Source of the DNA: Candidatus Latescibacterota bacterium
Lineage (GTDB): Bacteria > Latescibacterota > UBA2968 > UBA8231
Assembly (NCBI GenBank): GCA_965248355.1
Contig: OZ252098.1
Span: forward strand, 3,904,001-3,968,000
Direction: 5' to 3'
DNA length: 64,000 nt
Shown here: positions 1 to 64,000 of the stretch, in pieces
How the letters are laid out: every line of letters begins with the position of its first letter
Numbering within the stretch: the first letter of the stretch is position 1
The notes under the pieces: model-generated
What the model was told of the DNA's origin: nothing
The model's input: only the letters and a program-made list of their open reading frames with translations
The model's database searches: none
Position numbers and translations under genes: made by a program

Positions 1-1422
1 CTCTTCGTGGATGACCACGTCATCGAGGAGCTGGACGGACTTGAGCGGGTCAGCCAGCGGCCCACCAAGCTGGGCCGGCCGGTCCTGGAGGGGACCGAGC
101 CCTGGGAAAAGGCGACCGCCGCCATCATCGGCAATTCCCTGCACTACGACGCTGAAGACGGCCTGTTCAAGGCCTGGTACGACACCGCCGCCGGAGTCGC
201 CTATGCCACGTCGCGGGACGGTCTCCAGTGGGACAAGCCGAGGCTCGGGATTCTCGAGCATGATGGATCCACGGCCAACAACCTGGTGAGCCCCGGCCGG
301 AACTTCAGCGTCGTCAAGGACCCGCGGGCCGATGACCCGGCGCAGCTGTACAAGGCCATGTACTGGCACTCCCGCAGGGACCCCGATGCGCCGTGGGGCG
401 GCAAAGGCCACTTCGTGGCCTGTTCCCCCGATGGCGTGCACTGGACTCCGGAAACGCGGAATCCCGTCATCGACTTTCGCAACGGCCTGACGGACGGCCA
501 GTTCGTCCTGGGCTGGGATCCTGCCCACGGCAAGTAAGTGGCTTACATGCGGCCCAACGTCTACTTCTTCGATCCCAAGAAGAGGACTTCGGCCTGGGTC
601 GCAAGCGACGACTTCATCAACTGGGGCCCGCCGGTCCTGGCGGTTGCGCCCGACGACTCGGACGGGCCCGAGATCGAATACTACCGGATGAGCGTGGCCA
701 GGTACGAGGGCATCTACCTGGGCTTCATCTGGGTCTACCACAACGACGAGGCGGAGTTCGCGGACCAGTCGCGGGACACGGTCCTGGCCGCGAGCCGCGA
801 CGGCATCACCTGGAGCAGGCCCTTCGGGAGCGAGACCTTCCTCGAGACGGGGGCGCCCGGGGACTGGGACTCGCGATGGGCGAGCGTCTGCAACATGATC
901 CCCGTGGGAGATGAGCTGCGGCTCTACTACTCCGGCGCCAACATACCCCACAACGTCCTGGCCGAGGGCGGGGGCCGCGGGTCGGTTCGGGACTGGCCGG
1001 GAAGGGTGATCGACGGCGAGCGCCGGGCCTACGCGGTGGGCCTGGCCAGGCTGCGGCGCGACGGCTTCGCTGCACTCAGAGCGACGGCGGGTGAAGGGAC
1101 GTTGACGACCCGGCCGGTCACCTTCCTCGGCACGACGCTCCACCTGAATGTGGACAGCTCGGGGGGCAGCGTGGAGGTGGAGGTGACGGACGCCGGAGGC
1201 CAACCGCTGGAAGGCTATTCCCGTGCGGACTGCCTGCCCATCTCCACGGACTCGACGGACATGACCGTGAAATGGAGAGGTGAGAAGGACCTCGTACATG
1301 CCACGGACACGGCGTCCGACCTCGGAGGTGACACCCTGGCCTTCAAGTCGCAGCTCAGGAAGCCCGTGCGGCTGAGATTCCATCTCAGGGACGCGAGTCT
1401 GTATTCGTTCCGGGTCTGCTGA
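1..1422 (+). pseudogene. Glycosidase-like beta-propeller protein (GH32/GH130-like), 5'-partial, with in-frame TAA at 535-537
   Basis: Frame open from base 1 (LFVDDHVIE). Asp-box motifs SRDGLQW, SPDGVHW and SRDGITW lie on both sides of a single in-frame stop (HGK*VAYMRP). Confidence 0.7.
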
Positions 1423-2267
1423 TGAAGTTCAGCAGGAAACAATTGGAGCAGTACCGCTTGCGCGGCTACGTCATCGTGGACTGCCCCTTCCCCGAGAGTC
1501 TGACCGAGGAATGCATGGCGGCGGTGGAGAGGGTTGCCCGGGACCCCTCGGAGGGACCGGCGGACGGCAGGAAGAGGAATCACTTTCGACTGCGGCCCCA
1601 GGTGGAAGACTCGTACTGGTGCTCCCTCGATCACTCCCTGCCGTTCATGAAGATCATCCTGCACCCCGAAATCATCGAGCTCGCCCGCCAGCTGAACGGA
1701 GAGAGCGATATCTATCTGCGCAACGGCGGGATCAACGAGCAGGCGCCGGACCGATCGGTGGGGTGGCACATCGACGGCGGGCCCGAGTGGGCGGAGTTCA
1801 TGCACTACTTCTCCGGGGCTTCGCGGGAGAACGGGTGTCTGCGCATCGTGCCGGGCAGTCACAGGGGGCCGCCCACCGCTCTCGAGGAGAAGGCGGCCCG
1901 CCTCAGAGATGAACGTGGCATTCCCGGCTCCCAGGCCGATGACGGCTGGGAGGATGTCCCCCTCGACGAAGAGATCTCCCTGGAGGTGGAGCCCCACCAG
2001 TTGGTCGTGCGCCACTCGAGACTGTTTCACTCGACCTGGCTCAACCGGACGGATGACGGCCGGTACATGAGTCACTGGCTGTTCCACCCCCACACGATCG
2101 ACAACCATCGCTTCACCTGGGGGGACTACCTGACCCCGGAGCTGCTCGATGCGCTGAGTCCCGAGCAGCGGGAGGTGCTGTGGCTGGAGCGGGACTTCGC
2201 CATCGATCCCGCGTACGACCGCGAGCGGTCGCGCGAGTTGGGCCGGGTGACGTGGGGCATGAGATGA
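1422..2267 (+). CDS. Phytanoyl-CoA dioxygenase (PhyH) family protein
   Basis: WHID, NGCLRIVPGSH and distal LFHS motifs; TGATG coupling to upstream gene. Confidence 0.9.
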   Translation: MKFSRKQLEQYRLRGYVIVDCPFPESLTEECMAAVERVARDPSEGPADGRKRNHFRLRPQVEDSYWCSLDHSLPFMKIILHPEIIELARQLNGESDIYLRNGGINEQAPDRSVGWHIDGGPEWAEFMHYFSGASRENGCLRIVPGSHRGPPTALEEKAARLRDERGIPGSQADDGWEDVPLDEEISLEVEPHQLVVRHSRLFHSTWLNRTDDGRYMSHWLFHPHTIDNHRFTWGDYLTPELLDALSPEQREVLWLERDFAIDPAYDRERSRELGRVTWGMR

Positions 2268-3544
2268 CGCCCTGGGAAGAGAACATTCAGCAGGCGAGGG
2301 CGGTGGCGCTCGAGATCCTGAAACCGGCGCCCGAGCAGTTGGAGCGCGGGCTGGCCCTGCACCGGGATGCCATCGTGTGCGAGTCGTACAGCCTCGGGCT
2401 GCAGGCGCCGGTCGACGGCGAGGCCGTGGCGCAGGCCGTGGAGTCGGGGGCGTCGGAGGTCGAGCTGCAGTACCTGTCGGAGCAGATGCGGATGACGCGC
2501 TGGGCCTGCGACGACGAGCTGAAGGCCGAGTACCTGGGGGCCTGGGAGGCGTCCGGGGTGACCTGCGCCTTCCAGAACACCGGCGAAGAGGGCAACGACC
2601 CCATGCGCATGCTGGGGCGGCTGGCGCACTACACCCATCTGACGGACCGCATGCGCGACCACGTGGCCCGCGCCCCCTTCCCCGACGACATCGTCGCCGC
2701 CAAGACGGCCGGCCGGCACTGCATCTATCAGACCTGCAACGGCGTGCCTCTCCCCGGCGAGCAGGCCACGGTGGAGCAGGAGCTGCGCTTCATCAGCCTG
2801 CTCTTCGAGCTCGGCTGCCGCATGATGCACCTGACCTACAACCGCCGCAATCCGATCGGCGACGGCTGTGCCGAGCCGGCCAACGCCGGTCTGAGCGAGT
2901 TCGGCCGCGCCGTGATCGCCGAGATGAACAAGGTCGGCGTGATCATCGACGTGGCCCACTCCGGCTGGCGGACCTGCCTGGAGGCGGCCGAGGCGTCGGC
3001 CAGGCCGATCGTGTCCAGCCATTCGGCCTGCGCGGCCTTGAACCACCACCACCGCTGCAAGCCGGACGACGTGATGCGGGCCATCGCCGGCAAGGGCGGG
3101 ACCCTGGGCATCACCAACGTGCCGGCCTTTCTCGGCGGCAGCGGCTGCATCGACGCCATGCTCGACCACGTCGACCACGCGGTGAAGGTGGTCGGCGCCG
3201 ATCACGTGACCATCGGCACGGACCGAGCCTACGTCAGCTGCCGGGCCGGGGAGGAGAACGCCAAGGTCCGGGGGCGGCGGGGAGTCCGCCGGCGCTGGGA
3301 GGCGTTGTGGCCGGCCGACGATCCCGTGCAGCGGCCCGAGTGGCGCCAGGACCGCATGGTCCGGAGCCTGGCGTGGACGAACTTCCCGCTCTTCACCGTC
3401 GGCCTGGTGCAGCGGGGTCATGCCGATGAAGACATCCGCAAGATCCTCGGCGGCAACATCCTCAGAGTCGCCCGGGAGGTCCTGGGAGAGCATCGAGAAG
3501 ACCGGGGCGAGGCCGCCTCCGCGGCCCCATCGGAGGCGAACTGA
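2264..3544 (+). CDS. Membrane dipeptidase (peptidase M19) family protein
   Basis: MHLTYNRRNPIGDGC, IIDVAHSG, SSHS, HVTIGTD and KILGGN motifs; ATGA overlap. Confidence 0.9.
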   Translation: MTPWEENIQQARAVALEILKPAPEQLERGLALHRDAIVCESYSLGLQAPVDGEAVAQAVESGASEVELQYLSEQMRMTRWACDDELKAEYLGAWEASGVTCAFQNTGEEGNDPMRMLGRLAHYTHLTDRMRDHVARAPFPDDIVAAKTAGRHCIYQTCNGVPLPGEQATVEQELRFISLLFELGCRMMHLTYNRRNPIGDGCAEPANAGLSEFGRAVIAEMNKVGVIIDVAHSGWRTCLEAAEASARPIVSSHSACAALNHHHRCKPDDVMRAIAGKGGTLGITNVPAFLGGSGCIDAMLDHVDHAVKVVGADHVTIGTDRAYVSCRAGEENAKVRGRRGVRRRWEALWPADDPVQRPEWRQDRMVRSLAWTNFPLFTVGLVQRGHADEDIRKILGGNILRVAREVLGEHREDRGEAASAAPSEAN

Positions 3545-4551
3545 TGTACCAGCATCTGGACCGCATCACTCTCAAATCGGGTGAAGCCGTAGAGGCCGGC
3601 GTCGTGCAAGGCCCTGATCTCCAATGGGCCGCCCGCATCGAGACCCTGCTGAGCCACAAGGGCCCACCCTGGCGCTGGGGCAACGAGCAGGTCCTGCGCA
3701 CGGGGACCGGCCTCGGCGTCTTCTTCTACCTGGTGCTGCGCGATGGCGTTCCCTTTGCCAACATGATGACCATCGAATCCCGGGGGGTGGGCCTCCTCGG
3801 CCACGTCTACACCCGCCCCGAGGACCGCCGCCAGGGTGCCGCCATGCAGCTGCTGGCCCGCCTCATGGACCACTTCCGCCAGCGCGGCGGACAGGCGCTC
3901 TTCCTGGGCACGGGGTACGATGCTCCGCCCTATTACATATATAGAGCCCACGGTTTCGCCGGGGTCGAGCCGGAAAGCGGCCAGATGGCCTACTACAGCA
4001 CCTCCGAGGAGGAATTCGCCAGGACCTTCTTCGCCCCGGGTCCCACGGCCATGGAGCCGGCTGGCTGGCTGCACTGGCCCGCCTCGATCCCCCTGTTCAT
4101 TGGGGCTTTCCCGGGAGTCGTGCGCGCCGCCGGCCTGGACCTGCTGGGCCGCCGCTCCACCGAGGGGCCCCTGCTGCCCCTGCTGCAGGACAGCGTGGAG
4201 CGCAGCGCGAGCGGCCGGCCGCCCCGGGCCCTGGCCCTGGTGCAGGAAGCCACCCGCGCCGTGGCGGGTTGGGCCATGTTGTCGGATCACCCGCTGTGGC
4301 CCGAGGCCTGCCTGGTCGACCTGTACTGCCACCCGGACTTCTGGGACGAGGGGACGGCCTTGCTCCAGGGGCTGGAGATCCCCGCAAGGCACACGTGCGT
4401 GGCCTGCTGCGATGCTGGTCAGCGCGAGAAGGCCGCCGCCCTGGCTGCGGCTGGCTTCCGTTGCAGCGCTACTTTGAGTCAGAGGGTGGCCGCCGACCGC
4501 AGGCAATCGAGTTGGGTTGACGTGGAGGTGTGGGAGAGTCACCGTGGATGA
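3544..4551 (+). CDS. GNAT family N-acetyltransferase
   Basis: GHVYTRPEDRRQGAA acetyl-CoA binding motif. Confidence 0.8.
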   Translation: MYQHLDRITLKSGEAVEAGVVQGPDLQWAARIETLLSHKGPPWRWGNEQVLRTGTGLGVFFYLVLRDGVPFANMMTIESRGVGLLGHVYTRPEDRRQGAAMQLLARLMDHFRQRGGQALFLGTGYDAPPYYIYRAHGFAGVEPESGQMAYYSTSEEEFARTFFAPGPTAMEPAGWLHWPASIPLFIGAFPGVVRAAGLDLLGRRSTEGPLLPLLQDSVERSASGRPPRALALVQEATRAVAGWAMLSDHPLWPEACLVDLYCHPDFWDEGTALLQGLEIPARHTCVACCDAGQREKAAALAAAGFRCSATLSQRVAADRRQSSWVDVEVWESHRG

Positions 4552-4570
4552 GAAAGGACGGCAAGAGCAA

Positions 4571-5983
4571 ATGGCCGAGCTTCAGCTCCTGACCGATGAC
4601 CAGATGCGGCAGTTCATCGTCAACGGGTACGTGGTCGTGCGCCCCGAGCTGGACGCCGGCCTGCACGAGAGGATCTTCGACGAGACCGAGGCGGTCTTCG
4701 AGAAGGAAGGCAACCCGGGCAACAACCTCCTGCCGAGGATCCCGGCGGTGCAGCAGATTCTCGACTCCCCCGAGGTCCGGGGAGGGCTGACCAGCATTCT
4801 CGGAGAGGGCTACTACACGCAGCCGCACCGCCACTGCCACTTCAATCCGCCCGGCAGCCAGGGGCAGGACCTGCACCAGGACGGCGGCAGCCGGTGGTCC
4901 CACCACACGCGCCGGATCCTGCTGTTCTACTACCCCCAGGACACGACGGAGGAGCTGGGCCCGACGGCGATCGTGCCCGGAAGCCACTACTACGCTACCA
5001 GGGAGGGCGTGGCCGCTTCCGGCGAGTTGCCGCTGTGCGGCCAGGCCGGGACCGTGGCGATCGTCCACTACGACCTTTTCCACCGGGCCACCCCGAACCG
5101 CAGCGACCGCAATCGCTACATGATGAAGTTCCTCTTCGCGCGCACGGCGGAGCCCAGGTCGCCCAGTTGGCGCAACGAGGGACCCGCCTGGCCGGCGGAC
5201 GGGAGTGCGCTGGACCCCGACCCTCCGGGGGGGCCTGATCGCAGGATGCACGAGCACGTCTGGGATTGGCACTGCGGCAGGACCACGAACGGGACGGCAC
5301 AAGACGGGCAGCCCGTGGCCGCGGACCCGGCGGAAGGGGTGGCGGAGCTGCTGGCGGGGATGGAGGACGGCTGCGAGGCCGACAGACTGCGCGCCGCCTA
5401 TGCCCTGAGCGGAGCCGGCTCGGCCGCGGCCCCGGGGTTGACGCGGCTGCTGCGCGCCGATTCCCAGGAGTTGAGACGCAACGCCTGCCACGCTCTGAGC
5501 GCCATCGGAGAGGCGGCCGTGGGCCCCCTGATCGACTCGCTGCAGGGCGGCGCCGCCGAGCACGAGCGCGCCGAGGCGGCCGAGACCCTTGGGGACATCG
5601 GTCTGGCGGCGGGGCCGGCCATACCGTCCCTGACGGGGCGGTTGCGGGACGAATCGCCCCAGGTCCGCGCCCAGGCCGCCGAGGCGCTGGGGACGATCGC
5701 CCAGACCGACGCCGCTGCCGCCCCGGCGCTGGCCGAGACGCTCGGCGACGAGAGTGACCTCGTGCGTCGCAACGCTGCCTTCTCGCTGGTCCGGCTGGGG
5801 CCGCACGCGGAGGCGGCGATTCCGGCCCTGGGGGACGTTCTCTACGACGAGGACAGGTACGTGCGCGGCGATGCCGCGCAGGCCCTGCTGAGGATAGGTA
5901 CCCGGCAGGCCTGGGAGGCGGTGCGGCCGTTCCTCGAGACCTCGAGGTGGTGCCCCCTGACAACGAGGGAGAGCACCTACTAG
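4571..5983 (+). CDS. PhyH dioxygenase fused to C-terminal HEAT/PBS-lyase repeats
   Basis: LHQD, GPTAIVPGSH and LFHR motifs, followed by repeats such as LRDESPQVRAQAAEALG and LYDEDRYVRGDAAQAL. Confidence 0.88.
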   Translation: MAELQLLTDDQMRQFIVNGYVVVRPELDAGLHERIFDETEAVFEKEGNPGNNLLPRIPAVQQILDSPEVRGGLTSILGEGYYTQPHRHCHFNPPGSQGQDLHQDGGSRWSHHTRRILLFYYPQDTTEELGPTAIVPGSHYYATREGVAASGELPLCGQAGTVAIVHYDLFHRATPNRSDRNRYMMKFLFARTAEPRSPSWRNEGPAWPADGSALDPDPPGGPDRRMHEHVWDWHCGRTTNGTAQDGQPVAADPAEGVAELLAGMEDGCEADRLRAAYALSGAGSAAAPGLTRLLRADSQELRRNACHALSAIGEAAVGPLIDSLQGGAAEHERAEAAETLGDIGLAAGPAIPSLTGRLRDESPQVRAQAAEALGTIAQTDAAAAPALAETLGDESDLVRRNAAFSLVRLGPHAEAAIPALGDVLYDEDRYVRGDAAQALLRIGTRQAWEAVRPFLETSRWCPLTTRESTY

Positions 5984-6099
5984 GCCGGTCTCTCGCGGAT
6001 ATAGCACGGTCAAAGCGGGCGATGCGGTACCTTCCCTTGATGGCCAACCCGCCTGATGGCCAACCCGCCGGTGACGATCCCTCACATGGAGGTTTGCCC

Positions 6100-7584
6100 A
6101 TGCCCGTCCCTCGGTTCACAACCCTCTTCGCCCTTGTCCTGGGAGTTGCGATGACCGCCTCGGCAGAGACCAGTGATCGACCGGCGGACTTCGGCAAGCG
6201 CTGGGTGCGGTCCCATCCGTTCACGATCATGGCCCTGACCCAGCGCCCCGCGGCGGTGCAGGACGACCGCTACGCGGAGGTCGGCTGCAACACCATGCTG
6301 GCGTGGAAGCGCTGGGAAAGACTGGCCCCGGCGGCGCAGCGCATGGGCATCCCCTACCACTGCCACCTCAGCAAGGGGCTGCTCGGCGGCGAGCTGATGC
6401 GCGCCAGGCGCCATGAGTACGAGGAGATGGACCCCGCTCAGAAGGCAGCGGCCATGGAGGCCAGCCGCCCCGACCCCATGGGGGACGAGCTGCGAACGCG
6501 TATCGATCAGCTGGTGGACAGCTATCCGGGAGCCGAGGGGTTCATCGTCTGGGACGAACCGAAGCGCCCGTCCATGAAGACGGCGGGGAAGGTCGTCTCC
6601 TGGCTCAAGGAGAGATTCCCCGAGACCCTCGTCTATTCCAACGCCTACCCGTACGGCGCGCAGACCGGCAAGTACTTCGGCGGCCGATGGGAGGGCCCCG
6701 GCACCTACCAGGAACCCACCATCCCCTACGACTACGCCCAGTACCTGCGCGATCTCGTGCAGATCATCGGGTCCGACCTGGTGATGGTCGACGTCTACCC
6801 CTACAAGCTGCCGCCGGAGGGCATCGAGGCCGAGTACCTGCACAAGAGCTACTTCAAGTGCCTTGCCGATACCCGGCGCGTCGGCCTGGAGCTGGACGTG
6901 CCCTACTGGATCTTCGTCCAGGCCTACGGCAAGGAGCGCTACAGGCGCATGCCGAGCGAGTCGGACCTGAGGATGCAGCTCTTCGCGTCCCTGACCCTCG
7001 GCTTCACGGGGATCTCGTACTTCACGTACGACCACGTCTTCGACGGGGCCCTGCTGCGGGGCGAGGACACCCACGAGACCACGGACCTGTACCGGCATGC
7101 GGCCCGTGCCAGCGTGGAGGTGGCCAACCTCGGCCGAACCCTGCGGTTCCTCACCAGCACCGACGTGCGCTTCGTCGCCGGCCACAGCACGGCCGACAGC
7201 AGGACCGATTTCAACCTGACCCCCCACGGGCTGGTGGCGCACGATCCACGCAAGCCGGTCGGGCCGATTCAGGAGATCGCCCTCTCCGTGGCCGGCCCCG
7301 GGCAGGACGCCCTGATCGGTCTCTTTCGGGACGACGACGGCGGCGCCTACCTCATGGTGACCAACCTCTACCGGTCCGCGGGCGTGGGGGCCGACGACGC
7401 CCACCAGGAGGTGACGTTGACCTTTGATCCGGCTGTCGAGCGGCTGCACCGGTTGCACCGGGAGACCGGGGCCGTTGAAGCAGTCGTTCTGGATGACCAT
7501 CGCGTGACCATCACCCTGCCCGCCGGCACGGGCGACCTGTTCAGCATCGACGACGCGGTCTTCCCCGGCCTCGGGGACGGCTGA
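6100..7584 (+). CDS. Secreted glycoside-hydrolase-like hypothetical protein
   Basis: GGAGG RBS, signal peptide, FIVWDEP and VDVYPY motifs typical of TIM-barrel GH-like proteins. Confidence 0.65.
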   Translation: MPVPRFTTLFALVLGVAMTASAETSDRPADFGKRWVRSHPFTIMALTQRPAAVQDDRYAEVGCNTMLAWKRWERLAPAAQRMGIPYHCHLSKGLLGGELMRARRHEYEEMDPAQKAAAMEASRPDPMGDELRTRIDQLVDSYPGAEGFIVWDEPKRPSMKTAGKVVSWLKERFPETLVYSNAYPYGAQTGKYFGGRWEGPGTYQEPTIPYDYAQYLRDLVQIIGSDLVMVDVYPYKLPPEGIEAEYLHKSYFKCLADTRRVGLELDVPYWIFVQAYGKERYRRMPSESDLRMQLFASLTLGFTGISYFTYDHVFDGALLRGEDTHETTDLYRHAARASVEVANLGRTLRFLTSTDVRFVAGHSTADSRTDFNLTPHGLVAHDPRKPVGPIQEIALSVAGPGQDALIGLFRDDDGGAYLMVTNLYRSAGVGADDAHQEVTLTFDPAVERLHRLHRETGAVEAVVLDDHRVTITLPAGTGDLFSIDDAVFPGLGDG

Positions 7585-7594
7585 CTCCACGGGT

Positions 7595-8785
7595 ATGAGG
7601 AAGCTCCGGGACGGCCTGAGCGAACGGACCCTCGCCTTCGAGCCGGGCTTCGAGGCGCACGGCGAGGTCGTGTGCCGCACCTTTCAGCCATCGTACGTCG
7701 TCATGGGCGACGGCACCCTGCTCGCCTTCTGCCAGGGGCGGTTCGGCGAAGGCCGCGACGACGATCCGAAGGTCGTCCTCATGAGCAGGAGCGACGATTG
7801 GGGCGCCACATGGTCGCGGGCGAAGGCCGTCTCGGGCCGGCTCACTCACTACGCCATGTCGGCGTACCTCTCAAAACGCGATGGACGGGAGCGCGTCTCC
7901 GTCCTGACCATGGTCGACTTGCGAGGCACGGAGGATCTCTACGGCAACGACCATGGCGCGATGCGGGAGCGGACCGGCATCGATATCGACGCCGTGGGGC
8001 GCGATACCCCGATGGTGCTGTGCCGGTTCGACTCCGACGACGGCGGAGATAGCTGGACAAGGGAGACGCTGCTCGGGGAGCGGTCGCCCCTGAACCGGCG
8101 GTATGCCGATGGGACGCTGATCATGTTCAACCCCGTGGGTCAGGTCCACGCGATTCCCGAGGGTCCCCACCGAGGCCGGTACATCCTCGGCGGCCCCGTC
8201 ACCGTCGTCCCCGAGGGAGAAGCCGTCAGCGACTACTTCCGCGACCATCCTCAGTCCGGCTCCGCCGTCATCTACAGTGACGATCAGGGCGAGACCTGGC
8301 GCACCGACGGCTTTCTCACCGACTACCTGGCCAACGAAGCTTCCGCTGTCTCGGTCCGACAGGGCGAGGAACTGCTGCTCGTGCGCAGGCTGAATCCACC
8401 GGACAGGTTCGAAGAGCGATCCCTCCCCGGGCAGGTGAGCCCTGGCCCGATGCGCCGCCTGGCCCACACCTCGGACGACTTCGGCAGGACCTGGTCGCGG
8501 CCCTTCCTGGTCGACATCAGCGGCGTCCTCTGCCACGGCACACTGGCCCGCTGCGGCCTGCGCCTGCTGTTCTCCATTCCCAATGGCTCCGGGCGCCGGC
8601 GCGGCGCCATCTATTTCAGCGACGACGAAGGCCGGAGCTGGCGCCACAAGGTCATCGAGTCAGGGACCTTTTCGTACAGCACCGTGGGCACTCTGAATGA
8701 ATCCCAGTACATCACCCTGTATGCGCGCGGCTCCATGGGGCAGGATGGAGTCGGATGCCGCGTCTTCGAGGACGAGTGGCTATGA
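7595..8785 (+). CDS. Sialidase/BNR (Asp-box) repeat protein
   Basis: Five SDDxGxxW Asp-box repeats. Confidence 0.85.
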   Translation: MRKLRDGLSERTLAFEPGFEAHGEVVCRTFQPSYVVMGDGTLLAFCQGRFGEGRDDDPKVVLMSRSDDWGATWSRAKAVSGRLTHYAMSAYLSKRDGRERVSVLTMVDLRGTEDLYGNDHGAMRERTGIDIDAVGRDTPMVLCRFDSDDGGDSWTRETLLGERSPLNRRYADGTLIMFNPVGQVHAIPEGPHRGRYILGGPVTVVPEGEAVSDYFRDHPQSGSAVIYSDDQGETWRTDGFLTDYLANEASAVSVRQGEELLLVRRLNPPDRFEERSLPGQVSPGPMRRLAHTSDDFGRTWSRPFLVDISGVLCHGTLARCGLRLLFSIPNGSGRRRGAIYFSDDEGRSWRHKVIESGTFSYSTVGTLNESQYITLYARGSMGQDGVGCRVFEDEWL

Positions 8786-9897
8786 AGATCACCGACGTGA
8801 CCATCGACTGCTACGCCTGGCCGCGGCCGAAGCCGATCAGCAACGGCAAGTACACCTACAGGACGGTGGTGCTCAACCTCGTGCACGTGCACACCGACGA
8901 AGGGCTGTCGGGGATCGGCTGGGGCGGAGGCACCGCGGCCACCCGGCCCGGAGCCGTGGGCGAGGCCATGGTGGCCCACTTCCGGGAGGCCGTGATCGGC
9001 GAGGATCCCTTCGCCTACCGCCGCATCTGGGCGAACATGTGGCTGCCCAAGATCGTCGGGCGCCGGGGCATGTCGACGCACATCATCAGCGCCATCGACA
9101 TCGCCCTGTGGGACCTGATGGGGAAGGCCCTGGGGAAGCCGGTGCACAAGCTGCTCGGCGGCTTCACCGACCGCATCCCCGCCTACGTCGCCGGGGGCTA
9201 CTACGAGGAGGGGAAGGGGCTGAAGGAGCTGGCCCGGGAGATGGAGGAGAGCCTCGATCTCGGCGCCAGGGCGGTGAAGATGAAGGTGGGGGCCGTTCCC
9301 ATAAACGAGGATGTCGAGCGGGTGCGGGTGGTGCGCGAGGCGATCGGCCCCGACATCAAGCTCCTCGTCGACGCCAACAACGCCTATGCCGCGTACGAGG
9401 CGATCGAGCTGGCCAGAAAGATGGAGTCCTTCGACGTCTTCTGGTTCGAGGAGCCCGTGGCCCCCGACGACTACCGCGGCCACGCCCAGGTCGCCAGGGC
9501 GACGGCGATCCCCATCGCCACCGGCGAGAACGAGTACACCCGCTACGGCTTCCGCGACCTCATCGAGCACGACTCGGCCGCCATCTTCAACGCCGACGCG
9601 CAGATCCTCGGGGGCGTCACCGAGTTCATGAACGTCGCGGCCCTGGCCGCGGCGCAGGACCTGCGCATCGCCCCCCACGGCGCCCAGGAGATCCACATCC
9701 ACTTGGTGGCGGCGATCGCCAACGGGCTGATCCTCGAGTTCTACCGCGAGACCGTCGACCCCCTCCGGGGCCGCATCTTCAAGGAGCCGCTGAAGCTCGA
9801 CGCCGAGGGCTGCGTGGCCGTGCCGGACCGGCCCGGCCTGGGGATGGAGCCGGACTACGAGCTGTTGGAGCAGTACCGGGAAGGCCGCCATGCCTGA
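8782..9897 (+). CDS. Mandelate racemase/muconate lactonizing enzyme family protein
   Basis: SAIDIALWD, KMKVG, VDAN, WFEEP and ATGENE motifs. Confidence 0.93.
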   Translation: MKITDVTIDCYAWPRPKPISNGKYTYRTVVLNLVHVHTDEGLSGIGWGGGTAATRPGAVGEAMVAHFREAVIGEDPFAYRRIWANMWLPKIVGRRGMSTHIISAIDIALWDLMGKALGKPVHKLLGGFTDRIPAYVAGGYYEEGKGLKELAREMEESLDLGARAVKMKVGAVPINEDVERVRVVREAIGPDIKLLVDANNAYAAYEAIELARKMESFDVFWFEEPVAPDDYRGHAQVARATAIPIATGENEYTRYGFRDLIEHDSAAIFNADAQILGGVTEFMNVAALAAAQDLRIAPHGAQEIHIHLVAAIANGLILEFYRETVDPLRGRIFKEPLKLDAEGCVAVPDRPGLGMEPDYELLEQYREGRHA

Positions 9898-10717
9898 CAG
9901 CGCCATTCGCCCCGGTGAGCCGTTCACCGCACAAGAGACCGAACGCCTGGTCTCGCGGTTCCAGCGCGAGGGCTACTGCGACCTCGGACCGGTCCTGGAG
10001 ATGGAGGAGGTCGAGACCCTCCACGAGGACCTGCAGCGCAAGTGGGACGATCCCGCCATGCACGAGCCCGAGCGCGATCAGATCCGCGGCCGCAGCCTCA
10101 TGCGCATGTTCGAGTACTCCACGGCCTTCCGCGACCTCCTCGTCCGCGAGCCCTTCGCCAGCCTCGCCGAGGCGCTCCTCGGGGCGGACTGCCACTGCAT
10201 GTCCCAGAACGCCCTCTACACCCCTCCCGATCCCGACGCCGTCACCGACGGCCCCGGCGGCTGGCACATCGACGACCTCATCCACTTGCCGCTGCCGCCG
10301 CACATCCCCCGCCACTCTCCCGACGTGCCGCTGCCCTGCTTCGTGATGCAGATCTTCACGCCCCTCACCGACGTGGAGGAGCTGCGGCACGGCCCCACGC
10401 AGATCGTCCCGGGGAGCCACTACGCCGGGCGCCAGCCCGGCGTGCAGGACCAGCCCACCTTCGACGGCCACGGCCCCCACTCCTTCCTGGCCCGCCGCAC
10501 CCACGCCTACATGTTCAACAACCAGGTCTGGCACCGCGGCGCCCCCAACACCTCGGACCGCACCCGCCTCATGGGCGGCGTCACCTACAGCAAGCGGTTC
10601 GTCTCCCAGAAGTTCTACCCCTTCATCGACTACCGCGTGCCCGGCCACGTCTGGGAGGGCGCCTCGCCGCGGCTGCAGCGCATGCTCGGACGGCACGCCA
10701 AGGGCGCGTACGGGTGA
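9890..10717 (+). CDS. PhyH family dioxygenase
   Basis: GWHIDD, GPTQIVPGSH and WHRG motifs. Confidence 0.9.
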   Translation: MPDSAIRPGEPFTAQETERLVSRFQREGYCDLGPVLEMEEVETLHEDLQRKWDDPAMHEPERDQIRGRSLMRMFEYSTAFRDLLVREPFASLAEALLGADCHCMSQNALYTPPDPDAVTDGPGGWHIDDLIHLPLPPHIPRHSPDVPLPCFVMQIFTPLTDVEELRHGPTQIVPGSHYAGRQPGVQDQPTFDGHGPHSFLARRTHAYMFNNQVWHRGAPNTSDRTRLMGGVTYSKRFVSQKFYPFIDYRVPGHVWEGASPRLQRMLGRHAKGAYG

Positions 10718-10990
10718 AGGTCACCGGCATCGACATCCGGACCCTGCCGTACGACGAGGCAGGGCTGACCCGGCGCACCATCTACGTCGCCCGCCTGCCC
10801 GCCCCGACCCCGGGAACCCGAACTTCATGGTCCGGCCCGACTGGAGCCGCAGCTTGATGCCCATGAGCTTCGCGGCGTCCCTGGAAGACCGAGTGCTGGG
10901 ATGACGACGGCTCACCCGGCTTCAGCGCCATGATGGCGCGTCTCGAGCGGGGAGCGGGGCGGTGTTGGAAGGCGGCGGCGGGAGCTGAAC
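10714..10990 (+). pseudogene. Fragmented remnant, probably of an enolase-superfamily gene
   Basis: Coupled GTGA start gives MKVTGIDIRTL (typical enolase-family N-terminus), then the frame degenerates. Confidence 0.4.
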
Positions 10991-13069
10991 TCAGTGGTTG
11001 GCGGGGTCTTCGCCCACTGCCTGCAGATGCAGGACACTCATGCCGTAGACGATGAGGCGCGGAATCGTGAAGCGGACCGTCGACCCGCTCTCTTCGTGGT
11101 CCAGCAGAACCGGTTCCCGCATCTCCGGATAGTGCCACTCGACCCGCTCCACCCGAAAGCCGCCAGGAACTTCACACTCCGCCTGGAGCGGGCCAACGGG
11201 CAGCGGAATCTCGATGGCGGCTTCCTCGTCCTGCCGGTAGTTGATCCAGTGGATGACCACGGCGTCCACATCGTGCGGGTGCCAGGCGCGCACCCGCACG
11301 AACCAGGGCGCATCCGTGACCAGCCGGGGCCGGCCGACCAGTTCCTCCAGCTCCCGCAGGAACCGTTGGCCGAAGGGATCTTCCTCCAGCCTGGGATAGA
11401 TCGGCATCTCCTGCGGTATCCCCTTGATCGGCACCGTCTCGGGAGCCCAGGGTCCGTCGGGAATGTGCATGGCCCCTGGCGTGAGGCCGCTGATCGATCC
11501 GGCCGGCGGAGGTGCTCTCAGGGCCTGCAGCAGCGGCTGCTCGTGCGGTGACCCGTCGATGTCGAGGCGGCCGCTGTTGCCTGTGAAGACCAGGCGCCCT
11601 CCTGAACGGACGAACTCCTCCAGCCGCTCGCCCTCCGCCGCGCTGAGTCTCTGAATCTCCGGCAGGACGAGGGCCTCGTAGTCGCCGGCGCGCTCGATCA
11701 GCTGCTCGTCGAGGATGATGTCGAAGAGCCAGTGGGCGTCCTCCAGATGCTGCCCGATTCGCTTGAGGGCGTCGAGGCAGTCCATCTCCGCCTGCATCTC
11801 CGCTCTTCGGGGATAGACGACGGCGATCTGGGACCACGGGGCCGCCGGGTGCAGCAGCTCCTCGTGGTGGAGCATGAAGCGCTGGTAGCGGATGACGGGT
11901 CCGTAAAAGTCCTCCGGCGCGACGTTGCCGCTCTCCTCCTGTTGGACCCGCGGAGGCCCGGCGTGAAAGGCCAGGGCCGTGCCGTGATGGGCCATCGCCT
12001 CGCCGGCCCAGATGCGCCAGCGCTTGTAGTCGTACTTGTTGATGACGAAGGGCCTGCCGCCGCCGGCGGCGTACATGAAGCGGGACGGCAGTCCCATGTC
12101 GGCGAGGTAGCCCTGGGAGAGGGAGCTGACCGCCTTGGACGGCCCCTGGCTGTACCAGAGATAGTCCTCCCCCCGGGCCCACAACTCCGGCGGCAGCAGA
12201 GACCGTTCGTCGTGGGGCCGGAAGTCGTATTTGTGGTACCACTGCGCCAGCAGCAGATCGGGCTTGAGGGACCGCCCGTACTCGATGAAGACCTCGTCGA
12301 AGGACTCCTTGCGTTTGAGGCCCGACCCCTGTTCCAGGAGGAGGGGCAGACGCTGTGCCAGCTCTTCCGGGCAATCCGCACGGGGCGCGAAGACGTCGGG
12401 CACCTCCTCCAGGTCGGCGCATCCGAAGATCGCCTCCGTCTCTTCTTCCGTCAGTCGAGCGCCGAGATAGCGGCGCGCATAGTCGGAGCAGTGCCCGCAG
12501 TGGCAGAGGGACTCGTAGTGGTGGGTGGCATTGAAGCCGTCCAGCCCGAGCTCGAGGCCCTTGCGCACCATCGCCTTGAGGATCGCCAACCACCGTGGAT
12601 TGCTCATGCAGCCGCGATAGGTGCGATAGGGCCGGCCGGGGATGGTGCGCCAGCTCGGCGATCCGTCGGCATTGCGCTGCAGGACCTCTTCGGGGCCGGC
12701 GCACGGCGGCGGGCCCAGCAGATCGTCGGTCCACATGCGCGCCCAGTTCGGGCCGAAAAGGCCGATCCCTTCCTCGTGATTCCCGAAGTGCATGGTCGTC
12801 GACAACTGCCCCGTGACGAGGGCCCCGGCTTCCTGTATCCGGGAGATGACCTCGGCGGCCAGGTCCAGGTTGGCCTTCACACCGCCCAGGGGCATGCCCG
12901 ACCACGACGGTTCGACACTCTCGTCGCCGGCCAGGGAATAGAATTCGACCCCGAAGTTGCCCACCTGCACCAGTTGGATCCTGGCCCGGCGCACGTGGTC
13001 GAGGACCTGCGGCGCGTCCGGCAGGATCCAGTGCTCGATGATTCGGCTTATGCGGCGGTATGCAGCCAT
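10991..13069 (-). CDS. Glycoside-hydrolase-like protein with beta-galactosidase trimerisation-like domain
   Basis: Long ORF with GAGG RBS, CHCGHC motif, IAVVYP and YEALVLPE...GGRLVFTG segments. Confidence 0.7.
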   Translation of the reverse strand: MAAYRRISRIIEHWILPDAPQVLDHVRRARIQLVQVGNFGVEFYSLAGDESVEPSWSGMPLGGVKANLDLAAEVISRIQEAGALVTGQLSTTMHFGNHEEGIGLFGPNWARMWTDDLLGPPPCAGPEEVLQRNADGSPSWRTIPGRPYRTYRGCMSNPRWLAILKAMVRKGLELGLDGFNATHHYESLCHCGHCSDYARRYLGARLTEEETEAIFGCADLEEVPDVFAPRADCPEELAQRLPLLLEQGSGLKRKESFDEVFIEYGRSLKPDLLLAQWYHKYDFRPHDERSLLPPELWARGEDYLWYSQGPSKAVSSLSQGYLADMGLPSRFMYAAGGGRPFVINKYDYKRWRIWAGEAMAHHGTALAFHAGPPRVQQEESGNVAPEDFYGPVIRYQRFMLHHEELLHPAAPWSQIAVVYPRRAEMQAEMDCLDALKRIGQHLEDAHWLFDIILDEQLIERAGDYEALVLPEIQRLSAAEGERLEEFVRSGGRLVFTGNSGRLDIDGSPHEQPLLQALRAPPPAGSISGLTPGAMHIPDGPWAPETVPIKGIPQEMPIYPRLEEDPFGQRFLRELEELVGRPRLVTDAPWFVRVRAWHPHDVDAVVIHWINYRQDEEAAIEIPLPVGPLQAECEVPGGFRVERVEWHYPEMREPVLLDHEESGSTVRFTIPRLIVYGMSVLHLQAVGEDPANH

Positions 13070-13178
13070 TCTTCGCCTCGGTTGGGGGCAATGCCCCACT
13101 CTACGGGAGGTTCGAATTCACCCTCGAGCGATCTACCCACGGACGGCACGACCAAGATGCCGATAGCAGCATCCACGA

Positions 13179-13362
13179 GGCCGGCGCTCCACCGGATCGA
13201 GTGGCGCCGGAGTCACCAACCAACACTCATCCAGGAGGCCCAGAGACCCGAGCGCCAGCGAGGGGCTCGCCATGCCCTCGATCCACCCCAAGTCGATAGC
13301 TCCCCCAAACACGCCCGGCGTACGCGCCGCCAAAGGCGCGGCCGGAGCCGCCGGCACCGCCC
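13179..13362 (+). repeat. Structured intergenic repeat, copy A (5' hairpin joined to core and right arm; left arm deleted)
   Basis: ccggcgctccaccggatcgagtggcgccggagt, catccaggaggcccagagacccgagc and cggcgtacgcgccgcc blocks shared with 43601 and 52590. Confidence 0.9.
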
Positions 13363-13389
13363 GTCCCGGGATAACCCAAGGGACACCCA

Positions 13390-14844
13390 TCAACACCGCA
13401 CCACATCCTCGACATCCTCCACCGCCAGCGTGTCCCCATGCACCGGCTGCACCGCCTCGCCCCACGCCTCCAGCACCTCTGCATCCCGCATCAGCTGGGC
13501 GCTGCGCCGCGCCACCCGCTCGGGGTCCCAGCCCGCATAGAGCTGGTCCAGCAACTCCCGCCGCACCGCGGCGCACGCGACATCGCCGGCCAGGTCGTTC
13601 CACTCGCCCGGGTCGTCCTCCAGGTTGAACAGGGCCGGAGGCGTGTCCCCGTGATAGGCATAGAGCTTCCACGGTCCCTGCCGGATCATTCGCGAGGGAG
13701 GATCGCCGCGGGTGGGGCCCAGCTCGCTGAAGGTGGTATCGGGGCGGGAGTCGTCCGGCAGGCCCCGCAGCTCGCTCCACAGAGAATGGCCGTCGGCCCC
13801 GGGCAGAGGCTCGCCGCCGGCGACTTCCACGGCGGTGGGTGCCCAATCGAGCAGATTGCAGATCGCCCGGTTCTCCACGCCCGCCGGCACCACCCCGGGC
13901 AGGCGGGCGATGAGGGGGACGCCCACCGAGCCTTCGTAGTAGTTGCTCTTCCACCAGCAGCCGTGCTCGCCGGCCATCTCCCCGTGGTCGCTGGCGTAGA
14001 CCACCAGGGTGTTGTCGCCGAGGCCGGTCTCGTCGAGCTTGTCGAGGAGCTGGCCCACCTTGCGGTCGAAGTACTCGCACAGACCGAAGTAGGCGGCCCT
14101 CGCCACGCGGATGCGCTCGGCGGGGAGGGGCTCGTCGATGCCGCGGTGCCTCTTGAAATTGCTCACCGCCGCCGGCTCCCCGGCCGGGTCGGGTTGGGGC
14201 ACGTCGACGCGGTCGTAGTAGTAGTCGTAGAGATCCCTGGGAGCGAAGAACGGGCAGTGGGGCAGCAGGAATCCGGCCACCGCGGCAAAGGGCCGGTCGT
14301 GCCCTTGCGCCTTCTCCTCCAGGTAGGCGCAAGCCGCGTCGGCGACGCGGTCGTCAAAGGCCTGGTACGTGGTGCGGCCGTGCCCGGCGATCTCGACGCT
14401 TTCGCGGGTCTGGCCTGAGGTGCTGGCGGGGATCTCCTTGAACATGGGACCGCCCGGCTGGGCGGCGCCCGGATGCAGGGCGCTGTACTCGCCGATGGGC
14501 CGGCGCTCGAAGCCGTGGCGCTGGTCGGCGCCGACAAAGTGCATGCGGCCGATCAGGGCGGTCTCGTATCCGGCGGCGCCCACGGCATGGGCCCAGGTGG
14601 GCAGGGCCGAGCTGAGGATGTGCTCGTTGAGCCAGACCTCGTTGGCGCTGGGCCGCCGTCCGGTCATGAAGGCCATGCGCGCCGGCACGCACAGGGGCGA
14701 GGGGGTGTATGCATTGACGAAGCGCATGCCCTCGCCGGCCAGGCGGTCGAGGTGCGGGGTGCGCACCACGGAATCACCGTAGCAGCCGAGGTGGAACTTG
14801 CTGTGCTGGTCGGAGAGGATGAAGAGGATGTTGGGGCGGTTCAT
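13390..14844 (-). CDS. Sulfatase (choline-sulfatase-like)
   Basis: NILFILSDQH, CVPAR formylglycine motif, GRMHF and SDHGEM. Confidence 0.93.
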   Translation of the reverse strand: MNRPNILFILSDQHSKFHLGCYGDSVVRTPHLDRLAGEGMRFVNAYTPSPLCVPARMAFMTGRRPSANEVWLNEHILSSALPTWAHAVGAAGYETALIGRMHFVGADQRHGFERRPIGEYSALHPGAAQPGGPMFKEIPASTSGQTRESVEIAGHGRTTYQAFDDRVADAACAYLEEKAQGHDRPFAAVAGFLLPHCPFFAPRDLYDYYYDRVDVPQPDPAGEPAAVSNFKRHRGIDEPLPAERIRVARAAYFGLCEYFDRKVGQLLDKLDETGLGDNTLVVYASDHGEMAGEHGCWWKSNYYEGSVGVPLIARLPGVVPAGVENRAICNLLDWAPTAVEVAGGEPLPGADGHSLWSELRGLPDDSRPDTTFSELGPTRGDPPSRMIRQGPWKLYAYHGDTPPALFNLEDDPGEWNDLAGDVACAAVRRELLDQLYAGWDPERVARRSAQLMRDAEVLEAWGEAVQPVHGDTLAVEDVEDVVRC

Positions 14845-14903
14845 GGCTTTGGACTGGCAGGCGCGAGTAATTTAGGACGCCCGATACCTCCAGCAAGAGA
14901 GCG

Positions 14904-16145
14904 ATGCAGAGCGTGAGACTCGCCAGAGGGAGCGTCCTCGAGCCCCTGGCCAACGGGGATTTCGTGCGCCTGTGGCTGGCCAACGGCCTCTGGTGGCAGG
15001 CCATGTGGATGGAGATGCTGGCCCTGGGGTGGCTCGCCCTGGAGCTGACCAACTCCCCGTGGTGGGTCCAGGTCATCGCCTTCTACCGCGCCGTTCCCCT
15101 GCTGATCGTGGGTCTCTTCGGAGCCGTGATCACCGATCGCTTCAGGCGGCGCTACATCGTCCAGATCCTGCAGCTGGTCAATGTCCTGGGGCTGGGGCTG
15201 CTGGCCCTCCTGCTCTACCATGGAGAGCTGGAGGTGTGGCACCTGTCGGTTGTGTCGCTGGTGCTGGGGGCCGCCTGGGCGCTGGACTGGCCCACCCGCC
15301 GCAGCATGGTGCCGGATCTCGTCGGCAAGGCCCGCATCGTCGACGCCATGGTGCTGGAGAACGTCATCCAGGGGATTACGCGCATAGCCGGCCCCCTGGC
15401 GGCGGGCTACGTGACCGCGGCCTATGGCAGCCTGGGCGCCCTGCTGGTGCTGGTCGGGCTGGGCACCATGGGGCTGATCCTGCTGGCCGGCATGAAGACG
15501 GACTCCAGGGCACCGGCCAGGGGCACCTTGGCGGCGGGGTGGGCCGGCCGGCAGGGATGGGCCAGTCTGCGCGCCTCGGCCCCGATCTTCGGCGTCTTCC
15601 TCGTCACCGTCCTCATGAACATCTGGACCTTCCCCTACATGAACCTGCTGCCCGTCTTCGCGCGGGACGTGTACGGCCTCGGCCCGGAAGCGATGGGGTG
15701 GCTGGGTGCCGCCGGTGGGGCCGGGACGATCGTGGGACTCGCCGCCGTCCAGCTCGGCCGCAGGAACCTGAGCAACGAGTGGGTCTTCGTGGGCGGCTCC
15801 CTGCTCTCGTGCATGGGCATCGCCGCCTTCGCCTTCAGCGGAACCCTTGGCCTCGCTCTCGTGATGCTGTTCTGCTCCGGCCTGGGGCAGGCCGGCTTCA
15901 GCATCATGCAGAGCAGCATCATCCTGGTGGAGTCCTCGGACGAGATGCGCAGCCGGGCCATGAGCACCCTGGTCGTGGCCATCGGCGTCGGCCCCATCGG
16001 CCGCCTGCAGAGCGGGGCCCTGGCCGAGACCTGGGGAGCCCAGGGAGCCGTGGGCATCATGGCCGTCCTGGGGGCGCTGGGGATTGCGGCGACGGCGGTC
16101 TTCCTGCGGGGATTCGTGGGCCGGAGAGAGCGAGCCGCCCCATGA
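14904..16145 (+). CDS. MFS transporter
   Basis: About 12 hydrophobic segments; GAVITDRFRRR motif A. Confidence 0.9.
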   Translation: MQSVRLARGSVLEPLANGDFVRLWLANGLWWQAMWMEMLALGWLALELTNSPWWVQVIAFYRAVPLLIVGLFGAVITDRFRRRYIVQILQLVNVLGLGLLALLLYHGELEVWHLSVVSLVLGAAWALDWPTRRSMVPDLVGKARIVDAMVLENVIQGITRIAGPLAAGYVTAAYGSLGALLVLVGLGTMGLILLAGMKTDSRAPARGTLAAGWAGRQGWASLRASAPIFGVFLVTVLMNIWTFPYMNLLPVFARDVYGLGPEAMGWLGAAGGAGTIVGLAAVQLGRRNLSNEWVFVGGSLLSCMGIAAFAFSGTLGLALVMLFCSGLGQAGFSIMQSSIILVESSDEMRSRAMSTLVVAIGVGPIGRLQSGALAETWGAQGAVGIMAVLGALGIAATAVFLRGFVGRRERAAP

Positions 16146-16654
16146 GAGAGAGCCGATGCGTCCTCTTCGATTGGGGCAACACCTTGATGCGGGACTTCCC
16201 GGACTACAAGGGGCCCATGGCTGTCTGGCCCCATGTCGAGACCCTGCCCAACGTCAAGGAGGTGCTCATTCAACTGCGCCCCCAGTGGACGCTGGCCCTC
16301 GCTACCAATGCCGCCGCCTCGGATGAGGCCGCCGTCTGGAGAGCACTCGAACGGGGAGGCATCGCTCCCCTGCTGGACAAGGTCTACTGTTTCCAGAAGA
16401 TCGGCCACAGCAAGCCGGCGCAGGGGTTCTTCGACTACATAGTCAGGGACCTGCCCATGGAGAGAGACCGCATCGTCATGGTAGGCGATGACTTCGAGAA
16501 CGACATCCTCGGAGCTAGCCGCGCAGGCATCCGAAGCATCTGGTTGAACCAGTCATCAGATGAAGCCAGGGTCGGGGAGTTGTACCAGACCATCCACGAT
16601 CTCCGATCCCTGCCGGATCTACTCTCCACTCTTGCCACCGACGCCGATGCTTGA
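16142..16654 (+). CDS. HAD family hydrolase
   Basis: LFDWGNTL, SKP and MVGDDFENDILGA motifs; ATGA overlap. Confidence 0.88.
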   Translation: MRESRCVLFDWGNTLMRDFPDYKGPMAVWPHVETLPNVKEVLIQLRPQWTLALATNAAASDEAAVWRALERGGIAPLLDKVYCFQKIGHSKPAQGFFDYIVRDLPMERDRIVMVGDDFENDILGASRAGIRSIWLNQSSDEARVGELYQTIHDLRSLPDLLSTLATDADA

Positions 16655-16838
16655 TCCCCGCGCCAAAGCCCCTCCATTCACGATCTCCAATCCCTGATCC
16701 CGGCATGAAAGTCCCCTCTCGCTCCCACCCACGCCCCGTCGACAAAATCCCCCGGCGCCGATTCTGCACCATTCGCTGCCGTCGCCCAACTCTCCCCTCT
16801 CTCACAGGCCCCGATGCCTACCAAAACTCTCCCTTCGA

Positions 16839-17039
16839 GGGCGGCGCCGGCGGCGCAGCCCGCGCCGAGGCGGCGCACTACGCCGGGCGGGTCAACAACC
16901 CATCCGCATCCCGAAGGCCCAGAGACCCGAGCGCAGCGAGGGGCTCGCCAGCCCTGAGGATCCCCTTGAGCGATAGTTCCACCAACCAGCACAGGCGTAC
17001 GCGCCGCCCGAGGCGCGGGCGGAGCCGCCGGCGACGCCC
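16839..17039 (+). repeat. Structured intergenic repeat, copy B (left arm, core, right arm)
   Basis: gggtcaacaacc...ggcccagagacccgagcgcagcgaggggctcgccag...cgatag...ggcgtacgcgccgcc; the two arms are complementary. Confidence 0.9.
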
Positions 17040-17068
17040 ACGCCAGGAGACCCCCCAAAGGCTGACCG

Positions 17069-18688
17069 ATGGGCAAACACGACTTCCCAAAAATCATCTT
17101 CACCGACGACGGCTGGATCTTCAGCTCGGAACCCCCGGTCTTCGAGGCCGACCTGCGCGACAAGGTGGTCGCCGGGTACGCCGGCACCGGCGGCGCCCTC
17201 TGGTGGTCGACCGGCGATCACGAGGTCTACCACTTCGAGACCCAGATCGGCGAGATCTTCGGCGCCGAGCAGCCCTCCCTCGAAGGCCTCGACGAGCTGT
17301 ATTCCTTCGTTCACTCCGCCGGCGGGGACGACGCCTATCCGAAGGTGGCGGCCAACGTGCGCTCCCTCATCGAGGAGTGCGGCGGCCCCCTGACGGCCCT
17401 GCTGCGCCTCTGCCGGGAAAGGGGCATCCCCTTCTTTCCGCGGGTGCGCATGAACAGCCACTACGTCATCGACTCCCGCCACCCGGGATACGGCAACTAC
17501 CGGCGCCGCCACCCGGACCGCCTCATCGCCCGCCCCGGGGAGCGCTTCGCCGAGGGCACCATCGAGCACGGCATCGGCACCGGCCTCGACTACGCCCACC
17601 CCGGCAACCGCGCCTTCGTCACCCGCATCATCTGCGAGTGCTTCGAGCGCTTCGACGTGGACGGCGTCGAGCTCGACTTCATGCGCCACCCGGCCTTCTT
17701 CCGCGTCGAGGAGGGGTACGCCAACCGCCACTTCATGACCGGCCTCGTGCGCGAGGTGCGCGCGCGCCTGCGGGCGGTCTCCGAGGAGCGCGGCCGCCGG
17801 CTGCTGCTCGGGGTCCGCGTGCCGCCGGGGATCGCCGACTGCAACCGCGTCGGCCTCGACATCGTCCGCTGGCTGGAGGAGGGCCTCGTCGACATCGTCG
17901 TCGTCGGGGGCGGTTTCATCTCCTTCGAGACCCCGGTCGACGAGTTCGTCGCCGCCGCCGACGGGACCGGCGCGCTGGTGTACGGATGCATCGAGGCGAC
18001 CCGGGACAGCGACGACCGCAAGCTGCGCGCCCTGACCTTCCGCTGGCTCAACGACGGCGCCCACGGCGTCTACCTCTACAACTTCTATACCCGCTCACCG
18101 GAGTGGAACCGCCGCATCGCCTCCGAGCTGACCGACCTGGCGAAGCTCCGGCGCCTCGACAAGCGCTACGAGCTCGAGACCACCGGCTCCGCGTACGGCT
18201 CCTCCGGGCACAGCAGCGCCTTCGCCCTGGCCCAGTCGCAGACGCAGCTTCCGGTGCGGCTGCAGCCGGACGACCCCGGCGAAGGACCGGTCCTGCGTCT
18301 AACCATCGCCGACGATCTCGAAGCGGCGCGTGAAGCCGGGGAGCTCGGCCCCTGCCGGCTGACCCTGCGGTTCGACGGCCTCGAGGAGAGCGACTCTCTC
18401 GCCGTCCGCGTCAACGGCGGCGAGTTGGACTGGAGGGAGGCCGAGGTTTCCTTCGACGGGTGGGAAGAGCTGAGCGCGGCCTCGCTCTTCTGGCTGAGCT
18501 ACCCCGCCGAGCCGGTGGAGCGGCACATGGAGGGATCGAGCGCCTCGTACGCGGTCACCGCGCCGCCGCTGCAACAGGGAGAGAACGAGATCGAGGTCCG
18601 CCTGCTCTCGGAAGCCCGCACCCCCGACCGCCACGTCTCCCTGACCGGCCTCGAGATCGACCTCACCTACCGAAGGCAGGACCGATGA
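17069..18688 (+). CDS. Family 10-like glycosyl hydrolase (GHL10/DUF187-like)
   Basis: RVRMNS, LDYAHP, DVDGVELDFMRH and GVYLYN motifs. Confidence 0.75.
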   Translation: MGKHDFPKIIFTDDGWIFSSEPPVFEADLRDKVVAGYAGTGGALWWSTGDHEVYHFETQIGEIFGAEQPSLEGLDELYSFVHSAGGDDAYPKVAANVRSLIEECGGPLTALLRLCRERGIPFFPRVRMNSHYVIDSRHPGYGNYRRRHPDRLIARPGERFAEGTIEHGIGTGLDYAHPGNRAFVTRIICECFERFDVDGVELDFMRHPAFFRVEEGYANRHFMTGLVREVRARLRAVSEERGRRLLLGVRVPPGIADCNRVGLDIVRWLEEGLVDIVVVGGGFISFETPVDEFVAAADGTGALVYGCIEATRDSDDRKLRALTFRWLNDGAHGVYLYNFYTRSPEWNRRIASELTDLAKLRRLDKRYELETTGSAYGSSGHSSAFALAQSQTQLPVRLQPDDPGEGPVLRLTIADDLEAAREAGELGPCRLTLRFDGLEESDSLAVRVNGGELDWREAEVSFDGWEELSAASLFWLSYPAEPVERHMEGSSASYAVTAPPLQQGENEIEVRLLSEARTPDRHVSLTGLEIDLTYRRQDR

Positions 18689-19647
18689 CCAACCCTCTGC
18701 CCCGCGGCATCCGCCCCGCCTTTCCGCGGGACACCCCGGCCGGCCAGGTGAGAGCCAGGTTCTTGGAGGTTCTCGGAATGGACCGCATACCCGAGGCGGT
18801 CGACTCGACCGTGGAAACCGTGGCCGAGGACGGGGTCAACCGGGAGCTGCGCGTCTCGTATATGAACTCCCTCGGTGAGCCCCTCACAGGCACCGCCCTC
18901 GTCCCCCTCGACCCATCCGGCGACCGGATAGCCGGCGTCGTCTGCATGCACGGCACCGGCGGAACGACGGCAAACGTCCTGGCGCCCAAACTCGAGATCG
19001 ACCCCGAGAGCGGGCAGCTTCGGGGATGGGGCCGGGAGCTGGCCCAACGCGGCTACGCCACGATATCGATCTCCCTCAAGGGGTCCGTGGTCCGCCGCGG
19101 CACCGCGGAAGCATGGGAGGAGGAGGCGAAGCTGCTGGAGGCGTACGGCCGCCCCCACGCCGGCATCGTCGCCGAGGAGGCCCTGCTGGCGGCGCGCGTC
19201 CTGGCCGCCCTCCCCGGGGTGGATTCCAACCGCATCGGCCTGACCGGCATGTCCCTGGGCGGCATGGCCACCTGGACCGCCATGGCCTGCGATCCAACGA
19301 TCCGCGCCGGCGCCGCCGTCTGCGGAGTGCTGGGCAGCCTGTCGCGCCTGATCCACGAAGGCAACATCCAGCGCCACAGCTCCCTGGTCTTCGTGCCCCA
19401 CTTGCTGCGCTACTTCGACCACGGCGACATCGTCGCCGGCTGCATCGCCCCCCGCCCCTTCATGGCCGTCGCCCCCCTGGAGGACGTCGACATGCCGAGG
19501 ACCGCCGTCGACGACTTCGTCCGCACCGTCGCGCCGGCCTACGCCGAGGCCAAGGAGCGGTTCCTGGTGCACCGCCCCGCGGGCGGCCACGTCTTCACGG
19601 TCGAAGCCTTCGAGCAGGTGGTCGACTGGTTCGACCGGTTCCTCTGA
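18685..19647 (+). CDS. Alpha/beta hydrolase (dienelactone hydrolase-like)
   Basis: CMHG, RIGLTGMSLGG nucleophile elbow, terminal GGH. Confidence 0.85.
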   Translation: MTNPLPRGIRPAFPRDTPAGQVRARFLEVLGMDRIPEAVDSTVETVAEDGVNRELRVSYMNSLGEPLTGTALVPLDPSGDRIAGVVCMHGTGGTTANVLAPKLEIDPESGQLRGWGRELAQRGYATISISLKGSVVRRGTAEAWEEEAKLLEAYGRPHAGIVAEEALLAARVLAALPGVDSNRIGLTGMSLGGMATWTAMACDPTIRAGAAVCGVLGSLSRLIHEGNIQRHSSLVFVPHLLRYFDHGDIVAGCIAPRPFMAVAPLEDVDMPRTAVDDFVRTVAPAYAEAKERFLVHRPAGGHVFTVEAFEQVVDWFDRFL

Positions 19648-19655
19648 CGAGTCCT

Positions 19656-21921
19656 CTACCTGGTGAGGACCATCTTGCGTACGTGAGTGGCCGGCCCTGC
19701 CTGCAGGGAGTACAGATACACGCCGCTGGACACCCGTTCACCGCGATGGTTGCGGCCATCCCAATGGGCGGCGCTGGCACGGGTCAGATACCGGCTCGCC
19801 GCACGATGACCCAGGTCGATTTCCCGCACCAAGGCCCCCCGCACATCGTAGATGTTCAGCCGCACGTGGGCCGGCGCGTGGAGTTGAAACGGAATCCAGG
19901 TGTCCGGATTGAAGGGATTGGGGAAGTTGGCCAGCAGCGCCGTCCGTGTCGGCAGCGGCGCAGCGAACCGAATCGCCGTCGGCGCGGGGGGAGTGGCGTA
20001 TGGTGACGTATCCCACAGCAGAATCGTGCCGTCCGCGCTGGCACTGGCGAGGATGTTCCCGTCCGGCGAGAACACCACGGAAAGGACCGATCCCATATGG
20101 CCTTTGAAGATGGCCCCTGGTTGCCCGGTGCTCACCTCCCACAGCCTGATCGTCTGGTCCGAACCGCCACTGGCGAGGACATTTCCCCGAGGCGAGAAGG
20201 CTACCGCATTGATCCAGCCGCCATCGACCTCCATGGTGCCCTCTTGCTGACCACTACTCAGTTCCCACAGCCTGATCTTCTGATCCCAGCCGCCGCTGGC
20301 GAGGGTTCTCTCGTCCTGCGAAAAAGCAACGGAAGTGACCCAGCCCGTGTGCCGCAGAGTGGCCTTCAGTTGTCCGTTGCCTGCATCCCATACTCGCGCC
20401 GTCTTGTCTCCGCTGGCGCTGGCGAGCATCTGGTCAGTGGGCGAAAAGGCCACGGAAAGGACACGTTCACCATGCTCCCCCAGGCTGGCCCGTGCCTGCT
20501 CGCTGGACACGTCCCACAACCGCACCTTCCCGTCCTCGTCGCCGCTGGCCAGGGTTGCTCCGTCCCGGGCGTATGCCACGCAGAGCACACCATTCCGATG
20601 GCCTTTGAGGAACCTCGTCATCGACGGTGTCCAGGAGACGACGTTCGAGGTCCCCCCGGTGGCCTTCCGCAGTCCGGCGATGTCCCACAGCGCAACCCGG
20701 TGACCCCAACCACTGGCGAGTGTTTGTCCATCGGGCGCAAAGGCGACGGAACTGACAGGCCCCCAAGGAGCTTTGATGGTGGCCTCTGCATGTCCCGTGC
20801 CGAGGTCCCACAATCGCAGCGTCCGGTCCCAACTGCTGCTGGCCACGGTGGTGCCATCTGGCGCGAAGGCAACGGAACTGACCCTGTCTCCATGCCCATG
20901 GTCCAGGAAAGCGCCTTCCTCCAGTCCGAACCGGACGTCCCACAGCCGTACCTTGTTGTCCCTCCCGGCACTGGCGAGTGTCTCTCCATCGGGGGAGAAG
21001 GCCACGGAAGTGAAGTCCGCGCCTCGCTCTTTGAACTTGGCCTTTCGTTGCCCGGAGTCGATCTCCCACAACGCGATCACGTGGTTTGAGCCCACGCTGG
21101 CGAGGGTTCTGCCATCAGGTGAGAAGGCTACGGAGTTGACCCAGGATGTATGCACGCGCATGTCGTGCAGGGTGGCTCTCGGATGACCGCTGTTGACGTC
21201 CCACAGGTCGATCGTTTGTTGCCTGCCAGTGGCCAGGGTCTGACCATCGGGCGCGAAGGCTACCGTATTGACGCGCCCCGCTCTTCCGCCTCCCTCGAGG
21301 ACGGCCTCGGGTTCTCCGGTGATTCCGTCCCACAACCGAATGGTGCCGTTTCGGTAGCCCACTGGCGAGGGTTTGACCATCGGGCGCGAAGGCCAGGGAA
21401 TTGACCCAGGACGCTTCTCCTTGGAGGGTAGCCTTCGGTTCTTTGGTGGCCACCTGCCACAACCGCACCATTTGGTCCCTGCTGCCGGTAGCCAGGGTTT
21501 GTCCGTCCGGGGAGAACATGACGCAGAGGACATCATTCAGATGGCCTTCGAGGGTGGCCAGTGACTCTCCGGTGTCGACGTCCCACAACCTCACCGTATG
21601 GTCGGCACTCGCACTGGCGAGGGTTTTCCCATCAGGTGCAAAGGCCACGGAATTCACCGGAGCCGCATGCCCTGTGAGCAGGGAGACCTCAGCACCAGTG
21701 TGGACATCGTAGAGCCAGACGCCGAGGTTGCCGGCCACCGCCAGCCGGGTGCCATCGGGCGAATAGGCCACGGCCCGATCGCCTTCACCGGTGAGTCCCT
21801 TGCCCAGGCGGAGGACGGCACCCTCCGGCAACCCCCAGCGGGCATGGTCTTGAGCCTGGCTGCCCGGCGGGAACGACACGGAGCCCAGCAAGAGGGTAAC
21901 GGCGAAGATGATTTTATCCAT
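19656..21921 (-). pseudogene. Secreted WD40-repeat protein with C-terminal NFPNPFN (FlgD-Ig-like) domain; frameshift near 21359
   Basis: Signal peptide and many SVAFSPDG..LASG..D.TVRLWD repeats split over two frames at TLASG / YRNGTIRLWD. Confidence 0.85.
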
Positions 21922-21994
21922 CTGGGTCCAGGTTTCGCCCCGGAGGAGGGGACCAGGGAAGGGGTCTGCCTGCGCTGCAATCGGAAGTATACGA

Positions 21995-22225
21995 CCGGAG
22001 AGAGTGTGTGGGGCGGTTCCACCCCAGGGCGGTGACGGCGGCGCAGGCCGAGCCGAGCGGGCGCACTACGCCGGGCCGGGGTCAACAACCATATTCATCC
22101 AGGAGGCCCAGAGACCCGAGCGCAGCGAGGGGCTCGCCAGCCGTCAGCACACCCCTCCGGCGATAGCTCCCCCAGCGCAGCCCGGCGTACGCGCCGCCGA
22201 GGCGCGGCCGGAGCCGCCGGCGCCG
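21995..22225 (+). repeat. Structured intergenic repeat, copy C
   Basis: gtgtgtggggcgg, gggcggtgacggcggcgcaggccgagccgag, core and right arm all present. Confidence 0.92.
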
Positions 22226-22248
22226 ACCTGCACGAGGAGGAGGCCGCA

Positions 22249-23292
22249 ATGAGAGTCACACACTTGGAACGCACCGTCGTCCGTGTCCCCTTTCTGCCCG
22301 GGATCCTGCCCCCACCCGAATACGAGGAGTTCACCGAGTCCTATCCCGCCCCCCTCGGCGAGAGAAGACAGGATGTCCTCCGAATTCACACCGACGAAGG
22401 AATCACCGGCCTCGGCATGAGCGGGCCCTACTTCGGCGACCACGAGCATCCCGTCCCGGACTTGATCGGCAGGAATCCACTCGACTTCGAGCCGCGCAGC
22501 CTGGGGGGCGGCGGCTACGACATTGCCTTGCTGGATCTGATCGGCAAGGCGATCGGCTGGCCCCTGTACCGCATCTTCGGCGGGAAGTCTCAAGACCGCG
22601 TGCTGGTCGACTACTGGATCGCGCGGATGGGACCGGAAGCGTCAGCCGCCGCCGCCCGACAGGCGTCCCAACAGGGCTTCCACGGCATCAAGGTCAAGTG
22701 CTCCCTGGACGATGGAGACGTGGCCGACCGGGTGCACGCCATACACGAGGCCGCGCCATCGCTGCGCATCGTCCTCGATCCCGGCCATCGCTTCCACACC
22801 GTCGAGCAGTCCCTGGCCCTGGCACGAGAGATAGAGGCGTATGACGTCGTCTTTGAAGACCCGATCCCCAAGGATGACCTGGAGGACTACCGGCGACTCA
22901 GGGAAGAGACATCGATTCTCATCGCCCCCCACCTGCAGAACCCGCGTCAGGTGATCGAGATGGTCTATCGCGAAGCCGTGGACGGGATCAATGTGGCTCC
23001 TTCGGACTGGGGCTTCCTGGACATGGCGCGGATTGCCGGGGCCGCCGGCATCCCCGTGTGGCAGGCCTCCAACGTCGACCTGGGGATCTTCGACGCTTTC
23101 CGCCTTCACGCCTCCGCCGCCGCTGCGAACTGCACCCTGGCCAGCGATCTCTGCGGCAACTTCGTCCACGAGCATAGTCTGCTCGCCGAACCCCTGGTCC
23201 GGGATGGCTATGCGGTGGTGCCGGACAAGCCGGGGCTCGGTGTTGAACTGGACGAGGATGCGGTGCGGCGGTTTACGGTTGAGCCAGCGTAG
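22249..23292 (+). CDS. Mandelate racemase/muconate lactonizing enzyme family protein
   Basis: DIALLDLIGKA, GIKVK, FEDP and PGLGVELD motifs; GAGGAGG RBS. Confidence 0.88.
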   Translation: MRVTHLERTVVRVPFLPGILPPPEYEEFTESYPAPLGERRQDVLRIHTDEGITGLGMSGPYFGDHEHPVPDLIGRNPLDFEPRSLGGGGYDIALLDLIGKAIGWPLYRIFGGKSQDRVLVDYWIARMGPEASAAAARQASQQGFHGIKVKCSLDDGDVADRVHAIHEAAPSLRIVLDPGHRFHTVEQSLALAREIEAYDVVFEDPIPKDDLEDYRRLREETSILIAPHLQNPRQVIEMVYREAVDGINVAPSDWGFLDMARIAGAAGIPVWQASNVDLGIFDAFRLHASAAAANCTLASDLCGNFVHEHSLLAEPLVRDGYAVVPDKPGLGVELDEDAVRRFTVEPA

Positions 23293-23342
23293 GGTACGGT
23301 ACCTCGAGCCAGTTCCCTGGGCGCTCGCCGGAATCCATCCGA

Positions 23343-25460
23343 CTATCGGACCAAGTTGATCCGAAGGGCACCACGGGTGGTATTCCGCACTTTGAATTGC
23401 ACGATGTACAGTCCGCTGGCCAGGGGTGCCCCGTGCAACTCTCCGCTCTCCAACGACACTTCATGCATTCCAGGTGATAGATGGCTTACGTCTATCACTG
23501 CCACGAGCTGGCCAGACAGATTGTAGATACGCAGCACTTTGGCCGCGTGCGCGTCCCCTTCATGGATGAAGCAGAGGATTCTCGTCCATGAGTTGAAAGG
23601 ATTGGGATAGTTGCCGAGAATGGCTGAGGTCGGAAGGGACCTCTCTCTCTCTTCGAATACGGACACGGCCGTCATGGTATGGTCGTCACCGTCGTCACCG
23701 TCGTCACCACCCTCCCCGGGGTCGCCGTCAGCGCCAGGGGGTTCGTCCCCAGCGAATTCCTCCGCCACCGCCACGTACGCCGTATATCGGCTGCGAATAT
23801 TGTACGCGAGGCTCAACTCGATCACCCGGTTCCTGAGTTCCGGAGTCTCGCCATACACCGCGATTTCGCGCTCAAGGGTGTCGATGAACTCCTTGGCCCA
23901 CAGCTGCTCGACAAAGGGAAACCCTCTCTTTCCACTGAAATCCAGGGTGAAGTCGAAGGTAACCAGACCCTCGGTGGAATAGCCGGCGAGACTGAAGCTG
24001 GACGGTCCGGGCGTCTTGTAGCGGCCGGTGACAAAGAAGAAGGAGCCCGAGTAGGTGTCCGGGATCTTCTGAGGAAGGATCTCGTACAAATCGGCTCTGC
24101 CGTGCTCCATTACTGTATTCTTCAGGACCGGGTTGCTGATGCGCTCGAGAACACCCGCCATGGTCTCCTCGAGGCGGGTGTTCTCGTCAATGTAGGTCAC
24201 GAACCCGTAATTCAAGGCCGCGGTCATCTCCAACCGCGCTCGGTCGAGGTCCGGGCCGATTCCGATAGGGAAGATGGCGGCTCGGTGCTCGTTCAAAGAC
24301 TCGATCTCCCGCGGATCGAGGGGAGATCGTCCGTCGGTAAAGACCAGGACGGCGTTACTGAAATCATCGTTGGAGATCTGGGACAGGCACCTCTTCAAGC
24401 CCCGGTCAAGGCGCGAGCCGGCGGCGGTCTCCACCGTCATGAGGAAATCGACTGCGGCGGCAACGTTGAGCCCGTCGGCCGGCACCGGCGCCGGCTTCCA
24501 CGATGTAACCTGGTTGTTGAACAGAAGGATGTTGAAGCGATCCTCCGGGCGGAGTTGTTCGAGGGATCTCGAAATCGCGCGAATGCTCTGGTCCAAGGTG
24601 GCACCGAACATGCGGCCGGAATTGGAAAGAAGGAAGAGTACCCGTCTTGGCAGCACGCTACCCTCATCGGGACGGCTCTGGGGGCGCACGAAAAGGGCGA
24701 AGTGGCCGTCCGAGGTGTCGTTGGCTGCCGAGTGGAAATCGACGCCGAGGGCGGCTTGGTCTACGGTGTAGTAGAACTCGAGATCGCGGTTCAGGTAACT
24801 CTTGGGGCGGGAAAATGTGACTTCCACCTCTTTGGGCGCGGAGGAAACCGTTCGGTAGTCCGGATGGGTGGGCAGGCCGAAATCCACGATATCCGAATTG
24901 GACCGCACGATGAAGCTGAACTGCAGGTGCTCCAGAGGCCAGGTTACAAATTCGCCCGTATCCAATGGGTAGCGGTAGCGGCACTCGCCGCTGATGTACC
25001 CGCACAGACTGATGTAAGTCAGTTGCACCCGCTGAATTGCATGGGGCTCGATGCCGTCGATCCGGATGCGGATCCCGTTTCGACCAAGATAGCGGTTCAG
25101 GCGAGCCGCCGTGCCTCCTTCGCCGGTTCCCGGGTTCACCGCCTGGTCCCGCACCCGAAGAACAGCCTGCAACGGCTCCTCTCCGCGCCAGTACAGGATC
25201 TCGGTGGCCCTGGCCTCCGGCGGCAGTGGGAACGAATAGACCGCGGCCGTCTCCCTGTGCCACTCGTTGACGAACTCCCGGTAGACGGAGGTGACGGCGA
25301 CAACCCCCTGCATTTCCACTCTTGCCTGCGTCACCCGGTTGCGCAGGAGTTCGTGGGGATAGTCGTGCTCCACGGGGAGCATCAATCCATCGGCACCAGC
25401 CAGGGAAGCGGCAAGAAGCACGGGCAGGACCGGGAAGAGTCTCGACATTGGCGGCTGCAC
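23343..25460 (-). CDS. VIT + von Willebrand A domain protein with C-terminal NYPNPFN domain
   Basis: AVYSFPLP (VIT), DRFNILLFN and VLVFTDG (vWA), GNYPNPFN; signal peptide. Confidence 0.85.
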   Translation of the reverse strand: MQPPMSRLFPVLPVLLAASLAGADGLMLPVEHDYPHELLRNRVTQARVEMQGVVAVTSVYREFVNEWHRETAAVYSFPLPPEARATEILYWRGEEPLQAVLRVRDQAVNPGTGEGGTAARLNRYLGRNGIRIRIDGIEPHAIQRVQLTYISLCGYISGECRYRYPLDTGEFVTWPLEHLQFSFIVRSNSDIVDFGLPTHPDYRTVSSAPKEVEVTFSRPKSYLNRDLEFYYTVDQAALGVDFHSAANDTSDGHFALFVRPQSRPDEGSVLPRRVLFLLSNSGRMFGATLDQSIRAISRSLEQLRPEDRFNILLFNNQVTSWKPAPVPADGLNVAAAVDFLMTVETAAGSRLDRGLKRCLSQISNDDFSNAVLVFTDGRSPLDPREIESLNEHRAAIFPIGIGPDLDRARLEMTAALNYGFVTYIDENTRLEETMAGVLERISNPVLKNTVMEHGRADLYEILPQKIPDTYSGSFFFVTGRYKTPGPSSFSLAGYSTEGLVTFDFTLDFSGKRGFPFVEQLWAKEFIDTLEREIAVYGETPELRNRVIELSLAYNIRSRYTAYVAVAEEFAGDEPPGADGDPGEGGDDGDDGDDHTMTAVSVFEERERSLPTSAILGNYPNPFNSWTRILCFIHEGDAHAAKVLRIYNLSGQLVAVIDVSHLSPGMHEVSLESGELHGAPLASGLYIVQFKVRNTTRGALRINLVR
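23682..23708. repeat. 9-bp tandem repeat (gtcgtcacc)x3 encoding an acidic GDD linker
   Basis: Read directly from the sequence. Confidence 0.8.
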
Positions 25461-27782
25461 TACTCCAGGTAGAGGATCCGCGCCGTTTCGGTCTGGACTT
25501 CACCCTGGGAGTCTACGAGTAACAATCGCGCCAGGTATGCGCCTGTTGCGATAGTCCCACGAGGGTTCCAGGTGATTCTTTGAGTGGGTGTGTTTCGCAG
25601 GCGATACTGCGCCACCTTCTGGCCGAGGAGGTTGTAGATCTGGAGTGTTCCAGAGGCGTAGTCCCCGTTGTTGATGAGGAAATTCACCTCCGAGTTGAAG
25701 GGATTGGGGAAGAAGGCCAGGCGGTTTGCCGCTTGGCCTGAAGAGGGAGTCGGGTAGCGGAATACGGCCCTGCCTCCCAGGCCCGCGAGGTGGATCTTCA
25801 GTTCGATCCGGTTCTCGTCAGCGGTCCGGGCGGGCGAGTGGTAGGTAACGACGAACCTGCCGAAGACCTCGAAGCGGGAGATGTGCAGCAGGATGTCTCG
25901 AAAGTTCCCGTAAATGTCGAAATCCCGGCCTCCGGTCGATTCGGTGAAGGGCGCGTAGAAGGCCGACCGGAAAGAGGGGTTGCCGACGGAGTGCACCGTG
26001 ATCTCGTTGGAGAGAAGAGCGTCGATGACTTCACTTCGGATGAGAGGGGTCACGGAATTGCTTTCGTGGTAGTCGGCATCGGTGATCCATATGACCAGCC
26101 GGCTGGCCTCCGGTCGAAAGGGAAATTGCGCGGCCTTGAGGAGAGCTTCCAGGGAATTCTCAGGTGTGTCGTCGCCACCGTGGGCGTACTGGTTCCCCAC
26201 AAGGGCGTGGAAGGCCTGAACGTCGCGGGTGAATGGATAGACGTTCTCGATGATGTCGAGGAACGTGACCATGCCCAGGCGGAAGTCGATTCCCCGATGG
26301 CTCAGGCTGTCCGCGAATTCCACGATGTGGTTCTTTACTCCGGTGATCTCACCTCCCATGCTGCCGGTCACGTCGAGCGCAAAGACGATATCAACCGCAT
26401 CGACTCCGGCGGAGCGGTCTTTCTTGAGGGTGAACTGGCGCACCCGCTCGTCGTTCTCGAAGAGGAAGACGTTTTCCGGTGCCAGGCGGGTGATGAGGCG
26501 GTCCTCTGGCTCTTCCCGGACTTCGAAGGTGAGCGTCACTTCCGGGTAGTGGGTCAGATCGAGGGAGTCCACCTGTACGGCCAGGCCCGTGTCGGCTAGG
26601 GGAGTCGCGGGAAGGAAGAAGGAGCGGCGCAGTTCGTCGAGAATCTGCCCTCCCTCCGTGACCTTGAGGCCAACGTCGAATACGCCGTCTTCAAATACCA
26701 GGTTCGAACGCGTCGAGCTTGTGGTAGGCCGGCTGCGAGTCCAGAGAGAGTGAGCGCTCGGGAGGTACCGCGTTCAACACCGTGGGCAGGTCGAGGGAGA
26801 CGGTGGCGTCAACCCGGCGTCCGGTGGTGTTTGCTATCTGGAGGTAACTGCTGAAATCGCGCGGGAACATCAGGTTGTCGGTGAGGGCGAAAGAGGATGG
26901 CAGGTCCCAGCGGACGAAGACGGGCGTGGTGAAGTCCGGCGGCCGCAGATCCATCGCCATCTGGTAGAGGCGGGTCTCGCCCGGAGCCAGTTCGGCTTCC
27001 GCCCAGTACACCTTCAGGGCGAGGTCGTAAAGGCGTTGTTGCGTTGCAGGTTGGTCCTGCGGCTCGTGCGTTCCGTAGAGCCTGGCCCAGTTGTCCGCGA
27101 CGATGAGATCCGGGGCAGGGTCCGGGAAGGAGCAGTCCACTCCCAATCCCGTGGGGGCGCGGTCCCGTTCCCACAGCGTCAGGACCGGGGGCAGGTCGGG
27201 GGCCCGCAAGCGGGTCCCGTGCCGCAGGGATGCATTGCCGAGGGCCAGGTAGCCGTCGCCCCAGCGGCCCAGGGCCGGATCGACAGCGATGCCAACCCTG
27301 CAGGTATGGGGACGGTCATCGAGATTGCCGATCTCCGCTTGGAGCAGCGCCCCCCGTTCGTTGAGCTCCACGGTGAACGTCAGCACTACATGTTCGTCGC
27401 CATCAGCGCGGGCCTGGACTCGCAGGGCGTGGCCCGAAAGCTCGGGAGTCAGGGGATCACGGCTGAGATACTCCTCCATGCGGTACCAGTTTCCGTCGAC
27501 CGAGAAGAACGGGTAGGATGTCTTGGCGTAGGGATGGCCGTAGGTAAGGGCGCAGCGGTCATCCAACGTGGAGGCGGAAAGGCCGGAGGAGGTACCGAGG
27601 GTGAAGTAGCCCCCTGGCAGCATGGACGCTTCCATCCGTTCGTCATGAACGCTGACATACCCGGGGAAACCGGCTTGTCCGGACGCTTTCGCGCTCCCGA
27701 TGACCAGGTCATGGGACGACTTGTCCTGCGCCAGGGCTGGCAAGGCCAGGCAAATCGCCGAGAGCGCAATAGCAATCCTCAT
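25460..27782 (-). pseudogene. Secreted vWA-domain protein with C-terminal FPNPFN domain; frameshift near 26710
   Basis: Signal peptide MRIAIAL. The frame closing at 26691 continues in another frame (SNLVFEDGVFDVGL...) into DIVFALDVTGSM (MIDAS). Confidence 0.78.
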
Positions 27783-27937
27783 GACTTCTCTTCCATCGGA
27801 ACCGCGCCTTCGGCGGGGGAGTTGCCTGCCGCCGTGTCCTGGAAGCTGCATCCTGTCCAAGAACATATATATAGATGGCTCGCCAGGCTCGGAAGATCGA
27901 AGGCCGGCGTCCCCGCCACTGCCAGTCGTGAGAAAGA

Positions 27938-29902
27938 TTACTTGATAAGCGCCAGCGGTTGCCGGTAGAGTTGGGAGCCGACCCGCAAACGCGCCCAATA
28001 GACCCCGGAGGCCACCGGACGCCCCCGGTCGTTGCGGGCATCCCACCCGGCCAGGTAACGACCCACCCCCCGGCCGCCGGTCAGTTGGCGCACCAATTGG
28101 CCATCGACCCCGTAAATGGCCAAGGCATAATCCGCCTCAACCGGCAGGATGAAGGGTATCCGCGTGAAGCTGTTGAACGGATTGGGGTAGTTGGGCAACA
28201 GAGCGGCCTGGTCGGGGGTGGTTTGCTCCACCTCTTCCACGGCCGTGGGGACCGCGCCGGGCAGATATCGCGATAGTGCGGCACCGCTGACGATGTGGGC
28301 TTCCCCCGCGTTCTCGCGTTGATTGTCGGGCCCGTCGCCGGCCATGCCGTTGGGGATGGCGTCCATCCGCCCGTCGCCATCCATATCGCCGCTGGCTCCC
28401 CAATAGGCCGAGAAATCGACCGGGTCGGGTGCTTGAATCCACACGACGGGTACCGCGGGGTCGGCCAGGTCGATCTCGTGCGGCAGTCCGGGGCCGCCGG
28501 CCAGCACCGCGAAACCGCCGGCCAGGCGCCGCTTGAGAGGCCCCTCGTCGCCGGGCACCCCGACAAAGAGGTCGTCGTACCCGTCGCCGTGGATATCGCC
28601 GGCCGCCAGGGCGTCGCCGGTGATGGCATTTGGGCGGGCCCCGTAGATGATGGTGATGTCGACCGGCGGCGCAGCCATATCCAGCCGCTGTCCGCGCCGA
28701 TGGGGACCGCCGGACACCACGTACACCTCGCCGGCGTCGGCGCGGCTGTTGCCCGGACCGTCGGCCCGGTACGCGCCGATGAGCAGGTCCTGGATGCCGT
28801 TGCCGTCGATATCGGCCAGGACGAATTCCTCGCCCAGCCGGTCTGGCGAATCACCGCCGCCATCGGCCCCGTAGATGACGGTCAGATCGTCGGGAGGATC
28901 CCCGGCCAGATCAATCGCCGCGGGCCGGTGGGGACCGCCGTAGACCACGTACATCTCCCCGGCGTTCTCGCGCCGGTTCCCCGGTCCATCCCCCGCCCCG
29001 CCCCTGCGCTTGTACGCATTGCGCAAGGTGCCGAAGGCCGCCGCGCCAATGGCGATGTCGTCGTATCCGTCGCCGTCGAAGTCGCCGGCGGCCACGGTCG
29101 AACCGGCGTGGTCCAGGGCATCGATGCCGTAGATGACACTCAACGGGTGTTCCGCAGCCGCCAGATCTATGGTGGCGCCCGAATCCAGCGGGCCGTAGAG
29201 GAGGTACACCCGCCCCGTCTCCTCGGCCCCCGCCGCCCCCGGGGCCTGGTCGGCACCCACCACCGCATCCCGGTGACCATCGCCGTCGAAATCTCCGGCG
29301 GTCATCCACACCCCCAGGCGGTTGTCGCCTTCAGCGCCGATGACGACGCTCAGCCCCTCCGGCCAGGGTCGTTGCGCCAGATCCAGGCGCCTTCCCCCGG
29401 CCCTCAATCGGGCGATGAGCTCGGCCGAGAAGATGTAGAGCTTGCCGGCGTCGGCGCGCTCGGGGGCATCGGCGTAGAAAGCGCCCACCAGGAGATCGGC
29501 GCGCTGGTCGCCCGTGAGGTCGGCCACATGGGTCTTGATACCGAAGAGGTCGCGCGGGGCCTCCCCATACAGGGTGACCACATCGGCGGGGTCGGCGGCC
29601 AGGTCCAGGCCGCCCCCCGAAGGAATGGTGTCGAAGCAGATGGCCACTTCGCCGGCGTTGGAGCGGTCGTTGTCAGGGCCATCGCCGGCCATGGCCGAAA
29701 TCACCAGATCGCCGCGCCCGTCGCCATCGAGATCGCCGGCGGTGATCGGCGTGCCGAATTCGGCATCATTGGCGTCGGGGTTGTACACCGTGAACTGACC
29801 CGTCTGAGCGGTATCGGCCAAGTCCCACACGTGGACGATCTGGGCCGGGACCGGGATGGCGAGACAGCACAGGACCGACGGCCAGGCGGCCGCGTATTTC
29901 AT
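27938..29902 (-). CDS. FG-GAP (integrin-alpha beta-propeller) repeat protein with NYPNPFN C-terminal domain
   Basis: Repeated GDxDGDGxxDxxxGA and AGExYVVYG motifs; signal peptide. Confidence 0.9.
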   Translation of the reverse strand: MKYAAAWPSVLCCLAIPVPAQIVHVWDLADTAQTGQFTVYNPDANDAEFGTPITAGDLDGDGRGDLVISAMAGDGPDNDRSNAGEVAICFDTIPSGGGLDLAADPADVVTLYGEAPRDLFGIKTHVADLTGDQRADLLVGAFYADAPERADAGKLYIFSAELIARLRAGGRRLDLAQRPWPEGLSVVIGAEGDNRLGVWMTAGDFDGDGHRDAVVGADQAPGAAGAEETGRVYLLYGPLDSGATIDLAAAEHPLSVIYGIDALDHAGSTVAAGDFDGDGYDDIAIGAAAFGTLRNAYKRRGGAGDGPGNRRENAGEMYVVYGGPHRPAAIDLAGDPPDDLTVIYGADGGGDSPDRLGEEFVLADIDGNGIQDLLIGAYRADGPGNSRADAGEVYVVSGGPHRRGQRLDMAAPPVDITIIYGARPNAITGDALAAGDIHGDGYDDLFVGVPGDEGPLKRRLAGGFAVLAGGPGLPHEIDLADPAVPVVWIQAPDPVDFSAYWGASGDMDGDGRMDAIPNGMAGDGPDNQRENAGEAHIVSGAALSRYLPGAVPTAVEEVEQTTPDQAALLPNYPNPFNSFTRIPFILPVEADYALAIYGVDGQLVRQLTGGRGVGRYLAGWDARNDRGRPVASGVYWARLRVGSQLYRQPLALIK

Positions 29903-30077
29903 GGAAGGTTCCTCTCTGGCGGTTCATGTCCTGGGTGACGTGGATGAGCAGGGCCGCCCCCCTCGCGTGGGCCCAGATGTGGCTCCAGGCCCAGCGCAGG
30001 TTGCCGGCGATCGTGCCGGCAACCGAAGATAACCCCCCAAGCGGACATCGTAGATTCTCAGGCACACGCCGGCCGGT

Positions 30078-30464
30078 GTGTGCAGCAGCGTCGAACATCG
30101 ATCAGACATCGAAGTCGTGACGCACACCTCCGAAACCGCGGCCAGCAAGGAGCAACTCCAGTCTCTCGTCGACGAGCTGGGGGACCTGTTCGGCAGCAAG
30201 CCGGGGGGCACGTGGGTAAGGCTGCGCTCGCTTGACCGGCGCGACTACGCCGAGAACAGGACCCCGATCGACGGGAGCGTGCGTCCCACCTTCGTCAGCG
30301 TGCTGCGCGACGAATGGCCCGACGCGGTCGAGCTGCGCCGGGAGATGGCCGGCATCGCGGAAGTCGTCGCCCGGATCCTCGACAGGCCCCGGGGAAACGT
30401 ACACGTGCTGTATTCCCCGGGCGCCAAAGGGCGGATCGGCTTTGGCGGCGAATTGAAGGAGTAG
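30078..30464 (+). CDS. Tautomerase-like protein, possibly 5'-truncated
   Basis: Resembles the tautomerase/MIF fold with terminal GRIGFGG; no Met-Pro start seen. Confidence 0.5.
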   Translation: MCSSVEHRSDIEVVTHTSETAASKEQLQSLVDELGDLFGSKPGGTWVRLRSLDRRDYAENRTPIDGSVRPTFVSVLRDEWPDAVELRREMAGIAEVVARILDRPRGNVHVLYSPGAKGRIGFGGELKE

Positions 30465-30478
30465 CCGGGACAGCGGCT

Positions 30479-31708
30479 TCAGACCACACGCCACCACGGG
30501 GCGGCCAGCACGCGATCGGTGAGCCAGAACGTCTCTTCGCCATCGTAGAGAAGGATCCCGCACTGGGCCATGTCGGAATACTCGTCCAGGAAGGTGTGGA
30601 CATGGCGCACGTCCGAGGGGCGGGCGCTGGCGGCGGCCTTCACTTCCACCGGCAGCAGACGCCGGCCCGTCTCGATGACGAAGTCGACCTCCGCACCCTT
30701 GGTGGTCCGCCAGAAGAGAATCTCCGATCTGTCGACGCGGGCGCCCGCCCAGGCGAGCAGGTCGCAGAGCACCAGGTTCTCCAGGTGAGGGCCGCGGGGA
30801 TGCGCGTCGCCCGCCAGGTGCAAGGCCAGACCGGTGTCGCTCCAGTAGAGTTTGGATGACTTGACCAGCCGTTTCGTCCTGTTGACGGCGTAGGCGGGAA
30901 GTCGCACCAACTGGAAGGAGACCTCCAGCAAGTTGAGATACCGCTGCACCGTGGAGGGGGCCAGGTCCACGTCCCGGGCCAAGTCGGCCTGATTCAACAG
31001 CCCCCCGATGCGCAGACAGACGGCCGTCATCAACCTGCGCAGGTCGGTGATTCCCTCAATGGCGGACAGACGCGGGATATCCCGCTCCAGGTAGGTAGCC
31101 GCGTAGCCTTCGAACCACAGCCGCCGGTCGTCATCGTCCGTCAGCTCAAGGGCCGGGACGGGATAGCCTCCGCGCCGGGTAAAAGCCATCCACGGCTCTG
31201 CCTCGGCGGGTTCCGCGAGCAGAACATCCCGCCATGCACCGGGAGGCGCATCCAGAAGCTCTGTCCACATGCCAGGCCTGGCCGACCCGCCTTGCTCGCG
31301 GCGGGTCATGGGCCAGAGCGTCAGGTAGCTGGCGCGGCCAGCCAGCGTTTCGCCCACCTCCTTCATCAGCAGCAGATTGGCCGACCCGGTCAGGAGGAAA
31401 CGGCCGGCCACGCGGCCTTCGTCGACCAGGCGCTTGATGGCAAGCAGCACATGCGGCACCCGCTGAACCTCGTCGAGCGTGATCCGCACGGCCCGGGCCG
31501 CAAGGGCATCCGGCTCGCGCTGGGCCTGCTCGAGGACGGCGAAATCGTCGAGAGTGAAGTAGGATCTGCCTGCCCCGATGGGGTGCATGCGGGCGAGGGT
31601 GCTCTTGCCGGTCTGCCGGGCGCCGGTGAGAACCGCCACGGGCATGACTCTCAGCGCCCGCTCCACACTCTCGGAAGCAAACCGGGGCAGTAGTGGATCC
31701 GTGTCCAT
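30479..31708 (-). CDS. AAA_14 ATPase with DUF4143 C-terminal nuclease-like domain
   Basis: GARQTGKST, LDEVQ, LTGSA, KLYWSDTG, EVDFVIE and PVEVK motifs. Confidence 0.9.
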   Translation of the reverse strand: MDTDPLLPRFASESVERALRVMPVAVLTGARQTGKSTLARMHPIGAGRSYFTLDDFAVLEQAQREPDALAARAVRITLDEVQRVPHVLLAIKRLVDEGRVAGRFLLTGSANLLLMKEVGETLAGRASYLTLWPMTRREQGGSARPGMWTELLDAPPGAWRDVLLAEPAEAEPWMAFTRRGGYPVPALELTDDDDRRLWFEGYAATYLERDIPRLSAIEGITDLRRLMTAVCLRIGGLLNQADLARDVDLAPSTVQRYLNLLEVSFQLVRLPAYAVNRTKRLVKSSKLYWSDTGLALHLAGDAHPRGPHLENLVLCDLLAWAGARVDRSEILFWRTTKGAEVDFVIETGRRLLPVEVKAAASARPSDVRHVHTFLDEYSDMAQCGILLYDGEETFWLTDRVLAAPWWRVV

Positions 31709-32088
31709 AGGGCCATGATATGGGTGATAATCACCCACGCCAAGGGTGATTTACGCCACCAGAGGGAGCTACTTCCTCGAGACCCTGGGGATCGAGCTGG
31801 TGGCCGGGAGGAATGCCGAGCCGACGATCACTCCAGGTCGATGCACTCGATGATCGAGCCCATCCTGCTGGCCGACTGGCTGCACCTGGTGATCGCCGTC
31901 AGAATGGCCCCCCACGACGTGCCGGAGACGATGGCCTTCCTCGAGTGCCGGTCCACGGTTCACATAACAGCGTCTTGCAGGTCATATTGGGCAAGGCACC
32001 GCCGAGCGGAGCCAGGAATCCGCACTCCTCCACCGAGGGAGCGGCCCCTTCCTGGTCATGGAATCGGCCTTGGAAGGGCAGTGACCTC

Positions 32089-32574
32089 ATGACCGCGGAT
32101 CTCCACCACTCACAGGAGAAGGGATTGCGCCGACCGGCCGAAGAGAGCGCAGAAGCCGTAGAGCACTACGGACGCCTGGTACTCAAGGTGGCTTACAGAA
32201 TCGTCGCCAATGCCGATGAAGCGCAGGAGGTCTTCCAGGAAACCTTCCTGCGCTTCCACGCCGCCTGTCTGCGTGGAGAGAGCATCGCTCATCCCAAGGC
32301 CTGGCTCTGCCGGGTGGCGACCAACGCGGCCTTCGAGATCCGGCGGTATCAGCAACGGGTTCCGCTGCTCGGCGAAGACCAGGCCCCCCCGCTGCAGGGC
32401 GATGCCGACAAAGACGCCGAGCGGCGCCTGCTCATGGACCGGGTGCGTGACCTGGCCGCCGGGTTGCCCGAGCGCCAGCGCATGGTCTTCGCCCTGCGCA
32501 ACTTCGAGGGCTGGCCCTTTGCCGAGATCGCGGCGCGGCTGGGATGCAGCGAGGCGTCGGCCAGAGCGGACTGA
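32089..32574 (+). CDS. ECF sigma-70 factor, sigma4 apparently C-terminally truncated
   Basis: EAQEVFQETF, AWLCRVATN, LPERQRMVF and EIAARLG; ends abruptly at SARAD*. Confidence 0.8.
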   Translation: MTADLHHSQEKGLRRPAEESAEAVEHYGRLVLKVAYRIVANADEAQEVFQETFLRFHAACLRGESIAHPKAWLCRVATNAAFEIRRYQQRVPLLGEDQAPPLQGDADKDAERRLLMDRVRDLAAGLPERQRMVFALRNFEGWPFAEIAARLGCSEASARAD

Positions 32575-32579
32575 ACGCC

Positions 32580-34259
32580 ATGGACAGGGCCGAATTCGAA
32601 GGCAGACTGAGCGACTACGTGCGAGGCGAGCTGCCGGCCGCGGAAGCGCGACGGATCGAAACCTACCTGACCGGGCACCCGGAGAGGGCCGACGACCTGG
32701 AGGCGGTGCGTACCGTGCTGGAACTGAGTGCCGATATCGGCGCCGCCGACCCACCGGACATGGTTCTCGCGGCGGCCCAAGCCAAGGCGTTGGAGGCAAT
32801 CCATGTGGAGGATGAGCGTCAGGCGCCGGGGTCGGGATTCCGGGGACGGTTGCCGCACCTGGCCTACCTGTCGGGGTTGGCCGCCGTGCTGGCCGGGGTG
32901 GTGGTGAGTGTGCTCTGGCGAGACGCGTCGGCCCCGGTGTGGGCGGAGGTAGTCGCCGAGGTACGCAAGCTTCACTCTGTGCACATAGCAGGCTGGTTCC
33001 GCGGGGAAAAGGGACAGCGAGTGCCGGTGAAGCAGTGGCTCAAGGCTCCGTACTCGTTCCGCGCCGAGGTGGATACCAGTGCGGCGCGGCGTGTTCTCGT
33101 GGTGAGTGACGAGGAGACACGGGTTTACGTTAACGGAGTCTGGCATGAGATAGGAATCCCAGGAAAGGAGTGGTGGTCCATGGATGAGGCCGCCGACCAA
33201 CTGGCCCTGCCCGACCACGACGAACTCGAGCCTTCGAGCTATCGGATTGAGCGAGAGGATCGGGGGCAGATGGTGCTGTTCTCGATGTGGCGACGTTCCG
33301 GACTGGGCATCAGGACCCCCTCGGACATCCGCTTTGAAATCGAAGTAGATGCCGAGACGCGGCTGCCGAACCGCGCCCGCGTCTTTCTCGATGTGGGAAA
33401 GGGGGAATGGGAGCTGGTGAGCGAACTGAACTACCTGGACTACAATGGCCCGGTGCCTGACGAACTCTTCACTGTCGCCGCTGATTCGCTTGAGCCCTTT
33501 CCCCTATCGACGTACGAACCACATCCGTTCGACGATGTACCGCTCGCGCCGTTTGTGCCCTGGAACAGGATGTTCTACATGCCGCTGGACGGAATGGACA
33601 TCGCCGTCTATTCCCCTTCGACTGACGGGAGCATGCCTGACGAGAGCATGTCCCATGAGAACCTGGGGTGGCTCATTCGCTACGAATTCGTCCGCCAGCC
33701 GCTGACCGAGATCGTCCGGAGAATCGGGAACAGGCCAGCGGAAACCCCGGATTCGGCGCTGGCTGAACGGCGTTACTCGGTGCGGATTGCCCACAACCAG
33801 GACATTGGGCCCACCGAGCGCGTGAGGCGCCTGGGCCGCCGCTTCGGCTTTATCGCCTCCATGGAAGAGCGGCAGAGTACCAGGACGCGCTGGGTCTTCA
33901 CTCAAGACGGATCCGAGTTTCCGATCAGCCGGAAGACGGCAGGATATGGGAGTGATGGTTACCGCGTATACGGCATGGGTCCGCTGAGGGACGTGGTTCG
34001 GAGCATTCTGGTCAACGCCGCCCTCAACGACCTGGTGGAGGGTTACAACCAGGCCCTTGACGAAATCGAGATGAGGTGGGACGGCGGCACAGCAGACAAT
34101 CCATTTGACCGCAAGGTGGATGTCGACGTGGACTTCTCCGATGGGTGGGACGTAGCTCTCGACTATCTGCGCGAGCAGTTCGGGGTCGCGATGGAGCGGG
34201 TGTCCGAGCCGATCACCCACGAGGTGCTGGTGCTGCTCCCCCATGGCGGACAGAACTAA
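32580..34259 (+). CDS. Putative transmembrane anti-sigma factor with large extracytoplasmic domain
   Basis: N-terminal LSDYVRGEL..IETYL (anti-sigma-like), one TM helix, WAEV motif; directly follows the ECF gene. Confidence 0.7.
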   Translation: MDRAEFEGRLSDYVRGELPAAEARRIETYLTGHPERADDLEAVRTVLELSADIGAADPPDMVLAAAQAKALEAIHVEDERQAPGSGFRGRLPHLAYLSGLAAVLAGVVVSVLWRDASAPVWAEVVAEVRKLHSVHIAGWFRGEKGQRVPVKQWLKAPYSFRAEVDTSAARRVLVVSDEETRVYVNGVWHEIGIPGKEWWSMDEAADQLALPDHDELEPSSYRIEREDRGQMVLFSMWRRSGLGIRTPSDIRFEIEVDAETRLPNRARVFLDVGKGEWELVSELNYLDYNGPVPDELFTVAADSLEPFPLSTYEPHPFDDVPLAPFVPWNRMFYMPLDGMDIAVYSPSTDGSMPDESMSHENLGWLIRYEFVRQPLTEIVRRIGNRPAETPDSALAERRYSVRIAHNQDIGPTERVRRLGRRFGFIASMEERQSTRTRWVFTQDGSEFPISRKTAGYGSDGYRVYGMGPLRDVVRSILVNAALNDLVEGYNQALDEIEMRWDGGTADNPFDRKVDVDVDFSDGWDVALDYLREQFGVAMERVSEPITHEVLVLLPHGGQN

Positions 34260-34272
34260 GGCACAGGGAGGC

Positions 34273-34319
34273 GCCCGGGTACGTGCCACCGAGGCGCGGC
34301 CGGAGCCGCCGCGCGCCCC
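34273..34319 (+). repeat. Repeat family remnant I (right arm only)
   Basis: gtacgtgccaccgaggcgcggccggagccgccg, between convergent stop codons. Confidence 0.75.
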
Positions 34320-34326
34320 AATGCGG

Positions 34327-35694
34327 CTACTTCGAGACGAAGGCCGCGTCCGCCAGGTTGTCGTAATGGTGTACGTAGGTCACACCGCCGATGACCATGA
34401 GGTGGTTGTGGGGCAGGTCCTCTTCCCAGGTCATCTCCTCGCCCCACCCGTGCGGCGGGGCCTCTCTCTTGTTCCAGCGGTTGCCGCTATAGCGTCGGAA
34501 CAGCACCGTGCGGCCGGTGCGGGTGACATAAGCCTCGACCAGGACATCGCGGTCGCTGGCCTCTTTCTCCAGGTCGAAGACGCGCAGGCAGGTAAAGCAC
34601 CGCTCGCCGATGTGGACGTCGAACACCCCGGCCCCGAAAGAGCCGTCGGCCTGGGGGCGCAGGCAGCCGCGATCCTCGATCAGGCGCGGCGAAGGGCCCC
34701 AATCGTCGTGGAACCCTTCGTCGAGAAAGGTCATCAGTTCCCGCGTGCCATCCGCGCGCAGCGATTCCACCGCCATCCACTCCACCGCATCCTCGGTCAG
34801 GCGGCCCCAGACCTTGACGATTCGGCTCTTCTGTTCGGTGGGCTTGGGGTCCCCCCCCATCGCCGCCAGGTGGTGCTCCTCCACCTCGATCTCCACGCAG
34901 GCACGGCCGTGGATGATTGCGGGCCGGCAGGCCTCCAGCGACACCGTCTCGGTCAGCTTCCAAGGCGCTTCGCCGTCGCCGGAAGGGTCGTACGAGCCAT
35001 AGGCCACGCGGTCACCTACCTCAGGCACGATGAACCACCAGGCCAGCTCCCTGAGATCGATGCGGAAAGGGGCCTCCGGGCTCGCCTCGATGCGTATCTC
35101 GGGCCGGCTCCGGGGGAAGAGTCCCTGGGCAGCACTCATGGTCTTTCTCCTCGTTCCGGGGGTGACCCCGAGGACCCGGCGGACCTGGTCGCGCCCGTGG
35201 GACAGGCGGCGCTTGACCGTGCCGTCGGGACAGCGGTGACGGGCGGCGATCTCGGCGATGCTCAGACCGTCCAGATAGAAGGCCCGCAGGGTGGCGCGCT
35301 CGCGGTCGGGGACCTCCTCCATGGCCTCGACGATGGCCGCGGCGGCCTCCCGCTGCCGTGCCTGGGCCACGCCCAGGCGGTTGACCATGGGCGCCAGGGC
35401 CTCCGTCTCGACGAACAGCTCGCGGCGCTGGGTGGAGCGGAAGTAATCGCGGCAGCGGTTGCGGGCCACCTGCAGCATCCAGGCCCGCACATCGCGCGGG
35501 GTGTCCCGGCGCAGGCCGCTCCAGATGTGAACCAGGGTTTCCTGCAGGACATCCTGTACCTGGTCGCCGCAACCGATCCGAGAGCGGATCAGCCCCGCCA
35601 GGGTGCGTTCGTAACGCCGGATCAGCCGTACGAAGGCGTCCTCGCTGCCCCGCCGGATACGCTCTGCCAACAGGTGGTCGCCTGGATCGGTCAT
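34327..35694 (-). CDS. ECF sigma factor with ~270-aa C-terminal extension
   Basis: QDVLQET, AWMLQVARN and SIAEIAAR...GTVKRRLSHGR, then a long unknown domain. Confidence 0.85.
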   Translation of the reverse strand: MTDPGDHLLAERIRRGSEDAFVRLIRRYERTLAGLIRSRIGCGDQVQDVLQETLVHIWSGLRRDTPRDVRAWMLQVARNRCRDYFRSTQRRELFVETEALAPMVNRLGVAQARQREAAAAIVEAMEEVPDRERATLRAFYLDGLSIAEIAARHRCPDGTVKRRLSHGRDQVRRVLGVTPGTRRKTMSAAQGLFPRSRPEIRIEASPEAPFRIDLRELAWWFIVPEVGDRVAYGSYDPSGDGEAPWKLTETVSLEACRPAIIHGRACVEIEVEEHHLAAMGGDPKPTEQKSRIVKVWGRLTEDAVEWMAVESLRADGTRELMTFLDEGFHDDWGPSPRLIEDRGCLRPQADGSFGAGVFDVHIGERCFTCLRVFDLEKEASDRDVLVEAYVTRTGRTVLFRRYSGNRWNKREAPPHGWGEEMTWEEDLPHNHLMVIGGVTYVHHYDNLADAAFVSK

Positions 35695-35718
35695 AGTCCT
35701 CTACCCTTCTTCCAACTA

Positions 35719-35747
35719 CAAGGCGGACGTCAGCGGGCAAAGGTTCA
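35719..35747 (-). promoter_or_regulatory. Possible ECF-type autoregulatory promoter
   Basis: Minus strand tGAACC-N16-CGCC upstream of the ECF gene; resembles generic AAC/CGTC ECF promoters. Confidence 0.3.
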
Positions 35748-35760
35748 CCCGGTACCGAGA

Positions 35761-35978
35761 GGTCCCACCCCGGGGCGGTGACGGCGGCGCAGGCCGCGCC
35801 GAGCGGCGCCCTTGCGCCGGGCCGGGGTCAACAACCAACACGCATCCAGGAGGCCCAGAGACCCGAGCCCCCGGCGAGGGGTCCGCCAGCCCCACGGATC
35901 ACTCTCAAGCGATAGATCCATCAGCCAGGCCCGGTGTATGCGCCGCCGAGGCGCGGCCGGAGCCGCCGGCGCCGCCCC
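35761..35978 (+). repeat. Structured intergenic repeat, copy D
   Basis: Left arm ggggcggtgacggcggcgcaggccgcgccgag, core, and right arm ending gccgccggcgccgcccc. Confidence 0.92.
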
Positions 35979-36021
35979 TTGCTGCGGCGGCCGCGCTATC
36001 TTCCACCAGTGGAGAACAGCC

Positions 36022-36900
36022 ATGAACGATACCGACAACCTGTCTGCCCTGACCCCGGAGCAGAAGTACGAGTTCGACCTCAGGGGATACATCGTTCTGA
36101 AGGGCCACTACGACGAGGAGTCGGTGGCCGAGTTCCACGCTGGCATCGACGAGCTGCAGGCGATCCCCGTCGACTACGAGACCTACACTCGCCTCGGGGT
36201 CGCCAGCTATTTCCTGGCCGCGGCGATGTCCGATCCGGAGCACCCGTTCTGGAAGGGGGAGCACCGCCGCGACCGGCGCCCCAACCCCGAGACAGGCGGC
36301 ATCGGGCGAGTCGACCACGCCCTGTGCGGCACGGCGAGGTTCGACCGCATCGTGCGCGATCCGGTCATGAAGTTCATCCACCGGGAGCTCGCCGGCGGTC
36401 CGGTCTACATCTCGGCGACCTACTACATCGAGAAGCTGGGACCTGTCGCCGGGGGCGGGCTCCACAACGGCGGCTTTCCGCTGGACCGCGACATCTACTA
36501 CGCCTACGACCACACGGGGGAGCGGTTCGCCTGCAAGAGCACCAAGAGCGTGGTGATCCTGTCCGACATGACCCGCGTGGAGAACGGCCCCTTCGCCGCG
36601 ATTCCGGGGAGCCACAAGGCGAACTTCGCCTGCCCCTTCGACATGACGGACGCGGGCAGGAACCCGATGGCGGTGCCGGTGCTGGCCGCGCCCGGCGACG
36701 TCGTCATCTTCTCGGAGGGGATGACCCACAACGCCTATCCCGTCACCAACGATTCGATCCGGCGCTCCGTGTTCTTCAACTACATGCCGGCCATCGGCCG
36801 CGACAACCTGCCCTTCCAGCGCATGTCCATCTACCCCGGTCACGTGCTCGAACGGCTGAGCGACGAGATCGATCTTCTCACCTCGGCGGGATACATCTGA
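36022..36900 (+). CDS. PhyH family dioxygenase
   Basis: YEFDLRGY, LHNG, GPFAAIPGSHK and MTHN motifs; GGAG RBS. Confidence 0.88.
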   Translation: MNDTDNLSALTPEQKYEFDLRGYIVLKGHYDEESVAEFHAGIDELQAIPVDYETYTRLGVASYFLAAAMSDPEHPFWKGEHRRDRRPNPETGGIGRVDHALCGTARFDRIVRDPVMKFIHRELAGGPVYISATYYIEKLGPVAGGGLHNGGFPLDRDIYYAYDHTGERFACKSTKSVVILSDMTRVENGPFAAIPGSHKANFACPFDMTDAGRNPMAVPVLAAPGDVVIFSEGMTHNAYPVTNDSIRRSVFFNYMPAIGRDNLPFQRMSIYPGHVLERLSDEIDLLTSAGYI

Positions 36901-36912
36901 CAGGAGTGTGTC

Positions 36913-37251
36913 GTGATCTCAAGAGTCCGGAAGGATCAGAGGAATCTGGCCGCCTATGACGTGCCCGGCGCCACAGTGCAGGTTTCCGATCCCATCAGGG
37001 GAGCCGGCGACAAGCTGTCGGCCGGCTTTACCGAGTATATGGAGGCCAGCCGGTTGACCTGGACCTTTGACTACGACGAGGTCTTCTTCATGCTGGAGGG
37101 GCACCTGGAGATCCAGGTCGCGGGTCGGGATCCGGTGCAATACGAGGCGGGGGACCTGGGCTATATCGAGAAGGGTGCGCAGACGACCATCACCGTGCCG
37201 GAACGGGCCTATCTGCTGCATGTCACCCACCCGGCGTGGCGTCCCGAGTAA
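36913..37251 (+). CDS. EutQ-like cupin
   Basis: LSAGF...LTWTFDYDEVFFMLEG...AGDLGYIEKG; AGGAG RBS. Confidence 0.8.
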   Translation: MISRVRKDQRNLAAYDVPGATVQVSDPIRGAGDKLSAGFTEYMEASRLTWTFDYDEVFFMLEGHLEIQVAGRDPVQYEAGDLGYIEKGAQTTITVPERAYLLHVTHPAWRPE

Positions 37252-37272
37252 GCGTACGACGAGGGCGAGGCC

Positions 37273-37345
37273 CGCCGGAACGGGGTCAACCGAGCATAGC
37301 GAGGGGCTCGCCAAGTCCCCTGGACAACCCTTCAAGCGATAGCTC
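37273..37345 (+). repeat. Repeat family remnant G (collapsed core)
   Basis: cggggtcaac fused to cgagcatagcgaggggctcgcca...agcgatagctc. Confidence 0.75.
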
Positions 37346-37356
37346 TACCGATGGCC

Positions 37357-38730
37357 TTACGCGTGCCTCTTCAGCTTCGGGCCGTCCGGCAGGTCCTCGA
37401 CAGCGAACCCAACTTCGAGAATCCGGGCCCTGAGGGCGTCGGCCGTCCCGTAATCCCGCTGCCGGCGGGCCTCGGTCCGACGCCGAACCATCTCCAGGAC
37501 CTCGGCCGGTGCTTCTTCCTGCTGCGGATTCCAGTTCGCCAGACCGAGGCCGAGCACGCCGTCAAATGCCAGCAACGTTCCCTTTTTCACTTCGTCGGGA
37601 AGCTCCGACCGCACCAGGCTCCAAACCACGGCCAGAGCCTGCGGCATGTTGAGGTCGCTGTTCAGGCAGCGCGTGAATGCCTCCATGGAAGCTGGGTCTG
37701 GATCGCCGGCTGGACCCCAGGCGTGGGCGGCGCGGCGCAGCCGTTCCAGGGCCGCCGCCGCCGCGTCAAGGGCTTCCCAATTGAAGCTGAGAGGCCGGCG
37801 GTAGTGCGCCCCGAGCAGGAACATCCGGTAGGCCAGTGGGTCGTATCCCGCCTCGACCAGGCTGTCGAGAGTCATGAAGGACCCGCTCGACTTGGACATG
37901 CGCTCGTCATCGAGCACCAGGAACCGGCCATGCATCCAGAACCGGGCGAGCGGGGTCCCGTAGCATGCCTCGGCCTGGGCGATCTCGTTTACATGGTGAA
38001 TGGCGAGATGGTCTTCGCCGCCGCAGTGGATGTCGAAGTACGGTCCCAGATGGGATTCCGCCATGGCCACGCACTCCGTGTGCCACCCCGGGAATCCCCG
38101 CCCCCAGGGGCTGTCCCACTCCATCTGCCGCCTGCTGCCGGACGGGCTTAGCTTCCACAGGGCGAAGTCCGTCGCCCGGCGTTTCTCACCCAGTTCGACG
38201 CGGGCACCGGCCAGCAGCCCCTGCATGTCCAACCGTGCCAGCCCGCCGTAGTCCCGCTGCCGGGAGGTGTCGAAGTAGATCCCGTCGGACGTAACGTAGA
38301 TGAAGCCGCGCTCCTCCAGGGTGTGGATAACGCCGATCTGCTGATCGATATAGTCCGTGGCTCTGCACCATACCGTTGGCTCGAGGACGTTGAGTCGGCG
38401 CAGGTCTTCCTTGAAGGCGCGCGTGTAGAAGTCCGCCACCCACCAGGCGCTCTTGCCGGTACGTTGCGCCCCTCGCTCCATCTTGTCCTCGCCGGTGTCG
38501 GCATCCGAGGTCAAGTGGCCCACGTCGGTAATGTTCACGACGTGATGAACGTCGTAGCCGCTGTATGCCAGCACTCGCCGCAGCACGTCCTCGAAGACGT
38601 AGGTCCGCAGGTTGCCGATGTGGGCGTAGTCGTATACGGTCGGGCCGCAGGCGTAGAGTCCGACAGGCGACCCGAGGGGCTCGAAGACGCGTTCGCTTCG
38701 GGAGTAGGAGTCGTAGAGCCTCAGTTCCAC
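37357..38730 (-). CDS. cysS: Cysteine--tRNA ligase
   Basis: YACGPTVYDYAHIGN, DFALWK, WDSPWGRGFPGWH.EC, DIHCGGED, HHVNE and RMSKS motifs. Confidence 0.96.
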   Translation of the reverse strand: MELRLYDSYSRSERVFEPLGSPVGLYACGPTVYDYAHIGNLRTYVFEDVLRRVLAYSGYDVHHVVNITDVGHLTSDADTGEDKMERGAQRTGKSAWWVADFYTRAFKEDLRRLNVLEPTVWCRATDYIDQQIGVIHTLEERGFIYVTSDGIYFDTSRQRDYGGLARLDMQGLLAGARVELGEKRRATDFALWKLSPSGSRRQMEWDSPWGRGFPGWHTECVAMAESHLGPYFDIHCGGEDHLAIHHVNEIAQAEACYGTPLARFWMHGRFLVLDDERMSKSSGSFMTLDSLVEAGYDPLAYRMFLLGAHYRRPLSFNWEALDAAAAALERLRRAAHAWGPAGDPDPASMEAFTRCLNSDLNMPQALAVVWSLVRSELPDEVKKGTLLAFDGVLGLGLANWNPQQEEAPAEVLEMVRRRTEARRQRDYGTADALRARILEVGFAVEDLPDGPKLKRHA

Positions 38731-38782
38731 AGGGAATCGGCGCCTTCACGCAAACGGGACGTCTCCGTGGGGGTGAACGGCC

Positions 38783-39190
38783 CTACGAGCCCGTCGATCG
38801 TCGCTGCACGTAGCTGAGGGCAGCGCGCGCGAGCAGGCCGGACCGCGTCTCCCCTTCCCGGGCCGCCGCCTCGTCTACGATCGCCAGGACCCGGGCCGGC
38901 ACGGTGATGTTGATCCGCTTTGCCTTGCTCGACAGCTTGGAGATGTCGACCGCAACCAGCGCCCAGATCCCATCCCTGTCCTCGTTGGCCTGGTGTACCT
39001 CGAGCGGCGCTTGCTCGGGGACCGGCTCGCCGTCCATGAGCAATCCCTCGATGTGGCAGGCGACAGCCTCGTGAGCGGATTCGATCGCTTCTTCGAACGT
39101 ATCTCCGGCCGAGAAGCAACCGGGCAGATCCGGCACGGTGACTCCATGACCGCTCTCTTTGTCTTTGTGAATCACGGCTGGAAAGCGCAT
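38783..39190 (-). CDS. hicB: HicB family antitoxin with RHH domain; no intact hicA adjacent
   Basis: GVTVPDLPGCFSAGDTFEEAI and KRINITVP motifs. Confidence 0.88.
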   Translation of the reverse strand: MRFPAVIHKDKESGHGVTVPDLPGCFSAGDTFEEAIESAHEAVACHIEGLLMDGEPVPEQAPLEVHQANEDRDGIWALVAVDISKLSSKAKRINITVPARVLAIVDEAAAREGETRSGLLARAALSYVQRRSTGS

Positions 39191-39278
39191 TGTGTCTGTG
39201 ATCTTCATGAGTGTGTAATGTACGCACCGCTCCCCGATACTGCGGTCGCAACGCGGGTCGCTTCGGAACGGCGGCCCA

Positions 39279-39364
39279 CCAGGCCAGCGCACCACCGGAT
39301 CGAGTGGCGCCCTTACGCCGGGCCGGGGTCAAACAAAACCCATCCAGAAGGCCCAGAGACCCGA
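39279..39364 (+). repeat. Repeat family remnant H (5' hairpin fused to end of left arm plus half core)
   Basis: ccaccggatcgagtggcgc|ccttacgccgggccggggtcaa...catccagaaggcccagagacccga. Confidence 0.85.
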
Positions 39365-40107
39365 ACTTCAAGACCCTGCGCACCGTATTCGAGGCCGGCG
39401 TCCGCGATGCCTCCGTCATCAGCACTTCGCACGTGGGATGGCCGGCGGACACCTCGCTGCTGTTCTGGGCGGTGGGCCGGCCGGTCGAGTTCACGGAGTT
39501 CGCCCTCGCGTACGGGGCCGACCCGGAAGCGCCGTTCTCGGGCAACGGGGAGCGCGGCAACACCCCCTTGCAGGAGGCCGCGGCGCGTTTCGGCACCGGG
39601 CGGTGGAACTCCGACGTCGCCGATACGGTCCGCGCTCTCCTCGGGCACGGGGCGCACTACGACATCTTCTCGGCGTGCGGCATGAACGACCTTGACCGGG
39701 TGCGCGAGCTGGCCCGGGAGGAGACCGAGGCCGTTGCGCAGCAGGGAGAGGCGGACATGACGCCCCTGCACTGGGCGGCGCGTTCCGGCTCGGACCGTTG
39801 TCTGAAATGGCTGCTGCGGCATGGCGCCGAGGTCGATGCCGGGACCAGTACCGATCGAACCCCCCTGCACCTGGCGTCCGAGAGCGGAAACGTCGAGGCG
39901 ATCTGGCTGCTGGCGGAGCACGGCGCCGATCTCGACACGCAGGACAGGAAGGGGCGCACGCCCCTCCACAGGGCCGCGTACGAGGGCGGGCTGGATGCGG
40001 CCGAGGTGCTCATCGTCCTGGGGGCGGACAGGAGCCTGAGGGCGAAGTCCGGCAAGAGGCCGCTGCAGGTGGCGCGGCTGGATTGCAGGCACCTGAAAGA
40101 GCAGTGA
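39361..40107 (+). pseudogene. Ankyrin repeat protein, 5' end apparently replaced by the repeat remnant
   Basis: TPLHWAA, TPLHLAS and TPLHRAA ankyrin repeats; no credible start or RBS after the repeat junction. Confidence 0.65.
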
Positions 40108-40221
40108 AGAGCGGCCGATACCTCAGGTCATGTGTCCCCGACGGAGGAGGTTGCGCAAGGTCCCCGGTCGCTTTACTCTGGAAATCGGGGGTGGGGAGGC
40201 AGACAATCTGTTCCGGAAGCC

Positions 40222-40321
40222 GCACGAGGAAGCCATCACATATTTCGGAAGGAAGGAACCCTATCAGGTGCGACAGGTCCGTCGCGTGATTTTGAAATAC
40301 AGACTGGAGGAGCCAGACTGA
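40222..40321 (+). pseudogene. hicA: HicA toxin remnant (5'-truncated, internally deleted, frameshifted)
   Basis: RGSHHIFRKEG joined out of frame to PYQVRQVRRVILKYRL, directly upstream of hicB. Confidence 0.75.
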
Positions 40322-40534
40322 ATGTACAAATACGAGATCATTCTCTATTGGAGCGACGCCGACAGCGCTTTCGTGGCGGAGGTGCCGGAGCTATCTGGAT
40401 GCATGGCTCATGGCGACACGCAGGAAGCCGCTCTGAGACACGTCAATGAAGCCACAGGTCTTTGGATCGATACCGCAACAGAGTACGGCGACCCAATTCC
40501 GGAACCCAAGGGCGAACGTCTGATGCTGGCATAG
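40322..40534 (+). CDS. hicB: Short HicB family antitoxin
   Basis: YEIILYWS...FVAEVPELSGCMAHGDT.EAAL...IPEPKG; GGAGG RBS. Confidence 0.9.
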   Translation: MYKYEIILYWSDADSAFVAEVPELSGCMAHGDTQEAALRHVNEATGLWIDTATEYGDPIPEPKGERLMLA

Positions 40535-40561
40535 CCCCGCGCCGCCAAGCCACCAAGCCGT

Positions 40562-40712
40562 CGCCCCACCCGATCAAGTGGCGCCGCCGAGGCGCGGCTG
40601 GAGCCGCCGGCATCGCCCCCTGCCGGACCCCCTTCCCACCCCTATCTTCAACTCCATTCGATCCATCCATCCGATCCGCACCCGGACACCCAAATGCCCA
40701 CCTTCGACTACC
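40562..40712 (+). repeat. Repeat remnant J plus ~90-bp flank homologous to the ilvD leader and first codons at 52907-53002
   Basis: ccacccgatcaagtggcgcc|gccgaggcgcggctggagccgccgg, then atcttcaa...cacccggacacccaaATGcccaccttcgactacc. Confidence 0.82.
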
Positions 40713-40728
40713 ACGGGAGAAAACAGCC

Positions 40729-41610
40729 ATGACCGAACACGCCAACACATCGCGCTCGATCACCGCCGAAACGGTGGAGATGTCCCCCGACGAGAAGTAC
40801 CTCTTCGATCTGCTGGGGTTCCTGATCGTGCGGGACGCGCTGAGCGAAGAGCACCTGAAGCTGGCCAACGAGGCGATCGATTCCATGGAGCTCAACCCGA
40901 GCCCGGAGTACTTCGGCGAGTCCGTGGCCCTGCGGGGGAAGAACAGCTCGACGCGCCTCGGCAACAGCGAGAACCTGATGGAGCTGCCGCATCCCCACTG
41001 CGAGCCCTTCCGGGAGATGCTGGCCCACCCGAAGACCACGCCCCATCTCAACACCATCCTCGGGGAAGGCTGGCGCTTGGACCACGGCCCCGGCCTGATC
41101 GCCATGGACAAGGGATGCTCCGGGGGCATGCTGCACGGCAGCTTCGACAATGCCCCCTATTTCTACCGCGAGGGGAAGATCTTCACAGGGCTCTGCGTCA
41201 TCGAGTACCTGCTCGCCGACGAAGGTCCCGGCGACGGCGGCATCAGCGTCATCGCCGGCAGCCACAAGGCCAATCTCGCCTGCCCGGCGAAGATGCTCAG
41301 ATGGGAGCAGTACCAGGAATACGTGACCGAGATCAACGCCAAGGCCGGCGACGCCGTCATCTTCAGCGAGGCCTGCACCCACGGAACCCTCCCGTGGAAT
41401 GCCGACCACCAGCGCCGCGCCATCCTCTACAAGTACAACACCGGTCACATGGCGTGGGGCGGAGGCGGAATCCAGGGGCGGCGTCCCTCCTACTGGGACG
41501 AGCTCACCTCTCCGCAGCAGGCGGCCCTGCTCCTGCCCTCCCACCACTCCCGCAGACCCAAGCCGAGCAACGGGTATACCGGGCTCGCCGAGGTGGTCGA
41601 TTCGGTCTGA
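40729..41610 (+). CDS. PhyH family dioxygenase
   Basis: KYLFDLLGF, RLDH, LHG, IAGSHK and CTHGTLPW motifs. Confidence 0.88.
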   Translation: MTEHANTSRSITAETVEMSPDEKYLFDLLGFLIVRDALSEEHLKLANEAIDSMELNPSPEYFGESVALRGKNSSTRLGNSENLMELPHPHCEPFREMLAHPKTTPHLNTILGEGWRLDHGPGLIAMDKGCSGGMLHGSFDNAPYFYREGKIFTGLCVIEYLLADEGPGDGGISVIAGSHKANLACPAKMLRWEQYQEYVTEINAKAGDAVIFSEACTHGTLPWNADHQRRAILYKYNTGHMAWGGGGIQGRRPSYWDELTSPQQAALLLPSHHSRRPKPSNGYTGLAEVVDSV

Positions 41611-41617
41611 GGACGGC

Positions 41618-42730
41618 ATGTACGACGTCATCGTCATCGGTGGCGGCGTCCTCGGCGCCGCCACCGCCTGGCACCTCGTCCTCGCCCAGACCCGGGTGCT
41701 CCTGCTCGACCGCGGCGACGAGGGACGCGCCACCGCCGCCGGGGCCGGGATCGTCTCCCCGGCCACCTACCGCGGCCACTCCGACATCTGGTACCGCTTC
41801 AGCCGGGCCGCGTACCGTCACCTCTCGACGCTGGTCCCCCAGCTCGAGGCCGAAGGAATCGGCACCGGGTTCTCCCACTGCGGGCTGCTGCTGGTGGCGG
41901 TCTCCGAAGACGAGTGCGGCCCCTTCGAGACCGCCTCGCAACGGATCCTCTCGCGCCCGGACCGGGGTTCCCCGGTCCGCGCCATCGACGCCGCGGAAGC
42001 CCGGGAGATGTTCCCGCCCCTCGCCGAATCCGCCCGGGCGCTGCACAACCCCGACGCCGCCCGCATCGACGGCCGCCTCCTGGCCCGCGCCCTGCTCGAG
42101 GCCGGCGAACGCCGCGGACTCGAGCGCCGGCAGGAGTCGGCCGACCGCCTCATTCTGGAAGGAAGCCGGATCGCCGGCGTCCTAAGCGGCGGCGACCGCA
42201 TATCCGCGGGAACCGTGGTCATCGCCGGCGGCGCCTGGTCCCGCCGCTTCTCGGACCAGCTCGGCCTCGACATCCCGGTGGCTCCCCAGCGCGGCCAGAT
42301 CATACACCTCGACCTCGGAGGCACCGACACCTTCTCCTGGCCGATCGTCAGCGCCTTCCGCGACCACTACCTGGTCCCCTGGCCCGACAGCCGCGTAGCC
42401 GCCGGCGCCACCCGCGAGACCGGCTCCGGCTTCGAGCCGAAGGCCACCGCCGCCGGGATCGTGGAGGTGTTGTCCGAAGCCTTGCGCGTCGCCCCCGGCC
42501 TGGCCGGCGCCTCCATCCGCGAGACCCGCGTCGGTCTGCGTCCGCTGTCGGCCGACGGCATGCCGGTGATGGGACCGGTCCCGGGATGGGAGGGCCTCTA
42601 CCTGAACACGGGTCACGGCGCCAGTGGGCTGCAGCTGGGGCCTTTCAGCGGACGGGTTGTCGCCGACGCCGCTCTCGGCAGGGAGCCGGGGTTCGACATC
42701 TCGCCGCTCGCGGTGGAGCGGTTCCTGTAA
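41618..42730 (+). CDS. FAD-dependent oxidoreductase (DAO/glycine oxidase-like)
   Basis: VIGGGVLG Rossmann motif, PQRGQ, GLRP and NTGHGASG. Confidence 0.9.
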   Translation: MYDVIVIGGGVLGAATAWHLVLAQTRVLLLDRGDEGRATAAGAGIVSPATYRGHSDIWYRFSRAAYRHLSTLVPQLEAEGIGTGFSHCGLLLVAVSEDECGPFETASQRILSRPDRGSPVRAIDAAEAREMFPPLAESARALHNPDAARIDGRLLARALLEAGERRGLERRQESADRLILEGSRIAGVLSGGDRISAGTVVIAGGAWSRRFSDQLGLDIPVAPQRGQIIHLDLGGTDTFSWPIVSAFRDHYLVPWPDSRVAAGATRETGSGFEPKATAAGIVEVLSEALRVAPGLAGASIRETRVGLRPLSADGMPVMGPVPGWEGLYLNTGHGASGLQLGPFSGRVVADAALGREPGFDISPLAVERFL

Positions 42731-42815
42731 CGGTGGAGGGGGTGCATGCGCCAAGGCCCTGAAGGAGCTGGTTCCTCGAGCGGTCAAGCAAGCATGTGGC
42801 GGCCTCCCCTGACTG

Positions 42816-43463
42816 ATGAGATTGACGCTACGTCAGCCCAGGTCTACCGTGGTCTGTGGATGTGTCAAATGCGCGTTCCCAGTTGGTTCGCCAATGGGAA
42901 GGGAATCGCTTGCGATCTCTTCAGGCAGCGCGTCGTTGCAAAGAGCGATGATGGAGCTCGCCTTCGATCTGCTATGGGACTCTCAGCTATTTCCGATGCT
43001 CGTTGATGAGACCTGCTTCGCTGAACCTGAGCCGCCGTTGGGTGAAGATCGAGGAAAGGCGCGGCTTGCTGACATGCTGCGCGCGTCCTTCGACGCCGAG
43101 CCTCTTGAAGACGGGATGCATCATCCAGCCGAGCAGATCATTGAAGATGCCCTGCTTTCGAGGGAAAGCCAACGTGTTCTTGAGTGGTTGAGGCATCTCT
43201 CATTGGATGCTGTGAATCCACGCTTCTCCGCTGAGGTCCTGCGGTGTCTGGGTCGACAACGGCACCCTGGGACAGCATTGTGGCGTGCCGAACTCGTGCG
43301 TGATGGGTTGGCCATGGATAGTGCAGAGATCAGGGAGGCTGCGGTTCGAGCAGCAGAGCGGTGGGGCAACCCTCAGATGCGGAGTGTGCTGGAATCCCAT
43401 TCTGAGGTGGAGGCCTGGCTCGAGGAGTACATTTCCGACGTCATAGGCGACCTTGACGGGTAG
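42816..43463 (+). CDS. Hypothetical helical (HEAT-like) protein; start uncertain
   Basis: Plausible composition, IREAAVRAAERWG motif, visibly lower GC than neighbours. Confidence 0.55.
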   Translation: MRLTLRQPRSTVVCGCVKCAFPVGSPMGRESLAISSGSASLQRAMMELAFDLLWDSQLFPMLVDETCFAEPEPPLGEDRGKARLADMLRASFDAEPLEDGMHHPAEQIIEDALLSRESQRVLEWLRHLSLDAVNPRFSAEVLRCLGRQRHPGTALWRAELVRDGLAMDSAEIREAAVRAAERWGNPQMRSVLESHSEVEAWLEEYISDVIGDLDG

Positions 43464-43600
43464 GTGATCCCAGGTCGCGTAGACCTCTGAGCCGTCACCT
43501 GGCCCACGGGAGCTGATCTCACTCCCGGTGCCATGTACGACGCTATCCGCGCTTCAGGGAAGTGGATCCTCGAGTAGTCCGGGCTCCCCCACCAACAGCA

Positions 43601-43920
43601 CCCCCCCAGACCGGCGCTCCACCGGATCGAGTGGCGCCGGAGTTACCCCCGGCCCAGAACCACCCCCAGGCGCCACACGGTCCAGAAAGAGGGTGTGTGG
43701 GCGGTCCCCACCCCGGGCGGTGACGGCGGCGCAGGCCGAGCCGAGCGGCGCATTGCGCCGGGCCCGGGGTCAACAACCACCCACATCCAGCAGGCCCAGA
43801 GACCCGAGCGCAGCGAGGGGCTCGCCAGCCCCACGAATCCACCCCAGGCGATAGCCCCCACCAACCAGGCCCGGCGTACGCGCCGCCGAGGCACGGCCGG
43901 AGCCGCCGTCACCGCCCCCT
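43601..43920 (+). repeat. Structured intergenic repeat, full-length copy E
   Basis: All modules present; perfect 16-bp inverted repeat at 43715-43730 / 43902-43917. Confidence 0.93.
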
Positions 43921-44856
43921 GCCAGACCCCCCCCCGTCACTTCTCGGCGACCAGCTTCACAGGCTTCCAGATTCCTCCGCCCCAGGGGCCGTAGTCGACG
44001 ACGCGAACGGCGATCGTGTTGTCCCGCCCCTCCGCGAGAAGCTCCGTGACGTCGATGCGGAATCGCTTCTTCCACGGATCGCCGAACGCGTATGCCCAGC
44101 CATCCATGTTGTGCTGCCCGGCCAGGTGGCCGTTGACGTACACTTCGGCTCCGTGTGCGACGGCCCCGAAGGCCAGGTAGATCTTCTTGCCCGCGGGCAG
44201 GGCCGGCGCGCGAAGTGTCTGGCGATACCAGCCGTACCCGTCGTAGGCGCGGTAACCGTGTTCATCCCACGGCAGGCCCGAGTCGATCAGGAGCCAGCCG
44301 CTGTCGTCGAACTCGTGTGCAGACCATCCCTTCCCAAGCCCGAGGTTGGCGCCGTCGGCCCGGAACCGCCATCGGCTGGACAGCTCCGTGAGCGGCGCGT
44401 GATCCGACCACAGGTCGCCGAAGGTGGCCTTCTCGTCATAGGGCACGAAGGCGAGTGGGTGTGGCGTTGGCGTCACGCCGTCTGGCGTGGAAGCGATGTC
44501 GGTGCGTCTGAGGTTGGTGTTTGCGCTTACCGGCTTGAATGCGATATAAGGGTCGGGGTTTCGCAAGGCAGGCGGATCGGGATGGGGTTGGCGGGCGGCG
44601 AGCAGGGCGTCCCGATAGCCTCGGGGGATGAACGTCCCGTGGGCACCCTTGTCCCACCAGTCACATCGATCGTTGTACACCCACACGTATTCGTCAGTGT
44701 GCCGCAGGGCCTGGTGAAGGGCGTACTCGAATTCTTCCGGGGTATAGTAGTTGCGGCCGGTCTTTTCCGAGGAGAAGTCGAAGGGCATCTGCGGGCTGAG
44801 GATCAGCGCAAAGGCCACCCGAAAGTGTTTGTCGAACTGCTCTTCCCGAACGCGGC

Positions 44857-46280
44857 GGCATTGTCCCGATCTTAGTTGAAATAGCACAGGCTCCCATCGT
44901 TACGTTTGATACGAGAAATCCCCAAGAAGCCTCGTATCGGTAACCCAAGGAGCCTGCCATGAGCAAGCTACAAGCACGGAAGAAGGGCGTCAAACGGACC
45001 GTGGCCATCGGCCCCGTGAACCGCCAAGCCACCGCGTCGATGGACGATCTGGAGACTCGCATCGAGGTCATCCAGCTGCTGATCCCTTTGGGTCTGCAGG
45101 CGGTCTCGGAGGAGCTGCAGCAGTCGGTCGAGGCCTTGGCCGGACCTCGGTATCAGCGCAAGGGTCCGGATCAGGCGTTGCGCCGCTGGGGGGCGCAGGC
45201 CGGGTCGGTGTACCTGGGCGATCAGAAACTGCCGGTCGAGGTGCCGCGCGTGCGCGATGTGGTCCGCGGCACCGAGGTCCCGCTGGAGGCCTATCAGGCC
45301 CTGCAGACGCCGAGGCAGATGGACCAGGGGCTGTTGTTGCGGGTGCTGAAGGGCCTGGCCACGCGCAACTACGAGGCCTGCGCCGAGACCGTCCCGCAAG
45401 CCTTCGGTCTGTCCCGTTCCTCGGTCTCTCGCCGGTACGTGAAAGGCACGGCGCGCAAGCTGGCCGAATTCCAGCAGCGATCCCTGGAAGGCTACGACCT
45501 GGTGGCGCTGTTTCTGGACGGCAAGAGCTTCGCCGACGAGGAGATCCTCATCGCCCTGGGTGTGACTCTGGAGGGCCAGAAGGTGCCCTTGGGCTTCGTG
45601 CAGGCGGCCACCGAGAACGAGCGCGTCTGTCGCCGCTTCCTGGCGGAGCTGGTCGAGCGGGGCCTGCAATACGAAGCCGGGCTGCTCGTGGTGATCGATG
45701 GAGGCCAGGGCCTGTACAAGGCGGTGCGGTCGGTGCTTCAAGGCCATGCCTGCGTGCAGCGATGCCAGTATCACAAGCGCCAGAACGTGGTCTCGTACCT
45801 GCCCAAGAGCGAGCAGGCCGGCCTTCGTCGAAAGCTGGAAGCGGCGTATGGGCACTCGACGTACGAGGAGGCCCAAGCCGCCCTGGAGGCGCTGAAACCG
45901 GGGTTGCAGTTGATGAACCAGTCGGCCCTGCGCAGCTTGGAGGAAGGCCAGCAAGAAACCCTCACGCTCCACCGCCTGGGCCTGATGCCGATGCTGAAGG
46001 CCTCCTTCCGTACCACCAACTGTATCGAGAACGTCAACAGTCTCCTGGAGCAGTTGACGCACAACGTGCGGCGCTGGACCAACTCGTCGCAGCGTCACCG
46101 CTGGGTCGCCACGGCGTTGCTTGACATCGAACCTCGCCTCCGCCGGGTCAACGGCTACCACCACCTGCCGATGCTCCGGCAAGCGCTCCAAGCCGAGCTC
46201 GGCATCCAGCAGCTCGCGATGACGGGCTGACTCATCCACTCGAGCCTGGGCTACGTTTCAACTGAGAATGGGACTTGCCC
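44857..46280 (+). mobile_element. IS256 family insertion sequence
   Basis: 8-bp TSD AACGCGGC (44849-44856, 46281-46288); imperfect IRs ggcattgtcccgatcttagttgaaa / gggcaagtcccattctcagttgaaa. Confidence 0.93.
44959..46230 (+). CDS. IS256/Mutator family DDE transposase
   Basis: LFLDGK, VIDGGQGL, QRCQYHK.QN and RTTNCIENVN motifs; AAGGAG RBS. Confidence 0.93.
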   Translation: MSKLQARKKGVKRTVAIGPVNRQATASMDDLETRIEVIQLLIPLGLQAVSEELQQSVEALAGPRYQRKGPDQALRRWGAQAGSVYLGDQKLPVEVPRVRDVVRGTEVPLEAYQALQTPRQMDQGLLLRVLKGLATRNYEACAETVPQAFGLSRSSVSRRYVKGTARKLAEFQQRSLEGYDLVALFLDGKSFADEEILIALGVTLEGQKVPLGFVQAATENERVCRRFLAELVERGLQYEAGLLVVIDGGQGLYKAVRSVLQGHACVQRCQYHKRQNVVSYLPKSEQAGLRRKLEAAYGHSTYEEAQAALEALKPGLQLMNQSALRSLEEGQQETLTLHRLGLMPMLKASFRTTNCIENVNSLLEQLTHNVRRWTNSSQRHRWVATALLDIEPRLRRVNGYHHLPMLRQALQAELGIQQLAMTG

Positions 46281-48286
46281 AACGCGGCTGAGGCTGCGGA
46301 GAGTCTGCTCGGCGAAGCGGCGGGCGGCGGCGAACGAGACGGGCGACCGGTAGTCGAGGCCCATCTGGCCGGTGATGCGCGCGTTGCCCGTGCACTCGGA
46401 GAGCAGGCCGTCGACGAAGGCCCGAAGCAGCGCGAAATGGGCGCCGTCGTCCCTGGCTCCGCGGGACTCGGCGGGGCCGTTGATGAAGACGATGTGAAGG
46501 TCGGGATGCACCTCGTTGATGGCGCGCATGATCTGGGCGCCGCGCTTGAAGGCCTGGTCGGCGTACTCGCGGGCTGTTCTTGTCTCTTCGTACTTCAGAC
46601 CCCCGTAAGTCCACAGGTTCGTGCCGTACCATGCCGAGTCGGAGAACAGGATGCCGGCCAGGCCCGTCCGTTTGCAAAAATCGGCGGCGACCTTCCAATT
46701 GTGCACGACCGCGTCGAACTCCGGGTCGAACCAGTCAGGTCCCACGATGCTCTTTTGGCCCGTGGTGAGGTAGGTCAGGAGGAAGTTGTCCTTGAACTGC
46801 TTCGCCCCGGCTTGAGCGGCCTGCACGTCGGCGATACCGACGGCCATGTCCTCGATTCGGAGCCGGTCCGTGCGGAAGAGCCGTCCGAGGGCCTCGGACT
46901 TCGTGCCGTCTTCGCGATGCAGCGCCGGGTAGAGGGTCACGCCGTCGAAGGCGGCCATCTCTTCCAGCCACCCGACGTCCTGGCGAAATCCACGGGGATT
47001 CCGGCGCCCGCTGCCGAACATGATGATCTTCTTCGACTCACTGATCGGACCACCCTCGAGAGCTGTGGCGGCCCCGGTCTCTCGGGGTGCGGCATACGCG
47101 GACAGCTTGCGGCGCTTCGGCAGCGCGGGGACCCGCCCGCGGACCCTCTCGAGGGCATCCCTGTAGGCCTGTGCGATGTATATGCCGTCTTCCTCCCGGT
47201 CCCACCACTGGCACTTTCCGTCCGTGTACACCCAGACGTACTCGTCGGTGTGCTCGAGCGCCTGGTAGAGGGAATACTCGAACTCCTCGGGCGTGTAATA
47301 GTACCCTTCCGCCTCTCCCCTCAGCAGGCCATCGACGTTCTCGTAGTCGCCGTCAAAGCTGTACTGCCTGTAGCCCCCGATGTAGAAGGGGAAGGCGACC
47401 CTGAAATGCCTCTCGAACTTCGCCGGTACGCGGCTGATGTCGCGCATGTCCTCTTTCATGAGGCGGCGCGCCGCGGCGTAGTCTGACGCCGAGCGAAATC
47501 CGTAGGCCCTCTCGTAGCCGTCGATGATCTGCGCCTGGCCCGTGCACTCCGAGAGCAGGCCATCGAAGAATGCCCGCATCAGTCCATACGCCGCGTCGAA
47601 GTCACCCAGTTGATCGCCATGCCCCTCGCCGGGACCGTGGAGGGACAGAATCTTGATGTCGGGGAACACCTGGTTTATCGCGCGCATGATCTGCGCCCCG
47701 CGCAAGAAAGCCTGGTCAGCGTATTCCTTCGCGCTCTTCGTACCGTGGTACTTGAGCCCAATGCCCCGGTACGTCCACAAATCGGCGCCGTAGTAGACCT
47801 CGTCGTCGAACATGATCCCCATCAGACCACTGCGTTTGCAGAAGTCGGCGGCGACCTTCCAATTGTGCACGACCGCGTCGAATTCCGGGTCGAACCAGTC
47901 GGGCGGATCGATGGCGGCGACGCCGGTGGTCAGGTGGGCCAGCAGGAAGTTGTGCTTGAAACGCGTCGCCTTGGCGCGCACGGCCTGCAGGTCGGCAATG
48001 GCCTCGCCGAAGTCCTCGATGTCGTGCCGCTCAGTCCGAAAGAGCCGGCCGATAACGTCGCTGCGCGCGCCGTGGAGGGCCTGCGGGGGATAGACCGCGA
48101 CACCGTCAAAGGCCCCCAGTTTTTCCATCCGTTCAATGTCCCGCAGCAGCGTGCTCGGGCGTCGATGGCCACCTCCCATCAGGATGATCTTCTTCGACGG
48201 ATCGATTGACTGGCCCTCAGCCTGTCCAAGGGTGTTTCCAAGACCCGCCACAGCCCACAACAACGCCATCGCCACCGGTCTCGTCT

Positions 48287-49489
48287 TCATGGTCGATCTC
48301 CGTCGAAGAAACCGGCATCCTCTTCGGACAGGTGCCGCTTCGCCTCCTCGACGACAAACTCCACCCCCAGTCCCGGGGAATCCCACACTGCGATATGGCC
48401 GTCGGCGACGATCGGGTCGGGCAGCCCGGTGACCATGTCGAGCCAGGACTCCTCGTACCCGCCCGGCATCTCGAAGGCGATGTAGTTCTGCGGCAGGGTG
48501 GCGGCGAGATGGACGTGGGCCGCCAGTCCGAAGAGCCCGTCGATCACTCCGTGGGGGGCCATCAGGATGCCGTGGAGGTCGGCGTACTCGGCGATCCACT
48601 TGGTCTCCGCTATCCCGCCGACATCGGCGGGGTCGGGGCCGACGACGTTCACCGCCTGCTTCTCGAAGAGCTCCTTGAAATGCTGCCGCAGGTAGATCTG
48701 CTCCCCGGTGTGGATCGGCGTCGAGGTGCTGCGCGTCACCTCCCGGTAGAGGTCGGGGAGCACGTACGGGACGTAATCGCCGGTGATCATGTCCTCGAGC
48801 CACATCAGGTTCAGCGGCTCCACGGCCCGGGCCAGCCGTATCGAGTCGGGGACCGTCATTCCCGGACCGCAGTCGAGGGCGAGGCCGACCTCGTCTCCCA
48901 GCTCCTCCTTCATCGCCTCGGCGCAGGCGATCACGTGCTTCAGGCCCCGCTCCGTCAGCGGGCCCCGGTTGGCGTGCCAGCGGCCGCCCGAGCTCTCCCC
49001 GTAGAAGAAGCCGGGGACGTTCGCGGGCATGCCGCTGTGGAAGGAGACGCCCATCTTGAACAGGGTGAACCCCTGCGGCAGCTCCCTGGCGGCGCGGGCG
49101 GCGGCGGCGTACTCCTCGGGCCGGGAGCCCGTTACCGGAACCGGAGAGCCGGTCAGGTAGACCCGCACCCGGTCGCGGATCTTGCCGCCGAGCAGCTTGT
49201 ACACCGGAACCCCTGCGGCCTTGCCGGCGATGTCCCAGAGCGCCATCTCGATGGCGCTGACGGCACTGCCCCAGGGCTTGAATCCGCCGAGCCGTCGGAT
49301 GCCGAGCATGACGCGCTCGACGTCGGTCGGGTCCATGCCGAGAACGAGGTCGCGATAGAAGAGGACGTGGGGCTTGAGGTAGGACTTGGAGGACTCCACC
49401 TGCCCCGTGCCGACGATCCCCTCGTCCGTGAGGATGCGGACGATGGGATGGCGGCCGATGACGGCGCACTTCAGATCGACAATCTTCAT
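48287..49489 (-). CDS. Mandelate racemase/galactonate-dehydratase-like enolase superfamily protein
   Basis: SAIEMALWDIAGKA, LALDC, WLED and IHTGEQ motifs. Confidence 0.9.
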   Translation of the reverse strand: MKIVDLKCAVIGRHPIVRILTDEGIVGTGQVESSKSYLKPHVLFYRDLVLGMDPTDVERVMLGIRRLGGFKPWGSAVSAIEMALWDIAGKAAGVPVYKLLGGKIRDRVRVYLTGSPVPVTGSRPEEYAAAARAARELPQGFTLFKMGVSFHSGMPANVPGFFYGESSGGRWHANRGPLTERGLKHVIACAEAMKEELGDEVGLALDCGPGMTVPDSIRLARAVEPLNLMWLEDMITGDYVPYVLPDLYREVTRSTSTPIHTGEQIYLRQHFKELFEKQAVNVVGPDPADVGGIAETKWIAEYADLHGILMAPHGVIDGLFGLAAHVHLAATLPQNYIAFEMPGGYEESWLDMVTGLPDPIVADGHIAVWDSPGLGVEFVVEEAKRHLSEEDAGFFDGDRP

Positions 49490-50397
49490 GACAGCCTCTG
49501 GGCGACCTCCACCGGGAGGCCGTCTCCTGCGTCGAGGGTGATGGACCGGATGGGCACGCCCAGAGCGAGATCGCGCTCCCCAGGCGGCGTGTCGTGGGCG
49601 ATCTCCCCGGCAAGGGCGTCCACGTCGTCGGTCCAGAGCCCGAACGACCCCACGACGCCGCGGCCAAGACCGTCGGCGTTCCCGCCGTCTTTCCGCCCAC
49701 GCAGCTCAATGTCGCACATGCCAGCGACGAAGACGTACCCCTCGTGCGTGTCGCTGTCCGAGTGGTCGATAGCGCGCAGCCCCAGCTCATCCCCGTACAA
49801 CCCCTTCCCCCTGGCGATGTCCGGGCACTCCATGGCCATGTGATCGAAACCCTTGAGGAGGCCGCCGGCGGAGAGATTGGCGATCCGCTGCTTCTCCCGC
49901 CGCCTCTCCTGGTTGTGCAGCCTCGGGTCCACGATCTCGGAGATCTGGATGGGGAAGCCGTTCGGATCGACGAACTCCAGCAGGCTCCTCTGCATGTAGG
50001 CGTGGTCCATCGGCTGGACGATGGGGCCGTCCTTCGTGGCGCGGACCCTGTTGGACGCGAAGAAGCCCTCGAGGTGGGAGAAGGCATGGTAGTTGCCCTC
50101 GACGAAGAAGGACCAGTGTCCGACCGAGCCATAGGCCTGCCCCGTCCTCTCGCCCTCGGACGACACCAGCATGGGGGCGGCCTCGTCCTCGTGCAGAACC
50201 AGGAAAGAGTCGCCGACCTGGAGGACGGCTTCGCGTTCGCCGCTCTCGGCGGCGGCGCCATCCACCCATTCGCCCTTCTCGTTCTGCACAGCCGTGGTGT
50301 TCTGAAGCTCGGTGAGGCCGAGGTGCTTGCCGTAGACCTCCCGGCACTCGTCCCAGACCCGCGTCCGCATCTCGATGTAGGCGATGCCTGTAATCAT
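49486..50397 (-). CDS. VOC/glyoxalase superfamily protein
   Basis: Duplicated VOC pattern (FVDPNGFPIQISE, FDHMAM). Confidence 0.7.
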   Translation of the reverse strand: MITGIAYIEMRTRVWDECREVYGKHLGLTELQNTTAVQNEKGEWVDGAAAESGEREAVLQVGDSFLVLHEDEAAPMLVSSEGERTGQAYGSVGHWSFFVEGNYHAFSHLEGFFASNRVRATKDGPIVQPMDHAYMQRSLLEFVDPNGFPIQISEIVDPRLHNQERRREKQRIANLSAGGLLKGFDHMAMECPDIARGKGLYGDELGLRAIDHSDSDTHEGYVFVAGMCDIELRGRKDGGNADGLGRGVVGSFGLWTDDVDALAGEIAHDTPPGERDLALGVPIRSITLDAGDGLPVEVAQRLS

Positions 50398-50536
50398 GGG
50401 GGCCGATTGTAGGGTCAGCGGGCGTGCAGCACAATCCGAGGGCGGTCGCCTCAGAACCAGGCCACTCGGTCCAAAGAGGGGTGGTCTCCGGGAACTTCCA
50501 GGCCCTACGGCTTCGCGACAGAGTGCGGGGGCGCGT

Positions 50537-51013
50537 TCATCTTTCGCACAAGTCGCGGCGTCGAAGCAGTTTCTTGTGGGTATCCGTGAAGCGTTTGGTC
50601 CTGCGTGTAGTGTAGATTTTGCCCGGCGGATTGCTTACTAACTGTCTGTTATGGAAGTCCTCACAGAGCCTCTTCTTCCTCTCACTGCTCTCATTGGTAT
50701 ACAGTAGACGGGCACCGCTGACTTGGGCCAAGGCAATGATGTGGGAATCATCAGAAACGCACTCAGCCTTGATCTCCCGCGCCCTGGCATTGACTTGATC
50801 TGCGTTCACGAATTTCAATCTCCCCGCTTCTCCCAACGTACTTGCCCACTCCCTGAACTCTGGCGAGCCTCTCTGAAGCTCCCGAAGCAGCTTCCCACCG
50901 ACTACCAAGCGTCCTGCTGCTGCGTTGATCCAACCATAGAACTTCTCTCCTGCCGGAGACTGCCTGGGGCCGAAGACTTCATTGGCCACATTCGCATCAA
51001 CAATTGCACACAT
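50537..51013 (-). CDS. PIN-domain-like nuclease
   Basis: AIVDANV at N-terminus and SDDSHIIALA..SGARLLYTNE resemble PIN acidic motifs. Confidence 0.65.
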   Translation of the reverse strand: MCAIVDANVANEVFGPRQSPAGEKFYGWINAAAGRLVVGGKLLRELQRGSPEFREWASTLGEAGRLKFVNADQVNARAREIKAECVSDDSHIIALAQVSGARLLYTNESSERKKRLCEDFHNRQLVSNPPGKIYTTRRTKRFTDTHKKLLRRRDLCER

Positions 51014-51017
51014 CCCC

Positions 51018-52391
51018 TCATTTCCCCTTAGATGGCTGCTTCTTCCAAATAGACCGCTCCATTTCATCTATGAAAAACTGCCGATATACCGATGGGGCAT
51101 TCAGGACATTCCCTTCGCCGTCAATTTCCAGGGAGTGAATACGGACGTCGAGGTCGCGCCGTTCGAAGAAGAGGATAGAAATGTCTTCGGGCTTCAGGTT
51201 TCCCTCGCCGTCTCGGACATCCATCCGCACACGACTGAGCAGGTGATCGCTATGAGTTTCGACTACCAACTGCCGGTGAGGGTTGGCGACTTGACAGAAC
51301 AAGCTACCAAGAGCGGCCTGGGCGCTGGGATGGAGATGTACTTCGGGTTGCTGCAACAGAAACATGGACGGGGCATCGGAACGAAGCAACTCGGTAATGA
51401 CGGGGAGCACTTGGCTTACCCCATATCCTACGTCAATTAGGTTCCTTTGGAGTCCCTTGACTTTCCTCCCCGCTCTGCGGATCTGCACCTGGAAGGGTTC
51501 TGTCTCCTTCTTCCCGAAAGACTTCACCGAGATTTCATCAAAAAGGCCGGCAGCGTGCCCGAAAGTCTCCAGAGCGTCTTTGAGGGTTGCCCACTGCTCT
51601 CTTGAGCGGAAGTGCAAGCTGGACAGATACATGGGGATGTACTCGCCTTCGGGGTCCTGTGTCGGACGTGCAGGATCGTATGTGCGACGTGGCTTGGACC
51701 GAACTGGTGCGCTGGCATAAGGGCCATCCCCTTGAGAGGGAATGAGTTCTACGCGACTGAAGCGAACTACCTCTTCGACTTGCTCGAGATCCGCTTTGGT
51801 AGGCTCGCGCGAACCGGAGACTGCTGTCAACGGATGGTTGTCTTCGGTTGCATTTATCGAATGCCAAAGCCTCGAGAAAAGAGAAAAGGGTTCCCTATGG
51901 GCCCAATCCAGGAAACGGAGGGTTTCGTCAGACAGGTCACACTTCCAAGAGCCGCTCTTGGTTCCAAAGCGGGTCTCTTTGTGTGAGGGTCTGAATTCGA
52001 TCCACACATCCTTCTTGGAGAGGCGTCTGCGCTCTGGAACGGGGACAGCGTCCCTTTTCTCAAAAGTTGCTTCAAACCGAAATGGTTCATTCCGTATGAG
52101 TTCAGCCAGGCTAGATTGAAGCCGGTACTCAAAACCGGCCTGAAAAGTATCTGGTCGACCGGCGCGCCCTCCTCGGTAATGGGCGATCTCATCGAAGCTA
52201 CCGAGGTCGTAGGGAGCTTCCTTGAAGTTGGGATCCTTTTCCTGATAGGCAATTTCCCACAGTGCTTTGATCAGGGCCAGAAAGGAGGTCTTGCCTGTGC
52301 TGTTTTCGCCGACGAGCAGTGTCAGGGGTGCCAAGCGGGCGCCCTGTTTTTCCCCGAAACAGCGAAAGTTCTCTATTGTCACTCTGTCCAT
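51018..52391 (-). CDS. ABC-type (AAA_15/AAA_21-like) ATPase, DUF3696-like
   Basis: IENFRCF, GENSTGKT, DVGYGVSQVLP, QQPEVHLHP and VETHSDH motifs. Confidence 0.88.
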   Translation of the reverse strand: MDRVTIENFRCFGEKQGARLAPLTLLVGENSTGKTSFLALIKALWEIAYQEKDPNFKEAPYDLGSFDEIAHYRGGRAGRPDTFQAGFEYRLQSSLAELIRNEPFRFEATFEKRDAVPVPERRRLSKKDVWIEFRPSHKETRFGTKSGSWKCDLSDETLRFLDWAHREPFSLFSRLWHSINATEDNHPLTAVSGSREPTKADLEQVEEVVRFSRVELIPSQGDGPYASAPVRSKPRRTYDPARPTQDPEGEYIPMYLSSLHFRSREQWATLKDALETFGHAAGLFDEISVKSFGKKETEPFQVQIRRAGRKVKGLQRNLIDVGYGVSQVLPVITELLRSDAPSMFLLQQPEVHLHPSAQAALGSLFCQVANPHRQLVVETHSDHLLSRVRMDVRDGEGNLKPEDISILFFERRDLDVRIHSLEIDGEGNVLNAPSVYRQFFIDEMERSIWKKQPSKGK

Positions 52392-52589
52392 TGGATGCCC
52401 CTCTTCCTTGCGCGGCACCGGCGGAGTATGCGGGGAGCACTACTTTGATGGCCCTGAGGATAGAAGGGGGAGACAACGATGGCAAGGTAGAGGGTGTCGG
52501 GAGCCCCCTGGATGTGGGAGTGTGCTTGGGAGGCCGGGTTGTTGGGGGTAGTCACGGACCAGTGTAGGGACTGGCTTTAGATGCACGAA

Positions 52590-52906
52590 CCCCCCCCAGG
52601 CCGGCGCCCCACCGGATCGAGTGGCGCCGGAGTCACCCCCGGCCCAGCACCCCCACCGGGCGCCACCCGGCCCAGAAACAGTGTGTGTGGGCGGGTCCCC
52701 ACCCAGGGCGGTGACGGCGGCGCAGGCCGAGCCGAGCGGCGCATTACGCGGGCCGGGGTCAACAACCAACCTCATCCAAGAGGCCCAGAGACCCGAGCCC
52801 AGCGAGGGGCTCGCCAGCCCCACGAACCACCCCCCGTCGATAGATCCACCACGAAGGCCCCGCGTACGCGCCGCCGAGGCGCGGACGGAGCCGCCGGCAC
52901 CGCCCC
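52590..52906 (+). repeat. Structured intergenic repeat, full-length copy F
   Basis: Colinear with copy E over ~310 bp. Confidence 0.93.
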
Positions 52907-52983
52907 CTCCCAGAACCCCCCACCCACCCCCATCTTCAAACCACCCAACCCAACCCATCCCATCCCCCACCCGGACCCCCAAA

Positions 52984-53452
52984 ATGCCCCCCTCCGACTA
53001 CCGATCCTCCATCACCACCCAGGGCCGCCGCATGGCCGGCGCCCGCGCCCTCTGGCGCGCCACCGGCATGAAGACCGAGGACTTCCTCAAACCCGTCGTC
53101 GCCATCGCCAACAGCTTCACCCAGTTCGTCCCCGGCCACGTCCACCTCCACCCCATCGGCCAGCGCGTCAAGCAAGTCGTCGACGCCGCCGGCGGCTACG
53201 GCGTCGAGTTCAACACCATCGCCGTGGACGACGGCATCGCCATGGGCCACGACGGCATGCTCCTACATCAAGGCCAGGCAGCTCGGCGCCCGCTGCGCCC
53301 TGCTCACCGACGGACGGTTCTCGGGCGGCACCAGCGGCCTCTCCATCGGCCACGTCTCGCCCGAGGCGGCCTACGCGGCGCTGACCACGAGCGCCGCCCG
53401 GGGGGCGGTGCGCGACGTGAGCCAGGTGCAGCCCCGCGCCGGAGGAGACTGA
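52984..53452 (+). pseudogene. ilvD: Dihydroxy-acid dehydratase remnant with two large internal deletions
   Basis: Three IlvD segments: [14 protein letters not shown]...[13 protein letters not shown]...[57 protein letters not shown]. Confidence 0.93.
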
Positions 53453-53471
53453 GGCTCAGCCCCGAGCCTCA
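53450..53471. terminator. Hairpin between convergent genes, with both stop codons in the stem
   Basis: tgaggctc-agcccc-gagcctca; no U-tract. Confidence 0.45.
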
Positions 53472-54801
53472 CCCGAAGTCCCAGGCGCCGGGATAGTCCT
53501 CCCCGTACCTGATCAGCGCGGCATGGACGCCGTGGATCGCCTTCTCCGCGGCGTTGACGGCGATCGGCGTGTTGGCGGGGTAGTTGATCGCGCCGGTGCG
53601 CACCCGGTGCAGCACCAGGCCGGTGCGGCCGCCCGCGTGGGGCCATGTCCGCCACCGGCCGCGCCTCGGGACGCAGGGGCAGGCCCGAGGCCAGCAGGTC
53701 GATCACCGTGGACCGGCCGCGGACGGCGAACCCGTCGTCGGGGTCGACGGTCGTGCAGTAGAGCGGATTGCGGTTCTGGCGAATGCCGGAGAAGAACCGG
53801 ACGACGCCGTCGGGGCAGCCGTAGGCGGTGGCCGGGCCTGCGGCGGGCAGCTGCACGGTCGAGGCCCCGGCGGCCGCCGCGGCGGGAGCGAAGGGGTCGT
53901 CCAGGCGCAGGAAGTTGGCACCCTGGTTGCCGGGGTAGGAGCGGGCGGCGATCACGAACCCGCCGCGCCAGCGGATCGGACTGGCCTCGATGGCGGGGAA
54001 GTGGGGGTAGAACAGCAGCGGTCCGGTCTCGACCCATTCGTAGCGGTGGCGCTCGCGGTTGTAGCGATGGCGCACGGCGGCCACGCGGTTGCCGCCGAAG
54101 TGGCCGGGCTCCGACCACCCGAACTGGCAGGTGTCGAGCCACTCGTCGGCGGCGCCGGTGAGGGGCACCGGGTTGACGAGGCCGTGGTTGATGTCGCCCG
54201 GATCCTCGACACTGCAGCGGTAGGGGCCGGTCTCGTAGCCGACCTGGCGCAGCTCGGTTGCCGGCTGGAGGACCTCGATGTCGTCGTCGGTGTCGTTCAG
54301 GCGGAACTGGACCGCCGGCACGTGCAGGGTCCGCCGCATCAGCTCGTGCGTCTCGATCCCCTTGTAGAGGGTGCCGTCCTCGCGGTAGGCGCGGGCGTTG
54401 CGGTACCACTTGGCGACGAAGAGGTTGGCGTGGGCCGGCACGACGCCCCGGATGCGGGCGCCCTTGGGCACGCCGAAGACGGAGGGCGCGCCATTGGTCT
54501 GGAAGTAGGCCCCGCCGTCGCCGGGGTTCCAGTCGGGGAGGGTGGCGGCGAGCATCCCCTCCTTCAGCACCGGACCGAGGTAGCTGCCGGCGCGGACCTG
54601 GTAGACGATGCTGCGGTCCTCGTCGATGCCGCGCCAGCCGCGGGTGGCGTAGAGGATGAGGAAGCGGTCCCTGCTGAGCTGCGCGCCGTTCGGGTGGGCC
54701 GGGAAGACGTCGTCGCTGCGCCGCTCGCCTTCGAGGCCGCACTCCTGCAGGAATACGCCGTTCGGTTGGATCGACGCCCCGCCGGGCGATGGGCGCCTCA
54801 C
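53469..54801 (-). pseudogene. Hypothetical beta-propeller-like protein, frameshifted near 53640
   Basis: Coupled GTGA start; the coding frame shifts at RPVADMA / PHAGGRTGLVLHRVR...GAWDFG*. Confidence 0.6.
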
Positions 54802-55358
54802 GCGTGGCCGGCCCCCGCCTCCCACTCCTCCCGGAGGATGGCGAGGCCGTACTGATCGTGCCACTCCCCGTCGAAGAAGACGGTCTCCCTGAAGAAGGCC
54901 TCCCGCTGCATTCCCAGGCGCTCCGCCATGAGGAGCGAGCGGGTGTTCTCACCGTCGCAGTGGGCGGTGATCCGGTGCAGGTCGAGGGTGGTGAAGGCGA
55001 ACTCCAGCATCGCCCGGCTGGCCTCGGTGGCCAGGCCCTGGCCGCGGCAGCCGGCGTGGAGGAACCACCCCATGTCCCCCTGGCCGTGCGCCCGGCTGGT
55101 CACCTTGATGCAGGTGGTGCCGATCACCCGGCCCGTCGCCTTGTGCTCGACGGCCAGGTGCAGGTAGACGCCCTCGGCGTCGAGGGGCAGATCCCGGGAG
55201 GTGGCGATGAACTTCCTCGCCTCTTCTTCCGTGTAGGGCTCCCGGCTCAGGTACTGTGTGTGCCCGGGCTGGGACTCGCAGTCGAGATATTCCGCCAGGT
55301 CCTCGTCCCGCATCCGGCGCAGGATCAGCCGTTCCGTCTCGATGCGGATCTCGGACAC
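54798..55358 (-). CDS. RimJ/RimL-type GNAT acetyltransferase
   Basis: IETERLILR, RGQGLATEA and ENTRS..AERLGM motifs. Confidence 0.9.
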   Translation of the reverse strand: MSEIRIETERLILRRMRDEDLAEYLDCESQPGHTQYLSREPYTEEEARKFIATSRDLPLDAEGVYLHLAVEHKATGRVIGTTCIKVTSRAHGQGDMGWFLHAGCRGQGLATEASRAMLEFAFTTLDLHRITAHCDGENTRSLLMAERLGMQREAFFRETVFFDGEWHDQYGLAILREEWEAGAGHA

Positions 55359-55371
55359 GGCGGCCCGAAGG

Positions 55372-56166
55372 TCAGTCGAAGAGGGAGGGGAAGTAGCGGT
55401 GCGGGTCGGCGGCGTCGCGGAACAGGATCTGCTGGCGCGGGGTCAGCTCGATCCCCTCGGGAGGCTGCATGCGATGGGCCGACCAGGCGATCTGGGAGAC
55501 ACAGTACTTGAAGAGCAGGCAGCGCCGCTCGTGGGGTGCCCTCCAGGCCGCGGTGCCGTGGGTGATGGCCTCGGTGAAGAGGGTCACGGAGCCGGCCGGC
55601 GCCCGGGGCAGGATGACGCACTCGGAGTCCTCGTGGGCCTCCTCCATGTGCTCCGGGATGCGGAAGACGGACTTGTGGGAGCCGGGGATGCAGCAGAAGC
55701 CGCCGTGGCCGGGGCCGGCGTCGGTGAGGTTCCAGGAGACGACGACGAACCCGGTGTGCAGGACGTTCTCCGGGAAGTGGTAGCGCTCGCCCGGGACCGA
55801 GGGGGCGCCGATGGCCGAGGCGCCGTAGTCGGAGTGCAGGTAGCCGCGGGGCGCGCCCTGCCTCGTGCGGATGCCGTAGATGCGGTCCAGCCGGAAGCAG
55901 TCCCCCAGGCGGAACCGCAGGATGGGCAGCAGGCGCTCGTGGTCGAGGAGGTCGCAGAAGGGCGGCCCCCACTGCAGGAACCCGGGGCCTTCGGGCGAGG
56001 ACCCGCAGGCGTCGCCGAAGCGCTGGATGCCCTCCTTGTCGGGGAGGTCCTGCGCGTCGATCAGCGCGTTGAGCGCCGCCACCGCCCCGGCGTCGAGGAC
56101 GTCCTCGACGACCAGGTAGCCCTGCAGGTCGAAGAGGTACTGCTGGCTCTCGAGATCATACTTCAT
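55372..56166 (-). CDS. PhyH family dioxygenase
   Basis: YLFDLQGY, LHSD, CIPGSHK and ITHGT motifs. Confidence 0.88.
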   Translation of the reverse strand: MKYDLESQQYLFDLQGYLVVEDVLDAGAVAALNALIDAQDLPDKEGIQRFGDACGSSPEGPGFLQWGPPFCDLLDHERLLPILRFRLGDCFRLDRIYGIRTRQGAPRGYLHSDYGASAIGAPSVPGERYHFPENVLHTGFVVVSWNLTDAGPGHGGFCCIPGSHKSVFRIPEHMEEAHEDSECVILPRAPAGSVTLFTEAITHGTAAWRAPHERRCLLFKYCVSQIAWSAHRMQPPEGIELTPRQQILFRDAADPHRYFPSLFD

Positions 56167-56259
56167 TGCGAGCTCCTCGAAGTCGGACGAAACCCGCCGC
56201 CGCCCGGCGCCAGCGGGAGGCCTCCCCGTCGCGGGCGCCTTCCCTCAACGAGAGGCCCC

Positions 56260-57261
56260 TCACCAGCGGACCGTCCGCCGGCCGCCGCCGGGTCCCGCCT
56301 TGAGGATCGCCTCGGCCACGGCCACCGCCTTGATCGCCTCGGTCCCCGGGGTGCGGCACTCGGCCCGGCCGCGGACGCAGTCCAGGAAGTGCCGCGCCTG
56401 GCGCTTGTACATCTGGTTGAAGTCCGCCGGGGCCCGCAGCTGGATCTGGCGGCCGTTCGTCCGGGTGATGCAGAAGTAGGCGTGCTTGCCCTGATCGTCG
56501 GCCGGGGGGCCCTGCGGCCCGGGGCCGAACTCCAGGCCGCCCTTGGGGCCGATGACGTCGTGCAGGCTCTTGCCGCGGGTGCCCCAGGACCAGGAGACCA
56601 GCAACTGATTGCCGCCGGCGTAGCGGACCACGGCCGAGCCCGTGTCGATGGCGGTGACCTCGGGGTTCACCTTGAGCGTGCTCGACACCACGCTCTCGGG
56701 GTCGCCGAAGATCATGTTGGCGAAGTCGTAGTTGTGCACGGCCCCGTCGATGAGGGGGCCGCCGCCGAGCTCCTCGTCCATGAACCAGCGGCCCGGGCCC
56801 AGGCCCGCCGAGCAGTCCCGCCACAGCACCGGGAAGCCGAGACGGCCGGCCTGCACCGCCCGGCCCCAGGTCCCCCAGTGGGCGTCGTAGCGCCGGCATT
56901 GGGCGATCATGAGCAGGGTGCCCGTCTTCGCGCTGACCCGGTTCAGGGCGCGGCACTGGGCGACGGTGCGGGCCATCGGTTTCTCCACAAGCACCGGCAC
57001 GCCGGCCTTGAGGCAGTCGATGGCCACGGCCGCGTGACGGCCCGTGGGCACGGCCACCACCACGGCGCCGACGCCGCCGGCGAGCAGGTCCCGGTAGTCT
57101 TCGTAGACCGTCGCCTTCTTGTGGTCGGCGGCCAGGGCCTCGGCCGCGGGCCTCACGGGGTCGGCCACCGCCGCCACCCGGCAGCCCCGGACCTGGGAGA
57201 AGCTGGCGGCCTGGTGGCGCCCCATGCCCCCGGCGCCGATGAAACCGATGTCGATCATCAT
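56260..57261 (-). CDS. Gfo/Idh/MocA family oxidoreductase
   Basis: GFIGAGGMG, VLVEKPMA and GGGPLIDGAVH motifs. Confidence 0.92.
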   Translation of the reverse strand: MMIDIGFIGAGGMGRHQAASFSQVRGCRVAAVADPVRPAAEALAADHKKATVYEDYRDLLAGGVGAVVVAVPTGRHAAVAIDCLKAGVPVLVEKPMARTVAQCRALNRVSAKTGTLLMIAQCRRYDAHWGTWGRAVQAGRLGFPVLWRDCSAGLGPGRWFMDEELGGGPLIDGAVHNYDFANMIFGDPESVVSSTLKVNPEVTAIDTGSAVVRYAGGNQLLVSWSWGTRGKSLHDVIGPKGGLEFGPGPQGPPADDQGKHAYFCITRTNGRQIQLRAPADFNQMYKRQARHFLDCVRGRAECRTPGTEAIKAVAVAEAILKAGPGGGRRTVRW

Positions 57262-57353
57262 CCCCTCCGTCCCGAATCCTTGCCTGTTGCCTCGGCCCCA
57301 ATCTAGCGTTGTTTGCCTTCCGGTGCATGAAGCCGAACGAGGAGGGGGGGCGT

Positions 57354-58556
57354 TTGAAGATCACGGACGTGCGCGTGCGCGAGGTGTCGATCCCGAGGAT
57401 CTACGGGACCTGGACCGCCGATCCGGACCAGCTGCAGCCCGACACCGACCACCGGCGCTCGCGGTACCAGATCCTGGAGCTGTTCACGGATGCCGGACCG
57501 GTCGGCCTCGGCGAGGTCTCGGACATGGCCGACCGCATGAACCCGCTGCCGCCGGGCCAGCTGCGGGACCTGCTCGCCGGCCAGCTCGTCGGGCGGAATC
57601 TGGAGCGCTGGCGGGACGCCTTCGCCGCCGTGGGCGAGGCCCTGCCCGGGGACTGCCACCCGGAGCTTCGCGGCCTCACCCTCTTCGGCGTCGAGATCGC
57701 GCTGCTCGACCTGGTGGGCAAGAAGCTGGGGGCGCCGCTCCACGAGTTGCTGGGCGGGCGCGTCCACGACCGGGTCGACGTCTGCTGGGTCGCGTACATG
57801 CGCGGCGAGATGACGGCCGAAGCGGAGCTCGAGGCGCTCGCGGAGGAGGTGCGGGACAAGCTGGCCGAGGGCATCCGCGCCTTCAAGATGAAGGTGGGCG
57901 GTGATCCGGGGCGCGACTTGGAGCGGGTGCGCCGGTTCCGGGAGGTGGCGGGCCCCGACATCTACCTGCGCGGCGACGCCAGCGGCGCCTGGACCGAGGA
58001 AGAGGCCGTGGAGCGTCTGCGCGAGCTGGCCGCGGCCGGCGTCCACGCCTGCGAGACCCCCGTCGACGCCGTCAGCCGCCCCGTGGTCAACGACAACCCG
58101 GAGCGCATCAACCGCGACCCCGACGGGGTGACCGCGGTCCTCGCCAGGGTCCGCGAGCGTTCCCCCATCGACATCATCGAGCACGTGGCCGACCTCGACG
58201 ACGCCTTCACCGCCTCCGTCGTCCGCCACCGGGCCGTGGACGTGGTCAACGTCATCCCCTCCCAGGGCGGCGGCCTGCTGCGCGGCCAGCGGCTGATCCA
58301 CACCGCCGGCAGCGGCGGCATCCCGGTCCTGCTGGGCAGCACGGTGGAGCTCGGTCCGGGCACCGCCGCCTTCGTCCACCTCGCCGTGGCCAGCGCCAAC
58401 GTCACCGTGCCCTCCGACCTGGTCAGCCCGGGGCTGCTCGTGGACGACATCTGCGCCACCCCCTTCGAGTACCGAGGCGGCGCCCTGGAACCCCCGGAAG
58501 GTCCGGGCCTCGGCATGGAGCTGGACGAAGCGAGGATGGAGAAATGGGCGGTCTGA
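57354..58556 (+). CDS. Mandelate racemase/muconate lactonizing enzyme family protein
   Basis: EIALLDLVGK, FKMKVG, RGDA and GPGLGMELD motifs; TTG start after GAGGAGG. Confidence 0.88.
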   Translation: MKITDVRVREVSIPRIYGTWTADPDQLQPDTDHRRSRYQILELFTDAGPVGLGEVSDMADRMNPLPPGQLRDLLAGQLVGRNLERWRDAFAAVGEALPGDCHPELRGLTLFGVEIALLDLVGKKLGAPLHELLGGRVHDRVDVCWVAYMRGEMTAEAELEALAEEVRDKLAEGIRAFKMKVGGDPGRDLERVRRFREVAGPDIYLRGDASGAWTEEEAVERLRELAAAGVHACETPVDAVSRPVVNDNPERINRDPDGVTAVLARVRERSPIDIIEHVADLDDAFTASVVRHRAVDVVNVIPSQGGGLLRGQRLIHTAGSGGIPVLLGSTVELGPGTAAFVHLAVASANVTVPSDLVSPGLLVDDICATPFEYRGGALEPPEGPGLGMELDEARMEKWAV

Positions 58557-59320
58557 TGGGCAGGTACCTGACAGCGGCAGCCGCCGTCGTGATCGCGGCC
58601 ATCGTGGGGACCGCCTCCCCCGGGACCGCGGAGTTCTACTACCGCGGCGGGGTCGTCCTCGACTGGTCCGAGGAGACGCGGTTCCGCGACGTCGACTGCG
58701 CGAGTCAGTCCCCGGCCGCCCTCTACGGCTGCGGCGACGGGATCGACGGCGCCCCCCTGGGCGCGGCGGGGGACTTCCGCACCACCCCCGGAATCGAGCT
58801 CGGCGTCGGCCGCGGGCTGACCTCCTTCCTCCGTCTCGAGGCGGCGGCCCAGTACCGCCCCGGGCTCTCCTTCCGGGGGCGGTCCAATTTCGTGCAGACC
58901 CGGGGGATCCAGGCGGCCTCGGCCGAGCTATCCTCCCTCTCAGGTCTGCTCGCCGCCTACGTGGAGATGCCGGGCTTCGGCGCCGTCGCCCCCTTCCTCG
59001 GAGGCGGCGCCGGCCTGTCCCGCATCGCCATCGGCGACATGCGCCTGCGCTTCCGCAAGACGGATACCATCGTCCCGGGCCAAGGGCGGCTGGACCCCGT
59101 CTGGATGGTGACGGCGGGGGTGTCGGCGGGCCTGGGCGAGTGCTTCATCCTCGATATCGCCTGGCGGTACACGGAGTCCGGCGCCGTCGAGACCGGCCGC
59201 GGCCGGGGGCGGATCGTCTGGCGCGACGGCAGCCACGCGCCCGTGGAGCTCGGCCTGGCCGAGACCCGGGCGGACCTGTCGACCCGTGGACTGCGGGCCT
59301 CGGTGCGCTGGACCCTTTGA
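58556..59320 (+). CDS. Outer-membrane beta-barrel (opacity/OmpA-like) protein
   Basis: Signal peptide, PFLGGGAGLS, LDIAWRY, C-terminal beta strand. Confidence 0.7.
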   Translation: MGRYLTAAAAVVIAAIVGTASPGTAEFYYRGGVVLDWSEETRFRDVDCASQSPAALYGCGDGIDGAPLGAAGDFRTTPGIELGVGRGLTSFLRLEAAAQYRPGLSFRGRSNFVQTRGIQAASAELSSLSGLLAAYVEMPGFGAVAPFLGGGAGLSRIAIGDMRLRFRKTDTIVPGQGRLDPVWMVTAGVSAGLGECFILDIAWRYTESGAVETGRGRGRIVWRDGSHAPVELGLAETRADLSTRGLRASVRWTL

Positions 59321-59331
59321 AGGGAGACGGC

Positions 59332-59994
59332 ATGGCCCCCTTCTTCACCATCTACTTCGCCGGGGACCTCTTCGACCACAAGCATCTCACCGGCAACGCC
59401 ATCCTGGCCGAGGCGATCGAGGAGCACTCCCGGGGCCGGTATCTCTGCGTCGTGCCCCAGGATCTGGAGCAGTCCACGGAGCGCGCCGTCGACATCCGCA
59501 ACCAGGACCTGAAGCAGCTCATGGCCTGCGACCTGGGCCTGTTCAACTTCGACGGCACCGACCTGGACTCCGGCACGGTGGTGGAGTTCATGCTGGCCAA
59601 GATGCTGGACATCCCCTCCGTGATCCTGCGCTCCGACTTCCGCTCCTCCGGCGACCAGGACAAGGACGGCGACGACTGGAACCTGATGTGCTCCTTCTAT
59701 CCGCGCGTCCGGGTGGTCCGGTTCAACGCCATGACCTGGTACCAGCAGGCGATGGGGGATGCGGGAGGGGCGAGCGGCGCCTCGAGCCGCCTCTACGCCA
59801 GGATCGCCGCCGCCGTCATCGAGCAGCTCGACGCGGTGCGGGCCGAGCCGCCCGTCCTCGACGGCGGCGCCAGGCGCCAGGACGAGCTCTACCGCTGGGC
59901 GGCGCGCTTCCCGGGGGGCGGCTTCGAGGCCTGCTGCGGTGCTGGTTTCGTGGAGCAGGTGCTCGAGGCCAAGCGGCGGAAGAAGCTGCTCTGA
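59332..59994 (+). CDS. Nucleoside 2-deoxyribosyltransferase family protein
   Basis: IYFAG.LF, DSGTVVE and WNLM motifs. Confidence 0.8.
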   Translation: MAPFFTIYFAGDLFDHKHLTGNAILAEAIEEHSRGRYLCVVPQDLEQSTERAVDIRNQDLKQLMACDLGLFNFDGTDLDSGTVVEFMLAKMLDIPSVILRSDFRSSGDQDKDGDDWNLMCSFYPRVRVVRFNAMTWYQQAMGDAGGASGASSRLYARIAAAVIEQLDAVRAEPPVLDGGARRQDELYRWAARFPGGGFEACCGAGFVEQVLEAKRRKKLL

Positions 59995-59995
59995 G

Positions 59996-61111
59996 TCAGA
60001 CGTACTCGTCGTACAAAGATTCCAGCGCCGCGCACTGCACGGGAGCGTTGTAGCTCCCTTCCACGTGGCGGCGGCCTTCCCGCCCCATCTCCGGCCAGCG
60101 TCCCGGGTCCTCCACCAGGGCGCCGATGCACTCGGCCAGGGCCTCCACGTCGCCTTCGGGCGCCAGCAGGCCGCTGCGGCCGTCGATGACGTACTCGGGG
60201 ATGTCCGCGTGGCGGGTGGCCACCACCGGCAGGCCGGAGGCCTGGGCGTCCAGGAGCACCACGGGAGCCCCGCCCTCGCCGTCCCCGTCCTCGGCGGTGA
60301 GGCTGGCCTGGAGCAGCACGTGGCAGCGCGCCATCTCATCCAGGACCCGCGCGTAGGGCAGGGCGCCCAGGAGCCGCACCCGCTCCCCCAGGCCGGACCG
60401 CACTCGCGCCTCCAGGACCCGGGCTCTCTCCGGTCCGTCCCCGATGAGGATCACCTTGCAGGGAAAGGGGTGCCTCTGAAGCGCCCGGCCCACGGCCATG
60501 AGCGCCTGGGGGATGCCCTTCTTCTCCCGGAAGGAGGCGCAGATCAGGAAGCGCACCTCGTCCGCCGGCACCCGCGGCCGGAAGGGGATGCCCTCCACAT
60601 CCACCCCGAGGCGATGGACCCGCACCTTGTCGGGCGGGCAGCCGGCCTCCACCAGGCGCGCGCCCATGGCGTTTCCCTCCACCAGGACGGCCTCGGCCTC
60701 GTCGAAGAGCCGGCGGTAGCGCCGCAGCCAGCGCGGGTAGCGCAGGTAGCGGGTGCCGTCCTCGCCGTAGAAGCTGACCACCATGGGCAGGCCGGAGGCC
60801 CTCCGGGCGCGCCGGCAGAAGTGGCCCTGGTAGCCGAAGTGGGCGTGGATCAGGTGCGTCCCCTCCCGCTTCAGGAGCCCGCCGTAGAAGGGGTATTGGC
60901 CGGTCGTCTTGCGCACCAGCCGGTTCGCCCACCTGCGCGGGGCGGCCCAGGCGCCGGCGTCGTGGAGCGCCGCCACCGGGAAGCGGTCCAGGTTCTGCGT
61001 CTCCTGGGTGAGCACCACCGGCCGGTAGCGCCGCAGGTGGGTGATCTGGGCGTGGATCCAGCGCGCCGTGAGGGGCAGGTAGGGGGTGACGCAATGGGCC
61101 ACGGTCTTCAT
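59996..61111 (-). CDS. GT4 glycosyltransferase (WcaL-like)
   Basis: LIHAHFG, EKKG and DGEGGAPVVLLDAQASGLPVVATRH motifs. Confidence 0.9.
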   Translation of the reverse strand: MKTVAHCVTPYLPLTARWIHAQITHLRRYRPVVLTQETQNLDRFPVAALHDAGAWAAPRRWANRLVRKTTGQYPFYGGLLKREGTHLIHAHFGYQGHFCRRARRASGLPMVVSFYGEDGTRYLRYPRWLRRYRRLFDEAEAVLVEGNAMGARLVEAGCPPDKVRVHRLGVDVEGIPFRPRVPADEVRFLICASFREKKGIPQALMAVGRALQRHPFPCKVILIGDGPERARVLEARVRSGLGERVRLLGALPYARVLDEMARCHVLLQASLTAEDGDGEGGAPVVLLDAQASGLPVVATRHADIPEYVIDGRSGLLAPEGDVEALAECIGALVEDPGRWPEMGREGRRHVEGSYNAPVQCAALESLYDEYV

Positions 61112-61121
61112 GGCAACCGCG

Positions 61122-62018
61122 TCATCCGCCGTGCACGTCCCCCGAGGCGGGAGGCGGTCCCCCCTGCCCCCACGGCATCGGCATCGACGGCCGCTCCCCG
61201 TGGTGGTCGCCCCGCGGGGGCTTGGGGCGGGAGCTGAACTCCTCCACCCAGCGGGCCAGCTGCCGGGACGCCTCCTCGACGGCGGCCTTGCCCTTCTCGC
61301 GGCTGGCCAGGCTGGCCTCGCCGAGGACGCCGCTGTCCGAGTAGCTCGCCGTCCACGAGGTGACCTGGGCGGGGCTGGAGCCCAGCAGGTCGGTCCAGTG
61401 GAAATCGGACTCGTAGCGGTGGAAGGCGATCTCCCCGTCGGCGATGCGGTCCTCGCGGACGTTGTCGCCGTCGAGGTGGAGGTAGACGGAGGTCTCCAGC
61501 TCGCAGGCGTGGGAGCAGCCCCCCGGGAACCGGCTCTCGCGCCAGCCCTCCATGAAGGCGGGGTCCACGCCCAGCAGGCTCCACCAGCTGAGGAAGCTGC
61601 ATTCGGCATCGGTCTCCAGGTTCACGCGCCGGGCCGCCAGGTCGAGGTTGGGGGCGTTCGAGCCGTGGCCGTTGAGGAGAAGGATCTTCTTGAATCCGTG
61701 ATAGGCGAGGCTGCGGCCCACGTCGACGACGAACTTGATGAAGTGCTCCCAGTGGATGTTGATGGTGCCGGGGAAGTCCATCACGTGGGCCGTGTACCCG
61801 TGGACGATGGGCGGCATCACCAGCACCCGGTCGGGCATGAGGCGGGCGGCGGCGTGGGCCACGCCGGTGGGGCAGACCACGTCCACGTCGAGGGGCAGGT
61901 GGGGGCCGTGCTGCTCGGTGGAGCCGATGGGCGCGATCACCGGCTTGCCCGCGGCCACGGCCTCGTTGATCTCGGGCCAGGTGAGCTTCTCGTAACGCCA
62001 GGGTTCGGCTCGGGGCAT
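61122..62018 (-). CDS. Creatininase family amidohydrolase
   Basis: GSTEQHGPHLPLDVD, NGHGSN and HACELETS motifs. Confidence 0.92.
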   Translation of the reverse strand: MPRAEPWRYEKLTWPEINEAVAAGKPVIAPIGSTEQHGPHLPLDVDVVCPTGVAHAAARLMPDRVLVMPPIVHGYTAHVMDFPGTINIHWEHFIKFVVDVGRSLAYHGFKKILLLNGHGSNAPNLDLAARRVNLETDAECSFLSWWSLLGVDPAFMEGWRESRFPGGCSHACELETSVYLHLDGDNVREDRIADGEIAFHRYESDFHWTDLLGSSPAQVTSWTASYSDSGVLGEASLASREKGKAAVEEASRQLARWVEEFSSRPKPPRGDHHGERPSMPMPWGQGGPPPASGDVHGG

Positions 62019-62053
62019 GGGGGTCTCCTTGAGGCAGTCAGGGGTGCAGTCAA

Positions 62054-64000
62054 TCACTCCAACAACGCCTTCAACAAGGCGTCCGGCGTGTCGGAGTAGA
62101 ACTGGACATTGACGCGTGTCGCCATGTCGTCGGAAAGCTCGAACAGTTGTTTCCGTGCCGAAACGGGGATCAGCACCGTGTCGGCCCCTTTCTCGACCGA
62201 GGCTTCCACGATGCCCACGGCATTGGCCAAGGGTTCCACCGAGCCGCCCAGGTTCAGTGCACCGACTACGATGAGGCCGCCCTTGAGGCTCTTCTCCAGC
62301 AAGGCACCACAGAGCGCCAGCAACGCCGGCAGCCCGAGGGACGCGCCCAAACGGTCGTTGTCCATGGCGCGAAGTTGCACGGAGAATTCATGGGAGCGTG
62401 GATCCCGGTCTCCGACCAGTTCCCTCGCCCGGGTGTACAGGTTCTGCTCGGCGTACCTGGCACTCTCGCGGAATCCCTGGGGTGCGGGTGCGTTGAGGAT
62501 CCTGACCCCGCTGCCTCGGCCGACCGTGACCTCGAGGCGGTAGAGCGAAGGGCCCGTCTCCGGTCCGCCCGGACCGATTCCCCACACCTGGCCCGGCGGC
62601 AACGGATCCGGGTCGATGGCCTCGTCGCTATGCAGCTCCGGTGTGGCGACGAACTTTTCGATTCCGTCCTCGCCCATGGAGTAACTGAACTGGGTGGTGC
62701 GGAACTCGCTCTTGAACACGCGCTTCTGCTGCTCCTTGACTCTCCGGCGCGCTTCGAGCGCCATACGGACCAGTGATTCCAGCTCCTCGTCCGGCACGGG
62801 CATCTCCGGATCCGGGTACAGCAGCTTGAGCAGGCCGCTCACGGTCTTGTTGACCGCCGTGATGTCCCGTCCGCTCAGGGCGCCGCCGTAGTTCACCCTT
62901 CCTTGTAGCGCCGGAACCCGGCTGCCGGTGCGCAACTGGCTCCAGCACTCCGACAGGAAGTCGCTGACCAGGCCGAAGTGGACGGTGAAGTGCTCCCTGG
63001 GATTCAGCTTCGGGAAGTCCCATCCGGGAACGTAGGCGTGGATTCGGTCCATGAAGGCCGTATCGTCGCGCATGTCCGCGGACAGCGGGCTGAAGAGGTG
63101 ACCGACCCGTTGCTGATGCTCGACCTCCACATCGAGGTTGCCCACCATGGCGACGCCGCCCTCGGCCCGGATGCTCTCCTTGCCGCGCGAGAACTCGCCG
63201 GACTCCATGTAGCCCTTGAGGATGTTCACGCCGTCCTTCTGATCGAAGGAGACGCTGGCGATCTCGTCGAAGCAGACCACGTCGTACTGGCAGACGAGGC
63301 CGCGCTGTCCCGTGGCGTTGTTGACGAACATCTTGGCCACCGTCGCCTTGCCGCCGGAGATCAGGTGAGCGTAGGGAGAGATCTGCTGGAACAGGTGGCT
63401 CTTGCCGGTACCGCGCGGCCCCAGCTCGACCATGTTGTAGTTGCGCTCGACGAACGGCGTCATGCGGATGAGGGCGACCATCTGCGCCCGTTCGGAGAGT
63501 GCCGCCGGCTCCAGTCCGATACTGCGCAGGAGGAGTTGCTTCCACTCCTCGCTGGTGAAGTCCTGGCGGCCTCGCCGGAGGGTATCCAGAGAGTCGGCTT
63601 TCGAGAGCTGGATGGCTCGGAGGCCCTCTATCGCAAAGGGACGGCCATTCTTCTCCTGGGCGATGGCGGCGTCGTAGCCCAGCGTGACCTCGGCGTAGAA
63701 GCCATCGGTCAGCATGCGCTCGTGCTGCTTGACGAGCCCGTCGTCGATACGGACATCTTTGAGCGCGAGGCTTGGAAGTTCCGCAATGAGAGAATCCGTC
63801 TTGGCATCGAGCCTCGCCTTGACGATGTCGATCAGCTTGATGGAGCCTCGGTCCCGAGCCCGCGTCTTGAACAACTCTTCCTCGCCGGTCCGCACGGTGC
63901 GGTCGGCCAGCTGCCGCTCCACGATGGCGAGCCCCTCCTCGATTTCCCGCTCGTCCGTGGTGGCGCAGTAGCGGCCGAGCAGGAACTCCACGACGTAGGT
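62054..64000 (-). CDS. brxL: BREX-associated Lon-like AAA+ protein BrxL, 5'-partial
   Basis: TYVVEFLLGRYC, ELGPRGTGKS, VCFDE, GYMESGEFSRG, AFMDRIHAY and a Lon-like C-terminal domain. Confidence 0.9.
   Translation of the reverse strand, partial: TYVVEFLLGRYCATTDEREIEEGLAIVERQLADRTVRTGEEELFKTRARDRGSIKLIDIVKARLDAKTDSLIAELPSLALKDVRIDDGLVKQHERMLTDGFYAEVTLGYDAAIAQEKNGRPFAIEGLRAIQLSKADSLDTLRRGRQDFTSEEWKQLLLRSIGLEPAALSERAQMVALIRMTPFVERNYNMVELGPRGTGKSHLFQQISPYAHLISGGKATVAKMFVNNATGQRGLVCQYDVVCFDEIASVSFDQKDGVNILKGYMESGEFSRGKESIRAEGGVAMVGNLDVEVEHQQRVGHLFSPLSADMRDDTAFMDRIHAYVPGWDFPKLNPREHFTVHFGLVSDFLSECWSQLRTGSRVPALQGRVNYGGALSGRDITAVNKTVSGLLKLLYPDPEMPVPDEELESLVRMALEARRRVKEQQKRVFKSEFRTTQFSYSMGEDGIEKFVATPELHSDEAIDPDPLPPGQVWGIGPGGPETGPSLYRLEVTVGRGSGVRILNAPAPQGFRESARYAEQNLYTRARELVGDRDPRSHEFSVQLRAMDNDRLGASLGLPALLALCGALLEKSLKGGLIVVGALNLGGSVEPLANAVGIVEASVEKGADTVLIPVSARKQLFELSDDMATRVNVQFYSDTPDALLKALLE

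Follow-up and report, generated by a model that had tools for sequence, protein, structure and literature searches.

A repeat predicted to fold as single-stranded DNA, present twelve times in one direction within a reshuffled 60-kb stretch of a Candidatus Latescibacterota genome, likely marks an integron-like gene-swapping platform without an integrase gene

The window analyzed here is a 64,000-nt stretch of the 5.5-Mb source genome (Candidatus Latescibacterota, G000), and its coordinates are used for the copies described below. Positions 13179..52933 (+ strand) hold an array region in which multi-gene modules on both strands lie between copies of a ~330-nt repeat. The module genes include sulfatase, MFS, PhyH and enolase-like genes, ECF sigma factors, cysS, HicB, an AAA/PIN pair and IS256; toxin-antitoxin and low-GC genes are also present between copies. 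Copies occur in all four neighbour-gene orientations, including between two opposite-strand genes.

All ten copies listed in the initial annotation were recovered by profile search, each on the + strand. The full-length ones are 43594..43942 (E = 2.6e-94) and 52591..52933, the latter being the last of the array and lying upstream of ilvD. Core copies are found at 16828..17053 (long stem and central hairpin without the 5′ module, with a junction common to four genomes), 21999..22229 (with the linker) and 35760..35982 (starting at the GGTCC linker), while at 13172..13372 an internal deletion has brought the 5′ hairpin directly onto the core. Smaller pieces comprise a right-arm fragment at 34277..34311 (E ~1e-3), a fragment with the central hairpin and CGATAG block at 37289..37354, between an EutQ-like cupin gene and cysS, and two products of microhomology deletion: 39268..39366 (5′ hairpin and inner left arm, GGCGCC) and 40550..40639 (5′ hairpin and right arm, GCGCC). 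At the junctions of 13172..13372 and 40550..40639, the related genomes G002, G006 and G007 carry a full-length copy, and at that of 21999..22229, G006 has two copies flanking a GNAT gene.

Genome-wide, 12 close copies were detected, all on the + strand and all inside 60.5 kb; two of them lie just 5′ of the window (G000:3896388 and G000:3902545). Profile and covariance searches together gave 13 family members, 12 of which form this single array, so that the term “dispersed”, originally applied to the family, does not hold. Profile E-values of array copies range from 1e-3 (smallest fragment) to 1e-94, and the best profile match outside the G000 array reached E = 0.34. The same polar array is present in two near-complete relatives, with 15 sites over 77 kb in G006 and 13 sites over 65.5 kb in G007, and no copy was found in 394 kb of G007 flank. 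Many array junctions are preserved across 3–4 species, which indicates slow turnover.

The layout is illustrated by the last copy (+ strand). In its 5′ module (52599..52666), GTGGCGCC pairs with GGCGCCAC in a stem that encloses a CCGG hairpin; next comes a linker ending in GGTCCC (52681..52705), where several 5′-truncated copies start. Between the left (52706..52754) and right (52856..52905) arms of a long stem, spacers of ~36 and ~45 nt flank the central hairpin (52788..52815), which carries the loop variant CCA in this copy. In the other full-length copy the central mini-hairpin (43803..43819, +) reads CCC-GA-GC-GCA-GC-GA-GGG, with tandem G·A pairs and a GNA triloop. The fixed module order, complementary arms and A/C-rich spacers are as first described. 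The 5′ hairpin proposed at that stage does pair, in 154 of 178 cells (87%), but gives way to a better alternative, GTGGCGCC with the downstream GGCGCCAC (222/229, 97%). For alignment A4, pairing is inflated, as the structure was read from that alignment’s own first row.

Double-sided changes occur in 9 of 51 pairs, whereas shuffling gave 2.8 ± 1.1 and none of 500 shuffles reached the observed level; in a deep alignment, 22 of 28 pairs show them. Five G·A mismatches are retained in 36–37 of 37 copies and the GNA loop is present in 33 of 37. Of 33 diverged loci, 22 carry C-GNA-G in the central hairpin, on stems that differ. The spacers conserve their lengths (28–37 and 37–53 nt), and their A/C-rich sequence is free. 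DNA folding of one copy yielded z-scores of -4.8 on the + strand and -1.1 on the - strand; minimum free energy alone did not separate the strands, the + strand being lower in 19 of 37 copies. According to passages of PMC13037366, GCGNAGC mini-hairpins are much stabler as DNA than as RNA and are found in ssDNA origins. The covarying long stem and its invariant G·A mismatches, the two fixed-length A/C spacers and the C-GNA-G hairpin point to a predicted fold of single-stranded DNA rather than RNA, favouring the first of the two options initially offered, an ssDNA element or an ncRNA.

Six orthologous G006–G007 pairs differ by 5.9% and 4.2% in the arms, 3.8% in the hairpin and 27.7% in the spacers, and four-fold sites of the two genomes diverge by 16.7% (8046 sites). 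By this sequence comparison, each array copy is under constraint. Concerted evolution of the copies was considered and rejected, the observed value being reached in 294 of 300 label permutations.

A covariance model retrieved diverged relatives in 12 of 76 genomes of the host family, from two genera; the repeat family is present in only 2 of the 18 genera, at a copy number of 1 to 15. The diverged copy of the source genome lies between sufB and sufC, and such copies are often located within operons on the sense strand (e.g., between sufB and sufC, or rny and a ymdB-like gene), with orthologous ones retained over long periods. Of 27 loci in GTDB contigs, all but one belong to the same genus; the remaining locus has just the central hairpin in common with the family, within a site judged by eye to be attC-like. 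Rfam (4227 models) gave no match at gathering score for the window and none at E 1–5 for 13 loci, in line with the earlier remark that the repeat could not be assigned to a named class. Metagenome contigs contained no exact motif match and phages no match, viral contigs gave a single match inside a coding region, and plasmids four short matches at chance level. A literature search over main texts, mostly outside subscription journals, found no description of the family, which is apparently undescribed. The array repeat is best explained as a subtype within an old family of strand-specific repeats with a predicted ssDNA fold, a subtype that has multiplied into one polar array.

In G000, G006 and G007, the nearest copy lies 137–139 kb from a parS-like site and is directed away from it. 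In G000 the skew reaches its minimum at 3.752 Mb, and no dif-like consensus was detected. The element strand of the array is probably the lagging-strand template, an orientation based on two independent loci, the array and the sufB–sufC copy. In the other clade, copies occur on many contigs, and their orientation mapped via G000 orthologs is mixed.

Between species, modules between copies are swapped, gained and lost. Nine order-changing breakpoints fall in 65.6 kb of array versus four in 394 kb of flank (p = 1e-5), a ~13-fold higher density, although only three of the nine adjoin a copy. For all events the counts are 16 (array) and 30 (flank; p = 4e-4), and 9 of the 16 array events adjoin a copy. 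Within elements, imprecise joins, tandem doubles and microhomology deletions are seen. No common switch point is visible in recombinant junction pairs, which offer few informative sites. As annotated before, no target site duplication was seen: the longest flank word shared by the two full copies is 5 nt, from low-complexity C runs. No clean empty site was present among six aligned junctions. A copy-to-copy excision joint was not evident among the 15 of 64 contig joints listed; contigs of eight runs showed strain variation and, among the joints listed, no usable excision joint. Downstream of the element, its strand has a G>C excess. Controls weakened the case for a C-over-G halo in neighbouring genes: genomes lacking the element show the ilvD 5′ skew as well, G012 has a similar sulfatase 3′ skew, and across the whole genome local skew is overdispersed.

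As first proposed, the repeat is a structured, non-autonomous element, and the window contains no cognate enzyme for it. Genomes with the array yielded no integron integrase, Y1 transposase, Ssn nuclease, TnpB or IS110. Across ten genus genomes, Y1 transposase (PF01797) was absent from nine, and the match in G003 covers 38 residues and is not beside an element. TnpB (PF07282) was found in 0/10 genomes, and IS110 in one, with no element adjoining and none in array genomes. The sole GIY-YIG match per genome lies in a long, UvrC-like ORF (at least 628 aa) in nine of the ten, with none in G003; no small stand-alone, Ssn-type GIY-YIG gene was found in the ten. The copies contain no CGTCA-tagged motif, and the tetranucleotide GTAG is present at any position in only 3 of 40. 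Reverse transcriptase was detected in two of five genomes, far from the array, and serine resolvase in two of five, not linked to the element.

Several features would suit true site-specific recombination sites, integron-like and with an attC-like fold, whose recombinase is unrecognised or lost: the copies are in direct orientation at one locus, their long imperfect hairpin has mismatches and bulges that do not vary, and the genes separating them include toxin-antitoxin and low-GC ones. We nevertheless consider this improbable. None of five genomes has an integron integrase above the TIGR02249 cut-off, and the tyrosine recombinases of G000 are XerD-like, XerC-like and Cre-like only; G001 holds only broken integron integrase pieces, with no element in the surrounding 31 kb. 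Modules comprise several genes, occupy both strands and contain even cysS and ilvD, and no fixed crossover position is visible. In attC sites a core and an inverse core lie 50–145 nt apart; the pair RYYYAAC...GTTRRRY at that distance occurs in 0 of 80 copy-strands (core motif from PMC8876359). About equally improbable is ISCR/IS91-like rolling-circle mobilisation, in which the element would be a terIS-side appendage or preferred target carried with downstream genes by read-through. Among 18 transposase loci examined in other genomes, five have the 5′ end of an ISCR/IS91-like transposase adjoining the stem foot, corresponding to three independent junctions, all on the terIS side and on the transferred strand; in G005 and G008 the ISCR/IS91-like end is joined at the repeat’s linker. 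In 20 of 36 copies, GT(C/T)C lies no more than 20 nt ahead of the stem, versus a 16% background, and the element together with ilvD is found in differing chromosomal settings in G000, G005 and G131. As described in passages of PMC13181058, IS91-family elements target CTTG, GTTC and GTCC, leave no target site duplication and co-mobilise neighbouring DNA by one-ended transposition. Yet 13 of the 18 transposase loci lack the element, four array genomes (G002, G004, G006 and G007) have neither the IS91 zinc domain nor the transposase, and the arrays yielded no ISCR remnant. The oriIS motif of G000’s own ISCR/IS91-like copies is missing from three array regions, and the candidate equation of the 5′ module with oriIS was dropped, the module being unlike the oriIS end of these elements. 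Moreover, rolling-circle insertion alone would not restrict copies to 60 kb.

Slightly less probable still is a structured ncRNA, or an mRNA leader or trailer, spread by local duplication, with the rearrangements reflecting ordinary repeat homology. Covarying stems, G-T cells outnumbering A-C cells (30 vs 17), an RNA folding z-score of -2.8 and the frequent sense-strand position of diverged copies inside operons agree with it, but the loops are GNA triloops instead of GNRA or UNCG tetraloops, the array copies take every neighbour orientation, and Rfam is silent even at E 1–5. Very unlikely, in our view, is a host replication signal (a single-strand origin, or a site for priming or restart, the spacers being SSB-sized) that selection maintains in place, with the array as a by-product. 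Such a signal would fit the length-conserved but sequence-free spacers, the long-retained diverged orthologs and the downstream G>C excess, and mini-hairpins do sit at the G4 and ssiA priming sites, where SSB binds poorly (passages of PMC13037366). Against it stand the restriction to two genera, the variable copy number and the lack of an apparent reason for 12–15 signals in one 60-kb stretch.

What has to be accommodated is an array with polarity, a covarying fold, constraint on its copies, an excess of rearrangement and no detectable dedicated enzyme. We hypothesize, with middling confidence, that the copies act as ssDNA-folding recombination anchors for the gain, loss and reordering of gene blocks, i.e., an integrase-free cassette array. 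The element strand, as lagging-strand template, would fold once exposed at the fork; the folded site may then stall synthesis or be cut by a single-strand nuclease; the only enzymes found joined to the element are ISCR/IS91-like HUH transposases. Homologous recombination between direct copies, or microhomology at hairpin feet, could excise, duplicate or swap modules, and incoming or excised DNA would land on a resident copy. If landing needs a resident copy, new copies would arise only beside old ones, in the same direction, with neither target site duplication nor fixed crossover. A bolder version appears rather doubtful: that the ~330-nt folded-ssDNA sites form an integrase-free integron analogue, actively driving the capture and reordering of multi-gene modules, even those with core genes, at a single locus near the origin; that they are processed either by a host enzyme not recognised so far or by ISCR-like HUH transposases homing to the stem foot; and that they leave a strand-specific G-to-C footprint in flanking genes.

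Known systems share parts of this picture. Like REP/BIME/REPIN sequences with TnpA(REP)/RAYT and the ends of IS200/IS605, the repeats are non-autonomous intergenic hairpins without target site duplications, and those systems likewise have an ssDNA substrate and a lagging-template link (passages of PMC6006769). However, the repeat is 5–10 times longer than REPs of 21–65 nt, has no GTAG tag at the hairpin foot, and forms a polar single-locus array in a genus mostly lacking Y1 transposase, in contrast to genome-wide spread. Even if it were no more than an old, REP-like family that had bloomed locally, it would be an unannotated element with strong covariation. Ssn motifs (NTS/SRM, CGTC REPs) and SsnA offer a GCGNAGC-type hairpin and clusters near variable genes (passages of PMC11893778), whereas our repeat lacks a CGTCATT-type tagged 30-mer and the GIY-YIG of these genomes is the long UvrC-like ORF. 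ISCR/IS91 elements resemble it in strand specificity, absence of target site duplication and read-through gene capture, and their 5′ ends adjoin it at three sites; the repeat, unlike them, has neither oriIS motif nor transposase, and most ISCR-like copies here have no repeat. To our knowledge, descriptions of ISCR/IS91-type enzymes limit their recognition to a tetranucleotide, and our results raise the question of whether a HUH enzyme of this type can target a site defined by structure. Single-strand origins and ssDNA promoters (G4 ori, ssiA, Frpo/ssi) share the long strand-specific fold and GNA mini-hairpins, and plasmid leading-region repeats (Frpo/ssi) are of similar size; in contrast, the GC-rich stem has no -35/-10 look-alike, the setting is chromosomal and neighbour genes lie on both strands. 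The earlier label “MITE-like” is not retained: unlike the terminal inverted repeats of DDE-type MITEs, the arms are internal and carry invariant mismatches, there is no target site duplication, only one strand is used, and orthologous copies stay put under constraint, in one polar array in each of three near-complete genomes.

Integrons are the textbook bacterial reorderable gene array and depend on one enzyme family. The likeness to integrons and CALINs covers direct repeats between exchangeable gene modules at one locus, an imperfect ssDNA hairpin in which unpaired bases are conserved, and toxin-antitoxin genes in the array (passages of PMC8876359). It ends at IntI and the GTTRRRY core, both absent from the repeat array, and at the ~330-nt three-way fold, multi-gene modules on both strands (cysS, ilvD) and imprecise junctions. 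Which protein reads a fold that keeps its GNA loops, G·A mismatches and spacer lengths despite sequence drift is a question that follows. If our reading is true, an integrase-free polar array of long conserved ssDNA folds would constitute a second route to a reorderable gene array, in a little-studied phylum.

A profile search of the 5.5-Mb single-contig genome G000 recovered 12 repeat sites with E<0.01, all on the + strand and confined to C1:3896388-3956933, and the family therefore forms a polar, single-locus array; the top match elsewhere in the genome reached E 0.34. The ten copies listed for the window by the initial annotation were all found and could be aligned, and the repeat it called dispersed is instead this one-strand cluster. 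No match was found among the Rfam models, plasmids, phages or published descriptions searched. The family is real, with an unusual polar array, and is apparently undescribed. By BLAST, it is present in six of nine congeners of G000, and in two near-complete comparison genomes the syntenic region carries 15 sites over 77 kb (G006) and 13 over 65.5 kb (G007), each on a single strand. A further intergenic repeat family is dispersed through G000 in 22 copies with a median match of 75 nt, alongside several families of smaller size.

In order, each element has a 5' module and a linker that ends with GGTCCC, followed by a left arm (~50 nt) and a right arm; between the arms, a central hairpin (GAGAC...GGCTC) is flanked by two spacers. 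Double-sided changes occurred in 9 of 51 pairs across 37 array-type cores, against 2.8±1.1 in shuffles (0 of 500 reaching it), and in 22 of 28 pairs across 28 diverse members, whose structure was taken from their own alignment, against 8-15 in slid controls. Five G·A mismatches are conserved in 36-37 of the 37 array-type copies, 33 of which have a GNA loop. The central hairpin measures 15-35 nt; of 33 diverged loci, some of them orthologous, 22 have C-GNA-G within it. The C/A-rich spacers keep lengths of 28-37 and 37-53 nt. One copy gave a DNA fold z of -4.8 on the + strand and -1.1 on the - strand; raw folding energies did not tell the strands apart (lower on + in 19 of 37 copies). According to PMC13037366, GCGNAGC mini-hairpins made of DNA greatly exceed their RNA counterparts in stability and are found at ssDNA priming sites. 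Together, the covarying stem, the G·A and GNA conservation, the strand difference of that copy and the DNA-favouring mini-hairpins suggest that the element acts as folded single-stranded DNA. Several tandem repeats upstream of one G007 copy (C1:2705215-2705603) share a unit that takes in the foot of the stem on its 5' side. An apparent attC site in a Polyangiaceae MAG (L070:3960-4060) encloses the same central hairpin.

A diverged copy in G005 led to a second subtype and thence to covariance models. The model of the deeper family, R2, matched 12 of 76 family genomes, namely 10/10 of the genus of G000 and 2/2 of a second genus, and 11 of 151 genomes of the phylum sample; distant members may be missed, since scoring was limited to 18-36 candidates per genome under strict filters. 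Diverged copies number 1-15 per genome, at positions conserved across species, as at the sufB/sufC junction (G000:2119726-2119899, minus strand) and an rpsU-like/RNase D-like junction (gene labels read from sequence). In G000, G006 and G007, 137-139 kb separate the parS-like site from the nearest copy, which is directed away from it. Given this direction and the G000 skew minimum at 3.752 Mb, the element strand is probably the lagging-strand template.

Copies cluster mostly by junction, i.e., neighbouring-gene setting, rather than by genome, and concerted evolution among them was rejected. In six orthologous G006-G007 pairs, stems and hairpin differ by 4-6%, spacers by 28% and four-fold sites by 16.7%; divergence of stem and hairpin below that of four-fold sites suggests that each copy is constrained or corrected from others. 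Eleven junctions, leaving out a twelfth label pair that is an artefact of ilvD overlap, are common to two to four genomes, indicating slow turnover. Partial copies result from microhomology deletions and tandem doubles within the element. At four-fold sites up to 350 nt downstream, G>C on the element strand amounted to 0.208 per site-branch (25 events) versus 0.061 far off, and the near-minus-far skew averaged +0.21 versus a null of ~0.04±0.2 (12 independent loci, ilvD left out); weakened by mixed controls, this strand-specific excess is a lead only.

Between G007 and G000, the 65.6-kb array has nine order-changing breakpoints and the 394-kb flank four (p=1e-5); for events of all kinds the counts are 16 and 30 (p=4e-4). 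Events adjoining a copy made up 9/16 of all array events but only 3/9 of order changes. A 501-aa gene flanked by two copies in G007 and G002 is relocated upstream in G000. Where G000 has one copy, G006 has two with a GNAT gene between them; ECF and PhyH-EutQ modules are also exchanged in G006. In G006, G002 and G000, a 973-aa gene (split by IS256 in G000) stands between a copy and an enolase-like gene; it is absent from that place in G007. One G006 copy carries ~45 nt resembling, by eye, the left flank of another site. In the empty-site comparison, apparent empty sites were replacements, and clean excisions were not seen.

Other features accompany the array. After the last copy, ilvD (window 52984-53400) has an internal deletion in G000, where no intact ortholog was found genome-wide; loose contig ends in other runs lead into intact ilvD. 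An IS256-family element (window 44849-46280) has an 8-nt duplication and is missing from three other runs. Several low-GC genes of toxin-antitoxin and AAA-ATPase type lie beside copies (window 38783-40534 and 50537-52418; also in the G006 and G007 arrays). Directly right of the array, G000 carries a BrxL gene with what is probably a BREX-type island (window 62054-64000 and beyond); both are absent from that place in G006 and G007.

No integron integrase, Y1 transposase, small GIY-YIG, TnpB or IS110 turned up in searches of the array genomes; genes for RT and resolvase occurred patchily and far from the array. Broken integron-integrase-like pieces occur in G001 (C147:53853-54477 and C8:80514-80732) with no element nearby; in G000, a XerC-like protein (C1:2237543-2238547) apparently lacks, by eye, the usual catalytic motif residues, and a Cre-like recombinase lies near the skew maximum. 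The sole physical enzyme link is to ISCR/IS91-like transposases, whose best NCBIfam match, ISCR clade Ia, fell under its cut-off. Their 5' (terIS-side) end adjoins the stem foot at 5 of 18 loci, representing three independent sites (G005:C442 with G008:C13; G131:C29; and, with weak scores of E 6e-5 and 1e-3, G014:C81 with G131:C95), and the abutting ends are on the strand that such elements transfer. Of 36 copies, 20 have GT(C/T)C, an IS91-family target type according to PMC13181058, ahead of the stem, versus a 16% background. A simple ISCR origin is disfavoured because oriIS was not found in the 5' module or arrays and the IS91 zinc domain was not found in four array genomes (G002, G004, G006 and G007); ISCR-like elements are more likely to target the fold than to be its ancestors. 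Mobilization of the element by ISCR is rated unlikely.

The most likely reading, to which we give an even chance, is that the copies are ssDNA-folding recombination anchors. The element strand would fold at the replication fork, the folded site would stall the fork or be cut, repair would proceed between direct copies or through microhomology, and incoming DNA would land solely beside a resident copy. Such anchoring would account for confinement, polarity, the lack of TSDs, imprecise joins, and the uptake of cysS and ilvD with no dedicated integrase; maintenance of the exact fold falls outside its reach. The copies might instead be sites of an unrecognised site-specific recombinase; with no integron integrase found, we hold this as improbable as ISCR mobilization. 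An ncRNA family, for which the covarying stem could also speak, is slightly less probable again, the mini-hairpins favouring DNA. A priming signal, suggested by the mini-hairpins of ssDNA priming sites, seems the most improbable reading.

The repeat array fails the defining tests of an integron, and the repeat those of REP/RAYT, SRM/Ssn, MITEs and ISCR derivatives; of the earlier proposal, the MITE-like class is not supported and the ssDNA option is favoured over ncRNA. It is possible, if rather doubtful, that the array is a distinct gene-shuffling system. In its working, as a gene array on REP- or attC-like ssDNA sites, it resembles an integron array.
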